Position numbers and translations under genes: made by a program
The notes under the pieces: model-generated
Told to the model about the DNA's origin: nothing
Database searches by the model: none
The model's input: the letters and a program-made list of their open reading frames with translations, nothing else
Shown: positions 1 to 64,000 of the stretch, in pieces
How positions within the stretch are numbered: position 1 is the stretch's first letter
Layout: each line of letters begins with the position of its first letter
Origin: an uncultured candidatus Porisulfidus sp.
Lineage (GTDB): Bacteria > Pseudomonadota > Gammaproteobacteria > Poriferisulfidales > Poriferisulfidaceae
Reading direction: 5' to 3'
NCBI GenBank assembly: GCA_965116025.1
Contig: OZ220480.1
Coordinates: 896,001 to 960,000 of the forward strand
Length of the DNA stretch: 64,000 bases

Positions 1-792
1 GGAGAGCGGACGCTGGTTCCGACCATGGGCGGCCTGCACGCCGGGCACCTGAGCCTGATCGCGCGCGCGCGCCGTCGTTCAGGCGTCGCGCTGGTCACGA
101 TTTTCGTGAACCGCTATCAGTTCGACGACCCGGAGGATTTCTCGCGCTACCCGCGTGAGGAGGAGGTGGACTTTGATCTGCTACGCCAGGCCGGGGTGGA
201 TATCGCGTATGTCCCGGACGAGCGGGCGGTATGGGGAGATCAGGCGCCACGGCTGGAAGATTTCGAGATGTCGGGGCTGACGGACGCGTTGGAAGGGCGG
301 TATCGCCCGGGCCACCTGACCGCGGTCGCGGCGGTGGTTGATCGGCTGTTCGACCAGACGGGGCCGACGGCCGCGGTGTTCGGCGAGAAAGACTACCAGC
401 AACTGGTTTTGGTGCGGCGCCTGGCGGAGCGCCGCGAGCCGCCAGTGCGCGTCGTGGCCGCTCCGGTCGTTCGCGAACCGGACGGACTGGCGATGAGCTC
501 CAGAAATCGAAGACTGGATCCCCAGTCGCGCGAACGAGCCGCCGGACTGTACCAATCCCTGATGACGGCGGCTGAATCCGTCCGGAATGGGCTCGATTTA
601 GATCTGGCGCGAAAGCGGGCGTTCCAAGACTTGATCCGGGCCGAATTCGAGCCGGACTACGTCGAGGCGCGCGCGGCTGATTCTTTTCGCCCGCCCGCCG
701 CGGGCGATCAGAATCTCGTCATGCTGGGAGCGGCGCGATTGGCGGGCGTCCGTCTGCTGGACGCCGTTCGGTTTGGGTTGGAAACGCCTTGA
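1..792 (+). CDS. panC: pantoate--beta-alanine ligase (5' truncated by window edge)
   Basis: Frame open from base 1 (GERTLVPTMGGLHAGH, HIGH-like motif), FVNRYQF, FGEKDYQQL, REPDGLAMSSRN motifs. Confidence 0.95.
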   Translation, partial: GERTLVPTMGGLHAGHLSLIARARRRSGVALVTIFVNRYQFDDPEDFSRYPREEEVDFDLLRQAGVDIAYVPDERAVWGDQAPRLEDFEMSGLTDALEGRYRPGHLTAVAAVVDRLFDQTGPTAAVFGEKDYQQLVLVRRLAERREPPVRVVAAPVVREPDGLAMSSRNRRLDPQSRERAAGLYQSLMTAAESVRNGLDLDLARKRAFQDLIRAEFEPDYVEARAADSFRPPAAGDQNLVMLGAARLAGVRLLDAVRFGLETP

Positions 793-940
793 ATCCGCCT
801 GCGTCCATTCTACGATAGTCCGCGCTTCAATATTATGGTGCGCAATGGCTCCAAGGGGAAACGTCGTCTCGATTTTTGAGGGGATGGGAGGGGAGATTCC
901 GGCGGACGCCGGTTTCGCCATCAAGGTTTCGGCGGCGATG

Positions 941-951
941 TTGTACAATTC
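941..951 (+). promoter_or_regulatory. putative -10 element (TTGTACAATTC) of autotransporter 1
   Basis: TACAAT at 944-949, about 50 nt before ATG 999; the same 11-mer lies upstream of autotransporter 2 (9997-10007). Confidence 0.5.
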
Positions 952-998
952 TCCGCCGCGTATTTAACTCATCGTCTTATCGTAATGAGGTGACTCAG

Positions 999-3900
999 AT
1001 GAAAGCTAGTCCTTCCGTTTCCAATGCCGCTCACGCCTCGTCGCGCGGGGCTTCGTCGTCCTCCCGCATAGGGGGGGGGGGGGGGGGGGGGGGCATAGCC
1101 TCCGTTTCCTGACCGTTCTGGCCGGTTTCACGGCCTTTCTCTCGATACCGCTAATTCCAAGCTCCGCCGTGGCGGGGACCACGGGGAATTGCGGCGACCC
1201 CAGCGCCAACGCGGTCACCTGTAGCGAAGCGAGCTACACCAACGACGACGGCTCCCCGATCAAGTACGAGAATCAGAACAAGGGTCTGACCTTGACCGTG
1301 AAGCCTACCGGGGTGGGCACGGTCACCATCACCGCCTCGAAGCTTCCTGCCAACGCGCGCGAGGAATTCCCGGGGATCCACCTGGACGGACACGGAACCC
1401 TGAAAGTCGTTCTGGATGGTTCCGTGAAAGTCGTGAACGGGGCGACCCGTACGACGGTGGAGGCCACGTTTGGGGATGGGAAGGAGACGTTCATCCACCC
1501 GGATCACAAGCGCGGCTCGCAAAACGACGGGGTGTACGTGGCGTACGACAAGGACTCCGACCGGGGGACGACGGAGGGCATGGTGGAGGTGATGGTGGGG
1601 AAGGACGCGATGATCGGGAGCGCGACGGCGCCGGCGGGACGGTTTGGGGTTCACGCGGCTTTTCTGGATGCGGACAACAACAGAAACTACCCGGCCGGGA
1701 AGATCAAGGTGACGAACGCGGGGGAGATATACGGCCATTACACGGGGATTTACGCGAAGCACGACGGGGCGGGCGCCATCGAGATCGAGACGTTGGAGGG
1801 GAGCGTGACGTCGATGGGTATCCGGGCGATCTCGAACGAGGCCAACAGGAACAAGCGAGGCGGAGACGTCACCATTCGCCACCATGGCCGGATCGTGTTC
1901 AAGGATCCGGTTCGGTATTTGGACTCCCTGAAAACGAACGCGCTGACGACGACCACGCCGTTGGAGGCGGACAAGGTGGACTATGCCGATAGGCACAGAG
2001 GCGGGATCTACGTGGAGCACAACGACAAGCGGAAGGGCACGGCCGCGAAACCCAGCAGCTCGATCTCGATCGAATCGAGCGGGGATATTGGGGCCCGCGA
2101 GTTTGGCGCCTACGTCATCACGTATGGGGCCTCCGGTTCCGTCGTGCCGATCACGGTCGACGTGACGGGGGGCGTCATCATGGCGGGCGGGCGGAATACG
2201 GAGAGTTTGGGAGACGGAATTTACGTTTATTCCTTTGGCCACAACGGCGGGCTCATCAAGGTGGATCTCGCGGGCGAGATCGCCTCGACGGGGACCGAGG
2301 GGGACGGGATCTACGTTTTACGGGCCACGTACGACGACAGCCAGCGTGGTGACATCAACCGGGACATCGAGGTGACGCTGAAATCCGGGGCGCGGATCGG
2401 CATGGAAGGAGACGAGCCGACCGTGGGTCGGCATGGCATGTATGTCATCCAGCAAATCCACGAGGGGACGATCCGGGTGGCCGTGGAGTCCGGGGCGCGG
2501 ATCGGGACCGCCGGGGCTCCAGTCGGCGGGCATGGCGTGTTCGCCGAGACCATAGCCTCGGACAACGAGATCCCCGTCATGATCACCAACGAGGGTCTGA
2601 TCCACGCGAAAGGCTCTGGGGTCTTCGCGTTGCATACCAGTTGGGGCGAGGTGGACGTGAAACATTTGGCGGGGAAGATCATTGCGGGCGACCTGTCCGA
2701 CGTCTTCTCCTCCTCCTCGCTCTCGGCGGATCACCAGACGAAACTGGCGGACCTGAAGGATCGGACCGCCGGCATTCTCGCCATCCATGGGGGCGCGGAG
2801 TCCCAGACGCTTCCCGGCAAGGAGTTTAATGAGGAGGACCCCGAGACCTACACCGCCGAGATCGGGGAGATCAAGATCATGTCGAAGGCGGACATCACGT
2901 CGAAGGGCGACGGGATTCTGGCCTACGTGAAAGACCTGGACAATACGGATGATGTAGATCCTCTGAAGATGATCATCCCGGTCAAGATAGACGTTTCGGG
3001 CGGGACGATCATGGCGGACGGGCATGGGGTCTACGCGGAGACGGCCACTCCCTATGACGATCCTGCGAAAGCCGGGAAGATAGAGGTCACGGTGGGGGAG
3101 ATGGCGACGATCCGAGCCAAAAAGGACGGGGTGCATGTCAAGGGCATGCGGACGTTCGCGTCCGACCACGCCCGGACGGGGCAATACGACCAGACGGTCA
3201 CGATCAACGGCAAGGTGATGGGCGGCGGTGGAGACCACGCCGGCGTTCGGATGGTGAAGGGCGGGACGCTGGTGATCGGGAGCGGCGGGCCGGAGGCGCG
3301 GCTCGGGGCGACCTCGGGCGTGGCGGTCCACGCGGACGGGGCTCTGACCATCACGATGAGCAAGACCGCCGACGGGCGCATCGGCTGGGTCGTGGGGAAG
3401 ATCCAGAATGGCGACAGCGCCGACACGACCTTCGCGGGCGTGGAAGTGGGGAAGACGTACCTGCTTCAGGATCGGGAGGAGACGAAGGGGATTTTCGACA
3501 CGACGATCGAGCGGAAGGTGACCTTGAGGGAACGCGCGGACGAGGACTATCACGAGTTCGAGCTGGTCTCTCAGGAGGAGATCGTTCGGGAGTACCATGA
3601 TCGGGCTCGGGTGTACGAGGCGCTGCCGTCGGTGCTGCTGGAGATGAGCGCGCCGGGCGGTCGTCAGGCGCGGTTGTCGGCGACGCGGGACGGCGGTGGC
3701 GCGTGGGCGCGGGCGCTGGCGAGCGACGGCGAGCGTGAGGCGGAGACGTCGACGACGGCGATGGACACGGCCGGGCATGATCTGTCCTGGGACTTCGAGC
3801 GCTGGGGCGTGGAGACGGGCTTCGCCGTTTCCACGGACCTGCCGGGCGTGACGCTGGGGGTGAGCGCGCACTACCGTGATGGCGAGGCGGACGTCGAGCG

Positions 3901-4498
3901 CGGCGGGAAGATCGAGGTCTCGGGCGTGGGCGTCGGGGTATCGGCGACTTGGTGGGGTGAGGATGGCTGGTACGCGGACGGGGAGTTCTTGTACACGCGT
4001 TTCGAGGACATTGACCTGAGCTCGGAGACTCGGGGGATGGTGGCGTCCGGTCTGGACGGAGAGGGTCACGCGATCGGCGTGGAGGTCGGCAGGCGGCTGG
4101 AGATGGACGGCTTCGCGCTGGTTCCGCGCGGAGGGTTGACGTGGACTTGGGTGGACGTCGACGGCTTCGCCGACGTGTCGGGCGTTTCTGGAAGCGGTCG
4201 GGTATCGTTCCGCTCGGAGGACAGCGTGCGGGCGCGGGTTGGAGCGCTGCTGGAGAATGGCCAGACGTACGCGTCTCTGGACGTGGAGCGTGAGTTCTCG
4301 GAGAGCCGGGAGGCGATGGCGTCGGGAGCGCGGTTGCGCTCGGAGGCGGAGTCGACTTGGGCGCGCTTAGGCGTTGGAGGCGTGATGACGCTGGACGCGC
4401 GGGGGGAGTCGACGCTCTCGGCGGACGCGCGCTACGCGGCGTCGGATGGCGACAATCATGACTATGGCGCGAGCGTCCTGCTGAAGGTTCGCTTCTGA
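999..4498 (+). CDS. autotransporter (type Va) paralog 1, frameshifted at G23 tract in signal peptide (putative phase-OFF)
   Basis: GAGGTG RBS then ATG 999 (MKASPSVSNAAHASSRGASSSSRI); G23 at 1071-1093; signal h-region HSLRFLTVLAGFTAFLSIPLIPSSAVA in the frame of ORF 1169-4498; beta-helix-like GIYV repeats; C-terminal beta-barrel ending YGASVLLKVRF. Confidence 0.88.
1071..1093 (+). repeat. poly-G homopolymer G23
   Basis: Counted directly; flanked by CATA...CATAG. Confidence 0.9.
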
Positions 4499-4510
4499 CC
4501 GACTTGTGAT

Positions 4511-4541
4511 CGCGGCCCCGGCGTTTCAAGCCGGGGCCGCG
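4511..4541 (+). terminator. GC-rich hairpin after autotransporter 1
   Basis: 12-bp stem CGCGGCCCCGGC / GCCGGGGCCGCG with 7-nt loop; homologous hairpins follow paralogs 2 and 3; no strong U-tract. Confidence 0.55.
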
Positions 4542-4946
4542 TCAACCGCGCGCTTCGAAAGCCTTGGCGAGGCGCCAAGCCGCGGGCTCGCATTGCTGCC
4601 CGCTACTTTCGTTCCGGTGTTGGGCCGCCGCTCTCCTCAAGTCAGCGGGAAGGCAGCAACTGGAAAGCTGCCGGAAGCCATCGTGGGTTTGTAGTCGTTG
4701 TTGAAGTATTCACTCGCGGTTATGCGAAGCGAAGGGAAAATCGCCTCGCGACGCGGAGCGTCCGGCCCCAGAGGAGAAATTTCCGGAATTTCTCCAGGCG
4801 CGTGCGCAATTTGTGAAACAGCATAGCCGGAAGTTAATTTTATGCATCGTGATTCAAATAGTTGCGAATACTTCAGCAGTGACCGCGATGGCGCCATGTT
4901 TTGGCAGGTCGGGCCTGGTGGCTCCCGATGGCTGGCTGGCGCGGCA

Positions 4947-6161
4947 TCAGCCAGCGACTCGAAATGCCGTTTCATATATCTTGATATCGGGCGCGCTCAT
5001 GCCGAGGCGGCGCGCCTCTACACGCCAGTTCGCGAGCGCGGCTTCCTGCCGCGCGATCATGTCGTTCGCCTGTTTGGGGTTCAGCCCGAAGCGAGGCGCG
5101 GCGGCTCGGGCGAGGTCAAGGCTCGCGTCCGGTCCTTCTTCCGAGATCCACGTGCTCAGCTCGCGCGCCTTCTCGAACGCTGGAACCGGGTTCAAGTCGT
5201 AGGCTGGGGCGAGGCGCCACCACTCGCCCTCGGCATGGAGAAAGCCATGATTGCGCAGGTGGTCGTCGAGGTTCGAGACCAGAACGTTGAAGATCGCGCG
5301 CCCGAAAATCTCGCGCAGGTCCGCGGTCGGCGCGACGGAGCGCTTGCGTATCACCTCGGCGATATCGGTGTAGGTCGCCGTCTCTCCGTCCTCGAGTCCG
5401 AGCATCGTCATCGCCGAGACGAACGGGATCCGATCATCGCCGCGGCGATCGAAACGGGACACGACGGCGACCGGTCGTCCGGCGGCCACCTCGATGCGCG
5501 CCGGCGCCGCGTTCAGTCCGGCCTGGAGAGCCAGCCGCATGGCCAGCACCTCGCCGTGAGGGACGGATCGCTCGTCGTCGGGTTTCGGGAATTTCGCGAT
5601 GGCGAGCGAGCCGTCCTCGTCGCGCACGGCTGACTTCGGACGCGCCCCCCCGAGAGGCGATCCTTCATGCAGCAGAAGACGCAGGTCATCCGCGGACTCG
5701 GCGTTCTGGTGGATGGCGTCCGCCGCGCGACGTAGCGCGGGCAGTTGAATGATCGGGGGAACCCGGTGGCGCTGTCGCCCTGGCCCGAAGCCATCGTCGC
5801 CGGGACGCTCGCAGCGCAGCGCGCCAATCCGTGTCGAGTCGTCAAGGCCGAGCAGGTAGTCGATCTCGGAAAGAGAGCGGCGCTCGCCCGTCTTGCGAAA
5901 CGCGCGTTGGATCAATCGCCGCCCCCAGCGATCTGGAGCCGTGTCACGAATCGCGCCCGGCAGGGCGGATCGCCGGGCGAAGGGCCCGGCCCGCAAAGGC
6001 AGATTCTCGGGGTCGATGGCGAACGCTTCAGGGTCGCGAAGCCAGTCTTCGTCGTATTCGAAAACGCTCGTCGAGCCGCGCGCCTTGGATATATGGCGAC
6101 ACAAGCCGACCCGGCGCGTCGTTCCCCCGACTTCCATATGGATTTCCACGGTCTGGGTCAC
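4947..6161 (-). CDS. hipA: HipA-family Ser/Thr kinase toxin
   Basis: N-terminal coupler (F.YD..W, PDRWGR), GSPLGGARPK P-loop, IAKFP, N.DDHLRNHGF and LAPAYD motifs. Confidence 0.9.
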   Translation of the reverse strand: MTQTVEIHMEVGGTTRRVGLCRHISKARGSTSVFEYDEDWLRDPEAFAIDPENLPLRAGPFARRSALPGAIRDTAPDRWGRRLIQRAFRKTGERRSLSEIDYLLGLDDSTRIGALRCERPGDDGFGPGRQRHRVPPIIQLPALRRAADAIHQNAESADDLRLLLHEGSPLGGARPKSAVRDEDGSLAIAKFPKPDDERSVPHGEVLAMRLALQAGLNAAPARIEVAAGRPVAVVSRFDRRGDDRIPFVSAMTMLGLEDGETATYTDIAEVIRKRSVAPTADLREIFGRAIFNVLVSNLDDHLRNHGFLHAEGEWWRLAPAYDLNPVPAFEKARELSTWISEEGPDASLDLARAAAPRFGLNPKQANDMIARQEAALANWRVEARRLGMSAPDIKIYETAFRVAG

Positions 6162-6490
6162 GGCGACCTCTCACGGCGCCGACGGTGGATCGCGCGCGGC
6201 AAAGCCTCCTCCTCAAGGTCGAGGCCCAGCGCGTCGTCCCGGCGGTCCGCGACGTCTCCCAGCCTGTCGACGAGTCCCAGGATGGCGAGCGCGGTCGCAT
6301 AGGTTCCGATGGAGACGGCCGGGTCGCCACGCTCCATCCTATAGAGCGTGTTGCGACTGATGAAGGCCCGTTCCGCCATGGAAATCGTGGAGAGTCGTCG
6401 CTTCTTGCGCGCGACCGCGATATCCGCGCCAAGCTTAGCGAGGGCCGCGCGCGCCGCGCGCGGGAGGGCATCTCTGGATTTTGATCGCAT
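6158..6490 (-). CDS. XRE/HipB-like HTH antitoxin
   Basis: LGADIAVARKKRRLS..MAERAFISRNTLYRMERGDP HTH; 4-nt overlap with the hipA start. Confidence 0.85.
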   Translation of the reverse strand: MRSKSRDALPRAARAALAKLGADIAVARKKRRLSTISMAERAFISRNTLYRMERGDPAVSIGTYATALAILGLVDRLGDVADRRDDALGLDLEEEALPRAIHRRRRERSP

Positions 6491-6499
6491 TTTGAATTA

Positions 6500-6533
6500 T
6501 GTATCATACAAAAAATAGAATAATGCTCATTAT
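6500..6533. promoter_or_regulatory. two AT-rich palindromes, putative antitoxin operators
   Basis: TGTAT-C-ATACA (6500-6510) and ATAATG-CT-CATTAT (6520-6533) directly upstream of the HTH gene. Confidence 0.5.
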
Positions 6534-6708
6534 ATAGCGCTTATCGTTGGATCCGAAGCCGTCTCCCGCGCCAAAGCGAGCCATGAGGTCTCGCTTTTTC
6601 CGGTCGGTTTCGGCATCGCGTCAAGCGGCTCGCGTCCGTCAGATTCCCGCTACGCCAAAATTGGCCAGAGCCTTGTCGCGATGTCTTCATTTGCTAAAAT
6701 CCAGCGCC

Positions 6709-7089
6709 ATGAAGCTGACGTTTCTCCGCGCCCGCCTGCATCGAGCCGAGGTGACTCGCGTCGAGCCGGACTACGACGGTTCGTGCGCGATCGATGGCGA
6801 GCTTCTTGAGACCGCCGGAATCGGCGAGTATGAGCGGATCGATCTCTACAACATCAGCAATGGGGAGCGTCTCACCACCTACGCCATCCAAGCCGACCGC
6901 GGCAGCCGCGTCATTTCGGTGAACGGCGCGGCGGCGCGCAAGGCGGCGCCGGGGGACCGGATCATCATCGCCGCCTACGCGCAACTGGAGCCGGAGGAGG
7001 TCGCTGGCTTCAAGCCGGTCCTGGTGTACTTGGGCGAGGGCAACCGCGTCGAGCGCGTCGCCCACAAGATTCCGGTTCAGGCCGCTTGA
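6709..7089 (+). CDS. panD: aspartate 1-decarboxylase
   Basis: LHRA.VT...YDGSCAID (Gly24-Ser25 self-cleavage site), NGERLTTY, NGAAAR; start placed at ATG 6709. Confidence 0.95.
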   Translation: MKLTFLRARLHRAEVTRVEPDYDGSCAIDGELLETAGIGEYERIDLYNISNGERLTTYAIQADRGSRVISVNGAAARKAAPGDRIIIAAYAQLEPEEVAGFKPVLVYLGEGNRVERVAHKIPVQAA

Positions 7090-7090
7090 T

Positions 7091-9886
7091 TCAGCCCGTG
7101 TTTCGCATTCCCGCCGCGATCGCGCTGATCGACCGCGCGACGGCGCTCTGGTAGGGACTCGGATCGTCAGTCTCGCGCATGCGGCGCAGCAGACTGAGCT
7201 GAATCGCGTTGAGGGGATCCAGGTAGGGCTTGCGGCGGTTTAGCGAGCGGCGCAGCAGTTCCTGCGTTTCCAGAAGTCGCTCGCAGCCCGCCACTTCCAG
7301 CGCGAGCTTGCGGGTGAGATCGTATTCCCGCTTGATTCGCTCATAGATCCGCTCGGCGTCGTCCGGTCGCGAGCTCAGTCGCATGTACTCCCGGGCGATC
7401 GGCATGTCGGCCTTGGCGAGCGCCATCTGGATGTTCTGCATCAGGGTCCGGAAGAAAGGCCACCGCCGGTACATGAGGCGAATCTGGTCGAGCCCGGTGC
7501 GCGGGTGCGCCTTCAGATAGGATTCGAGAGCGGCGCCGATGCCGTACCACGCTGGTAGCGTGTGCCGAGACAAGGACCAGCCGAACACCCAGGGGATGGC
7601 GCGGATGGAATCCATGGAGCGGTCCACCGCGCGGCGGTGCGAGGGTCGGGAGCCGATGTTGATGTTGCCGATTTCCCGCACTGGGGTGACCTCGTAGAAG
7701 TAGTCCAGGAAGCCTGGCGATTCGAGCAACTCCCGGTAGGCGCGCTCGCCGTCCGCGGCGAGTCTCTCCATGATCCTGAGGTCGTCGGCGTATTCGTGGG
7801 CCAGCTTGTGGAACAGAAGGTGGCGGGAGGCCAGGATCAGGCCGGTCGCGCCCATGGTCAGCTCGTACACGGCCGTCTCGAGATTGGAGTATTTGTGCGA
7901 CAGCACCTCGCCCTGCTCCGTCAGCTTGATGGCGCCGCGGACCGTGCCGGGTGGCTGCGCCGTGATGGCCTCGTAGGTCGGTCCGCCGCCGCGCCCGATC
8001 GTTCCACCACGACCATGGAACAGGCGGAACCGCACGCCGTGACGCTCGGAAACTTCCTGAATCCGCTTTTGCGCTTGATAAAGGTTCCATGCCGAGGCGA
8101 GGATGCCCCCGTCCTTGCAGGAGTCGGAATAGCCCAGCATGACGTCTTGCGCGCCGCCCGACGCGTCGAGAAACGGGCGGTACACCGGATCCCGAAACAA
8201 CTGGTCCAGAATCTCCGGCACCTTGCGCAGATCCTCGATCGTCTCGAACAGAGGACAGATCTGCAAGAGACAGAAGCGTTTCCGCCCGTGGCCTCCGGCG
8301 AGACCGGCCATCCCCCCGAGAAACAGCGCCTCCAGGACGTGACTGGGCTCGTGGGTCATGGAGATGATGTACTGCCCGAATATCCGCGGGCTGGTTCGCT
8401 CCGGCGCTTCGCGCATGAGGGCGAACACGGCCAGGGTCTCGCGCGTGGCGGCGGACAGTTTCTCGCGCTCCATCTCGACCGGGCCGTCCATTTCCCTGAC
8501 GCGCCGCCGCAGGACCTGGACCCGCCCGGCCTCGTTCAGGGCGATGTAGTCGGTTCCATCCATGGCTCGCAGGATCTCGGCGACCGCCGCCGTGTGCCGG
8601 GGAGATTCCTGCCGAAGGTCGAGCCGCGCCAGGTAGAAGCCGAAAGTTTCCGCCAGTCGGATGAGGTCGGCCAGCTCGCCCTCGGCGACGCGTCGGTCGC
8701 CCTGCTCGATCAGCGCGTCGCGAATCAGCCGCAGGTCGTCGAGAAATTGGTCCTCGTCACGATAGCTGTCCGAGCTGTGCCAGGCGCGACCTTCCAGATG
8801 GTCGAGCCTGCGCCGTAGCCGGTACAGGATGATCTCCAGCTTGCAACGGTAGGGCTCGGTCTCGAACAGCGAGTGGGCTCGGGTGCGTATCCGGTCCAGC
8901 ACCTTGCGGTCATCCTCCAGGCTGGCGCGGAGGCGCTCGGGCAGATCGATCAGGTGGGAGGAGTGGCTGAGCATGCTTTCCAGCTCGCCCGTTCGGCGGA
9001 TGTACTCGCGGAGGATGGCGCGCGCCTGCATCCGGCATGCCTCGCGGGTGACGCGCGCGGTGACGTGCGGGTTCCCGTCACGGTCGCCGCCGATCCAGGA
9101 ACCGAACCGGATGAAGCTCGGAAGGGTCTCCTGCGCGTCCGGGTACGTCTGCCGCCAGGCGCGCTGCAGATTGCGGTACAGGACCGGAATGGCCTCGAAC
9201 AGCGATTTCTCGAAATAATGCAGGCCGTTCTTGACCTCGGTCTGCACGGTCGGCTTGCCCGGGCGGACCTCGTCGGTCTTCCACAGCAACTGGATTTCGG
9301 CCAGCAGGCGCTCGCGGGCCTCCTCGCGCTCCACTTGGCTCAGGGCGCGGTCGTCCGATGACTGCAGCAGAATGAAGACGCGCCGGAGCGCTTCTTGCAT
9401 GATGCGGCGCTTCGCCTCGGTCGGGTGGGCGGTGAAGACGGGCATGTACTCTGTCGAGAGCAACAGCTTCTGGGCCTTGGCGGCGCTGAATCCCTGCTCT
9501 TTCAGCGCGCGCAGGGTCGCCTCGAACGAGCCCGTCCACAGGGGGGTTCCGGTCTGCAGATACCGGCGGCGCCGATCCTGCAGCGCCGCCTCCTCGGCGA
9601 CGTTGACCAGACTGAAATAGGTGGAGAACGCCCGGATGACTTGGCCGGTGAGGTCTTGGTCCAGCCGGTCGATCAGGCGCGCCAGGCGCTCGCGGCGCCG
9701 CTCGTCCTCCTCGCGATGCAGGCGGATGTAGCCGCGGCGCAGGCGCTCCACGACCTGGAATACCTGAGGCGGGGCCTGCTCTTGGAGCACGAGGCCAAGC
9801 AGGCGACCCAGCAGTTTGACTCGTTGCCGTAACTTGCGGTCAATGGCGTCGCCTATCGACGGCGATTGGGAGGCCGCGTTAGGCAT
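7091..9886 (-). CDS. ppc: phosphoenolpyruvate carboxylase
   Basis: VFTAHPTE, SWIGGDRDGNP, VMLGYSDSCKDGG, FHGRGGTIGRGGGP, RAIPWVF, C-terminal MRNTG. Confidence 0.98.
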   Translation of the reverse strand: MPNAASQSPSIGDAIDRKLRQRVKLLGRLLGLVLQEQAPPQVFQVVERLRRGYIRLHREEDERRRERLARLIDRLDQDLTGQVIRAFSTYFSLVNVAEEAALQDRRRRYLQTGTPLWTGSFEATLRALKEQGFSAAKAQKLLLSTEYMPVFTAHPTEAKRRIMQEALRRVFILLQSSDDRALSQVEREEARERLLAEIQLLWKTDEVRPGKPTVQTEVKNGLHYFEKSLFEAIPVLYRNLQRAWRQTYPDAQETLPSFIRFGSWIGGDRDGNPHVTARVTREACRMQARAILREYIRRTGELESMLSHSSHLIDLPERLRASLEDDRKVLDRIRTRAHSLFETEPYRCKLEIILYRLRRRLDHLEGRAWHSSDSYRDEDQFLDDLRLIRDALIEQGDRRVAEGELADLIRLAETFGFYLARLDLRQESPRHTAAVAEILRAMDGTDYIALNEAGRVQVLRRRVREMDGPVEMEREKLSAATRETLAVFALMREAPERTSPRIFGQYIISMTHEPSHVLEALFLGGMAGLAGGHGRKRFCLLQICPLFETIEDLRKVPEILDQLFRDPVYRPFLDASGGAQDVMLGYSDSCKDGGILASAWNLYQAQKRIQEVSERHGVRFRLFHGRGGTIGRGGGPTYEAITAQPPGTVRGAIKLTEQGEVLSHKYSNLETAVYELTMGATGLILASRHLLFHKLAHEYADDLRIMERLAADGERAYRELLESPGFLDYFYEVTPVREIGNINIGSRPSHRRAVDRSMDSIRAIPWVFGWSLSRHTLPAWYGIGAALESYLKAHPRTGLDQIRLMYRRWPFFRTLMQNIQMALAKADMPIAREYMRLSSRPDDAERIYERIKREYDLTRKLALEVAGCERLLETQELLRRSLNRRKPYLDPLNAIQLSLLRRMRETDDPSPYQSAVARSISAIAAGMRNTG

Positions 9887-10046
9887 GAAAGATGTGGATG
9901 ACGGTGCGGGCGGCCATTATACAAGGCGCGCCCGGCAGTCGGGTTCCGTCGGCCCCTTTCCTGGCTCAACCGCACGCGAGCGCCGGGGCCGGGGTATTGT
10001 ACAATTCGCGGCTATCCGAGACTGATCCTCGAAGGAAGAATGAAAA

Positions 10047-13000
10047 ATGACTAAGAAGAATCAAAACCTGCTCGTTTCCGAGATTCGCGCCGCGCTCCAC
10101 GGCGCTTCGTCGTCTTCCCGCATAGGGGGGGGGGGGGGGGGGGGGGCATAGCCTCCGTTTCCTGACCGCTCTGGCCGGGCTGACGGCCGCTCTCTCGGTC
10201 GCGCTGACGCCGCATTCCGCTGAGGCGGACGAGTGCGGCGCGGTCAGCGCCGCCAAGACGGTCACCTGCGGCGCCGCGACCTACGGCGGGACTAATAACG
10301 CCGATGCCGATCCCGTCGACTACACGGGTCAGACGGGTGGCTTGACGCTGACCGTGAAGCCTTCCGGGGAGATGACGACCATCAAGTCGTTCTTGGGCAC
10401 TTCCTCAACTGATCGTCGCTCCGGGATCTATGTGACCGGCGCTAGCGCCTTGGTGGTGAAGCTGGAGGGCAAGGTGAGAATCGTGAACGAGGCCGGCGGC
10501 TGGACTTCACCCATCACGGGCACGTACACCACTCCTGGTGGCCAGCGGGTCAGCGCGACCTTCGTCGATCCTCAGTTCAAGGCGGGTCGCTGGAATCAAG
10601 GGGTTCACGTCTTGAACTCGCAAGGCCGCGACCGCACCGGCAACAGAGAGGACAAGATCGAGATCGTGGTCGGGGCCGAGACGAAAATCGGAACCGAGGA
10701 CGTTCCCGTGGGCCGGACCGGCGTGGTGGCGCATTACAGCAGCGCTTACGCCGTGGGCGACATCTCGGTCGTGAACCGAGGCGAGATCTACGGGTATTAT
10801 CGAGGAATCCATGTGGTTCACCAAGGGTTGTCCGGAGACGTCTCCGTCGAGACGGCGAAGGGCAGCGTGACCAGCAAGGGGATTCTGGTCTATCACTCCA
10901 ACCACTACGCCCTAGACAAAGGGGGCGACGTCACCATCACGAACCATGGGACGATCAAAAGCCTGAGGCAACGGCCTCTCTACGCGAACATGCTCACGGA
11001 CGGGGCGAACGGCAAGGTGGGCACGCTTTTGGATAGCGCCACCGCCTTCTCCGTGCACGGCATATACGTCGACCACAAGGACACGACCGCGCCGGGTTCC
11101 GGCGAGGATTCCAGCAGCGTGATCAAGATCACCTCGAGTGGTGACATCGCCGCTCGCCAGCATGGCATTACCATCGACACGTACGGAGACGCGGATTCGA
11201 TCGTTCCGGTGATGATCGACGTGACGGGGGGCGTCATCCAGGCCGGCGATGGGGATAACGGATACCAGGGACACGGGATCGAGGTTAGACACCGAAGACA
11301 CCTCGGTGGTTTGATCAAGGTGGATCTCGCGGGCGAGATCGCTCAGGCGGACGAGAGGCACGGGATTCACGTCTACCGGTACTCCGCCACCGACGCTCGC
11401 GACGGAGTCAATCGGGATGTCGAGGTGACATTGAAGTCCGGGGCGCGGATCGGCATGGACGGAGACGAGCCGACCGTGAGTTGGGATGGCGTGAACGTTG
11501 AGCAGCAAGCGGATGGAGGAACGGTCAGGGTGACCGTCTCCGAGGGAGCGATGATCGGGACTCGAGAGACTCCAGTTGGCGAGAACGGCGTGTTCGCTGA
11601 GAACGACAATCACGGTTCCGAGACCTACATCACGCTCGTCAACGAGGGCTTCATCCACGCGCGAAGCTCCGGGCTTGCCGCCTGGCATGTTGGGCAGGGC
11701 GACGTGGTGGTGGAGCATCTGAAGGGCGAGATCGTCGCGGGCGACGCGCCCAAGACGTTCAGCGCGAATTTCAGCGCGAGAACGGAGCTGGCGGCCCTGA
11801 AGCCTCGGACGGCTGGCCTCTTCGCTTTCCATGGAGGCGCCGAGCCCCAGGCGCTTCCCGGCAAGACGCTCAATGGCGGCGACCCCTCCACCTACACCAC
11901 CCGGATCGGGAAGATCAAGATCACGTCGAAAGCGGACATCACGTCGAAGGGCGACGGGATTCTCGCCTATGTGAGAGACTTGGACGATACGGCGTCGAGG
12001 ATTGCCAAGATGGTCATCCCGGTCATGATCGACGTGTCGGGCGGGACGACCACGGCGGACGGGCACGGGGTTTACGCGGAGACGGCCACCACCTATACGG
12101 ATACGGAAGCCCCCATGGCCGGGGAGACCATCGTCACGGTGGGGGAGATGGCGACGATCCGAGCCAAGAAGGACGGCGTTCACGTCAAGGGCATGCGGAC
12201 CTTCGCGTCCGACCACGCCCGGAAGGGGCAATACGACCAGACGGTCACCATCAATGGCAAGGTCATGGGCGGCGGTGGAGACCACGCCGGCGTTCGGATG
12301 GTGAACGGCGGGACGCTGGTGATCGGGCCGAAGGCGGAGATCGGCGCGACGTCGGGGATCGCGGTGAGCGCGGACAAGGCGCTGCATGTCACCCTGAAGG
12401 AGAACGCGCATGGGCAGATCGCGTTCATCACGGGGAAGTTCCTGAACAGTGGAGAGGACGCGCCGAACGTCTTCCAGCGCGAATCGATGGCGGGCATGAC
12501 GAAGGCGATAGCCGTGGGGGACGCGGTGAAGGCGACGTCCGGTAAGACGGGGACGCATGGGGTGTATGACGCGGTGTTCGAGCGGATGGTCACGCTGAAG
12601 TCGATCACGGGCGGGCACCAGTTCGAGGCGGGCGTGGAGAGGGAGATCAGCCGGACGTACCATGATCGGGCCCGGGTGTACGAGGCGCTGCCGTCGGTGC
12701 TGCTGGAGATGAGCGGCTCGGACGGTCGTCAGGCGCGCTTGTCGGCGACGCGTGGCGGCGGGGGCGCTTGGGCGCGGGCGCTGGCGAGCGACGGCGAGCG
12801 GGAGGCGGATATGTCCACGACGGCGATGGACACGGCCGGGCATGATTTGTCTTGGGACTTCGAGCGCTGGGGCGTGGAGACGGGCTTCGTCGTTCCCACG
12901 GACGCGCCGGGGCTTATGCTGGGGGTGAGCGCGCATTACCGTGATGGCGAGGCGGACGTCGAGCGCGGCGGGAAGATCGAGGTCTCGGGCGTGGGCGTCG

Positions 13001-13563
13001 GGGCCTCGGCGACTTGGCGGGGGGAGGATGGCTGGTACGCGGACGGGGAGTTCTCGTACACGCGGTTCGAGGACGTCGACTTGAGTTCGGAGACTCGGGG
13101 GATGGTGGCGTCCGGTCTGGACGGAGAGGGTCACGCGATCGGCGTGGAGGTCGGCAGGCGGATGGAGATGGACGGCTTCGCGCTGATCCCGCGCGGAGGA
13201 TTGACGTGGACTTGGGTGGACGTCGACGGCTTCGCCGACGTGTCGGGGATTACTGGAAGCGGTCGGGTGTCGTTTCGCTCGGAAGACAGCGTGCGGGCGC
13301 GGGTCGGAGCGCTGCTGGAGAATGGCCAGACGTACGCCTCGTTGGACGTGGAACGCGATCTCTCGGAGAGCCGGGAGGCGATGGCGTCGGGAGCACGGTT
13401 GCGCTCGGAGGCGGAGTCGACTTGGGCGCGATTGGGCGTCGGGGGCGTGATGACGCTGGACGCGCAGGGGGAGTCGACGCTCTCGGCGGACGCGCACTAC
13501 GCGGCGTCGGATGGCGACAATCACGATTACGGCGCGAGCGTCCTGCTGAAGGTTCGCTTCTGA
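10047..13563 (+). CDS. autotransporter paralog 2, frameshifted at G22 tract in signal peptide (putative phase-OFF)
   Basis: ATG 10047 (MTKKNQNLLVSEIRAALHGASSSSRI); G22 at 10125-10146; HSLRFLTALAGLTAALSVALTPHSAEA-DECG in the frame of ORF 10342-13563; same C-terminal barrel. Confidence 0.88.
10125..10146 (+). repeat. poly-G homopolymer G22
   Basis: Counted directly. Confidence 0.9.
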
Positions 13564-13572
13564 TTAGTCCAT

Positions 13573-13607
13573 GACGCGGCCTTGGCGTTTCCGGTCGGGG
13601 CCGCGTC
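13573..13607 (+). terminator. hairpin after autotransporter 2
   Basis: GACGCGGCCTTGGC...GTCGGGGCCGCGTC stem with G-U pairs; homologous to 4511-4541. Confidence 0.5.
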
Positions 13608-14117
13608 GACTGCGGGCGGTCCTCTGGTCGAGTCTCCCGCGAGCCTTTCCAAAAAACTGGTTGGCTCTCGCTAGGGAAACCGATGCTCGCCTCGCGCTGG
13701 CCGGCGACGAGATCTTTCGGAAGGTCACCGAGATGAAGTGGCAAGCGGCGCCATCGGGACTTCTCTATGACGCGCTATGCCCGGTTACGCCGTGACGGTC
13801 TCGTATTATTCTGATCTTCCGACGCGTCTCCTGATGCCGAGCGCTGCCTGAGCGGATCTCGTGGAAAAACGCCGAGGCTAGTCCTCGCCAGAATCGTTGA
13901 AAATCGCCCCAGCGCGGCGGCGTTTCGCTCGCGCCAGGGCTCTCTTCCAGAATGGCCGCGGAAGTCTCCGGCGATATGGAGTTGGCGAATCGTCCGTCGC
14001 GGGAGCGCGTCGTCGGACGTGAGCCTGCGCGCCACCTTCGCCCAAGTAAAATGGGCTGGATCCACCCATTCCCGGCATCGTCGCGTCGCCTCGGTCCGTA
14101 TGGGAACGGATTTCGCC

Positions 14118-15662
14118 ATGCCTGACCTCTACCCCGAATCCCTGTTTCTCCACGCGGAGCGTCTGCGGAGCGTCTCGATGCGGGACCTGTTCGGACGGGG
14201 TCGGGACCGCTCTTTTCTGCGCCGCGAGATTGAGGGCATCCACGTGGACGCCTCGCGCCAGAGCCTCGACTTGGAGGCTTGGTCGGATTTGCTGAAGATG
14301 GCGGGGAGGCTGGAGCCCGCTCGGTCCAGGCTGTTCTCTGGCGCGACGGTGAACGTGACCGAGAATCGCCCGGCGCTGCATCCGGCCTTGCGGGACCCGC
14401 GTCCAAAGGGACTGGTCGTGGGCGGCGTGGACATCCTCGCCGAGGCGCGGCAGGAGCGTCGGCGGCAGCGCGCGTTCGCGCGCGAGTGCGCGGGGCGCTG
14501 GGAGACGGTCGTCAACCTAGGCATCGGCGGCTCGGACCTTGGTCCGCGCATGCTGTGCGAGGCGTTTCCCCAGGCGCGGGGAGCGCCGGACATGCGTTTC
14601 GTGTCGACGATGGACCCGGAGGAGATGGCCGCCGCGCTGCGTGGCCTCGACGCGCGGCGGACGTTTTTCATCGTCGCCTCAAAGAGTTTCGCGACGGAGG
14701 AGACTTCCCGCAATTTCGAGGCGGCCCGGAGGTGGTTGGAAGGCCAAGGGGTGGAGTCCGGGGCGGTGATGGAGCGCTTCGCGGCGACCACAGCCACAGT
14801 TGATCGGGCGCGGGAGAGCGGGATCGACGAGCGGAGAATCTTTCCGTTTTGGGACGGGGTCGGTGGGCGCTACTCGGTCTGGTCGAGCGTCGGCCTGCCG
14901 GTGGCGCTGCATGCCGGATGGGAAGCGTTCGAGGAGCTGCTCGCGGGCGCTCGAGCGGTGGACGAGCATTTTCGGGAGGCGGACGCGGAATCCAACGTCC
15001 CCGTGATGCTGGCTCTGCTCATGCTGTGGAACCATACGTTCCTGGGCGCGCCAACCCGCGCGGTGCTTCCGTACAACTACCGCTTGCGGAGCTTGCCGAG
15101 GTTTCTGCAGCAGCTGCAGATGGAGAGTCTCGGCAAGCGCGCCGACGAGCGGGGCGAACTGCGGGATGTCGCGGCGCCGGTCGTGTGGGGCGGCTCCGCC
15201 AACGATGGCGCGCACGCGTTCTTCCAGTCGCTACACCAAGGGTCGCAGACGGTGCCGGTGGACGTGATCATCGCGCGCCCGAACCTAGAGGACGACCGAG
15301 AGCGGGCGCTGCTGGCGCAGTGCCTGTCACAACTGGATTTGCTGGCGTCGGGGCGGTCCGCCGAGGAGGCGGAGCCAGCCGCCGGAGTGGCGGCGGGTCA
15401 CTACGCGCATCCCGGTGACCGGCCGAGCGCGCTGTTCTTGATGGACGACCTGAGTCCGCGGCGGGTGGGGGCGCTGCTGGCCTTGTTCGAGCACGCCACC
15501 TTCGCTATCGCCACGCTCTGGGGGATCAACGCCTTCGACCAGTTCGGGGTCGAGCATGGCAAGCGCCTATCGCGCTCCTTGGAGGAAGCGTTGCGGGACC
15601 CGGAATCTCCGGCGCCCGGACGCACTCTGGATGTCCTTTTGGACCGGTTGCGAGGTCGTTGA
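14118..15662 (+). CDS. pgi: glucose-6-phosphate isomerase
   Basis: NVTENRPALH, NLGIGGSDLGP, SKSFATEET, VGGRYSVWS, QQLQMESLGK, INAFDQFGVEHGK; start uncertain. Confidence 0.95.
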   Translation: MPDLYPESLFLHAERLRSVSMRDLFGRGRDRSFLRREIEGIHVDASRQSLDLEAWSDLLKMAGRLEPARSRLFSGATVNVTENRPALHPALRDPRPKGLVVGGVDILAEARQERRRQRAFARECAGRWETVVNLGIGGSDLGPRMLCEAFPQARGAPDMRFVSTMDPEEMAAALRGLDARRTFFIVASKSFATEETSRNFEAARRWLEGQGVESGAVMERFAATTATVDRARESGIDERRIFPFWDGVGGRYSVWSSVGLPVALHAGWEAFEELLAGARAVDEHFREADAESNVPVMLALLMLWNHTFLGAPTRAVLPYNYRLRSLPRFLQQLQMESLGKRADERGELRDVAAPVVWGGSANDGAHAFFQSLHQGSQTVPVDVIIARPNLEDDRERALLAQCLSQLDLLASGRSAEEAEPAAGVAAGHYAHPGDRPSALFLMDDLSPRRVGALLALFEHATFAIATLWGINAFDQFGVEHGKRLSRSLEEALRDPESPAPGRTLDVLLDRLRGR

Positions 15663-16438
15663 TGCGCTACTTGCTGTTCAGCGATGTCGATGGCACGATG
15701 TTGGACGGAGACACGTATCGATGGGATGAGGCGTTGCCCGGGATCAAGAGAGCGCGCGCGCGCGGAACGCCGATCATTCTCAACACGAGCAAGACCGAGC
15801 AGGAAACCCGGGCGCTGGCGGAGAGTCTCGGGATCGACGCGCCGTTCGCGATCGAGAATGGCGGCGCGGTGTACGTGCCGCCGGGGACGTTCGACGACGG
15901 CGAGGAGGAGGGACTGATTCCCTTCGGCGCACCCTTCCGGGAGATTCGGGACGCGCTGGACGAGCTGTCGGATTCGTTTCGGTTTCAGGGGATTTCGGAA
16001 ATGAGCGGGAAGGAGGTCGAGGAGGCCTGCGGCTTGCCGCCGGGCGCGGTGGCGGCGGCGCGCGAGCGCCGCTTCAGCGAGCCGCTGATCTGGCGGGACG
16101 AGCTGGAGCGCCTGGACGAGTTCGCGGCGCGCTTGCGCCCGCGCGGGCTGATCCTCAAGCGCGGGGACCGCTTCATGCATGTCATGGGGGAGACGGACAA
16201 GCGCGTCGCGCTGGAGCGTCTGATGCCACGCTATCGCCGACTGCATCCAGGGGTCGCGAGCGTGGCGCTCGGCAATGGGCCGAATGATTTAGGCATGATG
16301 GCGGCGGCGGATATCGCGGTCGTGATCCGCAACCCGAACGGGCGCGACATACAATATCCTGGCGCGCTCGTCCCGGAAGGGACCGGTCCGGCGGCTTGGT
16401 CGCGCGCGGTTCGAACGTTGCTGGAGGGGCGACCATGA
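15662..16438 (+). CDS. HAD-IIB glucosyl/mannosyl-3-phosphoglycerate phosphatase (GpgP/MpgP)
   Basis: FSDVDGTML, NTSKT..E, ENGGAVY, FSEP, LGNGPNDLGM; adjacent to the synthase. Confidence 0.85.
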   Translation: MRYLLFSDVDGTMLDGDTYRWDEALPGIKRARARGTPIILNTSKTEQETRALAESLGIDAPFAIENGGAVYVPPGTFDDGEEEGLIPFGAPFREIRDALDELSDSFRFQGISEMSGKEVEEACGLPPGAVAAARERRFSEPLIWRDELERLDEFAARLRPRGLILKRGDRFMHVMGETDKRVALERLMPRYRRLHPGVASVALGNGPNDLGMMAAADIAVVIRNPNGRDIQYPGALVPEGTGPAAWSRAVRTLLEGRP

Positions 16439-17649
16439 GCGATTTCTTCCAGAATGGGCAGATCGTCACGCTGCATGATCTAGCGGGGCGCCCGACCGAG
16501 GAGTTCGAGGCGGAGTTGCTGGAGTTCTCCCGCGACCGGCCGCTGGGGCTGGTGTTGCCCTCCCTGTATTCGGAGCTGGAGGGGCCCGCGCTGGGCCGGA
16601 TCGTCGAGGAGCTGGCCCGGGTCGAATACCTGAACGAGATCGTGATCGGTCTGGATGCCGCGGACGCGGAGCAGTTCAAGAAGGCGAGAGACTTCTTCTC
16701 CCGCTTGCCGCAGCCGCATCACGTGCTCTGGAACGACGGTCCTCGATTGCGGGCGCTGGCGGACGAGCTGGAGGCTCGGAGCCTGGCGCCGACCCGGCAT
16801 GGCAAGGGTCGCAACGTCTGGTTCTGCTTCGGGTACGCGCTGGCCTGCGCCCGGGCGCAGGCCTTGGCGCTGCATGACTGCGACATTACCACGTACGACC
16901 GTCGCCTGCTGGCGCGGCTGATCTATCCGGTCGCGAACCCGAGTTTCAGCTTCGCGTTCTGCAAGGGGTACTACTCGCGCATCTCCGGGCGGGAGCTGAA
17001 GGGCCGGGTGGCGCGCTTGCTGGTGGCGCCGCTGCTGCGCGCCTTGCGCAAGGTGTTCGGGCCGCGCGACTTCGTCGAGTACATCGATAGCTTCCGATAT
17101 CCTCTGGCCGGAGAGTGCTCGCTGCGCACCTACGTTCTGAAGGACTTGTATCTGCCGGACGATTGGGGACTGGAGATCGGTTTGCTCGCTGAGGTCCGGC
17201 GCATGCATTCCAGCCGGCGCGTTTGCCAGATCGACATCGCGGACTTGTATGATCACAAGCACCAGCAGATGGGGACGGCCGCCGCGCGGAAAGGGCTGTC
17301 GAAGATGAGCGCGGACATCTGCAACGCCATCTTCCGAAAGATGGCGATCGAGGGCGAGGTGTTTTCCGAAGGAGTGTTCCGCAGCCTCAAGGCGGCGTAT
17401 CTGCGGGAGGCGCTGGATCTGATCGAGCGCTACCAGAGCGACGCGGTGACCAATGGGCTGAATTTGGACCGGCACGCGGAGGAGCAGGCGGCGGAATTGT
17501 TCGCCAGCAACCTGCTGGTCGCGGGACAGGATTTCCTGTCGCGGCCGATGGAGAGCCCGTACGTGCCGAGCTGGCGGCGGGTTCGCTCGGCGATCCCGGA
17601 CTTCTTGCGGCGCCTGAAGGTGGCCGTGGAGGAAGATAATCAGGAGTGA
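16435..17649 (+). CDS. glucosyl-3-phosphoglycerate synthase (GpgS-like glycosyltransferase)
   Basis: MSDFFQNGQIVTLH, LPSLYSELEGPAL, GKGRNVW, LHDCDI, FRYPLAGE, DWGLEIG, YDHKHQ. Confidence 0.85.
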   Translation: MSDFFQNGQIVTLHDLAGRPTEEFEAELLEFSRDRPLGLVLPSLYSELEGPALGRIVEELARVEYLNEIVIGLDAADAEQFKKARDFFSRLPQPHHVLWNDGPRLRALADELEARSLAPTRHGKGRNVWFCFGYALACARAQALALHDCDITTYDRRLLARLIYPVANPSFSFAFCKGYYSRISGRELKGRVARLLVAPLLRALRKVFGPRDFVEYIDSFRYPLAGECSLRTYVLKDLYLPDDWGLEIGLLAEVRRMHSSRRVCQIDIADLYDHKHQQMGTAAARKGLSKMSADICNAIFRKMAIEGEVFSEGVFRSLKAAYLREALDLIERYQSDAVTNGLNLDRHAEEQAAELFASNLLVAGQDFLSRPMESPYVPSWRRVRSAIPDFLRRLKVAVEEDNQE

Positions 17650-17874
17650 TCTGACCAGTGGCGGGAACGCCGCCCGTTACCGCCTGGCGCGAGAAGGAGT
17701 TTCTCCGCGCCTTGATGCCGTAACTCAGGTCGCCGTCGTCCCATATCGTTCTTGATTTCGACGACTTATCCGGGTATGTCGAGACTTCTCCGCAAGATTT
17801 GGGAACGCGCCGGTGTGAGCTTATAATGCACGCTCATCTGAACGTTGGACCTATCCCATATTAGGAGAACAACA

Positions 17875-20800
17875 ATGACCAAGAGCCCGTCCGTTTCCAA
17901 GATTCGCGCCGCGCTTCGCGGGGCTTCGTCGTCCTCCCACATAGGGGGGGGGGGGGGGGGGGGGGGGGGGATAGCCTCCGTTTCCTGACCGCTCTGGCCG
18001 GATTGACGGCCATTCTCGCGGTTCCAAACTCAGCCCTCGCGGTAGACGAGTGCGGCGCTACCAGCCCGGTCACCTGTAGCGACGCGAGTTACACGTCCAC
18101 CAGCGACTCCCCGATCAAGTATGAGAATGAGACCGGGGGTCTGACCTTGACCGTGAAGCCTTCCGGGGCGGGCACGGTCACCATCACTGCCACGAAGCTT
18201 CCCGCGACCACGAGCGAGGCGTTCCCGGGGATCCACCTGGACGGGGAAGGGACTCTGAAAGTCCTCTTGGATGGCGCCGTGAAAGTCTTGAACGGGGCGA
18301 CCCGGACGACGGTGGAGGCCACGTTTGGAGACGGGAAGGAGACGTTCATCCACCCGGATCACAAGCTGGGCTCGCGGAACGACGGGGTGTACGTGGCGTA
18401 CGACAAGGATGACGACGCGGGGACGACGGAGGGCATGGTGGAGGTGATGGTGGGGAAGGACGCCGTGATCGGGAGCGAGACGGCGCCGGCGGGTCGGCAC
18501 GGGGTTCACGCCGCCTTTCTGGACGCGGACGACGACACCAACTATCCGGCCGGGAAGATTAAGGTGACGAGCGCGGGAGAGATTCACGGTTATTACACGG
18601 GGATTTACGCGAAGCACGACGGGGCCGGGGACATCGAGATTGAGACGGCGGAGGGGAGCGTGACGTCGATGGGGATTCGGGCGATCTCGTTCAAGAACCT
18701 GGATAATCGGGTCGGGAGCGTCACCATTCGTCATCATGGCCGGATCGTGGTCAAGAGTCCGGTTCGGTACGCGGGCGCGCTGACGACGGCGAACGTGGCC
18801 ACGCCGTTGGACACGGACCTGGCGACGACCAGGAGCGACGTGAACAAAGGCGGGATCTTCGTCACGCATCGGGATAGGCGGAAAGGCGCGTCCGCGCCCG
18901 CGGAGCCCAGCAGCTCGATCCTGATCGAGTCGAGCGGCGACATCGACGTGGTCGCCAATCCGACCCACAGTGAAGACGTGAAAGGGATCTTCGTGGAGAC
19001 CTATGGGGTTGGCGGTTATTCCGTGGTTCCGGTGACGATCAACGTGACGGGAGGGACGATCACGGCGAGCGACCAAGGGAAAACCAAGAGTGGGATTGGG
19101 ATTTACATCCATTCGTTGCATCACTACGGCGGTCTCGTCAAGGTGGACCTCGCGGGCGAGATCGCCCGGACCGGAAGCAAGGGGCATGGGATACTCATTT
19201 ACCGGGGCACGTCGTTCGACAACGACAAAATCGATCCCGACGTCAATCGGAACGTCGAGGTGACGCTGAGGTCCGGGGCGCGGATCGGCATGGATGGGGA
19301 CGAGCCGACCGTGGGTCGGCATGGCGTGTACGTTCAAAACCAGATCTACGGGGGAAAGACCCTGGTGGAGGTCGAGTCTGGAGCGCGGATCGGGACCATG
19401 GGGACGCCGGTTGGCGGGAATGGCGTGACCGCCGAGGCCATAGCCAACGACAACGATATCAACGTCATGATCACCAACGAGGGTCTCATCCACGCGAAAG
19501 GCTCGGGGGTGGTCGCGTTTCATATGGGTTGGGGCGACGTGGACGTGAAGCATCTGGCGGGGAAGATCATCGCGGGCGACCTGCCCACCAACTTCGGCAC
19601 GGTCAGTCTGGATCACAAGACGAAACTGGCGGAGTTGGACTCCCGGAGCGCAGGCATCTTCGCCGTTCATGGGGGCTCGAAGCTCCAGACGCTTCCCGGC
19701 GAGACGTTCGAAGGCAACGACCCCTCCACCTACACCGCCGATATCGGAAAGATCGAGATCACGTCGAAAGCGGATATCGCGTCTAAGGGCGACGGCGTTC
19801 TCGCCTATGTCAAAGACATTGATGTTCCAGCCGATATCGTGTTCATCCCGATCATGATCGACGTTGCGGGCGGGACGATCACGGCGGACGGGCACGGGGT
19901 CTACGCGGAGACCGCCAGCCCCTACGAGGACGAGGACGCGCCGAAAGCCGGGAGGATCGAGGTCACGGTGGGGGAGATGGCGACGATCCGAGCCAAGAAG
20001 GATGGCGTTCACGTCAAGGGGATGCGGACCTTCGCGTCCGACCACGCCCGGAAGGGGCAATATGACCAGACGGTGACCATCAACGGCAAGGTGATGGGCG
20101 GCGGTGGAGACCACGCCGGCGTTCGGATGGTGAAGGGCGGGACGCTGGTGATCGGGAGCGGCGGGCCGGAGGCGCGGCTCGGGGCGGCCTCGGGCGTGGC
20201 GGTCCACGCGGACGGGGCTCTGACCATCACGATGAGCAAGACCGCCGACGGGCGCATCGGCTGGGTCGTGGGGAAGATCCAGAATGGCGACAGCGCCGAC
20301 ACGACCTTCGCGGGCGTGGAAGTGGGGAAGACGTACCTGCTTCAGGATCGGGAGGAGACGAAGGGGATTTTCGACACGACGATCGAGCGGAAGGTGACCT
20401 TGAGGGAATACGCGGACGAGGACTATCACGAGTTCGAGCTGGTCTCTCAGGAGGAGATCGTTCGGGAGTACCACGATCGGGCTCGGGTGTACGAGGCGCT
20501 GCCGTCGGTGCTGCTGGAGATGAGCGCGCCGGGCGGTCGTCAGGCGCGGTTGTCGGCGACGCGAGACGGAGGTGGCGCGTGGGCGCGAGTGCTAGCGAGC
20601 GATGGCGAGCGTGAGGCGGAGACGTCGACGACGGCGATGGACACGGCCGGGCATGATCTGTCTTGGGACTTCGAGCGCTGGGGCGTGGAGACGGGCATCG
20701 CCGTTCCCACGGACCTGCCGGGTCTGACGCTGGGGGTGAGCGCGCATTACCGTGATGGCGAGGCGGACGTCAAGCGTGGCGGGAAGATTGATGTCTCGGG

Positions 20801-21374
20801 GGTGGGCGTCGGGGCATCGGCGACCTGGCGGGGGGAGGACGGCTGGTACGCGGACGGGGAGCTCTCGTACACGCGTTTCGAGGATGTCGATTTGAGTTCG
20901 GAGGCGCGCGGGATGGTGGCGTCCGGTCTGGACGGCGAGGGTCACGCGATCGGCGTGGAGGTCGGCAGGCGCATGGAGATGGACGGCTTCGCGCTGGTTC
21001 CGCGCGGGGGACTGACGTGGACCTGGGTGGACATCGACGGCTTCGCCGACGTGTCGGGCGTTACAGGTAGCGGTCGGGTGTCGTTCCGCTCGGAGGACAG
21101 CGCGCGGGCGCGGGTTGGAATGTTGCTGGAGAATGGCCAGACGTACGCGTCATTGGACGTGGAGCGTGAGTTCTCGGAGAGCCGGGAGGTGATGGCGTCG
21201 GGAGCGCGCCTGCGCTCGGAGGCGGAGTCGACATGGGCGCGATTGGGCGTCGGGGGCGTGATGACGCTGGACGCGCGCGGGGAGTCCACGCTCTCGGGAG
21301 AGGCGCACTACGCGGCGTCGGACGGCGACAATCATGACTATGGCGCGAGCGTCCTGCTGAAGGTTCGCTTCTGA
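17875..21374 (+). CDS. autotransporter paralog 3, frameshifted at G27 tract in signal peptide (putative phase-OFF)
   Basis: TATAAT 17822-17827, AGGAG RBS, ATG 17875 (MTKSPSVSKIRAALRGASSSSHI); G27 at 17944-17970; DSLRFLTALAGLTAILAVPNSALA-VDECG in the frame of ORF 18003-21374. Confidence 0.88.
17944..17970 (+). repeat. poly-G homopolymer G27
   Basis: Counted directly; the C that follows the tract in paralogs 1 and 2 is absent or replaced by G here. Confidence 0.9.
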
Positions 21375-21626
21375 TCAGACTTGTGATCGTGGCCCCGGCG
21401 CTCAAGCCGGGGCTAGGTCTTGCTATCGGGATGGTCGCGCGGGCCCTCCCTCAAGTGATTCTCCGCGCTCAGCCAGCGGAGCCCTGCGCGAGGGCGTGTT
21501 TTGGTCTCGAAAACGCTCCCAAATCGCTCGCTTCCAGCCCGAAATCACGCCGAGCCCTCGCTTTTGAGCGAGCGAATTTTTGACGGGCGAAAATCGTCAG
21601 AATCGATCATCTCGGAGACCAAGGAA

Positions 21627-21671
21627 TTGACAACCGGCGTGACTTCCTGAATAATAGTGATTCTCATTACC
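21627..21671 (+). promoter_or_regulatory. sigma70 promoter overlapped by a Fur box
   Basis: TTGACA (21627-32), 17 nt, AATAAT (21650-55); AATAGTGATTCTCATTACC (21653-71) matches 14/19 of GATAATGATAATCATTATC; upstream of an iron ABC transporter. Confidence 0.8.
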
Positions 21672-21702
21672 AGTCGCGTTTTCCCTCATGCCGTGTTTCC
21701 TT

Positions 21703-22704
21703 ATGGGAAAGGTCGCCCTTATTTCGCTAGCGTTCTTCGCTCTTTCGGTGGTCCCGGTCGCGGCCGACCCGGTGACCCTCACCTTGTATTCCTCGCGCAA
21801 GGCGCATTTGATCCAGCCGGTTCTGGACCTGTACACGGAGCGGACCGGCGTGGAGTTCCGTCTTCACACCGGAAAGCCGGGGCCGCTCCTGGAGCGCTTG
21901 GCCGCGGCGGGCAAGAACGGGGGGGCGGATATCCTGCTGACGGTGGACGCGGGCAACCTCTGGCATGCCGCCGAGCGGGGCCTGCTGGCGCCGGTCGATT
22001 CGGAGACGCTGAGAGAATCCATTCCTCCGGCCTTGCACGACCCGGAGAGCCGATGGTTCGGATTCTCCAAGAGGGCGCGCGTCATCGCCTACAACACCGA
22101 GCGCGTCTCTCCCGACCAGCTTTCCACTTACGAGGATCTGGCGGACCCGAAATGGCGAGGAAGGCTGTGCTTGCGCACCTCCAAGAAAGTCTACAACCAG
22201 TCGCTGGTGGCGACCCTGATCGCGCGCCACGGCGAGGCGGTGGTCGAGGAGATCGTTCGGGGCTGGGTCGCCAACCTCGCGGCCGAGCCGTTCTCCAATG
22301 ATACCAAGGCGTTGCGGGCGGTCGCGATGGGACGGTGCGACGTCACGGTCGTCAACAGCTATTATTACGGGCGGTTGGTGAGCGAGGAGCCGAATCTCGA
22401 TCTCGCCCTGTTCTGGCCCAACCAGAATTCCCAGGGCGTTCACGTCAACGTCTCCGGTGGAGGGCTTCTGACGGTCTCCCCGCGCCCCGAGGAAGCGCGC
22501 GCCTTTCTGGAATGGTTGGCGGGTCCCGAGGCCCAGGCGCTGTTCGCGGAACTTAACCTAGAGTACCCGGTTCGGGAGGACGTGTCCCCCGCGCCCGCGG
22601 TGCGCGCCTGGGGGAAATTCCGGGAGGATTCTCTGAATCTTGCGGAAGCGGGGCGGCTGCAGGCGGCCGCCACGCGCTTGATGGACCGGGCGGGCTACCG
22701 CTGA
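21703..22704 (+). CDS. fbpA: Fe(3+) ABC transporter periplasmic binding protein (FbpA/FutA/SfuA family)
   Basis: Signal peptide, LYSSRK, ADILLTVDAGNL, YNQSLVA, VVNSYYY, GVHVNVSG, NLEYP. Confidence 0.9.
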   Translation: MGKVALISLAFFALSVVPVAADPVTLTLYSSRKAHLIQPVLDLYTERTGVEFRLHTGKPGPLLERLAAAGKNGGADILLTVDAGNLWHAAERGLLAPVDSETLRESIPPALHDPESRWFGFSKRARVIAYNTERVSPDQLSTYEDLADPKWRGRLCLRTSKKVYNQSLVATLIARHGEAVVEEIVRGWVANLAAEPFSNDTKALRAVAMGRCDVTVVNSYYYGRLVSEEPNLDLALFWPNQNSQGVHVNVSGGGLLTVSPRPEEARAFLEWLAGPEAQALFAELNLEYPVREDVSPAPAVRAWGKFREDSLNLAEAGRLQAAATRLMDRAGYR

Positions 22705-22717
22705 GCTCCGCTTTCTC

Positions 22718-24337
22718 GTGACTTTGGCCGCCGGGAGTTCCGGCCGTTTCTGGCGCTGGGGCAGCCGGCTGTTGGCGGCGGCGGCTCTGGTTCCGCTGGT
22801 CGTGATCTTCGGGGCCTGGATGGCCCCGACCACTGAAGTGTGGGGACATTTGGCGGCGACGTCGTTGCCGACTCTGGTCGGAAACACAGTGACGCTGATC
22901 GTCGGGGTCGCGGTCGGCTCCTTGGCGCTGGGGGTCAGTCTGGCTTGGCTGGTCAGCAACTGCGAGTTTCCGGGGCGGCGAGGGTTCGATTGGGCGCTGA
23001 TGCTGCCGTTCGCCCTGCCCCCGTACGTCATGGCCTTCGTGTTTCTGGGGTTGCTGGACTTCCAGGGCCCAGCGCAGGCCTTGGCGCGGGAGGCGTTTGA
23101 TCTGCCGGAGTCTTGGAGCGTGGAGGCGCGGCGCCCGGCGAGCGTCTTGGCCATCATGACGCTGGTGCTGTATCCGTACGTCTACCTTCTGGCGCGCGTG
23201 GCGTTCCTGCGGCAGGGCCGCGCCGTGATGGAGGCGGCGCGCGCGCTGGGGATGACGCCTTGGCAAGGCTTCTTCCGGGTGGCGCTGCCGATGGCGCGCC
23301 CGGCGATCATCGCCGGCGTGAGCCTGGCCGTGATGGAGGCGCTGGCCGATTTCGGCGCGGTCGCCGTGTTCAACTACGACACGTTCACGACCGCGATCTA
23401 CAAGGCGTGGTTTGGCTTCTTCGACCTCAACGCCGCCAGCCAGCTGGCGTCGCTGTTGCTTACGTTCGTTCTCGTCCTGCTCTGCCTGGAGCGCTTCGGG
23501 CGCTCCCGGGCCCGCTTCGACGACTCTGGAACCTCGTCCGGGCGCCGCGCCTACCGCCTGCGGGGGGGTCGCGCGGTGGCGGCGAGCGCCTACTGCGGTC
23601 TGGTTTTGCTGCTGGCCTTTCTCATCCCGCTGGCGCAGCTTTTGCTATGGGCCCATCGCTGGATCGGCGATCTGGATTCCGGTTATCTGGCGCTGCTGGG
23701 CAACACCCTGGCGCTGGGCGCCATGGCGGCCATGGCCACCACGGCCGGAGGGCTCGCGCTGGCGCATGCCGCGCGGCGAGACGCGAGCTGGCTGACCCGG
23801 GCCAGCGTTCGCGTCGGAACTCTGGGCTACGCCATTCCCGGCTCGGTGCTGGCGGTGGCCGTGATGTGGTCGCTGTCTTGGGTTGATCGCGGGATCGCCG
23901 ACGCTTGGGCGTGGCTGACCGGGACCGATGCCTCATGGGCGCTCGTCGGCGGCGTGACCAGCCTCATGCTAGCGTATTTCGTTCGGTTTTTGGCGCTGGC
24001 CTTCAACCCGATCGACAGCGCGCTGGAACAGGCGCGCCCCAGCGTCCAGGAGGCCGCGCGGTCGCTGGGCCTGAAGGGAATGGAGCTGGCGTGGCGAATT
24101 CACCTTCCGATCTTGCGTCCGGGCTTGCTGACCGCGGGACTGCTGGTGCTGGTGGACGTGATGAAGGAGATGCCGGCGACTTTGCTGTTGCGCCCGTTTG
24201 GCTGGGACACGCTGGCGGTGCGCATTTACGAGCTGTCCTCCGAGGGCCTGTGGGAGCGCGCGGCGCTGCCCTCGGTCGCGTTGGTGGCGGTGGGCCTCGC
24301 GCCGGTGTTCTTGCTAGCGGCGCGCGCCCGGAACTGA
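22718..24337 (+). CDS. fbpB: Fe(3+) ABC transporter permease
   Basis: Duplicated permease with EAARALG / EAARSLG loops, ALADFGAV, MKEMPATLLLRPF. Confidence 0.92.
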   Translation: MTLAAGSSGRFWRWGSRLLAAAALVPLVVIFGAWMAPTTEVWGHLAATSLPTLVGNTVTLIVGVAVGSLALGVSLAWLVSNCEFPGRRGFDWALMLPFALPPYVMAFVFLGLLDFQGPAQALAREAFDLPESWSVEARRPASVLAIMTLVLYPYVYLLARVAFLRQGRAVMEAARALGMTPWQGFFRVALPMARPAIIAGVSLAVMEALADFGAVAVFNYDTFTTAIYKAWFGFFDLNAASQLASLLLTFVLVLLCLERFGRSRARFDDSGTSSGRRAYRLRGGRAVAASAYCGLVLLLAFLIPLAQLLLWAHRWIGDLDSGYLALLGNTLALGAMAAMATTAGGLALAHAARRDASWLTRASVRVGTLGYAIPGSVLAVAVMWSLSWVDRGIADAWAWLTGTDASWALVGGVTSLMLAYFVRFLALAFNPIDSALEQARPSVQEAARSLGLKGMELAWRIHLPILRPGLLTAGLLVLVDVMKEMPATLLLRPFGWDTLAVRIYELSSEGLWERAALPSVALVAVGLAPVFLLAARARN

Positions 24338-24346
24338 GGAAAGACG

Positions 24347-25402
24347 ATGCCGCTCCTGGAGGTGGAGAGAATCGCGTGCGTCTACGGCGATCATTCGGTT
24401 CTGAACGACTTCTCGCTTCGGGTCGAGAGAGGCGAGATCGCCGCTCTGCTGGGGCCGTCCGGTTGCGGCAAGACGACCGCGCTGCGCGCCATTCTGGGCT
24501 TCGAGGAGATCGCGCGCGGGGAGATCCGCATCGCGGGCGAGGTGGCGTCCCGGCCCGGCTTCAGCGTCCCGCCCGACCGGCGGTCAGTCGGCATGGTCTT
24601 TCAGGATCGGGCGCTGTTCCCGCACTTGACGGTGGCGCGGAACGTCGCCATCGGGATCCGCCGCGCGCCGAAGCGGGAGCGGGACCGGGCCGTCCGGGGC
24701 CTGCTGGATCTCATGGGGCTGGAAGGTCACGAATCTCGCTATCCGCACGAATTGTCCGGAGGGCAACGGGAGCGCGTCGCGCTGGCCCGGGCTCTGGCCC
24801 CGCGGCCCCGCCTGCTGCTGCTCGACGAGCCGTTCGCGGGGCTCGACATCGACTTGCGCGAACGCCTAAGCGTCGAGGTGCGCGATATCCTCAAGGAGAC
24901 CGGATCGACGGCGGTGGTCGTGACGCACTACCAGGACGAGGCCTTCGCCATGGGCGACTGTGTCGGGGTCATGGGGGAAGGAGCCATCCTGCAGTGGGAC
25001 ACGCCGTTCAACGTCTACCATCGTCCGGTCTCGCGGCGGGTCGCCAGCCTGGTCGGGCGGGGGGTCTTCATCAAGGGCGTCGCGCGCGAGGGAGGGGCGT
25101 TCGACACTGAGCTCGGGCGGGTCCGCGACGACCACGCCGCGCGCGCGAGTCCCCCGGGAACGCGCATGGACATCCTGTTGCGTCCGGACGATGTCCTGAT
25201 TGATCCAGAGGGAAAGATCCGCGCCACGGTGACCGACAAGGCGTTCAAGGGCGACGATACCCTGTACACGCTGCGCCTCGAGTCCGGCGTCCGGCTTCTC
25301 GCTTTGGCGTCCAGTCACAAGAACCTGGAGATCGGGGAGAAGACGCGCTTGGGACTCGACCTGGAGCACGTGGTGGCGTTTCCAGAGACGCGTGAATCAT
25401 GA
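24347..25402 (+). CDS. fbpC: Fe(3+) ABC transporter ATPase
   Basis: [24 protein letters not shown]-terminal TOBE-like domain. Confidence 0.9.
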   Translation: MPLLEVERIACVYGDHSVLNDFSLRVERGEIAALLGPSGCGKTTALRAILGFEEIARGEIRIAGEVASRPGFSVPPDRRSVGMVFQDRALFPHLTVARNVAIGIRRAPKRERDRAVRGLLDLMGLEGHESRYPHELSGGQRERVALARALAPRPRLLLLDEPFAGLDIDLRERLSVEVRDILKETGSTAVVVTHYQDEAFAMGDCVGVMGEGAILQWDTPFNVYHRPVSRRVASLVGRGVFIKGVAREGGAFDTELGRVRDDHAARASPPGTRMDILLRPDDVLIDPEGKIRATVTDKAFKGDDTLYTLRLESGVRLLALASSHKNLEIGEKTRLGLDLEHVVAFPETRES

Positions 25403-25405
25403 ACT

Positions 25406-25423
25406 AAGTTACACTATTACAGA
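25406..25423. promoter_or_regulatory. putative Zur box
   Basis: AAGTTACACTATTACAGA resembles the proteobacterial TGTTATAnTATAACA; upstream of zur-znuCB. Confidence 0.55.
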
Positions 25424-25461
25424 TTTTTCGGATCGCCTCACCGCTCGACAAGACCTTCGCG

Positions 25462-25971
25462 ATGGCGCAAGCGAACGTTGGCCCTACGTGGCCGCTTTCT
25501 CCGCATGATCATCGATCCTGCGTATCGAGCGCTTTGGCGCGCGCTGAGGCGGTGTGCGCGAGCCGCGGCAAGCGGCTCACCGAGAATCGCCGAGCGGTTC
25601 TGAGGTTGCTGCTCGATGGGCATCATGCCTTGGGCGCGTATCAGATCATCAAGCGATTCGATTGGAAGGGACGTAGCCGGGCGCCCATCCAGGTGTACCG
25701 GGCGCTGGAATTTCTGGAGGCCATGGGGCTGGCGCATCGCGTCGCGAGCAGCAACGCCTATGTCGCCTGTTATCAGTTCTCCGGGCAGCACGGCTCCGCG
25801 TTGCTCGTGTGCGAGGATTGCGGAGTCGTGGTGGAGAGCGGAGGGCCGGAGCTGGAACGCGCGGTGGGCGGGGTGACTCGACGGGCGGGCTTTCAGGCGC
25901 GGACCCAATTTCTGGAGGTGCTGGGGCTTTGCCCGAAGTGCGCCCGGAAGACGGAGGACGCCCGCCCGTGA
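25462..25971 (+). CDS. zur: zinc uptake regulator (Fur family)
   Basis: HDHRSC..AL..AE..C, RLT..R..VL, YRALEFL, CxxC twice; operonic with znuCB. Confidence 0.88.
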   Translation: MAQANVGPTWPLSPHDHRSCVSSALARAEAVCASRGKRLTENRRAVLRLLLDGHHALGAYQIIKRFDWKGRSRAPIQVYRALEFLEAMGLAHRVASSNAYVACYQFSGQHGSALLVCEDCGVVVESGGPELERAVGGVTRRAGFQARTQFLEVLGLCPKCARKTEDARP

Positions 25972-26693
25972 GATCGCCGCGCGCGCTCGTGCGCGCCCGT
26001 TCCGTGGGCGTTCACCGTGGTGGTCGCTGGCTGATCCGCGACGTCAGCCTCGAGATCCAGCCCGGCGAGGTCGTGACCGTGGTGGGCCCCAACGGGGCGG
26101 GCAAAAGCACCTTGCTGAAGGCCTTGCTCGGAGCGCTCCGCCTGGACGCGGGAAGCGTGACCCGCGCGCCCGGGTCGCGCGTCGGCTACGTGCCGCCCGC
26201 CGACCCGACCCAGTTCGATTTGCCGCTGACGGCGCGGCGCCTGATGACCCTGACCGCGCGCCACTCGACCGAAGCCATGGCCCGGGCCCTGCGCGAGACC
26301 GGCGCCGGGCATCTAACCGACTCCCAGGTCAGCGACCTTTCGCACGGAGAGTTCCAGCGAGTCATGCTGGCCCGGGCCCTATCGCTCGATCCGGACTTCC
26401 TGGTGATGGACGAGCCCCTGCGGGGCATCGATTTCTCTGGCGAGGCCGAGCTGCATCAATTGATCTCGGACATCGTGGAACGCCGGGGATGCGCCGCGCT
26501 GATGACCAGCCACGACCTCCACTACGTGATGAGCAGGACGGACCGGGTGGTCTGCCTGAACCGGGTGGTGCGATGCATGGGAACCCCGGAGGACACGGTG
26601 GACCATCCGGAGTTCCGCCAGCTGTTCGGCGCTCGCGCCGACGCCTATCGACTCGTCCGCCATCAGTGTCACGGCGATTCGGCGCGGAGCTGA
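25968..26693 (+). CDS. znuC: Zn ABC transporter ATPase
   Basis: GPNGAGKST, LSHGEFQRVMLARAL, SHDLHYVM, CLNR..C.G.P, His/Cys tail. Confidence 0.88.
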   Translation: MRSPRALVRARSVGVHRGGRWLIRDVSLEIQPGEVVTVVGPNGAGKSTLLKALLGALRLDAGSVTRAPGSRVGYVPPADPTQFDLPLTARRLMTLTARHSTEAMARALRETGAGHLTDSQVSDLSHGEFQRVMLARALSLDPDFLVMDEPLRGIDFSGEAELHQLISDIVERRGCAALMTSHDLHYVMSRTDRVVCLNRVVRCMGTPEDTVDHPEFRQLFGARADAYRLVRHQCHGDSARS

Positions 26694-26711
26694 CGCTCTC
26701 GCCCTTTCCCT

Positions 26712-27566
26712 ATGCTGGACGATTTCTTTTTCCGCGCTCTGCTCGCGACCCTGATCGTGGGACTGGTGGCCGGGCCGGTCGGCTGCGTGATCTTGTGGCA
26801 GCGCAAGGCGTATTTTGGCGATACCATGGCGCATTCCGCGCTGCTCGGGATCGCGCTTGGCGTGATCTTGGGAGTTAGTCCGGGGGTCGGGGTCTTCGGG
26901 GTCGCGTTCCTTGTCGCGTTGGCGGTGGTCGCGCTTCGGAGGACGACGCGCCTCGCGAACGACACCATCCTCGGGGTGCTGGCCCACTCCACCTTGGCGG
27001 TCGGTCTCGTCGCGATGGCGCTGACCGAGGGCGCTCGGCAATACGAGCTGCTCGCCTATCTGTTCGGGGACGTGCTGGCGGTTGGCCGAGAGGATTTGGT
27101 CTTGATCGGGCTGGGCGGGGCGCTCGCTCTCGCGGTTCTGGCCACGATCTGGCGCCCGCTGGTGGCCGCGACCCTGCACGAGGGACTGGCGGTGGCTGAG
27201 GGCGCGCGGCCCTTGCGCGATCAGTTGCTGTACATGGCGCTGGTGGCCGCCGTTGTGGCCGCCGGCATGCAGGTCGTGGGCGCCCTTCTCGTCGTCGCGT
27301 TGATGATCATTCCGGCCGCGGCGGCGCGGACCCTGGCCAGGACCCCGGAGCAGATGGCCTGGATCGCCGCCTTGGCCGGGACGCTCTCGGGCATCTTGGG
27401 ACTGTACGGCTCTCTCTGGCTGGACACGCCAGCCGGACCCTCGATCGTGACGGTGGCCGCGCTCGTGTTTCTGGGGTGTCTCGCGCTCGACTCGGGCGGC
27501 CGGTGGTTGCGCCGAAATCGAAGCGTCAGGCGTGATGCCGCTCGCGCTCCAGAAGGAGACGCTTGA
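26712..27566 (+). CDS. znuB: Zn ABC transporter permease
   Basis: AGPVGC..LWQRKAYFGDTMAHSALLG, YLFGDVL, MIIPAAAAR, DTPAGPSIV. Confidence 0.9.
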   Translation: MLDDFFFRALLATLIVGLVAGPVGCVILWQRKAYFGDTMAHSALLGIALGVILGVSPGVGVFGVAFLVALAVVALRRTTRLANDTILGVLAHSTLAVGLVAMALTEGARQYELLAYLFGDVLAVGREDLVLIGLGGALALAVLATIWRPLVAATLHEGLAVAEGARPLRDQLLYMALVAAVVAAGMQVVGALLVVALMIIPAAAARTLARTPEQMAWIAALAGTLSGILGLYGSLWLDTPAGPSIVTVAALVFLGCLALDSGGRWLRRNRSVRRDAARAPEGDA

Positions 27567-28035
27567 TCTCCAGGAGTCGCTCTCCCTTCTCGCGGATCAG
27601 CGGTCCTCCATAGCCCCCGAGTCCGCTCTTTCCCAGCACGCGGTGGCATGGCACCACGACGCAAAGCGGATTGCGTCCGTTGGCGGCGCCGACTGATCGC
27701 GGGCTACCGCCCGCCTGCCGAGCGACATCGCCGTACGTTCGAGTCTGGCCGTAGGGAATGGAGAGAAGCGCGCGCCACACCCCGCGTTGGTATTCGGTGG
27801 CCGGGCCGTCCTCGGCCAGCGTGGCGAGCGGAAGATCGAACGTCTCGCGGGCGCCTTCGAAATACTCTCGGAGCTGTCGCGCCGCGGCGCGGGTGGTGGC
27901 GTTCGGGCGCTCGGGACTCGTTCGCCGGGCATCCAGATCGAAATAGATCGCCGACACGCCATGCCGGCCGGCATGGATCTTGAGAGGCGCGTCGAGGGGC
28001 GTGTCGAGAGTCTGGAAGCCGACGTCGTCGAGCAT
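27526..28035 (-). CDS. ogt: methylated-DNA--protein-cysteine methyltransferase
   Basis: QLREYFEG, IPYGQTRTY, RSVGAANGRNP..VVPCHRV active site. Confidence 0.93.
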   Translation of the reverse strand: MLDDVGFQTLDTPLDAPLKIHAGRHGVSAIYFDLDARRTSPERPNATTRAAARQLREYFEGARETFDLPLATLAEDGPATEYQRGVWRALLSIPYGQTRTYGDVARQAGGSPRSVGAANGRNPLCVVVPCHRVLGKSGLGGYGGPLIREKGERLLEIKRLLLERERHHA

Positions 28036-28045
28036 GACCGCCGAA

Positions 28046-28402
28046 TCAACCGCCCAGCTTTTCCGGAATGCGGGCGGCCTTGCCGGTGCGGCCCCGCAGA
28101 TAGTACAGTTTCGCGCGCCGCACTTTTCCGCGGCGCTTGACATGGATCGAGTCGATCAGCGGGCTGTGCGTCTGAAAGACCCGCTCCACCCCCTCGCCGT
28201 GCGAGATCTTCCGCACGGTGAACGAGGAGTTCAGGCCGCGGTCGCGCCGGGCGATCACCACGCCCTCGAACGTCTGCAGCCGCTCGCGCTCGCCCTCTCG
28301 GACCTTCACCGCGACCGCGACCGTGTCGCCCGGTCCGAATCGGACCTCGGCCAAGTCCTGGCGCATCCGCGCGCGTTCCAGTTTCTCAATCGTCGCGCTC
28401 AC
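28046..28402 (-). CDS. rplS: 50S ribosomal protein L19
   Basis: [42 protein letters not shown]. Confidence 0.98.
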
Positions 28403-29147
28403 GTTCTCGCTCCTTCGATGTTGATTTCAGGTATTCGTCCAGCAACGCCCGATCCTCCGCCGACAACGCGGCGCGGTCCAGCAGGTCCGGACGGCGGCGG
28501 AAGGTGCGTCCCAGCCGCTCGCGCCGTCTCCAGCGATCTATTTTGCCATGATCTCCAGACAAAAGCACATCTGGAGCGCGCAGGCCCTCGATCTCTTCCG
28601 GGCGGGTGTAGTGCGGCCAGTCCAGAAGGCCCTCGCCGAAAGAGTCTTGCCGGGCCGATTCCGCGCACCCGAGAACGCCCGGCAAAAGCCGGACGATGGC
28701 GTCGATCACCACGGCCGCGGCCAGCTCGCCGCCGGACAGCACGTAGTCGCCGAGCGACCACTCGGCGTCCACGCGCCGGATCAGGAAGCGCTCGTCGATT
28801 CCCTCGTATCGTCCGGCGATCAAGATTAGTCCCTTCTCTTTCGCCGCCGCGCGCGCCCGCGCTTGGTTGAACGGGACGCCTTGAGGCGTCAGCGCGATCG
28901 TGCGGGCTTCCGGATTCGCCTGACGGGCCGAATCGTGCGCGCGCGCCAGAGGCTCGTACCGCATGACCATGCCTGGACCGCCTCCGTACGGGCGGTCATC
29001 CACGGCGCGGCGCGGGTCCTCGCAGAAATCGCGCGGGTTGACGCAACGCAACCGCGCCGCGCCGCGCGCGAGCGCGCGGGCGACCACGCCCCCGGCCGCG
29101 ACCGCCTCGACGATCTCCGGGAGTGGAGCGACGACGTCGAAGCGCAT
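28386..29147 (-). CDS. trmD: tRNA (guanine37-N1)-methyltransferase
   Basis: [46 protein letters not shown]. Confidence 0.97.
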
Positions 29148-29151
29148 CCGG

Positions 29152-29706
29152 TCACTCCCGCACGCCGTCCCAGCGCACGTCGATCCGGCGGCGTTCCAGA
29201 TCCACGCGCAGCACGGTCTCGCCTGGCGCGTAAGGGATCAGGCGCTCCTGATCCCCACGGACGAGCAGCACGTCATGGACGGCGGTTTCCAGAACTCGCT
29301 CCACGACGCCCAGCGTCCGCCCGCGCTGGTCATGCGCGGCCAGTCCCAGAAGGTCGCGGTGGTAGTACTCGCCTCGCGGCAAGAGCGGGAAGCGCGCCGG
29401 ATCGATCCAGATCTCCAGGCCCCGCAGCGCCGCCGCCTCGTCGCGGTCGTCCACGTCCCGAAGCTTCGCGATCAGGCCGCGGTGGACACGCCGCCCGGAT
29501 TCCAGATCATGAACGCGGTGGGCTCCGCCACCGCGCAACTGCCAAGGACGATACCGCAACAGGTTCTCGATGGGGTGGGTGTGCGAATGCACCTTGATCC
29601 AGCCGCGCGTGCCATGCATGCCGCTGACGTGGCCGCATAACGCGTATTCGGGAGCCGCGGAGCCGGAGAGGTCCGTGGCGAGGGAGCCGCTCGGCTGGCG
29701 CCTCAG
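29152..29706 (-). CDS. rimM: ribosome maturation factor RimM (start codon uncertain)
   Basis: G...[31 protein letters not shown]; lies between rpsP and trmD. Confidence 0.92.
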
Positions 29707-29957
29707 GCGGTTCGCGGTCTGGCGCGCTCGCGAATCAGCCACGCCGCGCGGGCGGAAAGTTTCGCGCCTCGGTCCAGCCAATGCCGCACGCGTTCCTGAT
29801 CGACGCGCGCGCCCTCTTCCTCTCCGGTGGCGAGAGGGTTGAAGAACCCGAGACGCTCAAGATAGCCGCTGTCGCGAGGCTTGCGCGAATCGGTGACCAC
29901 CAAGTGGTAGAAAGGACGCTTCTTCGCGCCGGCGCGGGCGAGACGGATCGTGACCAA
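29703..29957 (-). CDS. rpsP: 30S ribosomal protein S16
   Basis: [25 protein letters not shown]. Confidence 0.98.
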
Positions 29958-30138
29958 GAGTGTGCTCCAAAAAGCGATTCCAAAGGCTCTGAGCCGCGCA
30001 TTCTAGCAGAATCGGAAACGCGCCCCCGCGGCCGCTCGCGCGGTCGACTCGCGGCGACCGGGCGGACCGCGACGGAAAAGCCCGCATGGAGCGACTTCGG
30101 CGCGACGCGACCCGCCCGTCTCGACCGTTCCCATCCAT

Positions 30139-31566
30139 TCAGCCTTCGTGCCCCGTGATCGCTTTCGTCTCAAGGAATTCCTCCAGGCCATACCGCCCGG
30201 ATTCCCGGCCATTCCCGGACCGCTTGTACCCGCCGAACGGCGCTCGGGGATCGATGAACGCGTCATTCAAGAACACGCTGCCGACCCGAAGGCGTCGAGC
30301 GAGCGCGTGGGCGCGCTCGGGGTCGCCGCTCGACACGTAGCCGGCCAGCCCGTACGTCGTGTCGTTCGCGACGCGCGCGGCGTCCTCCTCGTCCTCATAG
30401 CCGATGATCGTCAATACCGGGCCGAAGATCTCCTGGCGCGCGATGGTCATGTCGTTGCGCGCATGCGAGAAGACCGTGGGCTTCACGTAATGCCCGACCC
30501 GCGAGCCGTCCGGCCGCCCCGTTCCGCCCGTCTCCAGCCGCGCGCCCTCGTCCAGCCCGGTCTGGATCAAGGACCGGACGCGCTCGAGCTGCCGTCGCGA
30601 CGCTAGTGGTCCCATGTCGGTTTTCAGGTCGCGGGGAGATCCGACCTGGACCGCTTCCATCGCCGCCCGGGCCAGAGCCGCGGCCTCGTCCATCCACGCG
30701 CGCGGGACCAGCATACGGGTGGGCGCGAGGCAGGACTGTCCGGAGTTCGCGTAAACCCGAGCCACGTCGCGGGCGACGGCGCGCTCGAGGTCCGCGTCGT
30801 CGAGAATGACGCTGGCGGATTTCCCGCCCAACTCCTGCGCGACCCGCTTCACCGTGGGCGCGGCGTTTCGCGCGACCTCGACGCCAGCGCGCGTCGATCC
30901 CGTGAAGGAGATCATGTCGACGCCCGGGTGCGCGGACAGCGCGGCCCCGACGGTCGGCCCGTCGCCATGAACCAGATTGAACACGCCCGGGGGAATCCCG
31001 GCGGAGTCCAGGATCTCGGCGAACAGGATCGCGCTATGCGGAGCGATTTCCGAGGGTTTCAGCACCATGGAGCAACCGGCCGCGAGCGCGGGAGCCACCT
31101 TGCACGCGATCTGGTTCGCGGGCCAGTTCCACGGAGTGATGAGACCGCAAACCCCGATCGGCTCCCGAACGACGCGCGCGGAGCCGAGCTCCTCCTCGAA
31201 GGAGAACCCGCGCAGTGCCTCGAGCGTCGTGGTCAACTGTGCCAGGCCCATGGGGGCCTGGAACTCGCGAGAGAGACGCGTCGGCGCGCCCACTTCCTCG
31301 CGGATGGTATCGGCGATCTCGTCCAGGCGCTCCTCGTATCGGGCGACGACGCGCTCCAGCAGCGCGATTCGCTCTTCGCGCGTGGTCCGGGAATAGGAGT
31401 CGAACGCCGCCGCGGCCGAGCGGACGGCCCGGTCCATGTCCCGCTCTCCGCCCATCGCGACGGAGCCGATGGGCTCTTCCGTCGCGGGGTTGACGACGCG
31501 CCGGGTCTCGCCAGTCGATGGCGCGACCCAGTTCCCGCCGATGTAGAAGCGCGTTCGGTTCTCCAT
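30139..31566 (-). CDS. NAD(P)-dependent aldehyde dehydrogenase
   Basis: ITPWNWP, LKPSE, FTGST..G, QELGGKS, NSGQSC, QEIFGPV, PFGGYKRSG.GRE. Confidence 0.93.
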   Translation of the reverse strand: MENRTRFYIGGNWVAPSTGETRRVVNPATEEPIGSVAMGGERDMDRAVRSAAAAFDSYSRTTREERIALLERVVARYEERLDEIADTIREEVGAPTRLSREFQAPMGLAQLTTTLEALRGFSFEEELGSARVVREPIGVCGLITPWNWPANQIACKVAPALAAGCSMVLKPSEIAPHSAILFAEILDSAGIPPGVFNLVHGDGPTVGAALSAHPGVDMISFTGSTRAGVEVARNAAPTVKRVAQELGGKSASVILDDADLERAVARDVARVYANSGQSCLAPTRMLVPRAWMDEAAALARAAMEAVQVGSPRDLKTDMGPLASRRQLERVRSLIQTGLDEGARLETGGTGRPDGSRVGHYVKPTVFSHARNDMTIARQEIFGPVLTIIGYEDEEDAARVANDTTYGLAGYVSSGDPERAHALARRLRVGSVFLNDAFIDPRAPFGGYKRSGNGRESGRYGLEEFLETKAITGHEG

Positions 31567-31577
31567 GGCGTCGGCGG

Positions 31578-31654
31578 TGGTGGGCCCGGCAGGATTCGAA
31601 CCTGCGACCGAAGGATTATGAGTCCTCTGCTCTAACCAGCTGAGCTACAGGCCC
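31578..31654 (-). tRNA. tRNA-Ile2 (CAT, lysidine type)
   Basis: GGGCCTGTAGCTCAGCTGGTTAGAGCAGAGGACTCATAATCCTT...GGTTCGAATCC...CCCACCA; the ACT-CAT-AAT loop and position after rpoD resemble ileX. Confidence 0.88.
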
Positions 31655-31682
31655 CCGGATGGCTCGCGCGCCCTGGCCCCGA

Positions 31683-33455
31683 TCACTCCCGGTCGAGGAG
31701 GCTGCGAAGCAGCTCGGATTCGGGGCGGCCGGGACGACGCAGCTTGCGCAAGGCCTTGGATTCGATCTGCCGGATTCGCTCGCGCGTCACGTTCAGCTGC
31801 TTGCCGACCTCCTCCAGGGTGTGGTCTTGATTGGTGCCGATGCCGAAGCGCATTTTCAGCACGCGCCGCTCGCGTTTCGACAGGTGCTTGAGCGCGTCGC
31901 GAATCGCCCTGACCACGGCGTCCCGGGCCAAGGCGTCGGCGGGCGATTCCTGCGTCTGATCTTCCAGACGATCTCCGATATGCAGGTCGTCGTCGTCCCC
32001 GACCGGAGTCTCGATGGAGATGGGGTCGCGGGCGATGGTCTGCACGCGGCGGACCTTGTTCTCGGGCAGCTCCATGCGCTCCGCCAGTTCCGCGGCGGTG
32101 GGATCCCGGGCCTGCTCCTGCATGATTTGCCGGGAGATGCGGTTGACCTTGTTGATGGTTTCCGTCATGTGCACGGGCACCCGGATGGTGCGCGCCTGGT
32201 CCGCGATGGAGCGGGTGATGGCCTGACGGATCCACCAGGTCGCGTAGGTGGAGAACTTGAAGCCGCGGCGGTACTCGAACTTGTCGACCGCCTTCATCAG
32301 ACCGATGTTGCCCTCCTCGATCAGGTCCAGGAAGTGCAGGCCACGGTTGGTGTACTTCTTGGCGATCGAGATGACCAGCCGGAGGTTGGCCTCGACCATC
32401 TCGTCCTTGGCTTTTTGCGCCCGCGCGTCGGCGACGCGCAGATCCTCCAGAAGGGATTTGATGATGGGGATCTTCAGGCTGTGCTCCTCCTCCAGTTTCG
32501 CCAAGCTCTTCTGGTGGCGCTCGATCTCCTTGCGCGCCTCGCGCAGGCCCTCCTTGTAGTCAATTCTCCGGCGCAGGCAGTTGCTGATCCAATTCGGCTT
32601 GGTGGCGTTCTTCAGGAAATCCTCCTTGAAGTCTTCCGGCGGCATGCCGGCGCCCAGACAGAGCTCGCGGATGCGGCCCTCTTCCCGGTCGACGGTGTCG
32701 CTCATCTTCCGCACGATCACACGCAGGCTCGCGGCGACCGCTGGGGGCAAGCGGAACAGGACGAAGTAGTCGGCCACCTCGGCGCGGCGGCGGCGGTAGG
32801 CGTTCGGGTTGCGCCGGACATTGTTGTGCATGGCCCGCGCGTGACGCTTCCCCAGCTCGCGGAATCGGATTTGGACCTGGCGCTTGGTGGGCGAGCGGTC
32901 CTTTTTGCTGTCCGGGTTGATCTCCACCTTCTCCGGTTGGACGCGCGGATTCTCGAAACCGAGCGCCAAGTCGGAGATCTTGCCGTCCTTCAGCTTGAAC
33001 TCCTCGTATTTCTCGAGCAACGAGTCGATCACGCGCGGGCATTGCGCCATGGCGTAGGCGGCGTCGCTCTCGCTGATCTCGATCCGCTTGGCGATCTCGA
33101 TCTCCTTGGCCCGGCTCAGCAGGCTGACCGCGCCCATCGCTCGCATATACATGCGAATGGGATCCGAAGTGTGCGCGTCGTCCAGAGGAGGAGTCACGCC
33201 CTCGGGCGCGTCCGGATCTTTCCCATCGAGGTCCTCGTCCTCCTCGTCGGGATCTTGCTCCATGATCTCGATCCCCATGTCGGACAGACTCTCTGATAGG
33301 CTCTCGACCATCAGGGAGATCGCTTCGCTATCCAGCTCGTCGGACAGTCGCTTGTGGATCTCGTCCAGCGTTAGGTGCCCCCGCTCTTTCCCGCGCGCGC
33401 GCAGGTCCTCGACGACGCTATCAAGATCGGTCGAGGGATCGGGGCTTTTGCTCAT
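31683..33455 (-). CDS. rpoD: RNA polymerase primary sigma factor sigma70
   Basis: Region 1.1, [66 protein letters not shown]. Confidence 0.98.
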
Positions 33456-33575
33456 AATTTAAAAACTTCGTGTGCCGCGAGCGCTTGCTTATGCGGGCGC
33501 CTATTATATTGCCTGATTTCGGCTCTCCGTCTCTTGGGCGAGGATCTCGTGGCTGTGTTAAACTTCCCCGCCCAT

Positions 33576-33651
33576 TCCCCGGTAGCTCAGTTGGCAGAGC
33601 GGGTGGCTGTTAACCACTAGGTCGGCGGTTCGAGCCCGTCCCGGGGAGCCA
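33576..33651 (+). tRNA. tRNA-Asn (GTT)
   Basis: TCCCCGGTAGCTCAGTTGGCAGAGCGGGTGGCTGTTAACCAC...GGTTCGAGCCC...GGGGAGCCA. Confidence 0.95.
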
Positions 33652-33716
33652 GCCTCTTCGCGGTCTTCCTTTTACTTTCGAGTTGGAGGGATTTCAGAGC
33701 CTTTCCCGCTCGCTCC

Positions 33717-34592
33717 TTACCGCCCGCGCGCGAGCCACGCTCCAAATTCCGCCCCGAGATCCTCTCGGCGCAGGGCGTATTCCACGGACGCTTGCAGGTA
33801 GCCAAGTTTGCTTCCACAGTCGTAGCGTTTTCCCACGAACTGGTAGGCGGTCAGCGCGGAGCCTTTCCGTAACTGGAGGGCGAGGGCGTCGGTCAGCTGG
33901 ATCTCGCCTCCCGCGCCGGGCGCGGTCTCGCGCAGGCGCTCGAAGATATCCGGAGTCAGGATGTAGCGTCCGACCACGCCGAGGTCGGAGGGCGCTTTAT
34001 CGGCGGGGGGCTTCTCCACGATGCCAGTGAGCGTCCACAGCCGCTCGCCGCGCGGTTTCCCCGAGATCACGCCATACCGCGAGATTCGCTCTGGCGGCAC
34101 GCGTTCCACCGCGACCATGCCCGTCTGGAGAGTGTGGAACGCGTCGACCATCTGCTTCAGGCAAGGGGTTTCTCCGCCGTCGATCAGGTCGTCCGCCAGA
34201 ATGACGGCGAACGGCTCGTCGCCGATGACCGGCTCCGCGCGCAGAACGGCGTGGCCCAGCCCCAGGGCTTGACGTTGCCGAAGGTAGACGCAAGAGACGC
34301 CCTCGGGGAGGATGTTCCGCGCTTCCTCGAGTTGCCCGGTCTTACCGGACGCTTCCAGTTCCGACTCCAACTCGTACGCCATGTCGAAATGGTCTGGAAT
34401 CGAGCGCTTGTTGCGCCCGGTGATGAAGACGAGCTGCTCGATGCCGGCGGCCACGGCCTCTTCCGCCGCGTGCTGGATCAAGGGCTTGTCCACGATCGGC
34501 AGCATTTCTTTGGGCATCGCCTTGGTGGCGGGCAGGAACCGCGTGCCAAGCCCGGCGACCGGGAATACCGCTTTACGTACGCGGGGAGTCAT
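33717..34592 (-). CDS. galU: UTP--glucose-1-phosphate uridylyltransferase
   Basis: [53 protein letters not shown]. Confidence 0.97.
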
Positions 34593-34690
34593 CGGGTCAT
34601 TGTACCGGGTGGGCGCCGCGATGCTCTCGCTCGTTCGCTGGCTCGTCCCCTATGATAGACGCGCGAGAGACCCTGCTATGGAGAGAGACC

Positions 34691-35461
34691 ATGCGCGACA
34701 TTGATGACCTGTTGCGGATCATGCGCGAGGTGCGGGACCCCGACCATGGCTGTCCATGGGATTTGCGTCAGAGTTTCGCCACGATCATGCCGTACACGGT
34801 GGAGGAGGCCTATGAGGTGGCGGACGCCATTGAGCGCGAGGCTTGGGATGAATTGCGCGGCGAGTTGGGCGATCTTTTGCTGCATGTCGTCTATCACGCG
34901 CGGATGGCCGAGGAGCGGGGGCTGTTCCGTTTTGGCGATGTGGTGGAGGCGATCTGCTGCAAGATGATCGAGCGGCATCCGCATGTCTTCGGGGACGCGG
35001 GCTCGCGCGGCGAGGCCGAGATCGTGAAGGAATGGGAACGACGCAAGCTTCGCGAGCGCGCTGAGCGTGGCGCGGAGGGAGTCCTGGAAGGCGTCCCAAA
35101 AGCGCAACCGGCGCTGACGCGCGCGTTCCAACTGCAGAAACGCGCCGCCCGAGTGGGCTTCGATTGGGAAGAGGCTCGCCAAGTGGAGGATAAGGTCAGG
35201 GAGGAGTGGAACGAACTGCGCGCGGCCCGGGACTCGAAAGAGCGCGCGGCGGAGTTTGGCGATCTGCTGTTCGCCATGGTCAACTACGCGCGCCACCTCG
35301 GGATTCGCCCGGAAGAGGCCTTGCGAGGCGCTTGCTCGCGGTTCGCGGAGCGTTTCGAGCGCATGGAAGAGCGCTTGCGGGAAGATAGTGAGGATGTGGA
35401 GGCGGTTTCCACCGGCCGCTGGGAGGAATTATGGGAAGAGGCGAAGCGCGCCGAATCCTAG
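34691..35461 (+). CDS. mazG: nucleoside triphosphate pyrophosphohydrolase
   Basis: GCPWD..Q, EEAYEVADAI, ELGDLLL, RHPHVF, AARVGFDW, EFGDLLF. Confidence 0.95.
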   Translation: MRDIDDLLRIMREVRDPDHGCPWDLRQSFATIMPYTVEEAYEVADAIEREAWDELRGELGDLLLHVVYHARMAEERGLFRFGDVVEAICCKMIERHPHVFGDAGSRGEAEIVKEWERRKLRERAERGAEGVLEGVPKAQPALTRAFQLQKRAARVGFDWEEARQVEDKVREEWNELRAARDSKERAAEFGDLLFAMVNYARHLGIRPEEALRGACSRFAERFERMEERLREDSEDVEAVSTGRWEELWEEAKRAES

Positions 35462-35576
35462 TCGCCGTCGTTCGCTTCCCCTTATAAAAGCGAACGGCCA
35501 GGCAGGTACGGGGGTCGCCAGGGCGTTCTGGGGCAGCGTGGCGCGACGGATGAAACTATTCGTGAGCCTGTACACA

Positions 35577-38135
35577 TCACTTTAAATCTCGGGTTGGTTG
35601 CTTTGAGCGCACACGGTATGCGAGTGTAATGTCGGAAAGCTCGAGCCCTCTTCGGTTGATTTCGTTTCGCACCTCGTCATAGACTGGCGCGGTCCGCTCG
35701 ACATCGGAGATGGTCATGACGATGGTGAAGGGCACTCCAGAGTCGGGGAAAGCGTCTCCAGCCCGGGTTGAGGAACGGAGCGCTAAGTGCCAGTCGCTAG
35801 AAGTGCCGCGTCCTCGTGGCATGGAGAGGCAGTAGCGCTTAACGGGTGTCCACTTGAGTCCTGTCTTCAGGAGATAGGCCTCGGTATGATTAAGTCCAGT
35901 GGGCTGTTTGTCGTCGAAATGGCTGAGGCGGGACTTTGGGTCGTCTTCACCTGTGTCGGGATTGGTTTCAATTTGATACAGACGCGCGTCAAGCTGGACT
36001 CGCAGGCATTCGGCGCCGAATTGGGCATCAATTGGTGGTGCGAACGCCAAGGTGATATTGACCCTTCCGCGGCACTTTCCTGCGGCCGTGACTAGCGATT
36101 TTGGCCAAGAGAAAACGAATCGGAGCTCGCGGCGAAAGGAGAGAGATTCGGAAAAGACTAAGGTGATCGAGTGGGGCTCGTTTGAAAGGCACGCGTCGGC
36201 TGGGGGCGCTGTGCCGAAGCCAACGAAATCGCGCGCGACATGGTGTAACGCGACGTGTCGCATTGGTTCGCTTCTCCGCGCATGGTGGACCAGGAGAGCG
36301 ATAAGGGTTTCACGCGGCGCGGCTCCATTGAGTCGGTGATCGATCATAGCGACAGTGGAGGCGACCAAAGGGGCGGCGAAACTGGTTCCGTTGTTGTCGA
36401 CGACCGCGCTGTCAGGCGCGAGAGAAGAAAGCCCTGTTTTGTTTCCGGCGTGCGGTGACGCGCCGCCGTAGTGAGACAGGTCGGGTTTGCGCGCTCCGCC
36501 GGTGCCAGGGCCACGACGAGTGTAGGTGGTCGGAAGAGCGGCAATGTGGCCGGGGATGCCCGGGGGGTTGATCGCGCCAACCGATAGCCCGAGCAGGTGT
36601 TCAGCGGGTGCGGTGATGAACTCGTTGGTGGCGAATCCATGGGTCAATAGCCTCACCGCCTCGTCGCCGTCGCTCGGCCAAGGGGGTCGCGCTTCTGTTC
36701 CGTTGAGATTTCCGGCGGATACGACGAAGAGGATGTCGTGCTCCGCGGCGATGTCGTCTAGGGCCTGCGCGAAGATCGAATAATCAAGGCCTCGGCGTAT
36801 CCCGGGCATTCCGAGACTCAGATTGAAAACGCGAACGCCAGCGGATTTAGCGCGTATGACCTCTTCCTCCAACTGGTCGAAGAAGTCGGATAGCATGTCG
36901 TAGTAGCTGGAGACCAGGCCCTGCCGCGGCATGAGAGGAATGTCGAAGTAACGGCAACCCATGGGCTCCAGTTGCGAGCCAATCTGTGGATTGAGGGTTC
37001 GCGCGCCGGCGATGAGACCGGCGATGAAGGTACCATGCGAAAGGTCTCGATCAGCTGAATTAATCGAATCAGTGCCGCCCGCGCGCCAAGGCGTGAGCGG
37101 CGAAATATCGGCGACGCCGCCGTCGATTATTCCAACGACCGGCGTTCCTTGCTTAGGTGGAAGAGGCAATGTGGTCCGGTGTGGCGCTTGGGACTGGGTT
37201 AGTGGGGCAAGTTCGAGCGAAGGCGGTAGGTTGACTCGCCGAACCAATGGCTCGACCGCCATCTGTTCAAGGAAGCGCTGATGACGCTCTAGCGGAACGG
37301 CTCTGGTGGCCGAACGCGCCGCGCCGCGAGGCAGGTCTTGATGCGCTGAAGGTGGGTCGTCGAGGGGAAGTGAAACGAATGACTGGTCGAGGTCGTTGGT
37401 TAGTTGGATGGAGATTTGATAACCCCCGCGCGAATCACTGTTCTCGCGTGGAAACAGTGGTGAGGCCACGATGCCCCCCAGTCCGGCGAGGCGGTGGCGA
37501 AAACTCTCGATCATGGAATTTACAGCGACAGGGTCGACGGTGGGGTCGGGCCGGAAGAGTTCCACGAGATATGTGCCAAGCGTATCGAGGTGGCTGATCC
37601 ATTCGGCGGCTTCGCGGGCGGAAAAGGCGACGCGGTCGGCAGGCGTGGGAAGATGAATGTCTTGGATGCCACCGAGCTCGCTGCGATAAGCGGAAGGGCG
37701 AGACTCGAACTTCCCGGCCGCCTCGTTCAATCTCTGTCGAGGTTCGATTTCCGCTCGAGACTCGATTTGGCGATCCAGATGGTCAAGCGCGTTGGGTGTG
37801 CACTGGAAGAACATTTCGCCGATGTCCCCGCCTCCGACCAGACGGAACGAATTGGCTGGCGAAAAAAGAGAATTCAGGGGGCGATAGCTCTTCGCTAGTG
37901 CCACTTCGCGCATTCGCACGAAGATGAAGCCCGCCGCGTGGCCGTCGTGGCGCAAGGATTCGGATGAGTCCCGGATGCGTTGGCGCAACGCGGATTTGTG
38001 GCGCGAGAATCCGGGATTGTCACCGCCGAAAAAATCACGATTTCCACCACGTCGTCGGCTTTCCCGCACGGAGATGAACTGTCCGGTGTTGAGGAATACT
38101 TGGATGGGACGGGTAGCATCGTCTCGATCGGTCAT
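35577..38135 (-). CDS. S8 (subtilisin-like) serine peptidase, IetS/Y4bN-like
   Basis: Catalytic triad VGIIDGG, HGTFIAG, NGTSFAAP; FNLSLG, VVSAGN; no signal peptide; base composition less GC-rich than flanks. Confidence 0.88.
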   Translation of the reverse strand: MTDRDDATRPIQVFLNTGQFISVRESRRRGGNRDFFGGDNPGFSRHKSALRQRIRDSSESLRHDGHAAGFIFVRMREVALAKSYRPLNSLFSPANSFRLVGGGDIGEMFFQCTPNALDHLDRQIESRAEIEPRQRLNEAAGKFESRPSAYRSELGGIQDIHLPTPADRVAFSAREAAEWISHLDTLGTYLVELFRPDPTVDPVAVNSMIESFRHRLAGLGGIVASPLFPRENSDSRGGYQISIQLTNDLDQSFVSLPLDDPPSAHQDLPRGAARSATRAVPLERHQRFLEQMAVEPLVRRVNLPPSLELAPLTQSQAPHRTTLPLPPKQGTPVVGIIDGGVADISPLTPWRAGGTDSINSADRDLSHGTFIAGLIAGARTLNPQIGSQLEPMGCRYFDIPLMPRQGLVSSYYDMLSDFFDQLEEEVIRAKSAGVRVFNLSLGMPGIRRGLDYSIFAQALDDIAAEHDILFVVSAGNLNGTEARPPWPSDGDEAVRLLTHGFATNEFITAPAEHLLGLSVGAINPPGIPGHIAALPTTYTRRGPGTGGARKPDLSHYGGASPHAGNKTGLSSLAPDSAVVDNNGTSFAAPLVASTVAMIDHRLNGAAPRETLIALLVHHARRSEPMRHVALHHVARDFVGFGTAPPADACLSNEPHSITLVFSESLSFRRELRFVFSWPKSLVTAAGKCRGRVNITLAFAPPIDAQFGAECLRVQLDARLYQIETNPDTGEDDPKSRLSHFDDKQPTGLNHTEAYLLKTGLKWTPVKRYCLSMPRGRGTSSDWHLALRSSTRAGDAFPDSGVPFTIVMTISDVERTAPVYDEVRNEINRRGLELSDITLAYRVRSKQPTRDLK

Positions 38136-38138
38136 CGT

Positions 38139-39377
38139 TTATACCGATACTTGGTTCTTCGGCGCCTCAGGATCAGGAGGCTTGAGGCGCCTGGAAATCG
38201 TGCTCTGCGAAACTCCGAGGACGCGCGCGGCTTCGATTTGCGTGAAGCCCGCGCTTTCTATCAACGCGTCGAGCAGCGCATCGTCCGAATGAAGGAGTTG
38301 TTCCTGCCGGCGGTCGTCGAAGAGCGAGGCGTTTAGGATGGCTTGGCGCCGCAACGCCGAGAGCAGGGTGGCGGGCTTGAGTTTCTCGCGGGCGAGCGCC
38401 GCGCGATTCTCGCGCAGGATCAGGTAGCGCTTGCTTCCGGCGATCAGGGTTTCGATATCCGAGCCGCTCATGCCCTCGGTGAGCCAAACCAGCATGCGCG
38501 TTTCGCTGTCGGACAGGCGAACCGGCGCGAGAAAGCGCTTGAGCATGGCGGCCCGCGTGTCCGGTTCGGGTTTGGGGATGCGGATGCGAGATTCGAACCG
38601 CCGCCACACGGCCGAATCTAACAGGTGTTCGTGATTGGTGGCGGCGAGCGTGAATCCCTGGACGTTTCTCGCGTCCAGGCATTGGAGCAAAGTGTTGACG
38701 ACGCGTTTGATTTCCCCGACTTCCTGGCTGTCGTCGCGCGCTTTGGCGATGGCGTCGAATTCGTCGAGGAAGAGAATGCAGCGATATCGGTCGGCGAAAT
38801 CGAACAACGCGCCGATGTTGCGCGCCGTAGTGCCGAGAAACGATGAGACCAGGCCGTCGAGCCTCGCCTCGACGACCGGCAGGCGGAGCTGGCGCCCGAT
38901 GAATCTGGCGAGAAGCGTCTTGCCGACGCCGGGGGCTCCGTAGAGGAGGCATCGCATGTTCGGTTTCACGCCCACGCGCGCCAGATCCTCGACCCGGTCC
39001 CATTCCCGTAATTGGTCGGAGATCGCCGCCTCCAGCGCAGGTTGCAGCATTGGAGCGGGACCGTCGCGGTCATCGGGAAACAGCACGCGTGCCAATGGGG
39101 CGCTGGTCTCCCGGTCGGCGGGCAGAGGCGTTGAGCGGGAAAGAGTCTCGCCCGGCAACCGCAACCTATCGCGGCGGACGCGCATTCGCTCCAAAGATAT
39201 AGGTGCCGCATCTTGCCGGAGCTTACGCTTGGCCAGCAACCTGCCGAGCTTCTTGGCCTGCTTTGGCTCGCTCTCCTGGAGGGCGTTCTGGAGGCGGGCG
39301 ATTTGATGAGCGACCTTCTCCTCATCTCCGTTCAGCGCCATGCGGGATAGCGAGAGAATTATGTCAAAATTCTCCAT
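38139..39377 (-). CDS. AAA+ ATPase, IetA-like, with C-terminal HTH
   Basis: GAPGVGKT, LVSSFLG.T..N, LFLDEFDAIAK.RDD..E.GEIKRVVN, ATNH..LLD.AVWRRF; C-terminal TQIEAARVLGVSQSTISRRL. Confidence 0.88.
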   Translation of the reverse strand: MENFDIILSLSRMALNGDEEKVAHQIARLQNALQESEPKQAKKLGRLLAKRKLRQDAAPISLERMRVRRDRLRLPGETLSRSTPLPADRETSAPLARVLFPDDRDGPAPMLQPALEAAISDQLREWDRVEDLARVGVKPNMRCLLYGAPGVGKTLLARFIGRQLRLPVVEARLDGLVSSFLGTTARNIGALFDFADRYRCILFLDEFDAIAKARDDSQEVGEIKRVVNTLLQCLDARNVQGFTLAATNHEHLLDSAVWRRFESRIRIPKPEPDTRAAMLKRFLAPVRLSDSETRMLVWLTEGMSGSDIETLIAGSKRYLILRENRAALAREKLKPATLLSALRRQAILNASLFDDRRQEQLLHSDDALLDALIESAGFTQIEAARVLGVSQSTISRRLKPPDPEAPKNQVSV

Positions 39378-39469
39378 AAAATATCTTTTTATTCCATATC
39401 TATGCGAAAGAAAGACATATTATGCGCTATGACCAGGCAACGCGCAACCCTCGCTCTCTGGCATTCGAG

Positions 39470-40318
39470 TTAGGCGCGCTCCATCCGCATCGAGAAGTCC
39501 ACCGCTTTCACGTCCTTGGTTAGGGTGCCGACAGAGACGCGCGCCGCGCCACCGCCCACGTAGTCGGCGAGATTCCTCTTGGTGATTCCCCCGGAGATTT
39601 CCAGCGGAATGCCCGGGAACGCGGCGGCGGCCGCGCACGCCTCTCCGTCGCTGAAATTGTCGAGCAGGATGATGTCCGGACTGGCGGAATGGGCCCGCCC
39701 GAGCTGCACCATGCTCTCGACCTCCACGATGACGGGAACGTCCGGGTGGCGCGCGCGCGCCTCGCGGATGGCGGCCCGAATGTCGGGAATCAGGGCCCAG
39801 TGGTTCTCCTTGATCAGCACGGCCTCGGCCAGATTGGATCGGTGGGGGACGCATCCGCCACGCTCGACCGCGTATTTCTGCGCGTGGCGCAGGCCGGGGA
39901 TCGTCTTGCGGGTGTCCAGCAAGACACAGGAGGCGTTGGCATCGGCGTTGGCATCGTCCAGCGCCCGCGCGAACGCGCGCGCGCGGCTGGCGGTGGCCGA
40001 CAGAAGCTGCAGGAAGTTGAGAGCGGAGCGCTCGCCCTGCAGCAATGGCCGGGCCGGGCCCCGCAACTCGCAGACCGTGGCGTCGGCCTGGATTCGGTCG
40101 CCGTCCTTGGCTTGCCAGTCGAGCGTGATGGATGTTTCCAGTTGGTGGAAGACCTCCTCGACCCAAGGGATGCCGCACAGCACGGCCCGCTGGCGGCAAA
40201 GAATCCTTGCGCGCGCCGTTTGGTCGGGAACCAGCGCGGCGCTCAGGTCTTCGGTCGCCCGGTCCTCCCGCAGGGCCCGAGCGGCATCCTCGCGAACGAC
40301 GCTCGGGTCCAAGATCAC
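39470..40318 (-). CDS. nadC: nicotinate-nucleotide pyrophosphorylase
   Basis: ERSALNFLQ, LDTRKTIPGLR..QKYAV, HR, LIKENH, ILLDNF, SGGIT. Confidence 0.96.
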   Translation of the reverse strand: MILDPSVVREDAARALREDRATEDLSAALVPDQTARARILCRQRAVLCGIPWVEEVFHQLETSITLDWQAKDGDRIQADATVCELRGPARPLLQGERSALNFLQLLSATASRARAFARALDDANADANASCVLLDTRKTIPGLRHAQKYAVERGGCVPHRSNLAEAVLIKENHWALIPDIRAAIREARARHPDVPVIVEVESMVQLGRAHSASPDIILLDNFSDGEACAAAAAFPGIPLEISGGITKRNLADYVGGGAARVSVGTLTKDVKAVDFSMRMERA

Positions 40319-40321
40319 GGC

Positions 40322-41647
40322 TTATCCGTCATCGCGTTCCCGGGTCAGCCGGAACACCACGGTCGACAGCAGCAGCATCGCGATCAGATTCGGCCACGCC
40401 ATCAGGGCGTTGAGCGTGTCGGACAGCAGCCACAGATTGTTCAGCGCGAAGGTCGAGCCGACGTACAGAGCCACGATCCACAGGATTCGGTACGGTAGCA
40501 GGACCCATCGCCCGAGCAGGAACTGGATGCATCGCTCGCCGTAGAAGCTCCAGCCGAGCACGGTGGTGAACGCGAAGACCGACGCGGCGACCGCGACGAT
40601 GGTTCCGCCAACCGCCGTCAGGGAGTGGTTGAACGCTTGAGTGGTCAGAGCCGCGCCGCTGGCTCCCGTAGTCCATTCCCCGCTCACGATGATGACCAGA
40701 GCCGTCATGGTGCAGATGATGAGCGTGTCGATGAAGGTGCCGAGCATGGCGATCCGGCCCTGCCGGACCGGGCTCGCGCTCTGCGCCGAGGCGTGGGCGA
40801 TGGCGGCGCTGCCGAGGCCGGCCTCGTTGGAGAAGATGCCGCGCGCGATTCCGAACTGGATGGCCATCATCACCGCGGTGCCGGCGAACCCACCGACCGC
40901 CGCGTGGCCGGTGAAGGCGGATTCTATGATCAGGGCGAGCGCGCCCGGGATCTCGGTCGCGTTCATCAGGATGACGACCAGCGCGCACCCGACGTAGGTG
41001 ATCGCCATCAGGGGGACCAGCCGCGCGGCCACCGCGGCGATCCGCTTCAGTCCGCCCAAGATGACGATTCCCGCCAGCGTGGCGATGACGATTCCGGTGA
41101 TCGATTCGGAGACGCCGAACTCGGAGTGCAGGGCGTCGGCGACGGAGTTCGACTGCACCATGTTGCCGATGCCGAACGCGGCGATGGTGGCGAACAAGGC
41201 GAACAGCATGGCCAGCCAGGTCCAGCTGGGCCCGAGCCCCTTCTGGATGTAGTACATCGGACCGCCGTGGAACTCGCCCTCCGGCGTCTCCTCGCGGAAG
41301 TTCACCGCCAGCACCGCCTCGGCGTATTTGGTCGCCATGCCGAACAGAGCCATGACCCACATCCAGAAGATGGCGCCCGGGCCGCCCATCGCGATGGCCG
41401 TGGCGACGCCGGCGATATTTCCGGTGCCGACGGTGGCCGACATGGCGGTCATCAGGGCGCGGAACGGCGGGATCTCGCCCGCCCCACTCGCGGCGGTTCC
41501 GCGCGCCAGCTCACGGAAGGCTAGGCCGATCTGCCGCAGAGGCAGGAAGCGCAACCCGACCATCAGGTAGATGCCGAGGCCAAGAAGAAGGATGATCGTG
41601 GGCCAGCCCCAAACGAAACTGTTGACGTCTTTCAGCCATTCGCTCAT
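40322..41647 (-). CDS. alanine/glycine:cation symporter (AGCS family)
   Basis: ATVGTGNIAGVATAI..GGPGAIFWMW, GGPMYYI, RGIFSNEAGLGS, FIDTLIICT. Confidence 0.95.
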   Translation of the reverse strand: MSEWLKDVNSFVWGWPTIILLLGLGIYLMVGLRFLPLRQIGLAFRELARGTAASGAGEIPPFRALMTAMSATVGTGNIAGVATAIAMGGPGAIFWMWVMALFGMATKYAEAVLAVNFREETPEGEFHGGPMYYIQKGLGPSWTWLAMLFALFATIAAFGIGNMVQSNSVADALHSEFGVSESITGIVIATLAGIVILGGLKRIAAVAARLVPLMAITYVGCALVVILMNATEIPGALALIIESAFTGHAAVGGFAGTAVMMAIQFGIARGIFSNEAGLGSAAIAHASAQSASPVRQGRIAMLGTFIDTLIICTMTALVIIVSGEWTTGASGAALTTQAFNHSLTAVGGTIVAVAASVFAFTTVLGWSFYGERCIQFLLGRWVLLPYRILWIVALYVGSTFALNNLWLLSDTLNALMAWPNLIAMLLLSTVVFRLTRERDDG

Positions 41648-41819
41648 CGCCAAACTCCCGGCGCGGCGCGCCGCAAAATCTATCGGGGAGCATTATAAGC
41701 GCGGCTTCTCGACCCCTCTCGCCAAGAGGTCCGGTTTCCGCGCGCCCGGCCTCTCGGAGCGCTTTTGGATTATCGCGGGGTTCCGTCTCTCGCCCCAGTT
41801 TTCTCGCGCCGGGGCGCGC

Positions 41820-42266
41820 TTACCTGATCGCCAAGACCACCACCGCGCTGACGATGCCCGTCGCCGCGCCGATCGCCAGTAGAAGGAAGCCCAGCGTCCT
41901 CTGGAACTTGGCGTTCATGTCCAGCTGGAGCTCATGCATCGATTTCTCCAGACGGTTCTCCATATCTTTCATGTCGGAGCGGATGCCGGCCTCCATGTCT
42001 CTCATGTCGGAGCGGATGCCAGCCTCCATCTTCTCCATCTTGCCTTCAAGCTTGGACTCCATTTGGTCCAGGTCGGCCTTGGTGGCCAGCTCGCCTTGCG
42101 CGCCCTGAATGACGTTGACGATGGTCTTCGCCTGCCGCCCGTTGAATCCCGCTTCCACCAAGCCTCCCGCCGCCTTCATGGTATCAAAATGTGGTCGCGT
42201 CCATCCCGGTTCCCGCGCGGCGGGGTCGGGCTCAGGCTTTCGCTGGGCGTTCGGGCTGGGGCTCAC
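41820..42266 (-). CDS. DUF1640/CCDC90-like coiled-coil protein with C-terminal membrane anchor
   Basis: HFDT.....L.EAGF...QA, LATKADL, coiled-coil stalk, C-terminal hydrophobic helix; probable GTG start at 42266 after AAGGA. Confidence 0.75.
   Translation of the reverse strand: MSPSPNAQRKPEPDPAAREPGWTRPHFDTMKAAGGLVEAGFNGRQAKTIVNVIQGAQGELATKADLDQMESKLEGKMEKMEAGIRSDMRDMEAGIRSDMKDMENRLEKSMHELQLDMNAKFQRTLGFLLLAIGAATGIVSAVVVLAIR
41958..42023 (-). repeat. 33-bp tandem repeat x2 (11-aa unit MEAGIRSDM(R/K)D)
   Basis: CTCCATATCTTTCATGTCGGAGCGGATGCCGGC / CTCCATGTCTCTCATGTCGGAGCGGATGCCAGC, 30/33 identical. Confidence 0.9.
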
Positions 42267-42748
42267 GCGAGTGTCATCCTTGCCGAGTGGAAATTGAGGA
42301 GAGGAGCTTCTCTTGGGGGCTTTGGAATGGTTTGCGGCTATCATACATGAGCTCCCGGAGGCGAGAATCGGGTCGCTTGCCCACGCTCGCGCTTTTTCCA
42401 AGAAAATCAACGCTATGGAGCGTCTAGGCTCTCGCTTTTTTGGACTCTTGGCCGGGGTTCGTCGGCGCGGCGGGCGCGCGGGGCGTTGATTTTTCTAGGT
42501 TTTCCGCTCGGAGAAACGAAATCCACGGGCGTCGTCGGGCGAGTTCCGACCGGAACTCGCCCAGAATGGCTCGACGGCTCGCGTCGCGCAGGTTGGGATT
42601 TGATGCCGAAAAGCGGCGCGTGATCGCGCGCGATTCCGCCTCTGGAAAGAGGCTTTCCCGAGGCGCTCGTCTCGCCGAGAGGGGTCGGGATCCCCTTTCC
42701 CGTGTCAGAATGATGTAATATTCCCCCCGCACACTGGCGCGGAACAGC

Positions 42749-43528
42749 ATGAGAACGCCTGTCGCCAAGATTCTTATCGTCGAGGACGAGCCCGCCATCC
42801 GCGAGATGGTGAGTTACGCCCTCCGGCAATCCGACTTCGATTTGCTGGAGGCGGAGAACGCGCTTCAAGCGTACGCGCTGATCGCCGCGCACAACCCGGA
42901 CCTGATTCTGCTGGACTGGATGTTGCCCGGGCAAAGCGGCCTGGAGGTGGCGCGTCGTTTGCGCAAGGACGAGCCAACGGCGGAGATCCCGATCATCATG
43001 CTGACCGCCCGCGGAGAGGAGGCGGATCGGGTGCGCGGACTGGAGTGCGGCGCGGACGATTACGTATCCAAGCCGTTCTCGCCGCGCGAGCTGACCGCCC
43101 GCATTCACGCCCTGCTGCGCCGCTCCGCGCCGCATGTAGCGAGTCCCGCTCTGCAACATGGAGCCATTCGGCTCGATTCGATCCGCCACGAGGTCTGGGT
43201 TGGCAAGAAACGGGCGGAGATGGGCCCCACGGAGTTTCGCCTCTTGCGCTTCCTGATGGCGCACCCCAATCGAGTGTACAGCCGCGTCCAGTTGCTGGAT
43301 CAGGTGTGGGGGCAGAATAGCTACATTGAGGAGCGGACCATCGACGTGCATATCCTGCGCTTGCGCAAGGCGCTAGGCAAGAAGGCGGCCGGCCATATCC
43401 GCACCGTCCACAGCACGGGCTACCAGTTCCATACCGAGTTGCCCCCGAAGAGCAAGAAGAAAGCCAACAAGGCCGAGAAGCCAAAAAAGCCGGAAAAGCC
43501 CAAAAAATCCAAGCGGCGCGCCGCCTGA
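42749..43528 (+). CDS. phoB: phosphate regulon response regulator with Lys-rich C-terminal extension
   Basis: ILIVEDEPAIREM, LLDWMLPG.SG, IIMLTARGEE.DRVRGL, MGPTEFRLL.FLM.HP.RVYSR, EERTIDVHI.RLRKAL. Confidence 0.95.
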   Translation: MRTPVAKILIVEDEPAIREMVSYALRQSDFDLLEAENALQAYALIAAHNPDLILLDWMLPGQSGLEVARRLRKDEPTAEIPIIMLTARGEEADRVRGLECGADDYVSKPFSPRELTARIHALLRRSAPHVASPALQHGAIRLDSIRHEVWVGKKRAEMGPTEFRLLRFLMAHPNRVYSRVQLLDQVWGQNSYIEERTIDVHILRLRKALGKKAAGHIRTVHSTGYQFHTELPPKSKKKANKAEKPKKPEKPKKSKRRAA

Positions 43529-43537
43529 CGACTTCGC

Positions 43538-44839
43538 GTGTGGGGCTCTCCGCTTTCCCAGGAGGCCGCGCGCTTGGCGCTGCTGGCGGCAGTTCTCGCC
43601 GCGGTCGGCTTCCCTCTCGAGGTCCCGCTCCCGGCGCTGACTCTGGCGTTGCTCCTGTTTCTTTCGTGGCACGCTTGGCAGTGGCGCCAGGTGCGGAGCT
43701 GGGAGCGGCGTCTCCCGCGGGCGCCGGTCCCGCGCGGTCTGTCGCCGATCTGGAGCTTGTGGGCCGCCGACCTGGCGGACCGCCATCATCAGGCGGCCCA
43801 GGTTCGAAGGGAGATGGAGCGGCTTCAATGGAAGCTCGAGTCCTTGTCGGCCGCCTTGCCGGACGCGGCCGTCGCCGTGGATACGGACTTGCGGATCGAA
43901 TGGTTCAACGCCGCCGCCGAATCCTTGCTGGACTTGCGGGCGGACGACCAGGGCCGTCTGCTCGCGCACATGGTGCGCGTCCCGGAGCTGGCGCGCTATC
44001 TGCGGGAAGGGGATTACGCGTTGCCGCTCAACCTGGAATCGTTCGCGGGAGTCTCGCACCCGGTGAGCGTGCAGGTCTCGCCGTTTGGTGGACGCGCCCG
44101 GCTGATCACGTTCCGGGATCTGACCCAGGAGATCCGCATGAACCGGTTGCGCCAGGAATTCGTCGCCAACGTGTCGCACGAGATCAAGAGCCCCCTGACC
44201 GTGGTTGCCGGCTATCTCGAGACCATCGAGGATCACGCGGGCCAGCCCCCGGAGCGGTCGATTCTCCGCGAGATGTCCCGCCAGTGTCAGCGCATGCGCG
44301 GCTTGGTGGACGACCTGCTGGAGCTGTCCCGGCTAGAGGCCAGCGAGCTGAAGGACCGAGATTTGCAGGACGTGGATCTGGCCGCGCTGGCGCAGGAGGT
44401 TCGGCGCGAGGCGCAGGCGCTGACCTCGGAGGCCCAGCACGAGATTCAGGTGGAAGGCGCGCCTGGCGTCAAGGTCCGAGGGCGCCCGGAGGAGCTGCAC
44501 AGCGCCCTGTTCAACCTGGTCAGCAACGCGTTGCGCTACTCGCCGGACGGAGGAGAGATCGTCATTGGGTGGCAACGCAAGGACGACCGGGTGCGCCTGT
44601 CGGTGACCGACCATGGAGTCGGCATTCGGAGGGAGCACATCGCCCGGCTGGCCGAGCGTTTCTACCGAGTGGACAAGGCGCGCTCCCGCGGCACTGGAGG
44701 CACGGGGCTCGGGCTGGCTATCGTGAAGCACATTCTGCAGCGCCATGGCGGGCGGTTGCAGATCGACAGCGCCTGGGGCGAGGGGAGCGTGTTCACGTGC
44801 GTGTTTCCGCTTCCCGCGCCGCGTCGCGATGGACGCTAG
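43538..44839 (+). CDS. phoR: phosphate regulon sensor kinase
   Basis: PAS region, FVANVSHEIKSPLTV, NLVSNALRY, ERFYRVDKARSR.TGGTGLGLAIVKH. Confidence 0.95.
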   Translation: MWGSPLSQEAARLALLAAVLAAVGFPLEVPLPALTLALLLFLSWHAWQWRQVRSWERRLPRAPVPRGLSPIWSLWAADLADRHHQAAQVRREMERLQWKLESLSAALPDAAVAVDTDLRIEWFNAAAESLLDLRADDQGRLLAHMVRVPELARYLREGDYALPLNLESFAGVSHPVSVQVSPFGGRARLITFRDLTQEIRMNRLRQEFVANVSHEIKSPLTVVAGYLETIEDHAGQPPERSILREMSRQCQRMRGLVDDLLELSRLEASELKDRDLQDVDLAALAQEVRREAQALTSEAQHEIQVEGAPGVKVRGRPEELHSALFNLVSNALRYSPDGGEIVIGWQRKDDRVRLSVTDHGVGIRREHIARLAERFYRVDKARSRGTGGTGLGLAIVKHILQRHGGRLQIDSAWGEGSVFTCVFPLPAPRRDGR

Positions 44840-44845
44840 CCGGAA

Positions 44846-45709
44846 TCAGCCGAAGCGGCCCGTGATGTAGTCCTCGGTCAGCTGGTGTTTCGGCGTGGTG
44901 AAGATGTCCTTGGTCGGGCCCACCTCGACCAGGTAGCCCAAGTGGAAGTAGGCGGTGCGCTGGGAGACGCGCGCGGCCTGCTGCATGGAGTGAGTGACGA
45001 TGGCGATGGAGAAGTTCTCGCGCAGCTCGCCGATCAGCTCCTCGACCTTGGCGGTGGCGATCGGGTCCAGCGCCGAGCACGGCTCGTCCATCAGGATCAC
45101 CTCGGGGCTGACCGCGATGGCGCGCGCGATGCATAGGCGCTGCTGCTGGCCGCCGGACAGGCCGGTGCCGGGCTGGTCCAGCCGGTCCTTGACCTCATCG
45201 AGCAGGCCCGCTCGCTCCAGCGAGGTGTGGACGATCTCCTCCAGGTCGGCGCGGTCGCGCGCCAGCCCGTGGATGCGGGGGCCGTAGGCGACGTTGTCGA
45301 AGATCGACTTCGGGAACGGGTTGGGCTTCTGGAAGACCATCCCGACCCGCGCGCGCAGCAGCACCGGGTCGACCTTGCGCGCGTAGATGTTCTTGCCGTC
45401 CATCTCGACCCGGCCTTCGACCCGGCAGCCGTCGATCGTGTCGTTCATCCGGTTCAGACAGCGTAGAAGCGTGGTCTTCCCGCAACCCGACGGGCCGATC
45501 ATGGCGACGACCGAGTTCGCCCCGATGTCGAGGTTCACGTTGAAGACCGCCTGCTTGGCGCCGTAGTGCACGTTGACGTCGCGGATCTTCATCCGGGGGT
45601 CTGGAACGGTGATGTCCCCGACCGTGGTCAGGTCTAGGTCGCGGCCGGGAGCGGCGGCCCCTTCGGATCGCTCCGGGATCGGCATGGCCAAGGTTTCGGT
45701 GGCGTCCAT
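44846..45709 (-). CDS. pstB: phosphate ABC transporter ATPase
   Basis: [60 protein letters not shown]. Confidence 0.97.
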
Positions 45710-45748
45710 GGGATGTGCTCGGTGGATTATAGGGGACGGGAGGGCGGG

Positions 45749-47019
45749 TCAGAACCGCTTGGCGATCTTCTTGCGCAGGTAGACCGCGGTCGCGTTCATG
45801 GTGATCAGGAACGCGAGCAGCACCAGGATCGCGGCGGACGTGCGCTCGGTGAAGCCGCGCTCCGGGCTGTCCGACCACAGGAAGATCTGCACTGGCAGGG
45901 CCGTGGCCGGGTCCGTGAATCCGGCGGGAGGCTCGACGATGAAGGCGACCATGCCGATCATCAGCAGCGGCGCCGACTCGCCGAGCGCTTGCGCCATCCC
46001 GATGATCGTCCCGGTCAGCATGCCGGGCATGGCGATCGGCAGCACGTGGTGGAACATCGCCTGCATGCGCGAGGCGCCGATGCCGAGCGCCGCCTCCTTG
46101 ATCGAGGGGGGCACCGACTGGATGGCCGCGCGCGAGGCGATGATGATGGTGGGCAACGTCATCAGCGTCAGCACCAGTCCGCCGACGATGGGCGTGGAGC
46201 GCGGCATCCCGAACCAGTTGATGAAGATGGCGAGGCCGAGCAGGCCGAAGATGATCGAGGGGACGGCCGCGAGGTTGTTGATGTTAATCTCGATCAGGTC
46301 GATGAGGCGGTTGCGCGGCGCGAACTCCTCCAGATAGATCGCGGCGGCCACCCCGATCGGGAACGAGAGCAATAGGGTGACGATCAGAGTCAGGAACGAC
46401 CCCGTCAGGGCGCCGAGGATGCCGGCCTGCTCCGGCTCGCGGGAATCCCCCGCGGTGAAGAAGGTCGTGTTGAAGCGCCGCTCGATGAGGCCGGCCTCGC
46501 GCAGGTCGTCGACGTAGCCGATCATTCGATCATTGAGGCGCCGCTCGCTCTCGGGAAGGTCCCGGTCGATGTAGCCCTTCATGAGCATGTCGATGTCGTC
46601 GTCGGCGGCCAGCCACACGTTTCGCGTGGTCCCGATCAGGCCGGGATCGTCCAGCACCCGCTCGCGCAGGACGAACGCGCTCCCCCCGCTGATCATCCGC
46701 GCCAGCTCGCGGCGCCCGCTTCGCCCTTGAACCTCCGGGAAACGCGCGTAGACCGCGGTCTTGACCAGCTTCCAGTAATCGGCCGAGAACAGGGCCTGCG
46801 GGTCGCGCTCTCCGCCCGGATCGATGACCTGAGGGTCGAAATGGATCGGCAGCTCGATGTAGGTTTGGGTGAACGCCTTGTGGCCGTTGGCGATGATGCT
46901 GCCGAACAGCAGCAGCAGGAACGACATCCCCAAGAGAATGGCGACGATGCCGTAGATCTGGAACCGCTTCTCGGCCCGCTGTCTCCGGCCCAGTCCGGCG
47001 AGGATCCGGTCCGCGTGGC

Positions 47020-47023
<4 letters not shown>
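45749..47023 (-). CDS. pstA: phosphate ABC transporter permease PstA
   Basis: Start MSHADRIL at 47023 (ATGA overlap with pstC); AAIYLEEFAP, NLAAVPSIIFGLLG, AQALGESAPL. Confidence 0.95.
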
Positions 47024-48399
<1,376 letters not shown>

Positions 48400-48429
48400 C
48401 GGGGGGCGCCGAGGCTTTGGGGGAAGCCC

Positions 48430-48463
48430 ATTATTCCGGCGCCATGTGTCAGTTTGATTACAA
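48430..48463 (-). promoter_or_regulatory. Pho box plus -10 element for pstCAB
   Basis: Minus strand TTGTAAT-CAAA-CTGACAC (consensus CTGTCAT-N4-CTGTCAY), followed 10 nt later by AATAAT. Confidence 0.8.
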
Positions 48464-48488
48464 CGGCGGGAGGGACGCCTCCCGGCGA

Positions 48489-48761
48489 TCAGGCCTCCGG
48501 GTCGGTGAACTCCCGAGGCTTCTCGGAGCCCTCCCCGAAGAAGTACTTCTCCATCTCGCCCTCCAGGAACTCCCGCGCCTTGGGGTCGATCGGGGTCAGG
48601 CGATACTCGTTGATCAGCATGGTCTGGTGGCGCAGCCAGCCAGCCCACGCCTCGGCCGACACCTCCTCGAAAATGCGCCGCCCGAGCGCTCCCGGGTAGG
48701 GCGCTCTCTCCAGGCCCTCGGCCTCGCGGCCGAGTTTCGCGCATTGGACCATGCGGGTCAT
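48489..48761 (-). CDS. yggX: Fe(II)-trafficking / oxidative damage protection protein
   Basis: [17 protein letters not shown]...[17 protein letters not shown]. Confidence 0.95.
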
Positions 48762-48846
48762 TTTCAGGGTCGCGCGTCTCGCGATCTCGCTGATTGGCGG
48801 AAAGACGGATTATAGAGCGCCCGAGAATCGCGCTCGGCTCGATTCC

Positions 48847-49686
48847 TCATTCGCATACCATGCCATCGCCGTCGCCATCGCGCATGAGCGGATACGCCTG
48901 GTGGCCGCGCGGCACCGGGGCGATGCCGTGGCGCCGCGCCTCGCGGCAAGTGATCCTCCCGTTCCCATCGTCGTCCCAAAGGCGCAGGGCCTCCACGTCT
49001 TCCGGAAGGCCCTCAGGACGAGCGGCCGGAGCCTTGGCCATGGATCGGCACTCCGGGCTTTCGATCTCGGCCGTGGCGCAGGAAGACAGGATGCGCTCCA
49101 GCGCGTCCGCCTCGCGCCGGTCCACGCTCAGGCCGTGCTTGAGGCGCACCGCGAGCACGCGGTGGGCGAACCAGCAGCGATTGCGGGCGGGCGTCCACCG
49201 GGACGCGTCGTAGGCGCGCTTCCGGTATCGGTTGAGGACCGGGTCCGCCAGCGTCAGGTTGAGGAGGTCGGAGCTGAATCTTTCCCGAACCGCGGCGCTC
49301 GCGCGGCACAGCCCGCTGTCGTGCGCTTCGGAGCGGGCCACGATATGCTCGATGTCGGTCTGCCGGACGCTGCCGAAGCACTGCCCCGTGTACGGGCTGT
49401 ATATCTTCCCGAGCTCCGCGACGATCTCGAGCTCGACCGAAGGGGGATAGGGGTAATCCTCGCCGCGATAGGGCGAGCAGCGGAATTCCGGCTCGACGAC
49501 GAGGCCGCGCCACGTCTCGGTCGAGGCGGCCGACGCCGGAAAGCCGGCGGCGAGGATCGCGCAAAAAGAGACTCGTCCCCACCATCGGGCGAGAACGCGA
49601 GGCGGCGCGGAGAACACGATCCGCGAGGGCGGAATCAGAAACGCCGGAGCGGGCGCGGGCCGGTCTCTTTGGAGCCCGGTTCCCAC
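48847..49686 (-). CDS. secreted HNH-like (DUF1524-type) nuclease with C-terminal Excalibur Ca-binding domain (start uncertain)
   Basis: Signal-like segment, SPYTG, DIEHIVA.SEAHDSG, F..D..NL, N..K...D; C-terminal C.EAR..G.AP..RG...Y...RDGDGDGMVCE. Confidence 0.7.
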   Translation of the reverse strand: MGTGLQRDRPAPAPAFLIPPSRIVFSAPPRVLARWWGRVSFCAILAAGFPASAASTETWRGLVVEPEFRCSPYRGEDYPYPPSVELEIVAELGKIYSPYTGQCFGSVRQTDIEHIVARSEAHDSGLCRASAAVRERFSSDLLNLTLADPVLNRYRKRAYDASRWTPARNRCWFAHRVLAVRLKHGLSVDRREADALERILSSCATAEIESPECRSMAKAPAARPEGLPEDVEALRLWDDDGNGRITCREARRHGIAPVPRGHQAYPLMRDGDGDGMVCE

Positions 49687-49770
49687 GGAACCCTGACTCG
49701 AAGCGCGCCCGCCAACGCCGAGGTCCAGAAAATCGGAGGTCGCTCGGAGCCGCTCACGGCGGTGGTCTGG

Positions 49771-50643
49771 CTAGAAGTACCGCAGCAGCCGCATTCTCAG
49801 GCCGACCTCGTCGGCGTCCAGCTCGTGCGCGGACCGGACGCGCAGGTCTTCCGTGCCGTCCAGCTGCACCAAGGATTCCGAGCCGTATTCCATGTAATAC
49901 GTTTCCACCTGCAGGCCAATCCGCTCCGCTATTGGCGCGCGCATGCCCATCCCCAGAAGCCAGGCGGTGTAGTCTCGGTCGGTACGGACCTCGCTGGGCT
50001 CGAAGTCGCTCGCGCCGCAATATCCCCGCGCGGGAGACTGGAAGCAGCCGGTTCCGCCATTCACGTACTCGGCCTTGATCCGGCGCATGCCGGCCAGGAC
50101 GTACAGTCCGGCGTCGGGGCCGAACGCGGAGGTCAGCAAGTCCGGGCGCCCGCCGAGCCGGAACGTCACTCCGTAGCTGTAGTCCTTCTCGAAAGACCAG
50201 CGCTCCGTCCAGTTCTCCCCAACCTGCGGCCCGACCGAGAAGGCCGGAAGATCCGGGTCGTTCGCGTCGTTATGGGCCTTTCGCGCCGCGACGTCCTCGG
50301 TTCCCTGGATTCCGCCCCGCGCTTTTCCGCCGTGGTACGTCAGGTTGATCTCACCGCTCCAGAACATGTCCCCGAGGGAGCGCTGGTATCCGAGCGTCAG
50401 GCCGAACCCGCCGCCCGTCCGGGAGTTGGAGGAGCGCTCCGTGAAGGTTTTGCCCCGGGACAGGGTCATGTTTCCTTCGGGCGTGTTGTCGACGCTTTTG
50501 AAGGTCGAGACGTCCACCTTCTCCGCCGCCGCGGAGACGCCGAGATAGAGCCCCTCCTGCGCCGAGAGGGCGGTGGCCGGGACGCTGGCGGCCAGAAGAG
50601 CCGCGCAGGCCAGCGGGAGAGTCTCTCGGGTCAGGCTGCTCAT
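49771..50643 (-). CDS. outer-membrane beta-barrel protein (OmpA-like/porin family)
   Basis: Signal peptide ending ALSA, G.YLG start, amphipathic strands, C-terminal ..LRYF. Confidence 0.7.
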   Translation of the reverse strand: MSSLTRETLPLACAALLAASVPATALSAQEGLYLGVSAAAEKVDVSTFKSVDNTPEGNMTLSRGKTFTERSSNSRTGGGFGLTLGYQRSLGDMFWSGEINLTYHGGKARGGIQGTEDVAARKAHNDANDPDLPAFSVGPQVGENWTERWSFEKDYSYGVTFRLGGRPDLLTSAFGPDAGLYVLAGMRRIKAEYVNGGTGCFQSPARGYCGASDFEPSEVRTDRDYTAWLLGMGMRAPIAERIGLQVETYYMEYGSESLVQLDGTEDLRVRSAHELDADEVGLRMRLLRYF

Positions 50644-50689
50644 CGTTTTCCGCCTTGGCGCTTTTGGATGGGCGTCGCGATGGCGAGGA

Positions 50690-51736
<1,047 letters not shown>

Positions 51737-51740
51737 GCCG

Positions 51741-53843
51741 TCAGAACAGGTCTTCCAGCAGTTTCCGCACGGCCTTCGCGCCCGTGTCGCCGATCTTCTC
51801 CTCGACTTTCTCCTCGATCTCGTCGGCGAGGGATCGCGCGCCCTCGTCCAGCTCCTCATCAATCCGCTCCTTCGCCAGCGTCGACATGTCCAGGGAGTGC
51901 GACAGGTCGTCGAAAGGCCCCTTGACGCGGACCGGAATCCGCAAACTCTCTCCGACTCGCGCGGTCAGCTGGTAGTCGATCCTCGAGCGCGGCAGATCGA
52001 TGTAGCCGCGCCCGTCCAGGGAGATCGAGCCCGCTTCCATCCGCAACTCGCGGCTGGTCAGGCGGCCGTCGTTGGCGTCCCAGCTCGCCCGCAGCAGATC
52101 GAACGGCAACGCGCCTCCAGGCGTGGTCTCGCTGGGGCGTTCCTGCAGCGCCGCGACGGCGGCCTCCACGGCCCGGGCGATCCCGCCGATTCGCACCGCG
52201 CCGTCGCGCGCCGCCAAGCTGACGAAGCCGGTGAGGGAAGGCCAGGCGGTGGCCAGGCGGCGCCCGCGCGCGTTCAGAGCCAAGTTCAGGTCGGCCGCGC
52301 CCTCAAGGGGAGCGCGGCCGCTCTCGCCCAGCGGAGCTAGAGCGCGGTCGAGGTCCAGCTGATCGACTTTCAGGTCCAACCGATATCTCGGGATTCCACC
52401 GGAGACGTCCAGCTCCGCTCCAGCCTGGAGCGCGCCGTCGCCAGCCCGTCCGTTCAGCTTATCGATTTCCCAGATTCCGCGCTCGGCGGTCAACTGGGCG
52501 CTCGCCTGGGTGAGATCAAGGCCTTGCCAGCGTAGTCGCTCCAGACGCAGCTTCGCCGCGATTCGCTGCCGTCGCAACCATTCGACGGGCAAGCCGTCCG
52601 TCGCCGCTTCGGCATCGCCGTCCACTCCGGTCGGGGAGTCCTGATCCCGCGGCAAGTATCGGTCCAGGTCAATCTCGCCCAGACGCAGGTCCAGCGCGAT
52701 CTGGGGCCGGTCGAAGTCCAGCAACGAGAAATCTCCCTGGATCGTGGTGGCGTCCAGCGTCGCGTCCAGCCCCGACAGCTGAACGCCGTTCGGGTGGATC
52801 TTGAGATCGCTTTCCCATTTCAGGAATCGCAGCGCGGTCGGATCTTCCAGCTTGGGCGCTTGGGCGCCCCACAGCTCGATCCAGCGCAGGACATCGATCC
52901 CCGTTCCCGCCGCGCGCCCGGTCAGCTCCGGCTTTTCGGAAAGAGACCTCGCCTCCAGCCGGTCGAACCGCAGGCTCGCTCCCTCGACGGTCGCGTCCGC
53001 TCCATCTAGGCGCAGGAAGTCGCGGGACGCGTCCCATTGGAAAGACCGCGCCTGGATCGCGGGGCTGACGCTCGCGAACGCGAACGCCGGCCCGGCCAGA
53101 TCCAGCTTCACGTCGAGGTCCTCGCCCGAGATTCTCTCCCCGCCCCCTTCAAGATCAAGGTCGGCGCTCATCTGGACTTGGGCGTTGATCCGGCTCTCGG
53201 CCTCCCCATCGAGCCAGGCCATCAGTTCGCCATCCAGCTGGGCTCGCGCGCTGGTGCCGAAGCCGATTCTTTCCAGGCGCAGGCTGAGATTCGACGCTCG
53301 CATGCGTCGATCGCGCGCCTCGTCCCAGATCGCGATGGTGGCGTCGCTCAGCCGGATTTCGGCCAAGTCGATCCCCGTGGCGTCGCCCGCGTCGCCCTCG
53401 GCTTCGGCCCGGTCTCCGGCCACGTCGCCGTCCAGCAGGCCGTCCCAGTTGGCGAGCCCGCTCGATTTTCGCCGCAATCTCAGCTGCAGTCCGTCGAGGC
53501 GGACGGAGTGAATTTCCAGATCGCCCATCAAAAGCGGAGCGATCCGCAAGTACGCCTCGACGCGCTTCGCGGTCAGCATGGGCTCTTGCCCGAACCCCGG
53601 CGGGTTGTCGAACGAGACATCGTGGATCTCGAACCCGACCAGCGGGGGGTCCAGGTGCAGCTCCAGCGCCCCCCCGATGGTGAACGCCCGGCCGGTCCGC
53701 TCCTCCACCAAGCCGATCAGATCGTCCCGATAATCGTCGGGCTCGAAGGTCATGACCAGATAGCCGACCGCCAGCAGGCCGGCGAGCGCCAGCGCCAGGA
53801 CGCCGAACGCGGCGTAACGAAGCGCCTTGAGCAGCGCGGCCAT
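51741..53843 (-). CDS. asmA: AsmA family protein
   Basis: N-terminal TM, F.PDDYR..L...VEERTGR, PLL.G.LEI..V.L, IDLDRYLP, IPVRVKG; asmA-mutY synteny. Confidence 0.85.
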   Translation of the reverse strand: MAALLKALRYAAFGVLALALAGLLAVGYLVMTFEPDDYRDDLIGLVEERTGRAFTIGGALELHLDPPLVGFEIHDVSFDNPPGFGQEPMLTAKRVEAYLRIAPLLMGDLEIHSVRLDGLQLRLRRKSSGLANWDGLLDGDVAGDRAEAEGDAGDATGIDLAEIRLSDATIAIWDEARDRRMRASNLSLRLERIGFGTSARAQLDGELMAWLDGEAESRINAQVQMSADLDLEGGGERISGEDLDVKLDLAGPAFAFASVSPAIQARSFQWDASRDFLRLDGADATVEGASLRFDRLEARSLSEKPELTGRAAGTGIDVLRWIELWGAQAPKLEDPTALRFLKWESDLKIHPNGVQLSGLDATLDATTIQGDFSLLDFDRPQIALDLRLGEIDLDRYLPRDQDSPTGVDGDAEAATDGLPVEWLRRQRIAAKLRLERLRWQGLDLTQASAQLTAERGIWEIDKLNGRAGDGALQAGAELDVSGGIPRYRLDLKVDQLDLDRALAPLGESGRAPLEGAADLNLALNARGRRLATAWPSLTGFVSLAARDGAVRIGGIARAVEAAVAALQERPSETTPGGALPFDLLRASWDANDGRLTSRELRMEAGSISLDGRGYIDLPRSRIDYQLTARVGESLRIPVRVKGPFDDLSHSLDMSTLAKERIDEELDEGARSLADEIEEKVEEKIGDTGAKAVRKLLEDLF

Positions 53844-54331
53844 CAGGAAGAGGCGGGCTCCCGCGTCCAGTCGCCCGAGCGCCCGCCGGACTTGCGCAGC
53901 AGCGCGACATCCTGGATGCGCATTCCCCGGTCGATGGCTTTGCACATGTCGTAGATGGTCAGCAGCGAGATCTGCACGGCCGTGAGGGCCTCCATCTCGA
54001 CCCCGGTGGGCCCGTGGGTCTCGCACCGGGCGAGGCAGCGGACGGCGGGCGGCTCGTCCTCCAGCTCGAGCTCCACCGCGGCATGGGTCAGGGACAGGGG
54101 ATGGCACAGCGGAACCAGGTCGGCGGTCCGCTTGGTGGCCATGATTCCGGCGACGCGCGCGATCCCGATCACGTCGCCCTTGCGGTGGCTTCCCGCCCGG
54201 ATTCTCTCCAGGGTCTCCGCCCGCATCAGGACGCGGCCCTCCGCCTCCGCCACGCGGCGCGTGGCTTCCTTGTCCGAGATGTCGACCATGCGGGCCTCGC
54301 CCTTGTCATTGAAATGGGTCAGATCCGCCAT
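53843..54331 (-). CDS. moaC: cyclic pyranopterin monophosphate synthase
   Basis: LTHF...[47 protein letters not shown]. Confidence 0.97.
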
Positions 54332-54370
54332 GTGCAGAAAAACGCGACGACGCGACTTCTTATTGTATGC

Positions 54371-55228
54371 TCATGCCGTCTCGCCGTTCTTCCGCTGGAT
54401 CGCCGAGACCGGCACCGTGGTCGTCCCGTCTCGAGAGCGCGAGACGGGAGCGAGCGCGTGACCGTAGATCACCTCGTACGTCGCGCGCGCCCTCCCTTGA
54501 TCGTCGGTCGGATAAGCCTCGGCCAAGGCTCGCCATTGGCGGCGAGAGCAGAGACGCTCGGGAGGCGGTCCGACGCGGCTGGAGCCGATTCCGCGGAGCT
54601 CCCGGACCAACTCCTGGACCGAGGCGTAGGAGACGTCGAGTCGCTCGACATCCAGCACCGGGTCCTGGAAGCCTTCCTCCAGAAGCAGATCCCCGACCGG
54701 ATGCATGTCGGCGAATTCGTTGACTCCGCCCTCGATGCCAGCGGCGCGCTGCGCGGCGCGCAACTCGCGCAGGGTGTCCGGGCCGTACGTCGAGAACATC
54801 AGCAACCCGCCCGGGCGCGTCGCGCGGAGGATCTCCCGCAACGCGCCAGCCAGCGGCACGCACCATTGCAGGGTGGAGCTCGAGAAGACCAGATCGATCG
54901 ATCCAGGCGCGAGGGGCAACTGGAACGCGTCGGCCGTGATTGGGCTGCAGCCGGTTTCTCGTTTTCGACTCTGGCGCAGCATGGACCAGGAGAAATCCAC
55001 CGCGATGACGCGCGCTCGGGGATAGCGTTGGACCAGTTGGGCGGCGCCGTCCCCGGTTCCGGCGCCCAGGTCCAGAACGCGCTCGGGCTCCACTCGAATC
55101 AGGTCCAGCCGGTCGAGAAGACGCGAGGCGACCTCGCGCTGCACGCCCGCGAACCGGTCGTAGCGCGCCGCCGCCCGGTCGAATCTCCGGCGCAACCTGG
55201 CCTGGAGGGCGTGGTCGGCTTCGCTCAC
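54371..55228 (-). CDS. bioC: malonyl-ACP O-methyltransferase
   Basis: FDRAAARYD...VQREV, VLDLGAGTG, LQW, FSTYGPDTLREL, F.DMH.VGD, ATYEVIYG. Confidence 0.9.
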   Translation of the reverse strand: MSEADHALQARLRRRFDRAAARYDRFAGVQREVASRLLDRLDLIRVEPERVLDLGAGTGDGAAQLVQRYPRARVIAVDFSWSMLRQSRKRETGCSPITADAFQLPLAPGSIDLVFSSSTLQWCVPLAGALREILRATRPGGLLMFSTYGPDTLRELRAAQRAAGIEGGVNEFADMHPVGDLLLEEGFQDPVLDVERLDVSYASVQELVRELRGIGSSRVGPPPERLCSRRQWRALAEAYPTDDQGRARATYEVIYGHALAPVSRSRDGTTTVPVSAIQRKNGETA

Positions 55229-55962
55229 TCGAGCGACCGCCAGAACGCCCGCGCCAGTTCCGCGCATCGATCCGGCCGCGCCAGCGGAAGCGCGTGTCCG
55301 GAATCGGAAATTCGGTCAATGCGGGCCTCGGGCCGCAGGGCGCGAAGAGACGGGATCGCGCTCGCCGGGAGCAACGCGTCGGCGTCTCCCAAAACGCATT
55401 GCTGGGGAGTTGGGCAACGCGCCCACGTCGCGCGCTCGTCGGCGCGCTCGAGAAGGTCCAGTCCCGCGTCGAGCGTCGCCTGGTCCGGGATGGGCGCGCC
55501 GCGCAACCGGTCGCGAATCTGGCGCGCTCGGTCGTCTCCCTGGGCGACCAGTCCCGCGAAATGGCGCATGGCGGCGGCGCGGTCTCGCCGGACGCGGGCG
55601 CGGAAATCTCGAAACGCCGCGGGTTCGATAGCGTGGGGCCAGTCGTCGCCCGCGACCATGCGCGGCTGCGCGGCGATCAGGGTCAGGGAGCGCGGGCGAA
55701 GTCCGTCCGCAAGCGCGCGCAGCGCCACCAGCCCTCCCATCGACCAACCGATCCAATGCGCGTCCTCATGCGCCGCCAGCCGCTCGGAGTCCGGCCCCTC
55801 GGTCTCGCCGGCATTCCCGCCGTAGCCGGCGAGCGGGAACGGATGGACTTTATAATTGGGGGCGAGCCTCCTCGCCATGGGCTCCCATATGAACGAGCCG
55901 AACCCGAATCCGTGAATCAGGATCACCGGCGTCGGCGCGCTGCTGGAATTCGGATTGCCCAT
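55225..55962 (-). CDS. bioH: pimeloyl-ACP methyl ester carboxylesterase
   Basis: LIHGFG...IW, IGWSMGG nucleophile elbow, GDAD.LLP, GHA; coupled to bioC. Confidence 0.85.
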   Translation of the reverse strand: MGNPNSSSAPTPVILIHGFGFGSFIWEPMARRLAPNYKVHPFPLAGYGGNAGETEGPDSERLAAHEDAHWIGWSMGGLVALRALADGLRPRSLTLIAAQPRMVAGDDWPHAIEPAAFRDFRARVRRDRAAAMRHFAGLVAQGDDRARQIRDRLRGAPIPDQATLDAGLDLLERADERATWARCPTPQQCVLGDADALLPASAIPSLRALRPEARIDRISDSGHALPLARPDRCAELARAFWRSLE

Positions 55963-56584
55963 GAGCGCTGACATTTACTCTTCGCTGGTGCTGCTGGCCG
56001 TCGCGCTGGGCGGTTATCTTATCGGCGCGGTCAACAGCGCCTTGATTATAAGCAGGGCCTTCGGTCGGCCGGACCCGCGCGCCGAAGGCTCCGGCAATCC
56101 CGGCGCGACCAACATGCTGCGGGTCGGCAAGCACAAGGGGTGGGCCGCGGCCACCTTGGCCGGGGATATGGGCAAGGGGGCGCTGGCGGTGGCGTTGGCG
56201 GCCCACTTCGCGGAGCCATACGTCTCGACCGGCTGGCCATCGCCGGGCGTGGTGGCCGCCGTGATGGCGGTGGTCGGCCACGCGTGGCCGGTCTACCACC
56301 GCTTTCAGGGAGGCAAGGGCGTCGCGACCTTGGCTGGAGCGGTGGCCGTTCTGCATCCTGGACTGCTGGCGATGGGGCTGGCGACCTGGTCGCTTGGCTA
56401 CGCGCTGTACCGTCGGGTGTCGGCCGCGTCCATCGCGGTGGGCGTGGCGTTGCCGCTCTACGCTTGGGCAGTGGGGCGGGACTGGGATCTCCCGCTGGCG
56501 GGTCTGGCTCTGGGCGCGCTGCTGCTCTACCGACACAAGGAGAACTGGGAGCGCCTGCGTCGCGGCGCGGAAACGAGCCCGTGA
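55961..56584 (+). CDS. plsY: glycerol-3-phosphate acyltransferase
   Basis: YLIG, DPR..GSGNPGATNMLR, D..KG, GHAWP....F.GGKGVAT, RHKENW.RL. Confidence 0.95.
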   Translation: MSADIYSSLVLLAVALGGYLIGAVNSALIISRAFGRPDPRAEGSGNPGATNMLRVGKHKGWAAATLAGDMGKGALAVALAAHFAEPYVSTGWPSPGVVAAVMAVVGHAWPVYHRFQGGKGVATLAGAVAVLHPGLLAMGLATWSLGYALYRRVSAASIAVGVALPLYAWAVGRDWDLPLAGLALGALLLYRHKENWERLRRGAETSP

Positions 56585-56672
56585 ATCGAGAAGGACTGGT
56601 GGCCGGAGCCGAATCTTCGCTCCCGCCTAACGAGGTTTCGGGGGCGGGCTTGGCCATTTTGCGAAGTCCTTC

Positions 56673-57284
56673 TCAAAGCGCGCTTGGTGGTGGAACGTTC
56701 GTCGGCGTGGTGTCGCCGCGGTGCGGATTCCCGACCCGCGCCAGTGGAGCGATCACTCGTTGGAGAGACTGGCGACAGGGTCGCGCGCGAGAAGCTCCAA
56801 TCGCTTGAAAATCTCGTCGTGCGGCAAAAAAAACCGCTCTGTCTTCCTTCCAGGTATTGAGCGCTCGAATCAGCGCGGTTCTCGCGCAGCTTCCGTTCGC
56901 GTAAAATTCGTCGACTATCCAAAGAACGCCGTGCGCGCGCAAGCCGCGCTCAATGGCCACCCTGCGAAGCGCCGCGTCGCCGGTCAGCAAAATGCCCGCA
57001 TAGGCTTTCGCGGTGACGAGACAGAAGCAATCATTCGCGGAAAGGCCCGGATGGCGTGCCTTGAGCGCGATGGCTTGACCGATTTCCTCCGGCGTCAGAT
57101 CTCGCGTGATCATGCCTGCGGCCTCAAGCGCTCGCCATTGTCGCGGGGGCATGTCGAGCATTTCATGCTCGCGTATGGGGAGAGGAACCACAACCCGATA
57201 GGGCAAGCGGCAAAGCTCCTCCAGCAAGCCGCCTTTTCGCAAATCGATCAGGCAGGAAGCGTCATTCACGAGAATCCGCGTCAT
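56673..57284 (-). CDS. PIN-domain protein (C-terminus possibly frameshifted at T8)
   Basis: ILVNDASCLIDL, LSANDCFCL, LLTGD..LR..A, HGVLW; ATGA overlap with the upstream ImmA gene. Confidence 0.82.
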   Translation of the reverse strand: MTRILVNDASCLIDLRKGGLLEELCRLPYRVVVPLPIREHEMLDMPPRQWRALEAAGMITRDLTPEEIGQAIALKARHPGLSANDCFCLVTAKAYAGILLTGDAALRRVAIERGLRAHGVLWIVDEFYANGSCARTALIRALNTWKEDRAVFFAARRDFQAIGASRARPCRQSLQRVIAPLARVGNPHRGDTTPTNVPPPSAL

Positions 57285-58360
57285 TCGGGTGGTGGTCCAC
57301 TGATTTGCCGCTCGACGAGATCCAGAGGCTGATCCAGAAGCTCGGCCGCGCGCGCGGGAGAAATCAATTCCTCGCTGACCGCTCGCGCGACGAGGCTCTT
57401 GAAGCGGCGAGGCTTCTCGAAGGCCGCGAACCCGTGATCCGGGCCGATAGGATCCGGTTCCGATTTGCGCCAAGTTTTCGCGAAGGTCATGAAAGCGCGG
57501 CGCACGGAGGCGGTCGTCAAGACTCCGACTTGCCCGAGACGGATCAGCACGGCCGCCGCCGAGACGCCGAAGGCGCGCTTTAAGCGGATGATCTCGTAAT
57601 AGGAAACCCGCCGGCGGCTTTCTCCAGCCTCCTCCCGGAGGCGCTGGCCGGGGATCAGGAACGCGCCGGCAAAACGGTCCATCGCCGCTTCCAGCCCAAT
57701 TTCCGAATCGCCAGTGGAGCGAACGATTCTGTGGGCGAGCTCGTGAGCGAGCGTGAAGCGCTTGCGCTCCACGCCAATCCGGCTAGAGACGACTACGGCC
57801 TCGGCGACGCTCTCGTTCCCCCGCATGGCATGGCAGGAAAGGCCGTTGACGCTCTCGGGGAGGTTCGCGTCCACCACCTTGATCCCTTTTTCCTCGAGCA
57901 GCTCGCACAGGCTGGGAATCGGATCCATGCCGAGGCCCCAGTGATCGCGCAGCTGGTTGGCCCTGTCATCGATCTGGGCTTCGCTGGTGACGTGGCCGCG
58001 CCACCACCCATCGATCCAGTCGGCGGTGACCCGCATGTCGAGAATCCGCTCGACCGCCAGGTAGCGTTCCAGGTTATCTATCAGAATCGCTTCGGCCTTG
58101 GCGCGATCACGGACGGAAGCGCCGGAGCGCTTACGAAACTCAACGCCATCGATCTCCTCGACTTGCGCGCTCATAAGGAAGTCCAGAGAGACGTTGAGAG
58201 CTTTGCCGAGTCCGACCAGAACGGCCGAGGAGGGAAGCATCTTCCCCGTTTCGTATTTGCTGATCGCCTGCGCGGTCACTTTCGGGGTCGCCGCCTCGGC
58301 GAGCGCCCGCATGGACAGGCCCGCCCGCTTGCGGGCGAGCCGTAGTCGTTGCCCAAACAT
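57281..58360 (-). CDS. XRE HTH fused to ImmA/IrrE (M78) metallopeptidase domain
   Basis: FGQRLRLARKRAGLS..LA...TAQAISKYETG HTH; FRK; RKRFTLAHELAH; E...DRFAGAFLIP; FGVS. Confidence 0.92.
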   Translation of the reverse strand: MFGQRLRLARKRAGLSMRALAEAATPKVTAQAISKYETGKMLPSSAVLVGLGKALNVSLDFLMSAQVEEIDGVEFRKRSGASVRDRAKAEAILIDNLERYLAVERILDMRVTADWIDGWWRGHVTSEAQIDDRANQLRDHWGLGMDPIPSLCELLEEKGIKVVDANLPESVNGLSCHAMRGNESVAEAVVVSSRIGVERKRFTLAHELAHRIVRSTGDSEIGLEAAMDRFAGAFLIPGQRLREEAGESRRRVSYYEIIRLKRAFGVSAAAVLIRLGQVGVLTTASVRRAFMTFAKTWRKSEPDPIGPDHGFAAFEKPRRFKSLVARAVSEELISPARAAELLDQPLDLVERQISGPPPE

Positions 58361-58395
58361 CGTCACATCCTCATACCCATATAATGAAACTTGAA

Positions 58396-58431
58396 GTTGA
58401 CATTATAAGTTTTCTATGAAAAATTTTCAAC
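58396..58431 (-). promoter_or_regulatory. sigma70 promoter of the XRE-ImmA/PIN operon, flanked by GTTGA...TCAAC inverted repeat
   Basis: Minus strand TTGAAA-17nt-TATAAT (58430-58402). Confidence 0.75.
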
Positions 58432-58571
58432 CAATTGCTTTCTTGGGGAGGCTTCTCCGCGCGCGACGTCGGGACGGAAGTCGAGATTCTCGCTCAAAGG
58501 CGAGCTCTGGAACGTTTCGCTTGCGGGAGTCCGGCCCACGCGGCTCTCGTTTTCGGAAAGGGCCCTAAAAA

Positions 58572-58610
58572 ACCATGAAAATTAGAACTATAGATTCTAT
58601 TTTTCATGGT
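58572..58610. repeat. 39-bp AT-rich inverted repeat upstream of the DUF4143 ATPase
   Basis: ACCATGAAAATTAGAA-CTATAGA-TTCTATTTTTCATGGT, arms 15/16 complementary. Confidence 0.85.
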
Positions 58611-58624
58611 ATTATTCGCTCCTG

Positions 58625-59776
58625 ATGAGACCTCGGGACATGCATTTGCGCGCGCTGGAGAGGCGTATTCGCGCCAACCCGGTCGTGTGCATGCTGGGAG
58701 CTCGGCAAGTGGGCAAGACGACGCTGGCGCGCGAGCTGGCGCGCCGCCGGCGTGGGAAGTCGCACTTCTTCGATCTCGAAGCCTCCGCCGACCTGGCTCG
58801 GCTGACGGCGGATCCGTCGCTGGCGTTGTCGCCCTTGCGCGGACTGGTGGTTCTGGACGAGATCCAGCGACTCCCCGAAATTTTTCCGACCCTCCGGGTG
58901 CTGGCCGACCGCCCGCGCAGTCCGGCCCGATTCCTGATACTCGGAAACGCCTCTCCAGATCTGTCGCGCCAAAGCTCCGAGACTCTCGCTGGGCGCGTTT
59001 CCTACTACTCGTTGCCGGGATTCAACCTCCAGGAGATCCCGGCCCGCGAATCCGATCGTCTCTGGATCCGGGGCGGTTTTCCACGTTCGTTCACGGCGCG
59101 TGGCAATGCTGACAGTCTTCGCTGGAGGAGCGATTTCATCCGCAGTTTTCTGGAGCGGGATATCGGACAGCTGGGGATCACGATTCCGAGCGCGACTCTG
59201 GACCGCTTTTGGGCCATGCTGGCGCATGCGCACGGACAACTGTGGAACGGTTCCGAGTTGGGCCGCGCGTTCGGCGTGTCATACCATACCGTCCGTCGCT
59301 ACCTGGACGCGCTGGAATCGACGTTCATGATCCGGCGCCTGAAGCCTTGGCATGCCAACCTCCGCAAGCGACAGGTGAGGTCCCCGAAAATCTACTTCCG
59401 GGATACCGGTTTGCTGCATAGTTTCTTGGGGACGTCGACGCGCGAGGAGCTGGAGCGGCATCCCAAGGTTGGGGCTTCTTGGGAGGGTTTTATCATCGAG
59501 AACCTGATCCAGGCCCTGGACGCCGAGGGACGGCGGTGTTATTTCTGGGCCACCCACTCCGGGGCCGAGATCGATCTGGTGGTGAACCAGGGTGGCCGCA
59601 TGCGCGGCTTCGAGATCAAGCGCACGGTGGCCCCCAAACTGACTCGCTCCATCAAGACGGCCTTGGAGGATCTCGATTTGAGTCGGGTCGACGTAATCCA
59701 TGCCGGAGAGGAAAGCTTCCCGTTGGCTCGAAAGGTTCGGGCCGTCGCGGCGCGGCGGATGCTGGAGGAGATATAG
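58625..59776 (+). CDS. AAA_14 ATPase with DUF4143 and C-terminal PD-(D/E)xK-like region
   Basis: GARQVGKT, LDEIQ, ETLAGR, RGGFP, FLERDI, RSPKIYFRDTGL, EIDL......GFEIK. Confidence 0.88.
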   Translation: MRPRDMHLRALERRIRANPVVCMLGARQVGKTTLARELARRRRGKSHFFDLEASADLARLTADPSLALSPLRGLVVLDEIQRLPEIFPTLRVLADRPRSPARFLILGNASPDLSRQSSETLAGRVSYYSLPGFNLQEIPARESDRLWIRGGFPRSFTARGNADSLRWRSDFIRSFLERDIGQLGITIPSATLDRFWAMLAHAHGQLWNGSELGRAFGVSYHTVRRYLDALESTFMIRRLKPWHANLRKRQVRSPKIYFRDTGLLHSFLGTSTREELERHPKVGASWEGFIIENLIQALDAEGRRCYFWATHSGAEIDLVVNQGGRMRGFEIKRTVAPKLTRSIKTALEDLDLSRVDVIHAGEESFPLARKVRAVAARRMLEEI

Positions 59777-59912
59777 CCGGGGAAGCGAGCCTTGGCGGGG
59801 AATCTGGAAGAGGCTCGCTCCATGTCGGATCCGGGACGCGCGGTGGGCGATTCGCCGCGCAAGCGGCGCGCGGACGCTCCCGGCCCTGCGAACAAGTAGA
59901 ATAGAGACGCGC

Positions 59913-59986
59913 GCGGGTGTAGTTCAATGGTAGAACATCAGCTTCCCAAGCTGATAACGAGGGTTCGATTCCCTTCACCCGCTCCA
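59913..59986 (+). tRNA. tRNA-Gly (CCC)
   Basis: GCGGGTGTAGTTCAATGGTAGAACATCAGCTTCCCAAGCTGATAACGAGGGTTCGATTCCCTTCACCCGCTCCA. Confidence 0.95.
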
Positions 59987-59999
59987 CCGTCGCACGCTG

Positions 60000-61112
60000 A
60001 TGGACGATACGGCCACCTTCGCCAGCTTGGACCCGCAAGCGTTCATGCGCGATATCCTGCAGCGCGTCGCGACCGGCCCGGAGTACAGCAAGGATATTTC
60101 GCGGGAAGAGGCGCGGGGCGCGGTCAACGTTATTCTGGATGGCCGAGGAGACTTGGTGCAGGCGGGGATTTTCCTCATCGCGATGCGCATGAAGCGGGAG
60201 ACTCTGGAGGAGAACGCCGGAGCCTTGGACGCGTTGCGCGACCACGCCGAGTCGGCGGTGGCGGACGTGGACCGGGTCGTGGTCGTGGCCGAGCCTTGCG
60301 ACGGCTTCGTTCGGGGATTGCCGGTCGGGGTCTTCCTGCCGCCCGTCCTGAGCGCCTGCGGGACGCCCGCGATCTGCCATGGCGCCGAGATGGTCGGGCC
60401 GAAGTTCGGGGTGACGCCGAGGCAGGTCTTCAGCATCTGTGGCGCGAGCGTGGACCATGAGATCGTCGACGCGGCCGCGCGGGTGGCGGATCCCGAAATC
60501 GGCTGGTGCTACGTGGACCAGTCGCGGTCCTGTCCCGCTCTGCATCAATTGCAGGGCCTCCGAGAACGCATCGTGAAACGTCCGTTGCTGAGCACGGTGG
60601 AAGTGCTGCTCTCGCCGGTGCGCGGGCGCGCGGAGACGCATCTGGTGACCGGGTATGTGCATAAGCCCTATCCTCCGGTGTACGCGCATCTGGCCCGCGT
60701 CGCGGGATTCGCCTCGGCGCTGATCGTGCGCGGCGTGGAGGGCGGCGTGTTCCCGTCGCTGAAGCAGGCCGGAAAGGCGTTCGGGTTTCATGGCGACGAG
60801 GAGGAGACGGAATGGAACTTTCATGCCGACGACGTGGGACTCGCGCGCGACAGCCGCGCGGTGCCCCTGCCGGACGATTTGCCGGACGATAAACCGGCGT
60901 GGAGGGATCGGGTGACGCGGGCGGCCGGCATGGCTGGACTCGACGCGATGCTCGGGCGGGACGGGCCGGCCAAAGACAGTCTGCAGTACGCCGCGGCGGT
61001 GATCCTGGCGCACCTTGACGGTAGCCGGGACATCCGCCGCCATTATCGAGCGGCGCGCGAGGCCATCGAAAGCGGACGGGCGCGGGCGCGCTTCGAGGCG
61101 GGGGCGCTCTGA
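60000..61112 (+). CDS. anthranilate phosphoribosyltransferase-like (glycosyltransferase family 3, YbiB/TrpD2-like) protein
   Basis: N-terminal helical domain (REEA, QAGIFLIAMRMKRET), HG...GPKFG, GYVH..Y, RGVEG; lacks the canonical TrpD GTGGD motif. Confidence 0.65.
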   Translation: MDDTATFASLDPQAFMRDILQRVATGPEYSKDISREEARGAVNVILDGRGDLVQAGIFLIAMRMKRETLEENAGALDALRDHAESAVADVDRVVVVAEPCDGFVRGLPVGVFLPPVLSACGTPAICHGAEMVGPKFGVTPRQVFSICGASVDHEIVDAAARVADPEIGWCYVDQSRSCPALHQLQGLRERIVKRPLLSTVEVLLSPVRGRAETHLVTGYVHKPYPPVYAHLARVAGFASALIVRGVEGGVFPSLKQAGKAFGFHGDEEETEWNFHADDVGLARDSRAVPLPDDLPDDKPAWRDRVTRAAGMAGLDAMLGRDGPAKDSLQYAAAVILAHLDGSRDIRRHYRAAREAIESGRARARFEAGAL

Positions 61113-61127
61113 GGGGCCGTGGTGGCG

Positions 61128-61553
61128 ATGGACGAATCGACCCGGCTGGCCCTGGAAAGCGGCATCGCGGCGTTCGCGTCGAAGCAGTTCGCGCGCGCCC
61201 TCCAATTGCTGACCCCGCTGGCGGAGGCGGGAGAGCCGGAAGCCCAGTATCGATGCGCGATCATGTTCCAGAACGGACTTGGGTGCGTGGCGGACGCCGA
61301 GCGGGCCTTCGCTTGGATGACCGCCGCGGCCGAGGCTGGCTTGGCGCTGGCGCAGCACGGCCTCGGCTTCATGTATATGGAGGGGGAGTGCGTCGAGCAG
61401 GACGGGGAGCGCGCCGCGCTCTGGTACGAGAAGGCGGCGGCCCAGGGCCTCGCCGGCTCGCTGACCACGCTGGCCATGATGTATGAGGAGGGGAAGCTGG
61501 TGCCGCGGGATCCGGAGCGCGCTCGGGCGCTGTACAAGAAAGCGGGGTTCTGA
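61128..61553 (+). CDS. Sel1-like repeat protein
   Basis: LAEAG..EAQY, AQHGLGFMYMEG.CV.QD...A..WY.KAA.QG repeats. Confidence 0.88.
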   Translation: MDESTRLALESGIAAFASKQFARALQLLTPLAEAGEPEAQYRCAIMFQNGLGCVADAERAFAWMTAAAEAGLALAQHGLGFMYMEGECVEQDGERAALWYEKAAAQGLAGSLTTLAMMYEEGKLVPRDPERARALYKKAGF

Positions 61554-61558
61554 GCGCG

Positions 61559-62605
61559 ATGCGCCCGTCTCAGCTGGCCCGGGTGCTGGAGGAGGAGTTT
61601 CGCGGCGCCGCTCGGGGGCACCATACGCCGGCCATGGTCTGGGGGCCACCGGGCGTCGGCAAGTCGCAGATCGTGGCGCAGGTCGCTGACCGCCACTCGG
61701 CTCCGGTAATCGATATCCGGCTCTCGCAGATGGAGCCGAGCGACTTGCGCGGGATCCCGTTTCGCGTGGACGACACGGTGGACTGGGCGATTCCGGCCAT
61801 GCTTCCGAACGAGGAGCGCCACGGCCCCAGCGGAATCCTTTTTCTGGACGAGATAACGTCGGCCGCGCCGACCGTCTCCGCCGCCGCCTACCAGTTGATT
61901 CTGGACCGACGGCTCGGCCACTATCGGGCGCCGGAGGGCTGGGCCATTTTCGCGGCCGGAAACCGGCAGGGCGATCGGGGAGTAACCTACGCGATGCCTT
62001 CGCCGCTCGCCAACCGTTTCGCGCACTTCGAGCTGGAGGTCCATCTGGACGATTGGGTTCGATGGGCCTACGGCGCGGGGATTGACGACCGGGTGATCGG
62101 CTTCCTCCGATTGCGTCCAGAGTCGCTGTTCGACTTCGATGCCGAGCATAATCCCACCGCGTTTCCCACCCCGCGCTCCTGGGAATTCGCGCATCGGGCG
62201 TTGCGAAAGTTCGAGTCCGATCCCTCAGTGCTGGGCGAGGCGCTCCGGGCCTGCGTCGGGCCGGCGGCGGGAACGCAGCTGCATGCCTTCGTCCAGCATG
62301 CCGCGGAGTTGCCGGACTTGGAAGACGTGCTGGCGGGGAAGGACGCGGCCGTTCCAGAGTCGGTGGATCTGCAGTACGCCGTGGCGGCCGCGCTGGTGGG
62401 TCGGGCGGTGCGCGCCGCCGAAGAGTCCGCGCTCGACGGGACGCTGGGCCCGATCCTGACGTACGCCAAGCGATTCCCGCAACGCGAGATCGGCGTCATG
62501 CTGGTCTGCGACTTGCTGCGCGGGGTTGGGGAAGAAGTGGTTTTCCAAGCTCCGGAGTTTCGACCTTGGGCGGATCAGGTCGCGGAGCTGCTGGTCTACG
62601 ATTGA
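61559..62605 (+). CDS. MoxR-like AAA+ ATPase
   Basis: WGPPGVGKS, DIRLSQMEPSDLRGIP, LFLDE, AAGNR, PLANRF, FPTPRSW. Confidence 0.9.
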   Translation: MRPSQLARVLEEEFRGAARGHHTPAMVWGPPGVGKSQIVAQVADRHSAPVIDIRLSQMEPSDLRGIPFRVDDTVDWAIPAMLPNEERHGPSGILFLDEITSAAPTVSAAAYQLILDRRLGHYRAPEGWAIFAAGNRQGDRGVTYAMPSPLANRFAHFELEVHLDDWVRWAYGAGIDDRVIGFLRLRPESLFDFDAEHNPTAFPTPRSWEFAHRALRKFESDPSVLGEALRACVGPAAGTQLHAFVQHAAELPDLEDVLAGKDAAVPESVDLQYAVAAALVGRAVRAAEESALDGTLGPILTYAKRFPQREIGVMLVCDLLRGVGEEVVFQAPEFRPWADQVAELLVYD

Positions 62606-63738
62606 TGCCAGCGGCGCGCGACGCGAAAATCCGGCTGGCGCGGGCCCGTGCCCGACTGGTTCTGGATCGTCCGTTTTTGGGCGCGCTGGCGTTGCGACTG
62701 CCTCTGGTGGAAGGTGGGGACTGGTGCCGGACCACCGCCACCGACGCGATCAATTTCTACTACAACCCGGACTACATGGACCGGCTGACCGGAGAGGAAA
62801 TCCAGTCGGCGCTCTGTCACGAGGCGCTCCACTGCGCGCTTCTTCATCTGCATAGGAAAGGGCGCCGCGCGCGAGGGCGCTGGGATGTCGCCTGCGATTA
62901 CGCGGTGAACGGCTTGCTGGTCGCCGAGGACATGATCCTCCCCCAAGGCGCTCTGCACGAACCGAAGTTCGCGGATCTCACCGCGGAGGAGATCTATCCT
63001 TGCCTCGACGAGATGGAGGACAAGCGGACCCAGGATTTGCATATGTACCGCGACTCGCCGACTCGGGACGTTCCGCTCGGGGGTCCACCTCCGCTGGATT
63101 CAGCGAAGCGGGAGGCCATGGCTTCCACTTGGCGAGCCCGGGTCGCGAGCGCTCTGGAAGCGACCCGGCGGGCCGGACGGTCGTCCGAGAGTTTCGAGCG
63201 GCATTTCTCTGCGCAGTCGACGCCGCGCTTGCCGTGGAGGCAACTGCTCGCCCGTCACGCTGGCGCGCTGGCGCGCGACGACTACAGCTATCAGCGCGCT
63301 TCCACGCGGCGGGAAGGCCCCGCCATCTACCCAAGCCTGCGCGGTCGCGAGATCGATCTGGTCGCCGCTTTGGACGTCAGTGGCTCGATCTCGGAATCCG
63401 AGATCGCGGAGTTCGTTGGTGAGGTGAACGCGATCAAGGGAACCTTGCGCGCTCGCATCACGTTGCTGTCCTGCGACCAGGACCTGTCCCCGGAAGCCCC
63501 GAAAACGTTCGAGCCTTGGGAAACGTTGGAAATGCCGACCCGGGTTAGCGGAGGCGGCGGCACGTCATTTCGGCCGGTCTTCGAATGGGTGGGTCGCCAA
63601 GACCGCGCGCCAGACCTGTTGCTGTATTTCACGGATGCCCAGGGCCGCTATCCGGACTCCGAGCCGCGCTATCCGGTATTATGGTTGGTCAAGGGCCGCG
63701 CGCGCGTGCCGTGGGGCGAGAGAGTCCAGTTGAACTGA
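62605..63738 (+). CDS. metallopeptidase-like (HExxH) plus VWA-like domain protein (DUF2201 type)
   Basis: PFLG.L, T.ATD, HEALH, W..ACDYAVN, MIDAS-like LDVSGSI, GGGGTSF.PVF, YFTD. Confidence 0.88.
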   Translation: MPAARDAKIRLARARARLVLDRPFLGALALRLPLVEGGDWCRTTATDAINFYYNPDYMDRLTGEEIQSALCHEALHCALLHLHRKGRRARGRWDVACDYAVNGLLVAEDMILPQGALHEPKFADLTAEEIYPCLDEMEDKRTQDLHMYRDSPTRDVPLGGPPPLDSAKREAMASTWRARVASALEATRRAGRSSESFERHFSAQSTPRLPWRQLLARHAGALARDDYSYQRASTRREGPAIYPSLRGREIDLVAALDVSGSISESEIAEFVGEVNAIKGTLRARITLLSCDQDLSPEAPKTFEPWETLEMPTRVSGGGGTSFRPVFEWVGRQDRAPDLLLYFTDAQGRYPDSEPRYPVLWLVKGRARVPWGERVQLN

Positions 63739-63740
63739 CC

Positions 63741-64000
63741 GTGCCGCTGGCCGAGTCCGATTCGCTACGTTTGAACGTGCTGCTGACTCAGCCGTTGCGA
63801 GCGATTCGCATCGATGAGTCGCGAATGCGCTTGGAAGCCTTGACCGAGCGGGGCGAGGCGCGGGTGCCCCTGCATCCGAACGCCCGCCCGGAATCCTATC
63901 TGCGCGAGGTTCGCGCCTTGCTGTCCACTCGGGTCCTAGGGTCGCCGGGCGGATATCCGTTGTACATCCGGCGTTGGACCCGCATGGGCCAAGCCCGCGA
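63741..64000 (+). CDS. dsrS: DsrS-like sulfur-oxidation accessory protein (3' truncated by window edge)
   Basis: Own translation: VPLAESDSLRLNVLLTQPLRAIRIDESRM...LGSPGGYPLYIRRWTRMGQAR; resembles the DsrS N-terminus as I recall it; absent from the ORF track because no stop falls inside the window. Confidence 0.75.
   Translation, partial: MPLAESDSLRLNVLLTQPLRAIRIDESRMRLEALTERGEARVPLHPNARPESYLREVRALLSTRVLGSPGGYPLYIRRWTRMGQAR

Follow-up and report, generated by a model that had tools for sequence, protein, structure and literature searches.

Long poly-G tracts between the start codon and signal peptide of an autotransporter gene family: a putative contingency-locus system in a sponge symbiont

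Why should three long genes in one stretch of a bacterial genome each start in one reading frame and continue in another, with a run of 22–27 G at the junction? We analysed a window of 64,000 nucleotides (the whole stretch presented above) from the 2.02-Mb genome of a member of the genus ‘Candidatus Porisulfidus’, a sponge sulfur-oxidiser, and followed its three tract-bearing genes (AT1, AT2 and AT3) through the rest of the genome (G000) and into its relatives. On the basis of sequence, we consider a slipped-strand contingency system with 24 autotransporter switches to be the best explanation, and probably the correct one. In textbooks, contingency loci are the mark of pathogens that escape the adaptive immunity of vertebrates; the same signature, in full, is found here in a reduced-genome, sulfur-oxidising sponge mutualist.

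Anatomy of the three genes

In AT1, AT2 and AT3, a poly-G tract lies between an ATG-led leader of 23–26 codons and a putative Sec-type signal peptide. Each gene appears to be a complete expression unit, in which a −10-like hexamer, a Shine–Dalgarno (SD)-like motif, the ATG, an N-terminal extension, the tract, the signal peptide, a passenger, a barrel and a hairpin follow one another:

944..949, + strand: AT1 −10-like hexamer TACAAT, 50 nt upstream of the ATG (alignment across 24 paralogs)
999..1070, + strand: AT1 ATG and 24-codon leader MKASPSVSNAAHASSRGASSSSRI, with SD-like GAGG at 987-990
1071..1093, + strand: AT1 poly-G tract, 23 nt, out of frame (+2); in-frame lengths 21 or 24
1094..1174, + strand: AT1 Sec-type signal peptide in the downstream frame (HSLR / FLTVLAGFTAFLSIPLI / PSSAVA), read by eye
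1175..4498, + strand: AT1 beta-helix passenger and barrel (PF03797 at ~3704-4402), ending ...LLKVRF, stop TGA
4510..4542, + strand: AT1 GC-rich hairpin past the stop codon; most paralogs have one
10000..10005, + strand: AT2 −10-like hexamer TACAAT (paralog alignment)
10047..10124, + strand: AT2 ATG and 26-codon leader MTKKNQNLLVSEIRAALHGASSSSRI
10125..10146, + strand: AT2 poly-G tract, 22 nt, out of frame (+1); in-frame lengths 21 or 24
10147..13563, + strand: AT2 signal peptide (10147-10227), passenger and barrel (PF03797 at ~12769-13464)
~13573-13607, + strand: imperfect hairpin 3′ of AT2
17822..17827, + strand: AT3 −10-like hexamer TATAAT (paralog alignment)
17875..17943, + strand: AT3 ATG and 23-codon leader MTKSPSVSKIRAALRGASSSSHI, with SD-like AGGAG upstream
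17944..17970, + strand: AT3 poly-G tract, 27 nt, out of frame (+2); in-frame lengths 25 or 28
17971..21374, + strand: AT3 signal peptide (to ~18041), passenger and barrel (PF03797 at ~20580-21278)
21390-21415, + strand: hairpin 3′ of AT3

The initial annotation had placed runs of G23, G22 and G27 in three paralogs, and these lengths and positions were reproduced exactly, as were its start codons (999, 10047 and 17875), each of which is in phase with the first G of its own tract. The ribosome-binding sites that it had seen before the first and third genes correspond to GAGG and AGGAG; the purine-rich motif of AT2, GGAAG, is weaker. All 39 matches to G12 in the window fall inside the three tracts (0.03 expected from shuffles), and the shared flank TCGTCYTCCCRCATA followed by a G run occurs exactly three times (0 expected). 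A sigma-70 consensus scan of the region around the AT1 start (700–1200) returned 0 sites and no full −35/−10 pair, and the putative promoter element of AT1–AT3 consists of the conserved −10-like hexamer only.

As assembled, the ATG frames terminate after 37 (AT1), 34 (AT2) and 37 (AT3) codons, so the three genes are indeed off, as had been claimed; beyond the tracts, the open frames comprise 1134, 1138 and 1133 codons and end at 4498, 13563 and 21374, respectively. The in-frame lengths proposed earlier also stand: they are 21 or 24 G for AT1 and AT2, and 25 or 28 G for AT3, which lacks the C found after the tract in the other copies. The tracts are placed such that their length sets the reading frame of all three genes, one of the hallmarks of a contingency locus.

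The encoded proteins are intact classical (type Va) autotransporters of ~1,135 amino acids, with a pertactin-like beta-helix passenger and a PF03797 barrel. The C-terminal PF03797 domain was matched above the curated cut-off in all three (E = 2e-23, 7e-24 and 4e-27), and an in-frame paralog, P0004, also matches it (E = 7e-25). The three sequences finish in ...LLKVRF and have the C-terminal aromatic residue of the barrel, which is described as 12-strand-type. No Pfam passenger family was found in the window proteins or in P0004. In an AlphaFold2 model, the passenger (residues ~35–770) is all-beta and forms a right-handed beta-helix with a pLDDT of mostly 80–95, preceded by a helix at residues 3–16 in the signal-peptide region; the barrel is modelled poorly (pLDDT < 50 from residue 775), a probable consequence of the alignment, which contains paralogs only and hardly varies in that part. 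The fold was assigned with VIA-align, which aligned 425 residues of the passenger model with pertactin (2iou_H, Z 22.5; ~12% identity) and 390 with Vag8 (7akv_G, Z 18.5), and also retrieved UpaB (Z 14.2); a Foldseek search of the model against the PDB gave no match at E ≤ 1e-3. Like these products, the pertactin (P.69) and Vag8 proteins of Bordetella combine a right-handed parallel beta-helix with a PF03797 barrel, and they differ from them in sequence (~12% identity, and no Pfam passenger family detected here). The beta-helix fold is also found in lyases and tailspikes, so the match does not imply a function; the passenger is probably an adhesin or another surface-interaction protein.

By eye, the signal peptide has an n/h/c layout of HSLR, a 17-residue hydrophobic core and AxA. 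The extension that precedes the tract is ESPR-like in position only: the ESPR profile PF13018 did not match, and full-length, in-frame P0004 hits PF03797 alone at E ≤ 0.01.

A family of 24 paralogs

The initial annotation counted three family members and up to eight surface states; a genome-wide check raised the first figure to 24 paralogs with a common leader–tract–signal-peptide layout, three of them in the window, and 24 members allow far more than eight states. The family occupies ~4% of the genome. Its tracts are 16–27 nt of G, in 23 of the 24 copies the distance from ATG to tract is divisible by 3, and almost all copies align at a TA(T/C)AAT-like hexamer. All 24 downstream reading frames are open (889–1166 codons), which is not expected of decaying pseudogenes. 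Four copies read in frame and 20 do not, a proportion that does not differ significantly from the one-third expected at random (binomial P = 0.059); calling a homopolymer of such length is difficult in every assembly, and the state given for a single copy may be off by one. Pairwise identity is 41–60% in the passenger and 85–94% in the barrel.

Tract length appears to be decoupled from the flanking sequence, as seen between paralogs: G23 and G17 are found in copies whose 30 + 30-nt flanks are identical, and G23 and G20 in copies whose flanks differ by one mismatch. A G run of 20 nt is intrinsically unstable on replication. We propose that slipped-strand mispairing during replication alters each tract by ±1 or more at high frequency, reversibly and independently at each of the 24 paralogs. 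The tract separates the N-terminal extension from the n-region of the signal peptide. When in phase, it would be read as 5–9 glycines in a leader that is presumably cleaved, and the protein would be exported and displayed; at other lengths, translation would halt after 34–37 codons and no protein would be made. At any time, a symbiont population would thus include cells that display different subsets of a diversified surface repertoire. The initial proposal of a family-wide homopolymer contingency system is supported in this form by the leader layout, the tract lengths and frames, the intact reading frames and, in other assemblies, homologues with six to eight glycines at the tract site. The genome has a tRNA-Gly(CCC) gene, and GGG makes up ~22% of its Gly codons.

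The state of the out-of-frame copies could be less absolute than this scheme implies, as tracts of 22–27 G could be leaky through RNA-level or ribosomal slippage. Taken further, slippage by RNA polymerase, or by ribosomes on GGG, would partly restore the frame, such that all 24 copies are expressed at a low level and DNA length modulates the amount. The RNA polymerase of Escherichia coli slips efficiently on A/T runs but poorly on G/C runs, and a mixture of in-frame and out-of-frame copies is what switching at the DNA level would produce; both points argue against partial rescue as the main effect. The tracts are nevertheless far longer than the RNA–DNA hybrid, within which any register of a G run should pair equally well, and rescue of the frame by polymerase infidelity has been described for poly(A) tracts of Buchnera (PMC2831843). 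We regard graded expression of all copies as unlikely.

Long runs elsewhere in the genome and in relatives

Genome-wide, G000 contains 45 G/C runs of 15–39 nt, none of 9–14 nt and 9 of 8 nt. Twenty-four of the long runs are in autotransporter leaders and 21 are elsewhere. The tracts are thus a family-wide feature of the autotransporters, as the initial annotation held, although they are not confined to them: they belong to a genome- and lineage-wide set of 15–39-nt runs that includes other surface proteins and restriction–modification genes. Six giant FN3 surface-protein genes carry a tract in the leader, as poly-C in the sense strand, and four of them are in frame. Others occur in restriction–modification and defence genes (type ISP, Eco57I-like, N6 and N4/N6 methylase, DUF499 and DndC-like), and some of the remainder adjoin secretion-related genes. 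The FN3, methylase and defence classes are gene classes that phase-vary in known systems, and the same device, a G/C run of 15–39 nt, may control them here. The pentamer CATAG, which occurs on both sides of the autotransporter tract, was considered as a target-site duplication and rejected, as the other 21 tracts lack it. The flanks of the tracts show an A-G(n)-YA bias.

Among relatives, runs of at least 15 nt occur in 11 of 15 congeners and in 10 of 19 genomes of the sister family (f3), and are absent from 17 genomes of family f2 and from 9 genomes of nine further families. One sister-family genome has 74 such runs and another has a run of 70 nt. In complete relatives, the tract lies between the start codon and the signal peptide in many of the 24 loci that we inspected. 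This recurrence in related sponge-symbiont genomes suggests a lineage-wide contingency system, or ‘phasome’.

The tract genes themselves appear to be species-specific insertions. A P0001 query of the 15 congeners found only barrel regions of 32–34% identity, in 5 of the 15; the ppc neighbourhood of all 10 related species surveyed has no autotransporter and no run of at least 9 nt; the N terminus of the FN3 family has no match in the 15 congeners; and P0033 has none in 52 other genomes of the order. Tract lengths were therefore compared between paralogs and homologues and not between orthologous tracts. Ten homologues of the family were found in three other assemblies: four have in-frame glycine runs at the tract site (Gly6, 6, 7 and 8), and six have annotated starts at internal Met codons, level with the signal peptide or beyond it. 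Exact-pattern scans of metagenome_contigs (leader plus G12; G6 plus downstream flank) returned 0 stretches.

These comparisons bear on whether the frameshifts are genuine. If the tracts are real and their lengths miscalled, all copies could be fixed in frame and constitutive, with poly-Gly acting as a linker in the leader. Long homopolymers are error-prone, and the contigs of two public runs from one study break off at the tracts or short of them (10129 and 17916 are examples; 1061–1102 and 17933–17978 were omitted from this comparison as repeats). In some draft relatives, moreover, contig ends carry G-rich junk that resembles a chemistry artefact (loci L069, L074 and L089 of G002). Calling errors of ±1 are far smaller than the 16–27-nt spread among paralogs with near-identical flanks, however, and the same kind of tract is present in independent complete assemblies. 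Other assemblies hold both in-frame copies and apparently truncated ones, and the intrinsic instability of a 20-nt G run also speaks against a fixed length. We therefore think it quite improbable that miscalling accounts for the frameshifts.

MutS and MutL are present in G000 and look intact, and all of the tract-bearing genomes of the order in our comparison encode both. Loss of mismatch repair was considered as the cause of the tracts and rejected, because G000 and its tract-bearing relatives alike have MutS_V and MutL_C. In Campylobacter, slippage is boosted by the loss of mismatch repair; slippage in the symbiont would proceed without this boost.

Exchange between copies and known switching systems

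Synonymous third-position identity between paralogs is 0.84 over the first 60 codons and 0.79–0.86 over the C-terminal ~500 codons, compared with 0.58–0.68 in the variable passenger, which suggests sequence exchange between copies. Such exchange would fit a silent archive, in which most paralogs are unexpressed gene-conversion donors to a few expressed loci and the frameshifts are incidental, as in the precedents of Anaplasma msp2 and Treponema tprK. Each copy, however, comes with a −10-like hexamer, a purine-rich SD-like motif and an ATG leader of its own, and most have a terminal hairpin; no single expression site stands out, and the tract is the sole lesion in each copy. An archive of this type is very improbable.

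We give equally little credence to the idea that the runs act mainly through G-quadruplexes or polymerase stalling, triggering recombination between paralogs or regulating transcription in a pilE-like manner with frame control secondary: the shortest tract is 15 nt, G000 and one congener (G015) have no run of 9–14 nt, all 24 autotransporter copies have their G run on the non-template strand and the gene ends are homogenised, but the FN3 family has poly-C in the sense strand, sister-family genomes do have runs of 9–14 nt (5, 9 and 16 in G017, G028 and G034), and the placement of the tract exactly between start codon and signal peptide points to frame control.

The boldest reading joins the two roles. 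Fifteen nucleotides is the shortest G run that can fold a three-tetrad quadruplex, and the runs might be actively kept at or above this length because they serve both as a frame switch and as a quadruplex or stalling site that drives passenger exchange among the 24 paralogs. An order-wide system with G/C runs two to three times longer than those of any classical phasome would then combine phase and antigenic variation in a mutualist, within a host animal that lacks adaptive immunity. We offer this as a speculation that is rather unlikely to hold in full.

Slipped-strand switching of the 24 autotransporters, the reading that we prefer, has close counterparts. In Neisseria gonorrhoeae and Neisseria meningitidis, pilC1 and pilC2 have a poly-G run of ~11–13 G in the signal-peptide-coding region; as proposed here, the run sets the frame of a surface adhesin and its glycines are removed with the leader. 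That system differs in having two genes in place of 24 and much shorter runs, PilC is not an autotransporter and the bacterium is a human pathogen. The opa genes of Neisseria, 11–12 paralogs with CTCTT repeats in the region that encodes the leader peptide, are likewise a dispersed family of outer-membrane adhesins built as complete units, with variable exposed parts and few copies on at once; the repeat is a pentanucleotide and not a homopolymer, the products are small 8-strand barrels and not 1,100-amino-acid autotransporters, and the family is about half the size. Tracts of ~8–14 nt are typical of N. meningitidis NalP and MspA/AusI (poly-C) and Campylobacter jejuni capA (poly-G). Described as phase-variable type Va autotransporters with intragenic homopolymers (PMC5953494, PMC7168839), these share with the present family an intragenic G/C switch, whereas they are single genes in which the tract generally does not lie between an N-terminal extension and the signal peptide. 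Bartonella badE, in another host-associated bacterium, encodes an autotransporter adhesin and has mononucleotide repeats in the early part of its reading frame, described as contingency loci in a report that surveyed runs of 9 or more and observed length changes experimentally (PMC11466379); this adhesin is trimeric (type Vc) in place of type Va, its repeats are given as ~9–12 nt and the host is a vertebrate. The novelty of the symbiont system within this known kind lies in its tract length, family size and host type.

Such switching is known mainly from pathogens, and a literature search, largely at the level of abstracts, found no account of homopolymer switches in sponge symbionts. The system is unusually large and its runs are unusually long: dozens of presumably hypermutable tracts of 15–39 nt, far beyond the usual length, sit at the 5′ ends of surface-protein and restriction–modification genes. 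If the genes do switch, stochastic variation of the surface would be important for the persistence of a symbiont, for example through avoidance of phagocytosis, choice of attachment partner or escape from phages, and it would raise the question of how such long runs are stable enough in a cell that is proficient in mismatch repair.

The system also leaves little trace in automated annotation, which had been expected to report truncated proteins without signal peptides. AT1 is indeed listed in the protein collection in this form, as a product of 1109 amino acids, which matches the length of the reading frame that begins at GTG 1169, past the signal peptide. Miscalls of this kind, together with the breaks in short-read assemblies at the tracts, make the system hard to see in most surveys of metagenome-assembled genomes.

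Tracts, reading frames and products of the window autotransporters

A homopolymer scan found the three poly-G tracts at the sites and lengths reported in the initial annotation, one in each of three autotransporter paralogs (copies 1–3).

Poly-G tracts of the autotransporter copies in the window
1071-1093, plus strand: tract of copy 1, G23
10125-10146, plus strand: tract of copy 2, G22
17944-17970, plus strand: tract of copy 3, G27

All 39 matches to G12 in the window lie within these tracts (shuffles expect 0.03), and the flank common to the copies, TCGTCYTCCCRCATA-G(n), occurs 3 times with 0 expected. Each ATG (999, 10047 and 17875) is in phase with the first G of its own tract. As assembled, the ATG-led products of copies 1, 2 and 3 are 37, 34 and 37 residues in length and end at a stop just past the tract; the post-tract frames are open over 1134, 1138 and 1133 codons. 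Leader and signal peptide share a frame at tract lengths of 21 or 24 nt in copies 1 and 2 and of 25 or 28 nt in copy 3, so with G23, G22 and G27 all three copies are out of frame, in agreement with the earlier reading of each as OFF. The earliest start codons of the downstream frames (GTG 1169, TTG 10342 and TTG 18003) fall within or past the signal peptide, leaving no alternative start that retains the export signal. Automated annotation had been predicted to report truncated, signal-less proteins, and the protein collection indeed contains a 1109-aa product, the length of the open reading frame (ORF) from GTG 1169.

Each downstream frame opens with a putative Sec-type signal peptide, recognized by eye (HSLR, about 17 hydrophobic residues and AxA), and each protein ends in a PF03797 autotransporter barrel (C-terminal end ...LLKVRF). 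The passenger matched no Pfam family. An AlphaFold2 model, built from an alignment of 23 paralogs, has a mean pLDDT of 64.6; residues ~35-770 are all-beta, mostly at 80-95, and the barrel is modelled poorly. Foldseek returned nothing at E ≤ 1e-3 for this model, with pertactin 1dab among its best rows. The VIA-align matches among 48,161 chains were all right-handed beta-helices, including pertactin 2iou_H (Z 22.5, rmsd 4.8, with 425 aligned residues across model residues 42-772), Vag8 (Z 18.5), Fap2 (Z 16.3) and UpaB (Z 14.2) and, sharing this fold, polysaccharide lyases and tailspikes (RbmB, Z 23.4). On these fold matches and the barrel, the window proteins are predicted to be classical type Va autotransporters with a pertactin-like passenger; family membership suggests that they act as adhesins.

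A 24-member family and its proposed switch

The genome (G000) is a single contig of 2,018,984 bp (62.7% GC), with the window at G000:C1:896001-960000. Its G/C homopolymers include 45 of 15-39 nt (27 G and 18 C) and only 9 of 8 nt, with lengths of 9-14 nt absent; A and T runs reach at most 9 and 10 nt, respectively. The length distribution is thus bimodal, and a congener, G015, has the same gap. The genome-wide family count that the initial annotation had called for comes to 24 tract-bearing leaders: 24 of the 45 tracts have the same leader context as the window copies. Their tracts span 16-27 nt (mean 21.8, sd 2.8), and all 24 downstream ORFs are open (889-1166 codons). Four copies have an in-frame tract (genome positions 1062605, 1471950, 1498267 and 1586276) and 20 are out of frame (9 at +1 and 11 at +2), a share in frame that is not significantly below the chance level of 1/3 (P = 0.059). 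The protein of one in-frame copy reads MRATLHFSDTVRAALRGASSSSRV-GGGGGGG-HSLRFLTVLAGFTAVLSIPLIPHPAEA...

A TA(T/C)AAT-like hexamer ~40-50 nt 5' of the ATG can be aligned in nearly all 24 copies, followed by a purine-rich, Shine–Dalgarno (SD)-like motif. ATG-to-tract spacing is divisible by 3 in 23/24 copies, and a GC-rich hairpin lies 3' of the stop codon in most. Every copy would therefore be a complete unit of hexamer, SD-like motif, ATG and hairpin, with a putative promoter proposed from conservation only, as a consensus scan upstream of copy 1 found no complete sigma-70 promoter. Judged by cumulative GC skew, which is lowest near 0.70 Mb and highest near 1.70 Mb, 22/24 autotransporter genes are co-directional with replication, which would place the G run on the lagging-strand template. 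Two further pieces of the family are a partial copy with an open frame of 880 aa (G000:C1:508081-509958, minus strand), which is not one of the 45 tract loci, and, ~10 kb upstream of the window, a 125-aa C-terminal fragment (G000:C1:885905-886279, plus strand).

We consider slipped-strand phase variation the probable explanation of these tracts. Tract length would decide whether the ATG leader joins the signal peptide, an in-frame tract would encode a short poly-Gly linker removed with the leader, and the 24 copies would switch independently of each other. The GGG codons of in-frame tracts are decoded by tRNA-Gly(CCC), whose gene lies at window 59913-59986 (plus strand); by a crude ORF count, GGG accounts for about 22% of Gly codons.

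Slippage of RNA or of the ribosome, which would make each tract a dimmer and not a switch, is improbable by our assessment. We regard it as somewhat less likely again that tract lengths are miscalled and actually fixed. Contigs of this organism in two public runs (one study) end at or before the tracts, two of which were passed over as repeats, so they speak neither for nor against length heterogeneity; two exact-pattern scans of metagenome contigs gave no match. Within the assembly, family copies with identical 30+30-nt flanks carry G23 versus G17, and copies differing by one flank mismatch carry G23 versus G20, a sign of hypermutable tracts. The tract is the only lesion in each copy, a sign of maintained function. 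We give little credence either to the copies being a silent archive or to a mainly G-quadruplex or recombination role for the tracts.

Among 7,998 candidates from the protein collection scored against the passenger (residues 30-780), 34 matched at E ≤ 1e-5, 24 from the contig of this genome and 10 from three other large contigs (3.01, 1.05 and 1.07 Mb). Of these ten, four have in-frame Gly7, Gly8, Gly6 and Gly6 exactly before (N/H/Y)(K/S)(R/P/L)R(F/L)L.VALAGL...; six are called from an internal Met at or past the signal-peptide position, the pattern expected of out-of-frame copies.

Origin of the copies and possible exchange between them

The window copies sit among housekeeping genes (panC, panD, ppc, pgi, gpgP, gpgS and an ABC transporter). 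We compared this locus in 10 related species ('Candidatus Porisulfidus' and uncultured Chromatiales from sponges; ppc 82-84% identical), and the order gpgS-gpgP-pgi, ppc, panD is unbroken in all 10. None of the 10 loci has an autotransporter, a G/C run of at least 9 nt or an A/T run of at least 10 nt. Between pgi and ppc, 7/10 relatives have a spacer of about 60 nt, compared with 4.1 kb in the window.

Window spacers that hold autotransporter units (short in related species)
793-6546
9887-14018
17650-21687

By this comparison the three copies are lineage-specific insertions into intergenic spacers, spread as units of roughly 3.6-4 kb. No transposase or terminal repeats were noticed around the units. 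Adjoining copy 1, window 4947-6161 (minus strand) encodes a HipA-family kinase-like ORF (weak NCBIfam match, E 5e-12); in the single relative with a locus extending to panC, it was not seen at this place. Similarity to the family in congeners is at barrel level only (32-34% identity, in 5/15), and a search of the order's 52 other genomes returned no member of the family.

Mean pairwise identity between copies is 41-60%, depending on the segment, in the diversified passenger and 85-94% in the barrel. At conserved residues, third-position identity is 0.84 over the first 60 codons and 0.79-0.86 over the last ~500, versus 0.58-0.68 in the variable passenger, a pattern suggestive of copies exchanging sequence at the two ends of the gene.

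Other long tracts in the genome and its relatives

Most of the 21 non-family tracts lie in or beside surface, secretion, DNA-modification or defence genes, the classes known to vary in phase in other systems. Six FN3-rich surface proteins, one of them also with PF03797, have a poly-C leader tract between an ATG-led extension and the signal peptide (4/6 in frame); five smaller ones share the layout of a giant protein. Other tracts interrupt or adjoin genes for a type ISP restriction-modification enzyme, an Eco57I-like enzyme, an N6 methylase, an N4/N6 methylase (in frame), DUF499, a DndC-like protein (PAPS_reduct) and HATPase_c_3; the restriction-modification genes are candidate phase-variable systems. 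Further tracts occur at a type I secretion ABC/HlyD junction, ahead of a gene encoding an RTX protein and 81 nt 5' of a DUF255 gene.

Non-family tracts and a tract-bearing gene on G000:C1, outside the window
about 108,600-137,600, minus strand: giant FN3-repeat protein, open frame 9,644 aa, leader C29, out of frame
11481, 154914, 605518, 968262, 1038751, 1683699 and 666483: seven restriction-modification or defence-type tracts

Runs of at least 15 nt occur in 22/61 genomes, this one included: 11/15 congeners, 10/19 genomes of the sister family f3, 0/17 of family f2 (~1 Mb genomes) and 0/9 from nine further families. Some draft genomes have G-rich junk at contig ends, possibly a sequencing artefact, so tract counts are less reliable in drafts than in complete genomes.

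Tracts in four relatives, each counted once per genome
G015 (congener): 12 of at least 15 nt; 12 of at least 9 nt
G017 (f3): 14 of at least 15 nt; 19 of at least 9 nt
G028 (f3): 8 of at least 15 nt, one of 70 nt; 17 of at least 9 nt
G034 (f3): 74 of at least 15 nt; 90 of at least 9 nt

By these counts the 9-14-nt gap is strict in both Porisulfidus genomes examined and weaker in the sister family. Many of 24 inspected loci in these relatives have poly-C right after the ATG or a short leader, before a signal peptide; at one, the tract is at the start of a DNA methylase. The longest tract found, a 70-nt poly-C right after an ATG, is at locus L086 (G028:C1 about 1321697-1321767).

Loss of mismatch repair as a companion of long tracts is ruled out by profile matches to MutS_V and MutL_C in the tract-bearing groups: both are present in this genome, in 15/15 and 14/15 congeners, respectively, and in 19/19 f3 genomes. 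Family f2, which has no run of at least 15 nt, is nearly without them (MutS_V 1/17, MutL_C 0/17); long tracts are therefore not tied to the loss of mismatch repair.

The closest precedents include Neisseria pilC, with a poly-G run in its signal-peptide region, and the Neisseria opa family, in which many paralogs each have a repeat switch in the leader-coding region. Phase variation of type Va autotransporters has further precedents in NalP, MspA and capA (PMC5953494, PMC7168839), and Bartonella badE (PMC11466379) is another close system. In a survey of 99 prokaryotic genomes, poly(G)/poly(C) runs are generally under-represented, and only runs of 7-8 nt are enriched, in a few genomes (PMC2831843). 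New here are tracts of 15-39 nt (up to 70 nt in a relative), a putatively switched autotransporter family with 24 members and the setting in a mismatch-repair-proficient mutualist lineage of sponges; the literature searched contained no description of such homopolymer switches in sponge symbionts.

Across the 45 tracts of this genome and the 24 loci of relatives, which include paralogs and are therefore not independent, flanks in G orientation favour A-G(n)-(C/T)-A. Position -1 is A at 14/21 non-family tracts and 14/24 relatives' loci, and position +2 is A at 11/21 and 19/24, in a genome with ~19% A.
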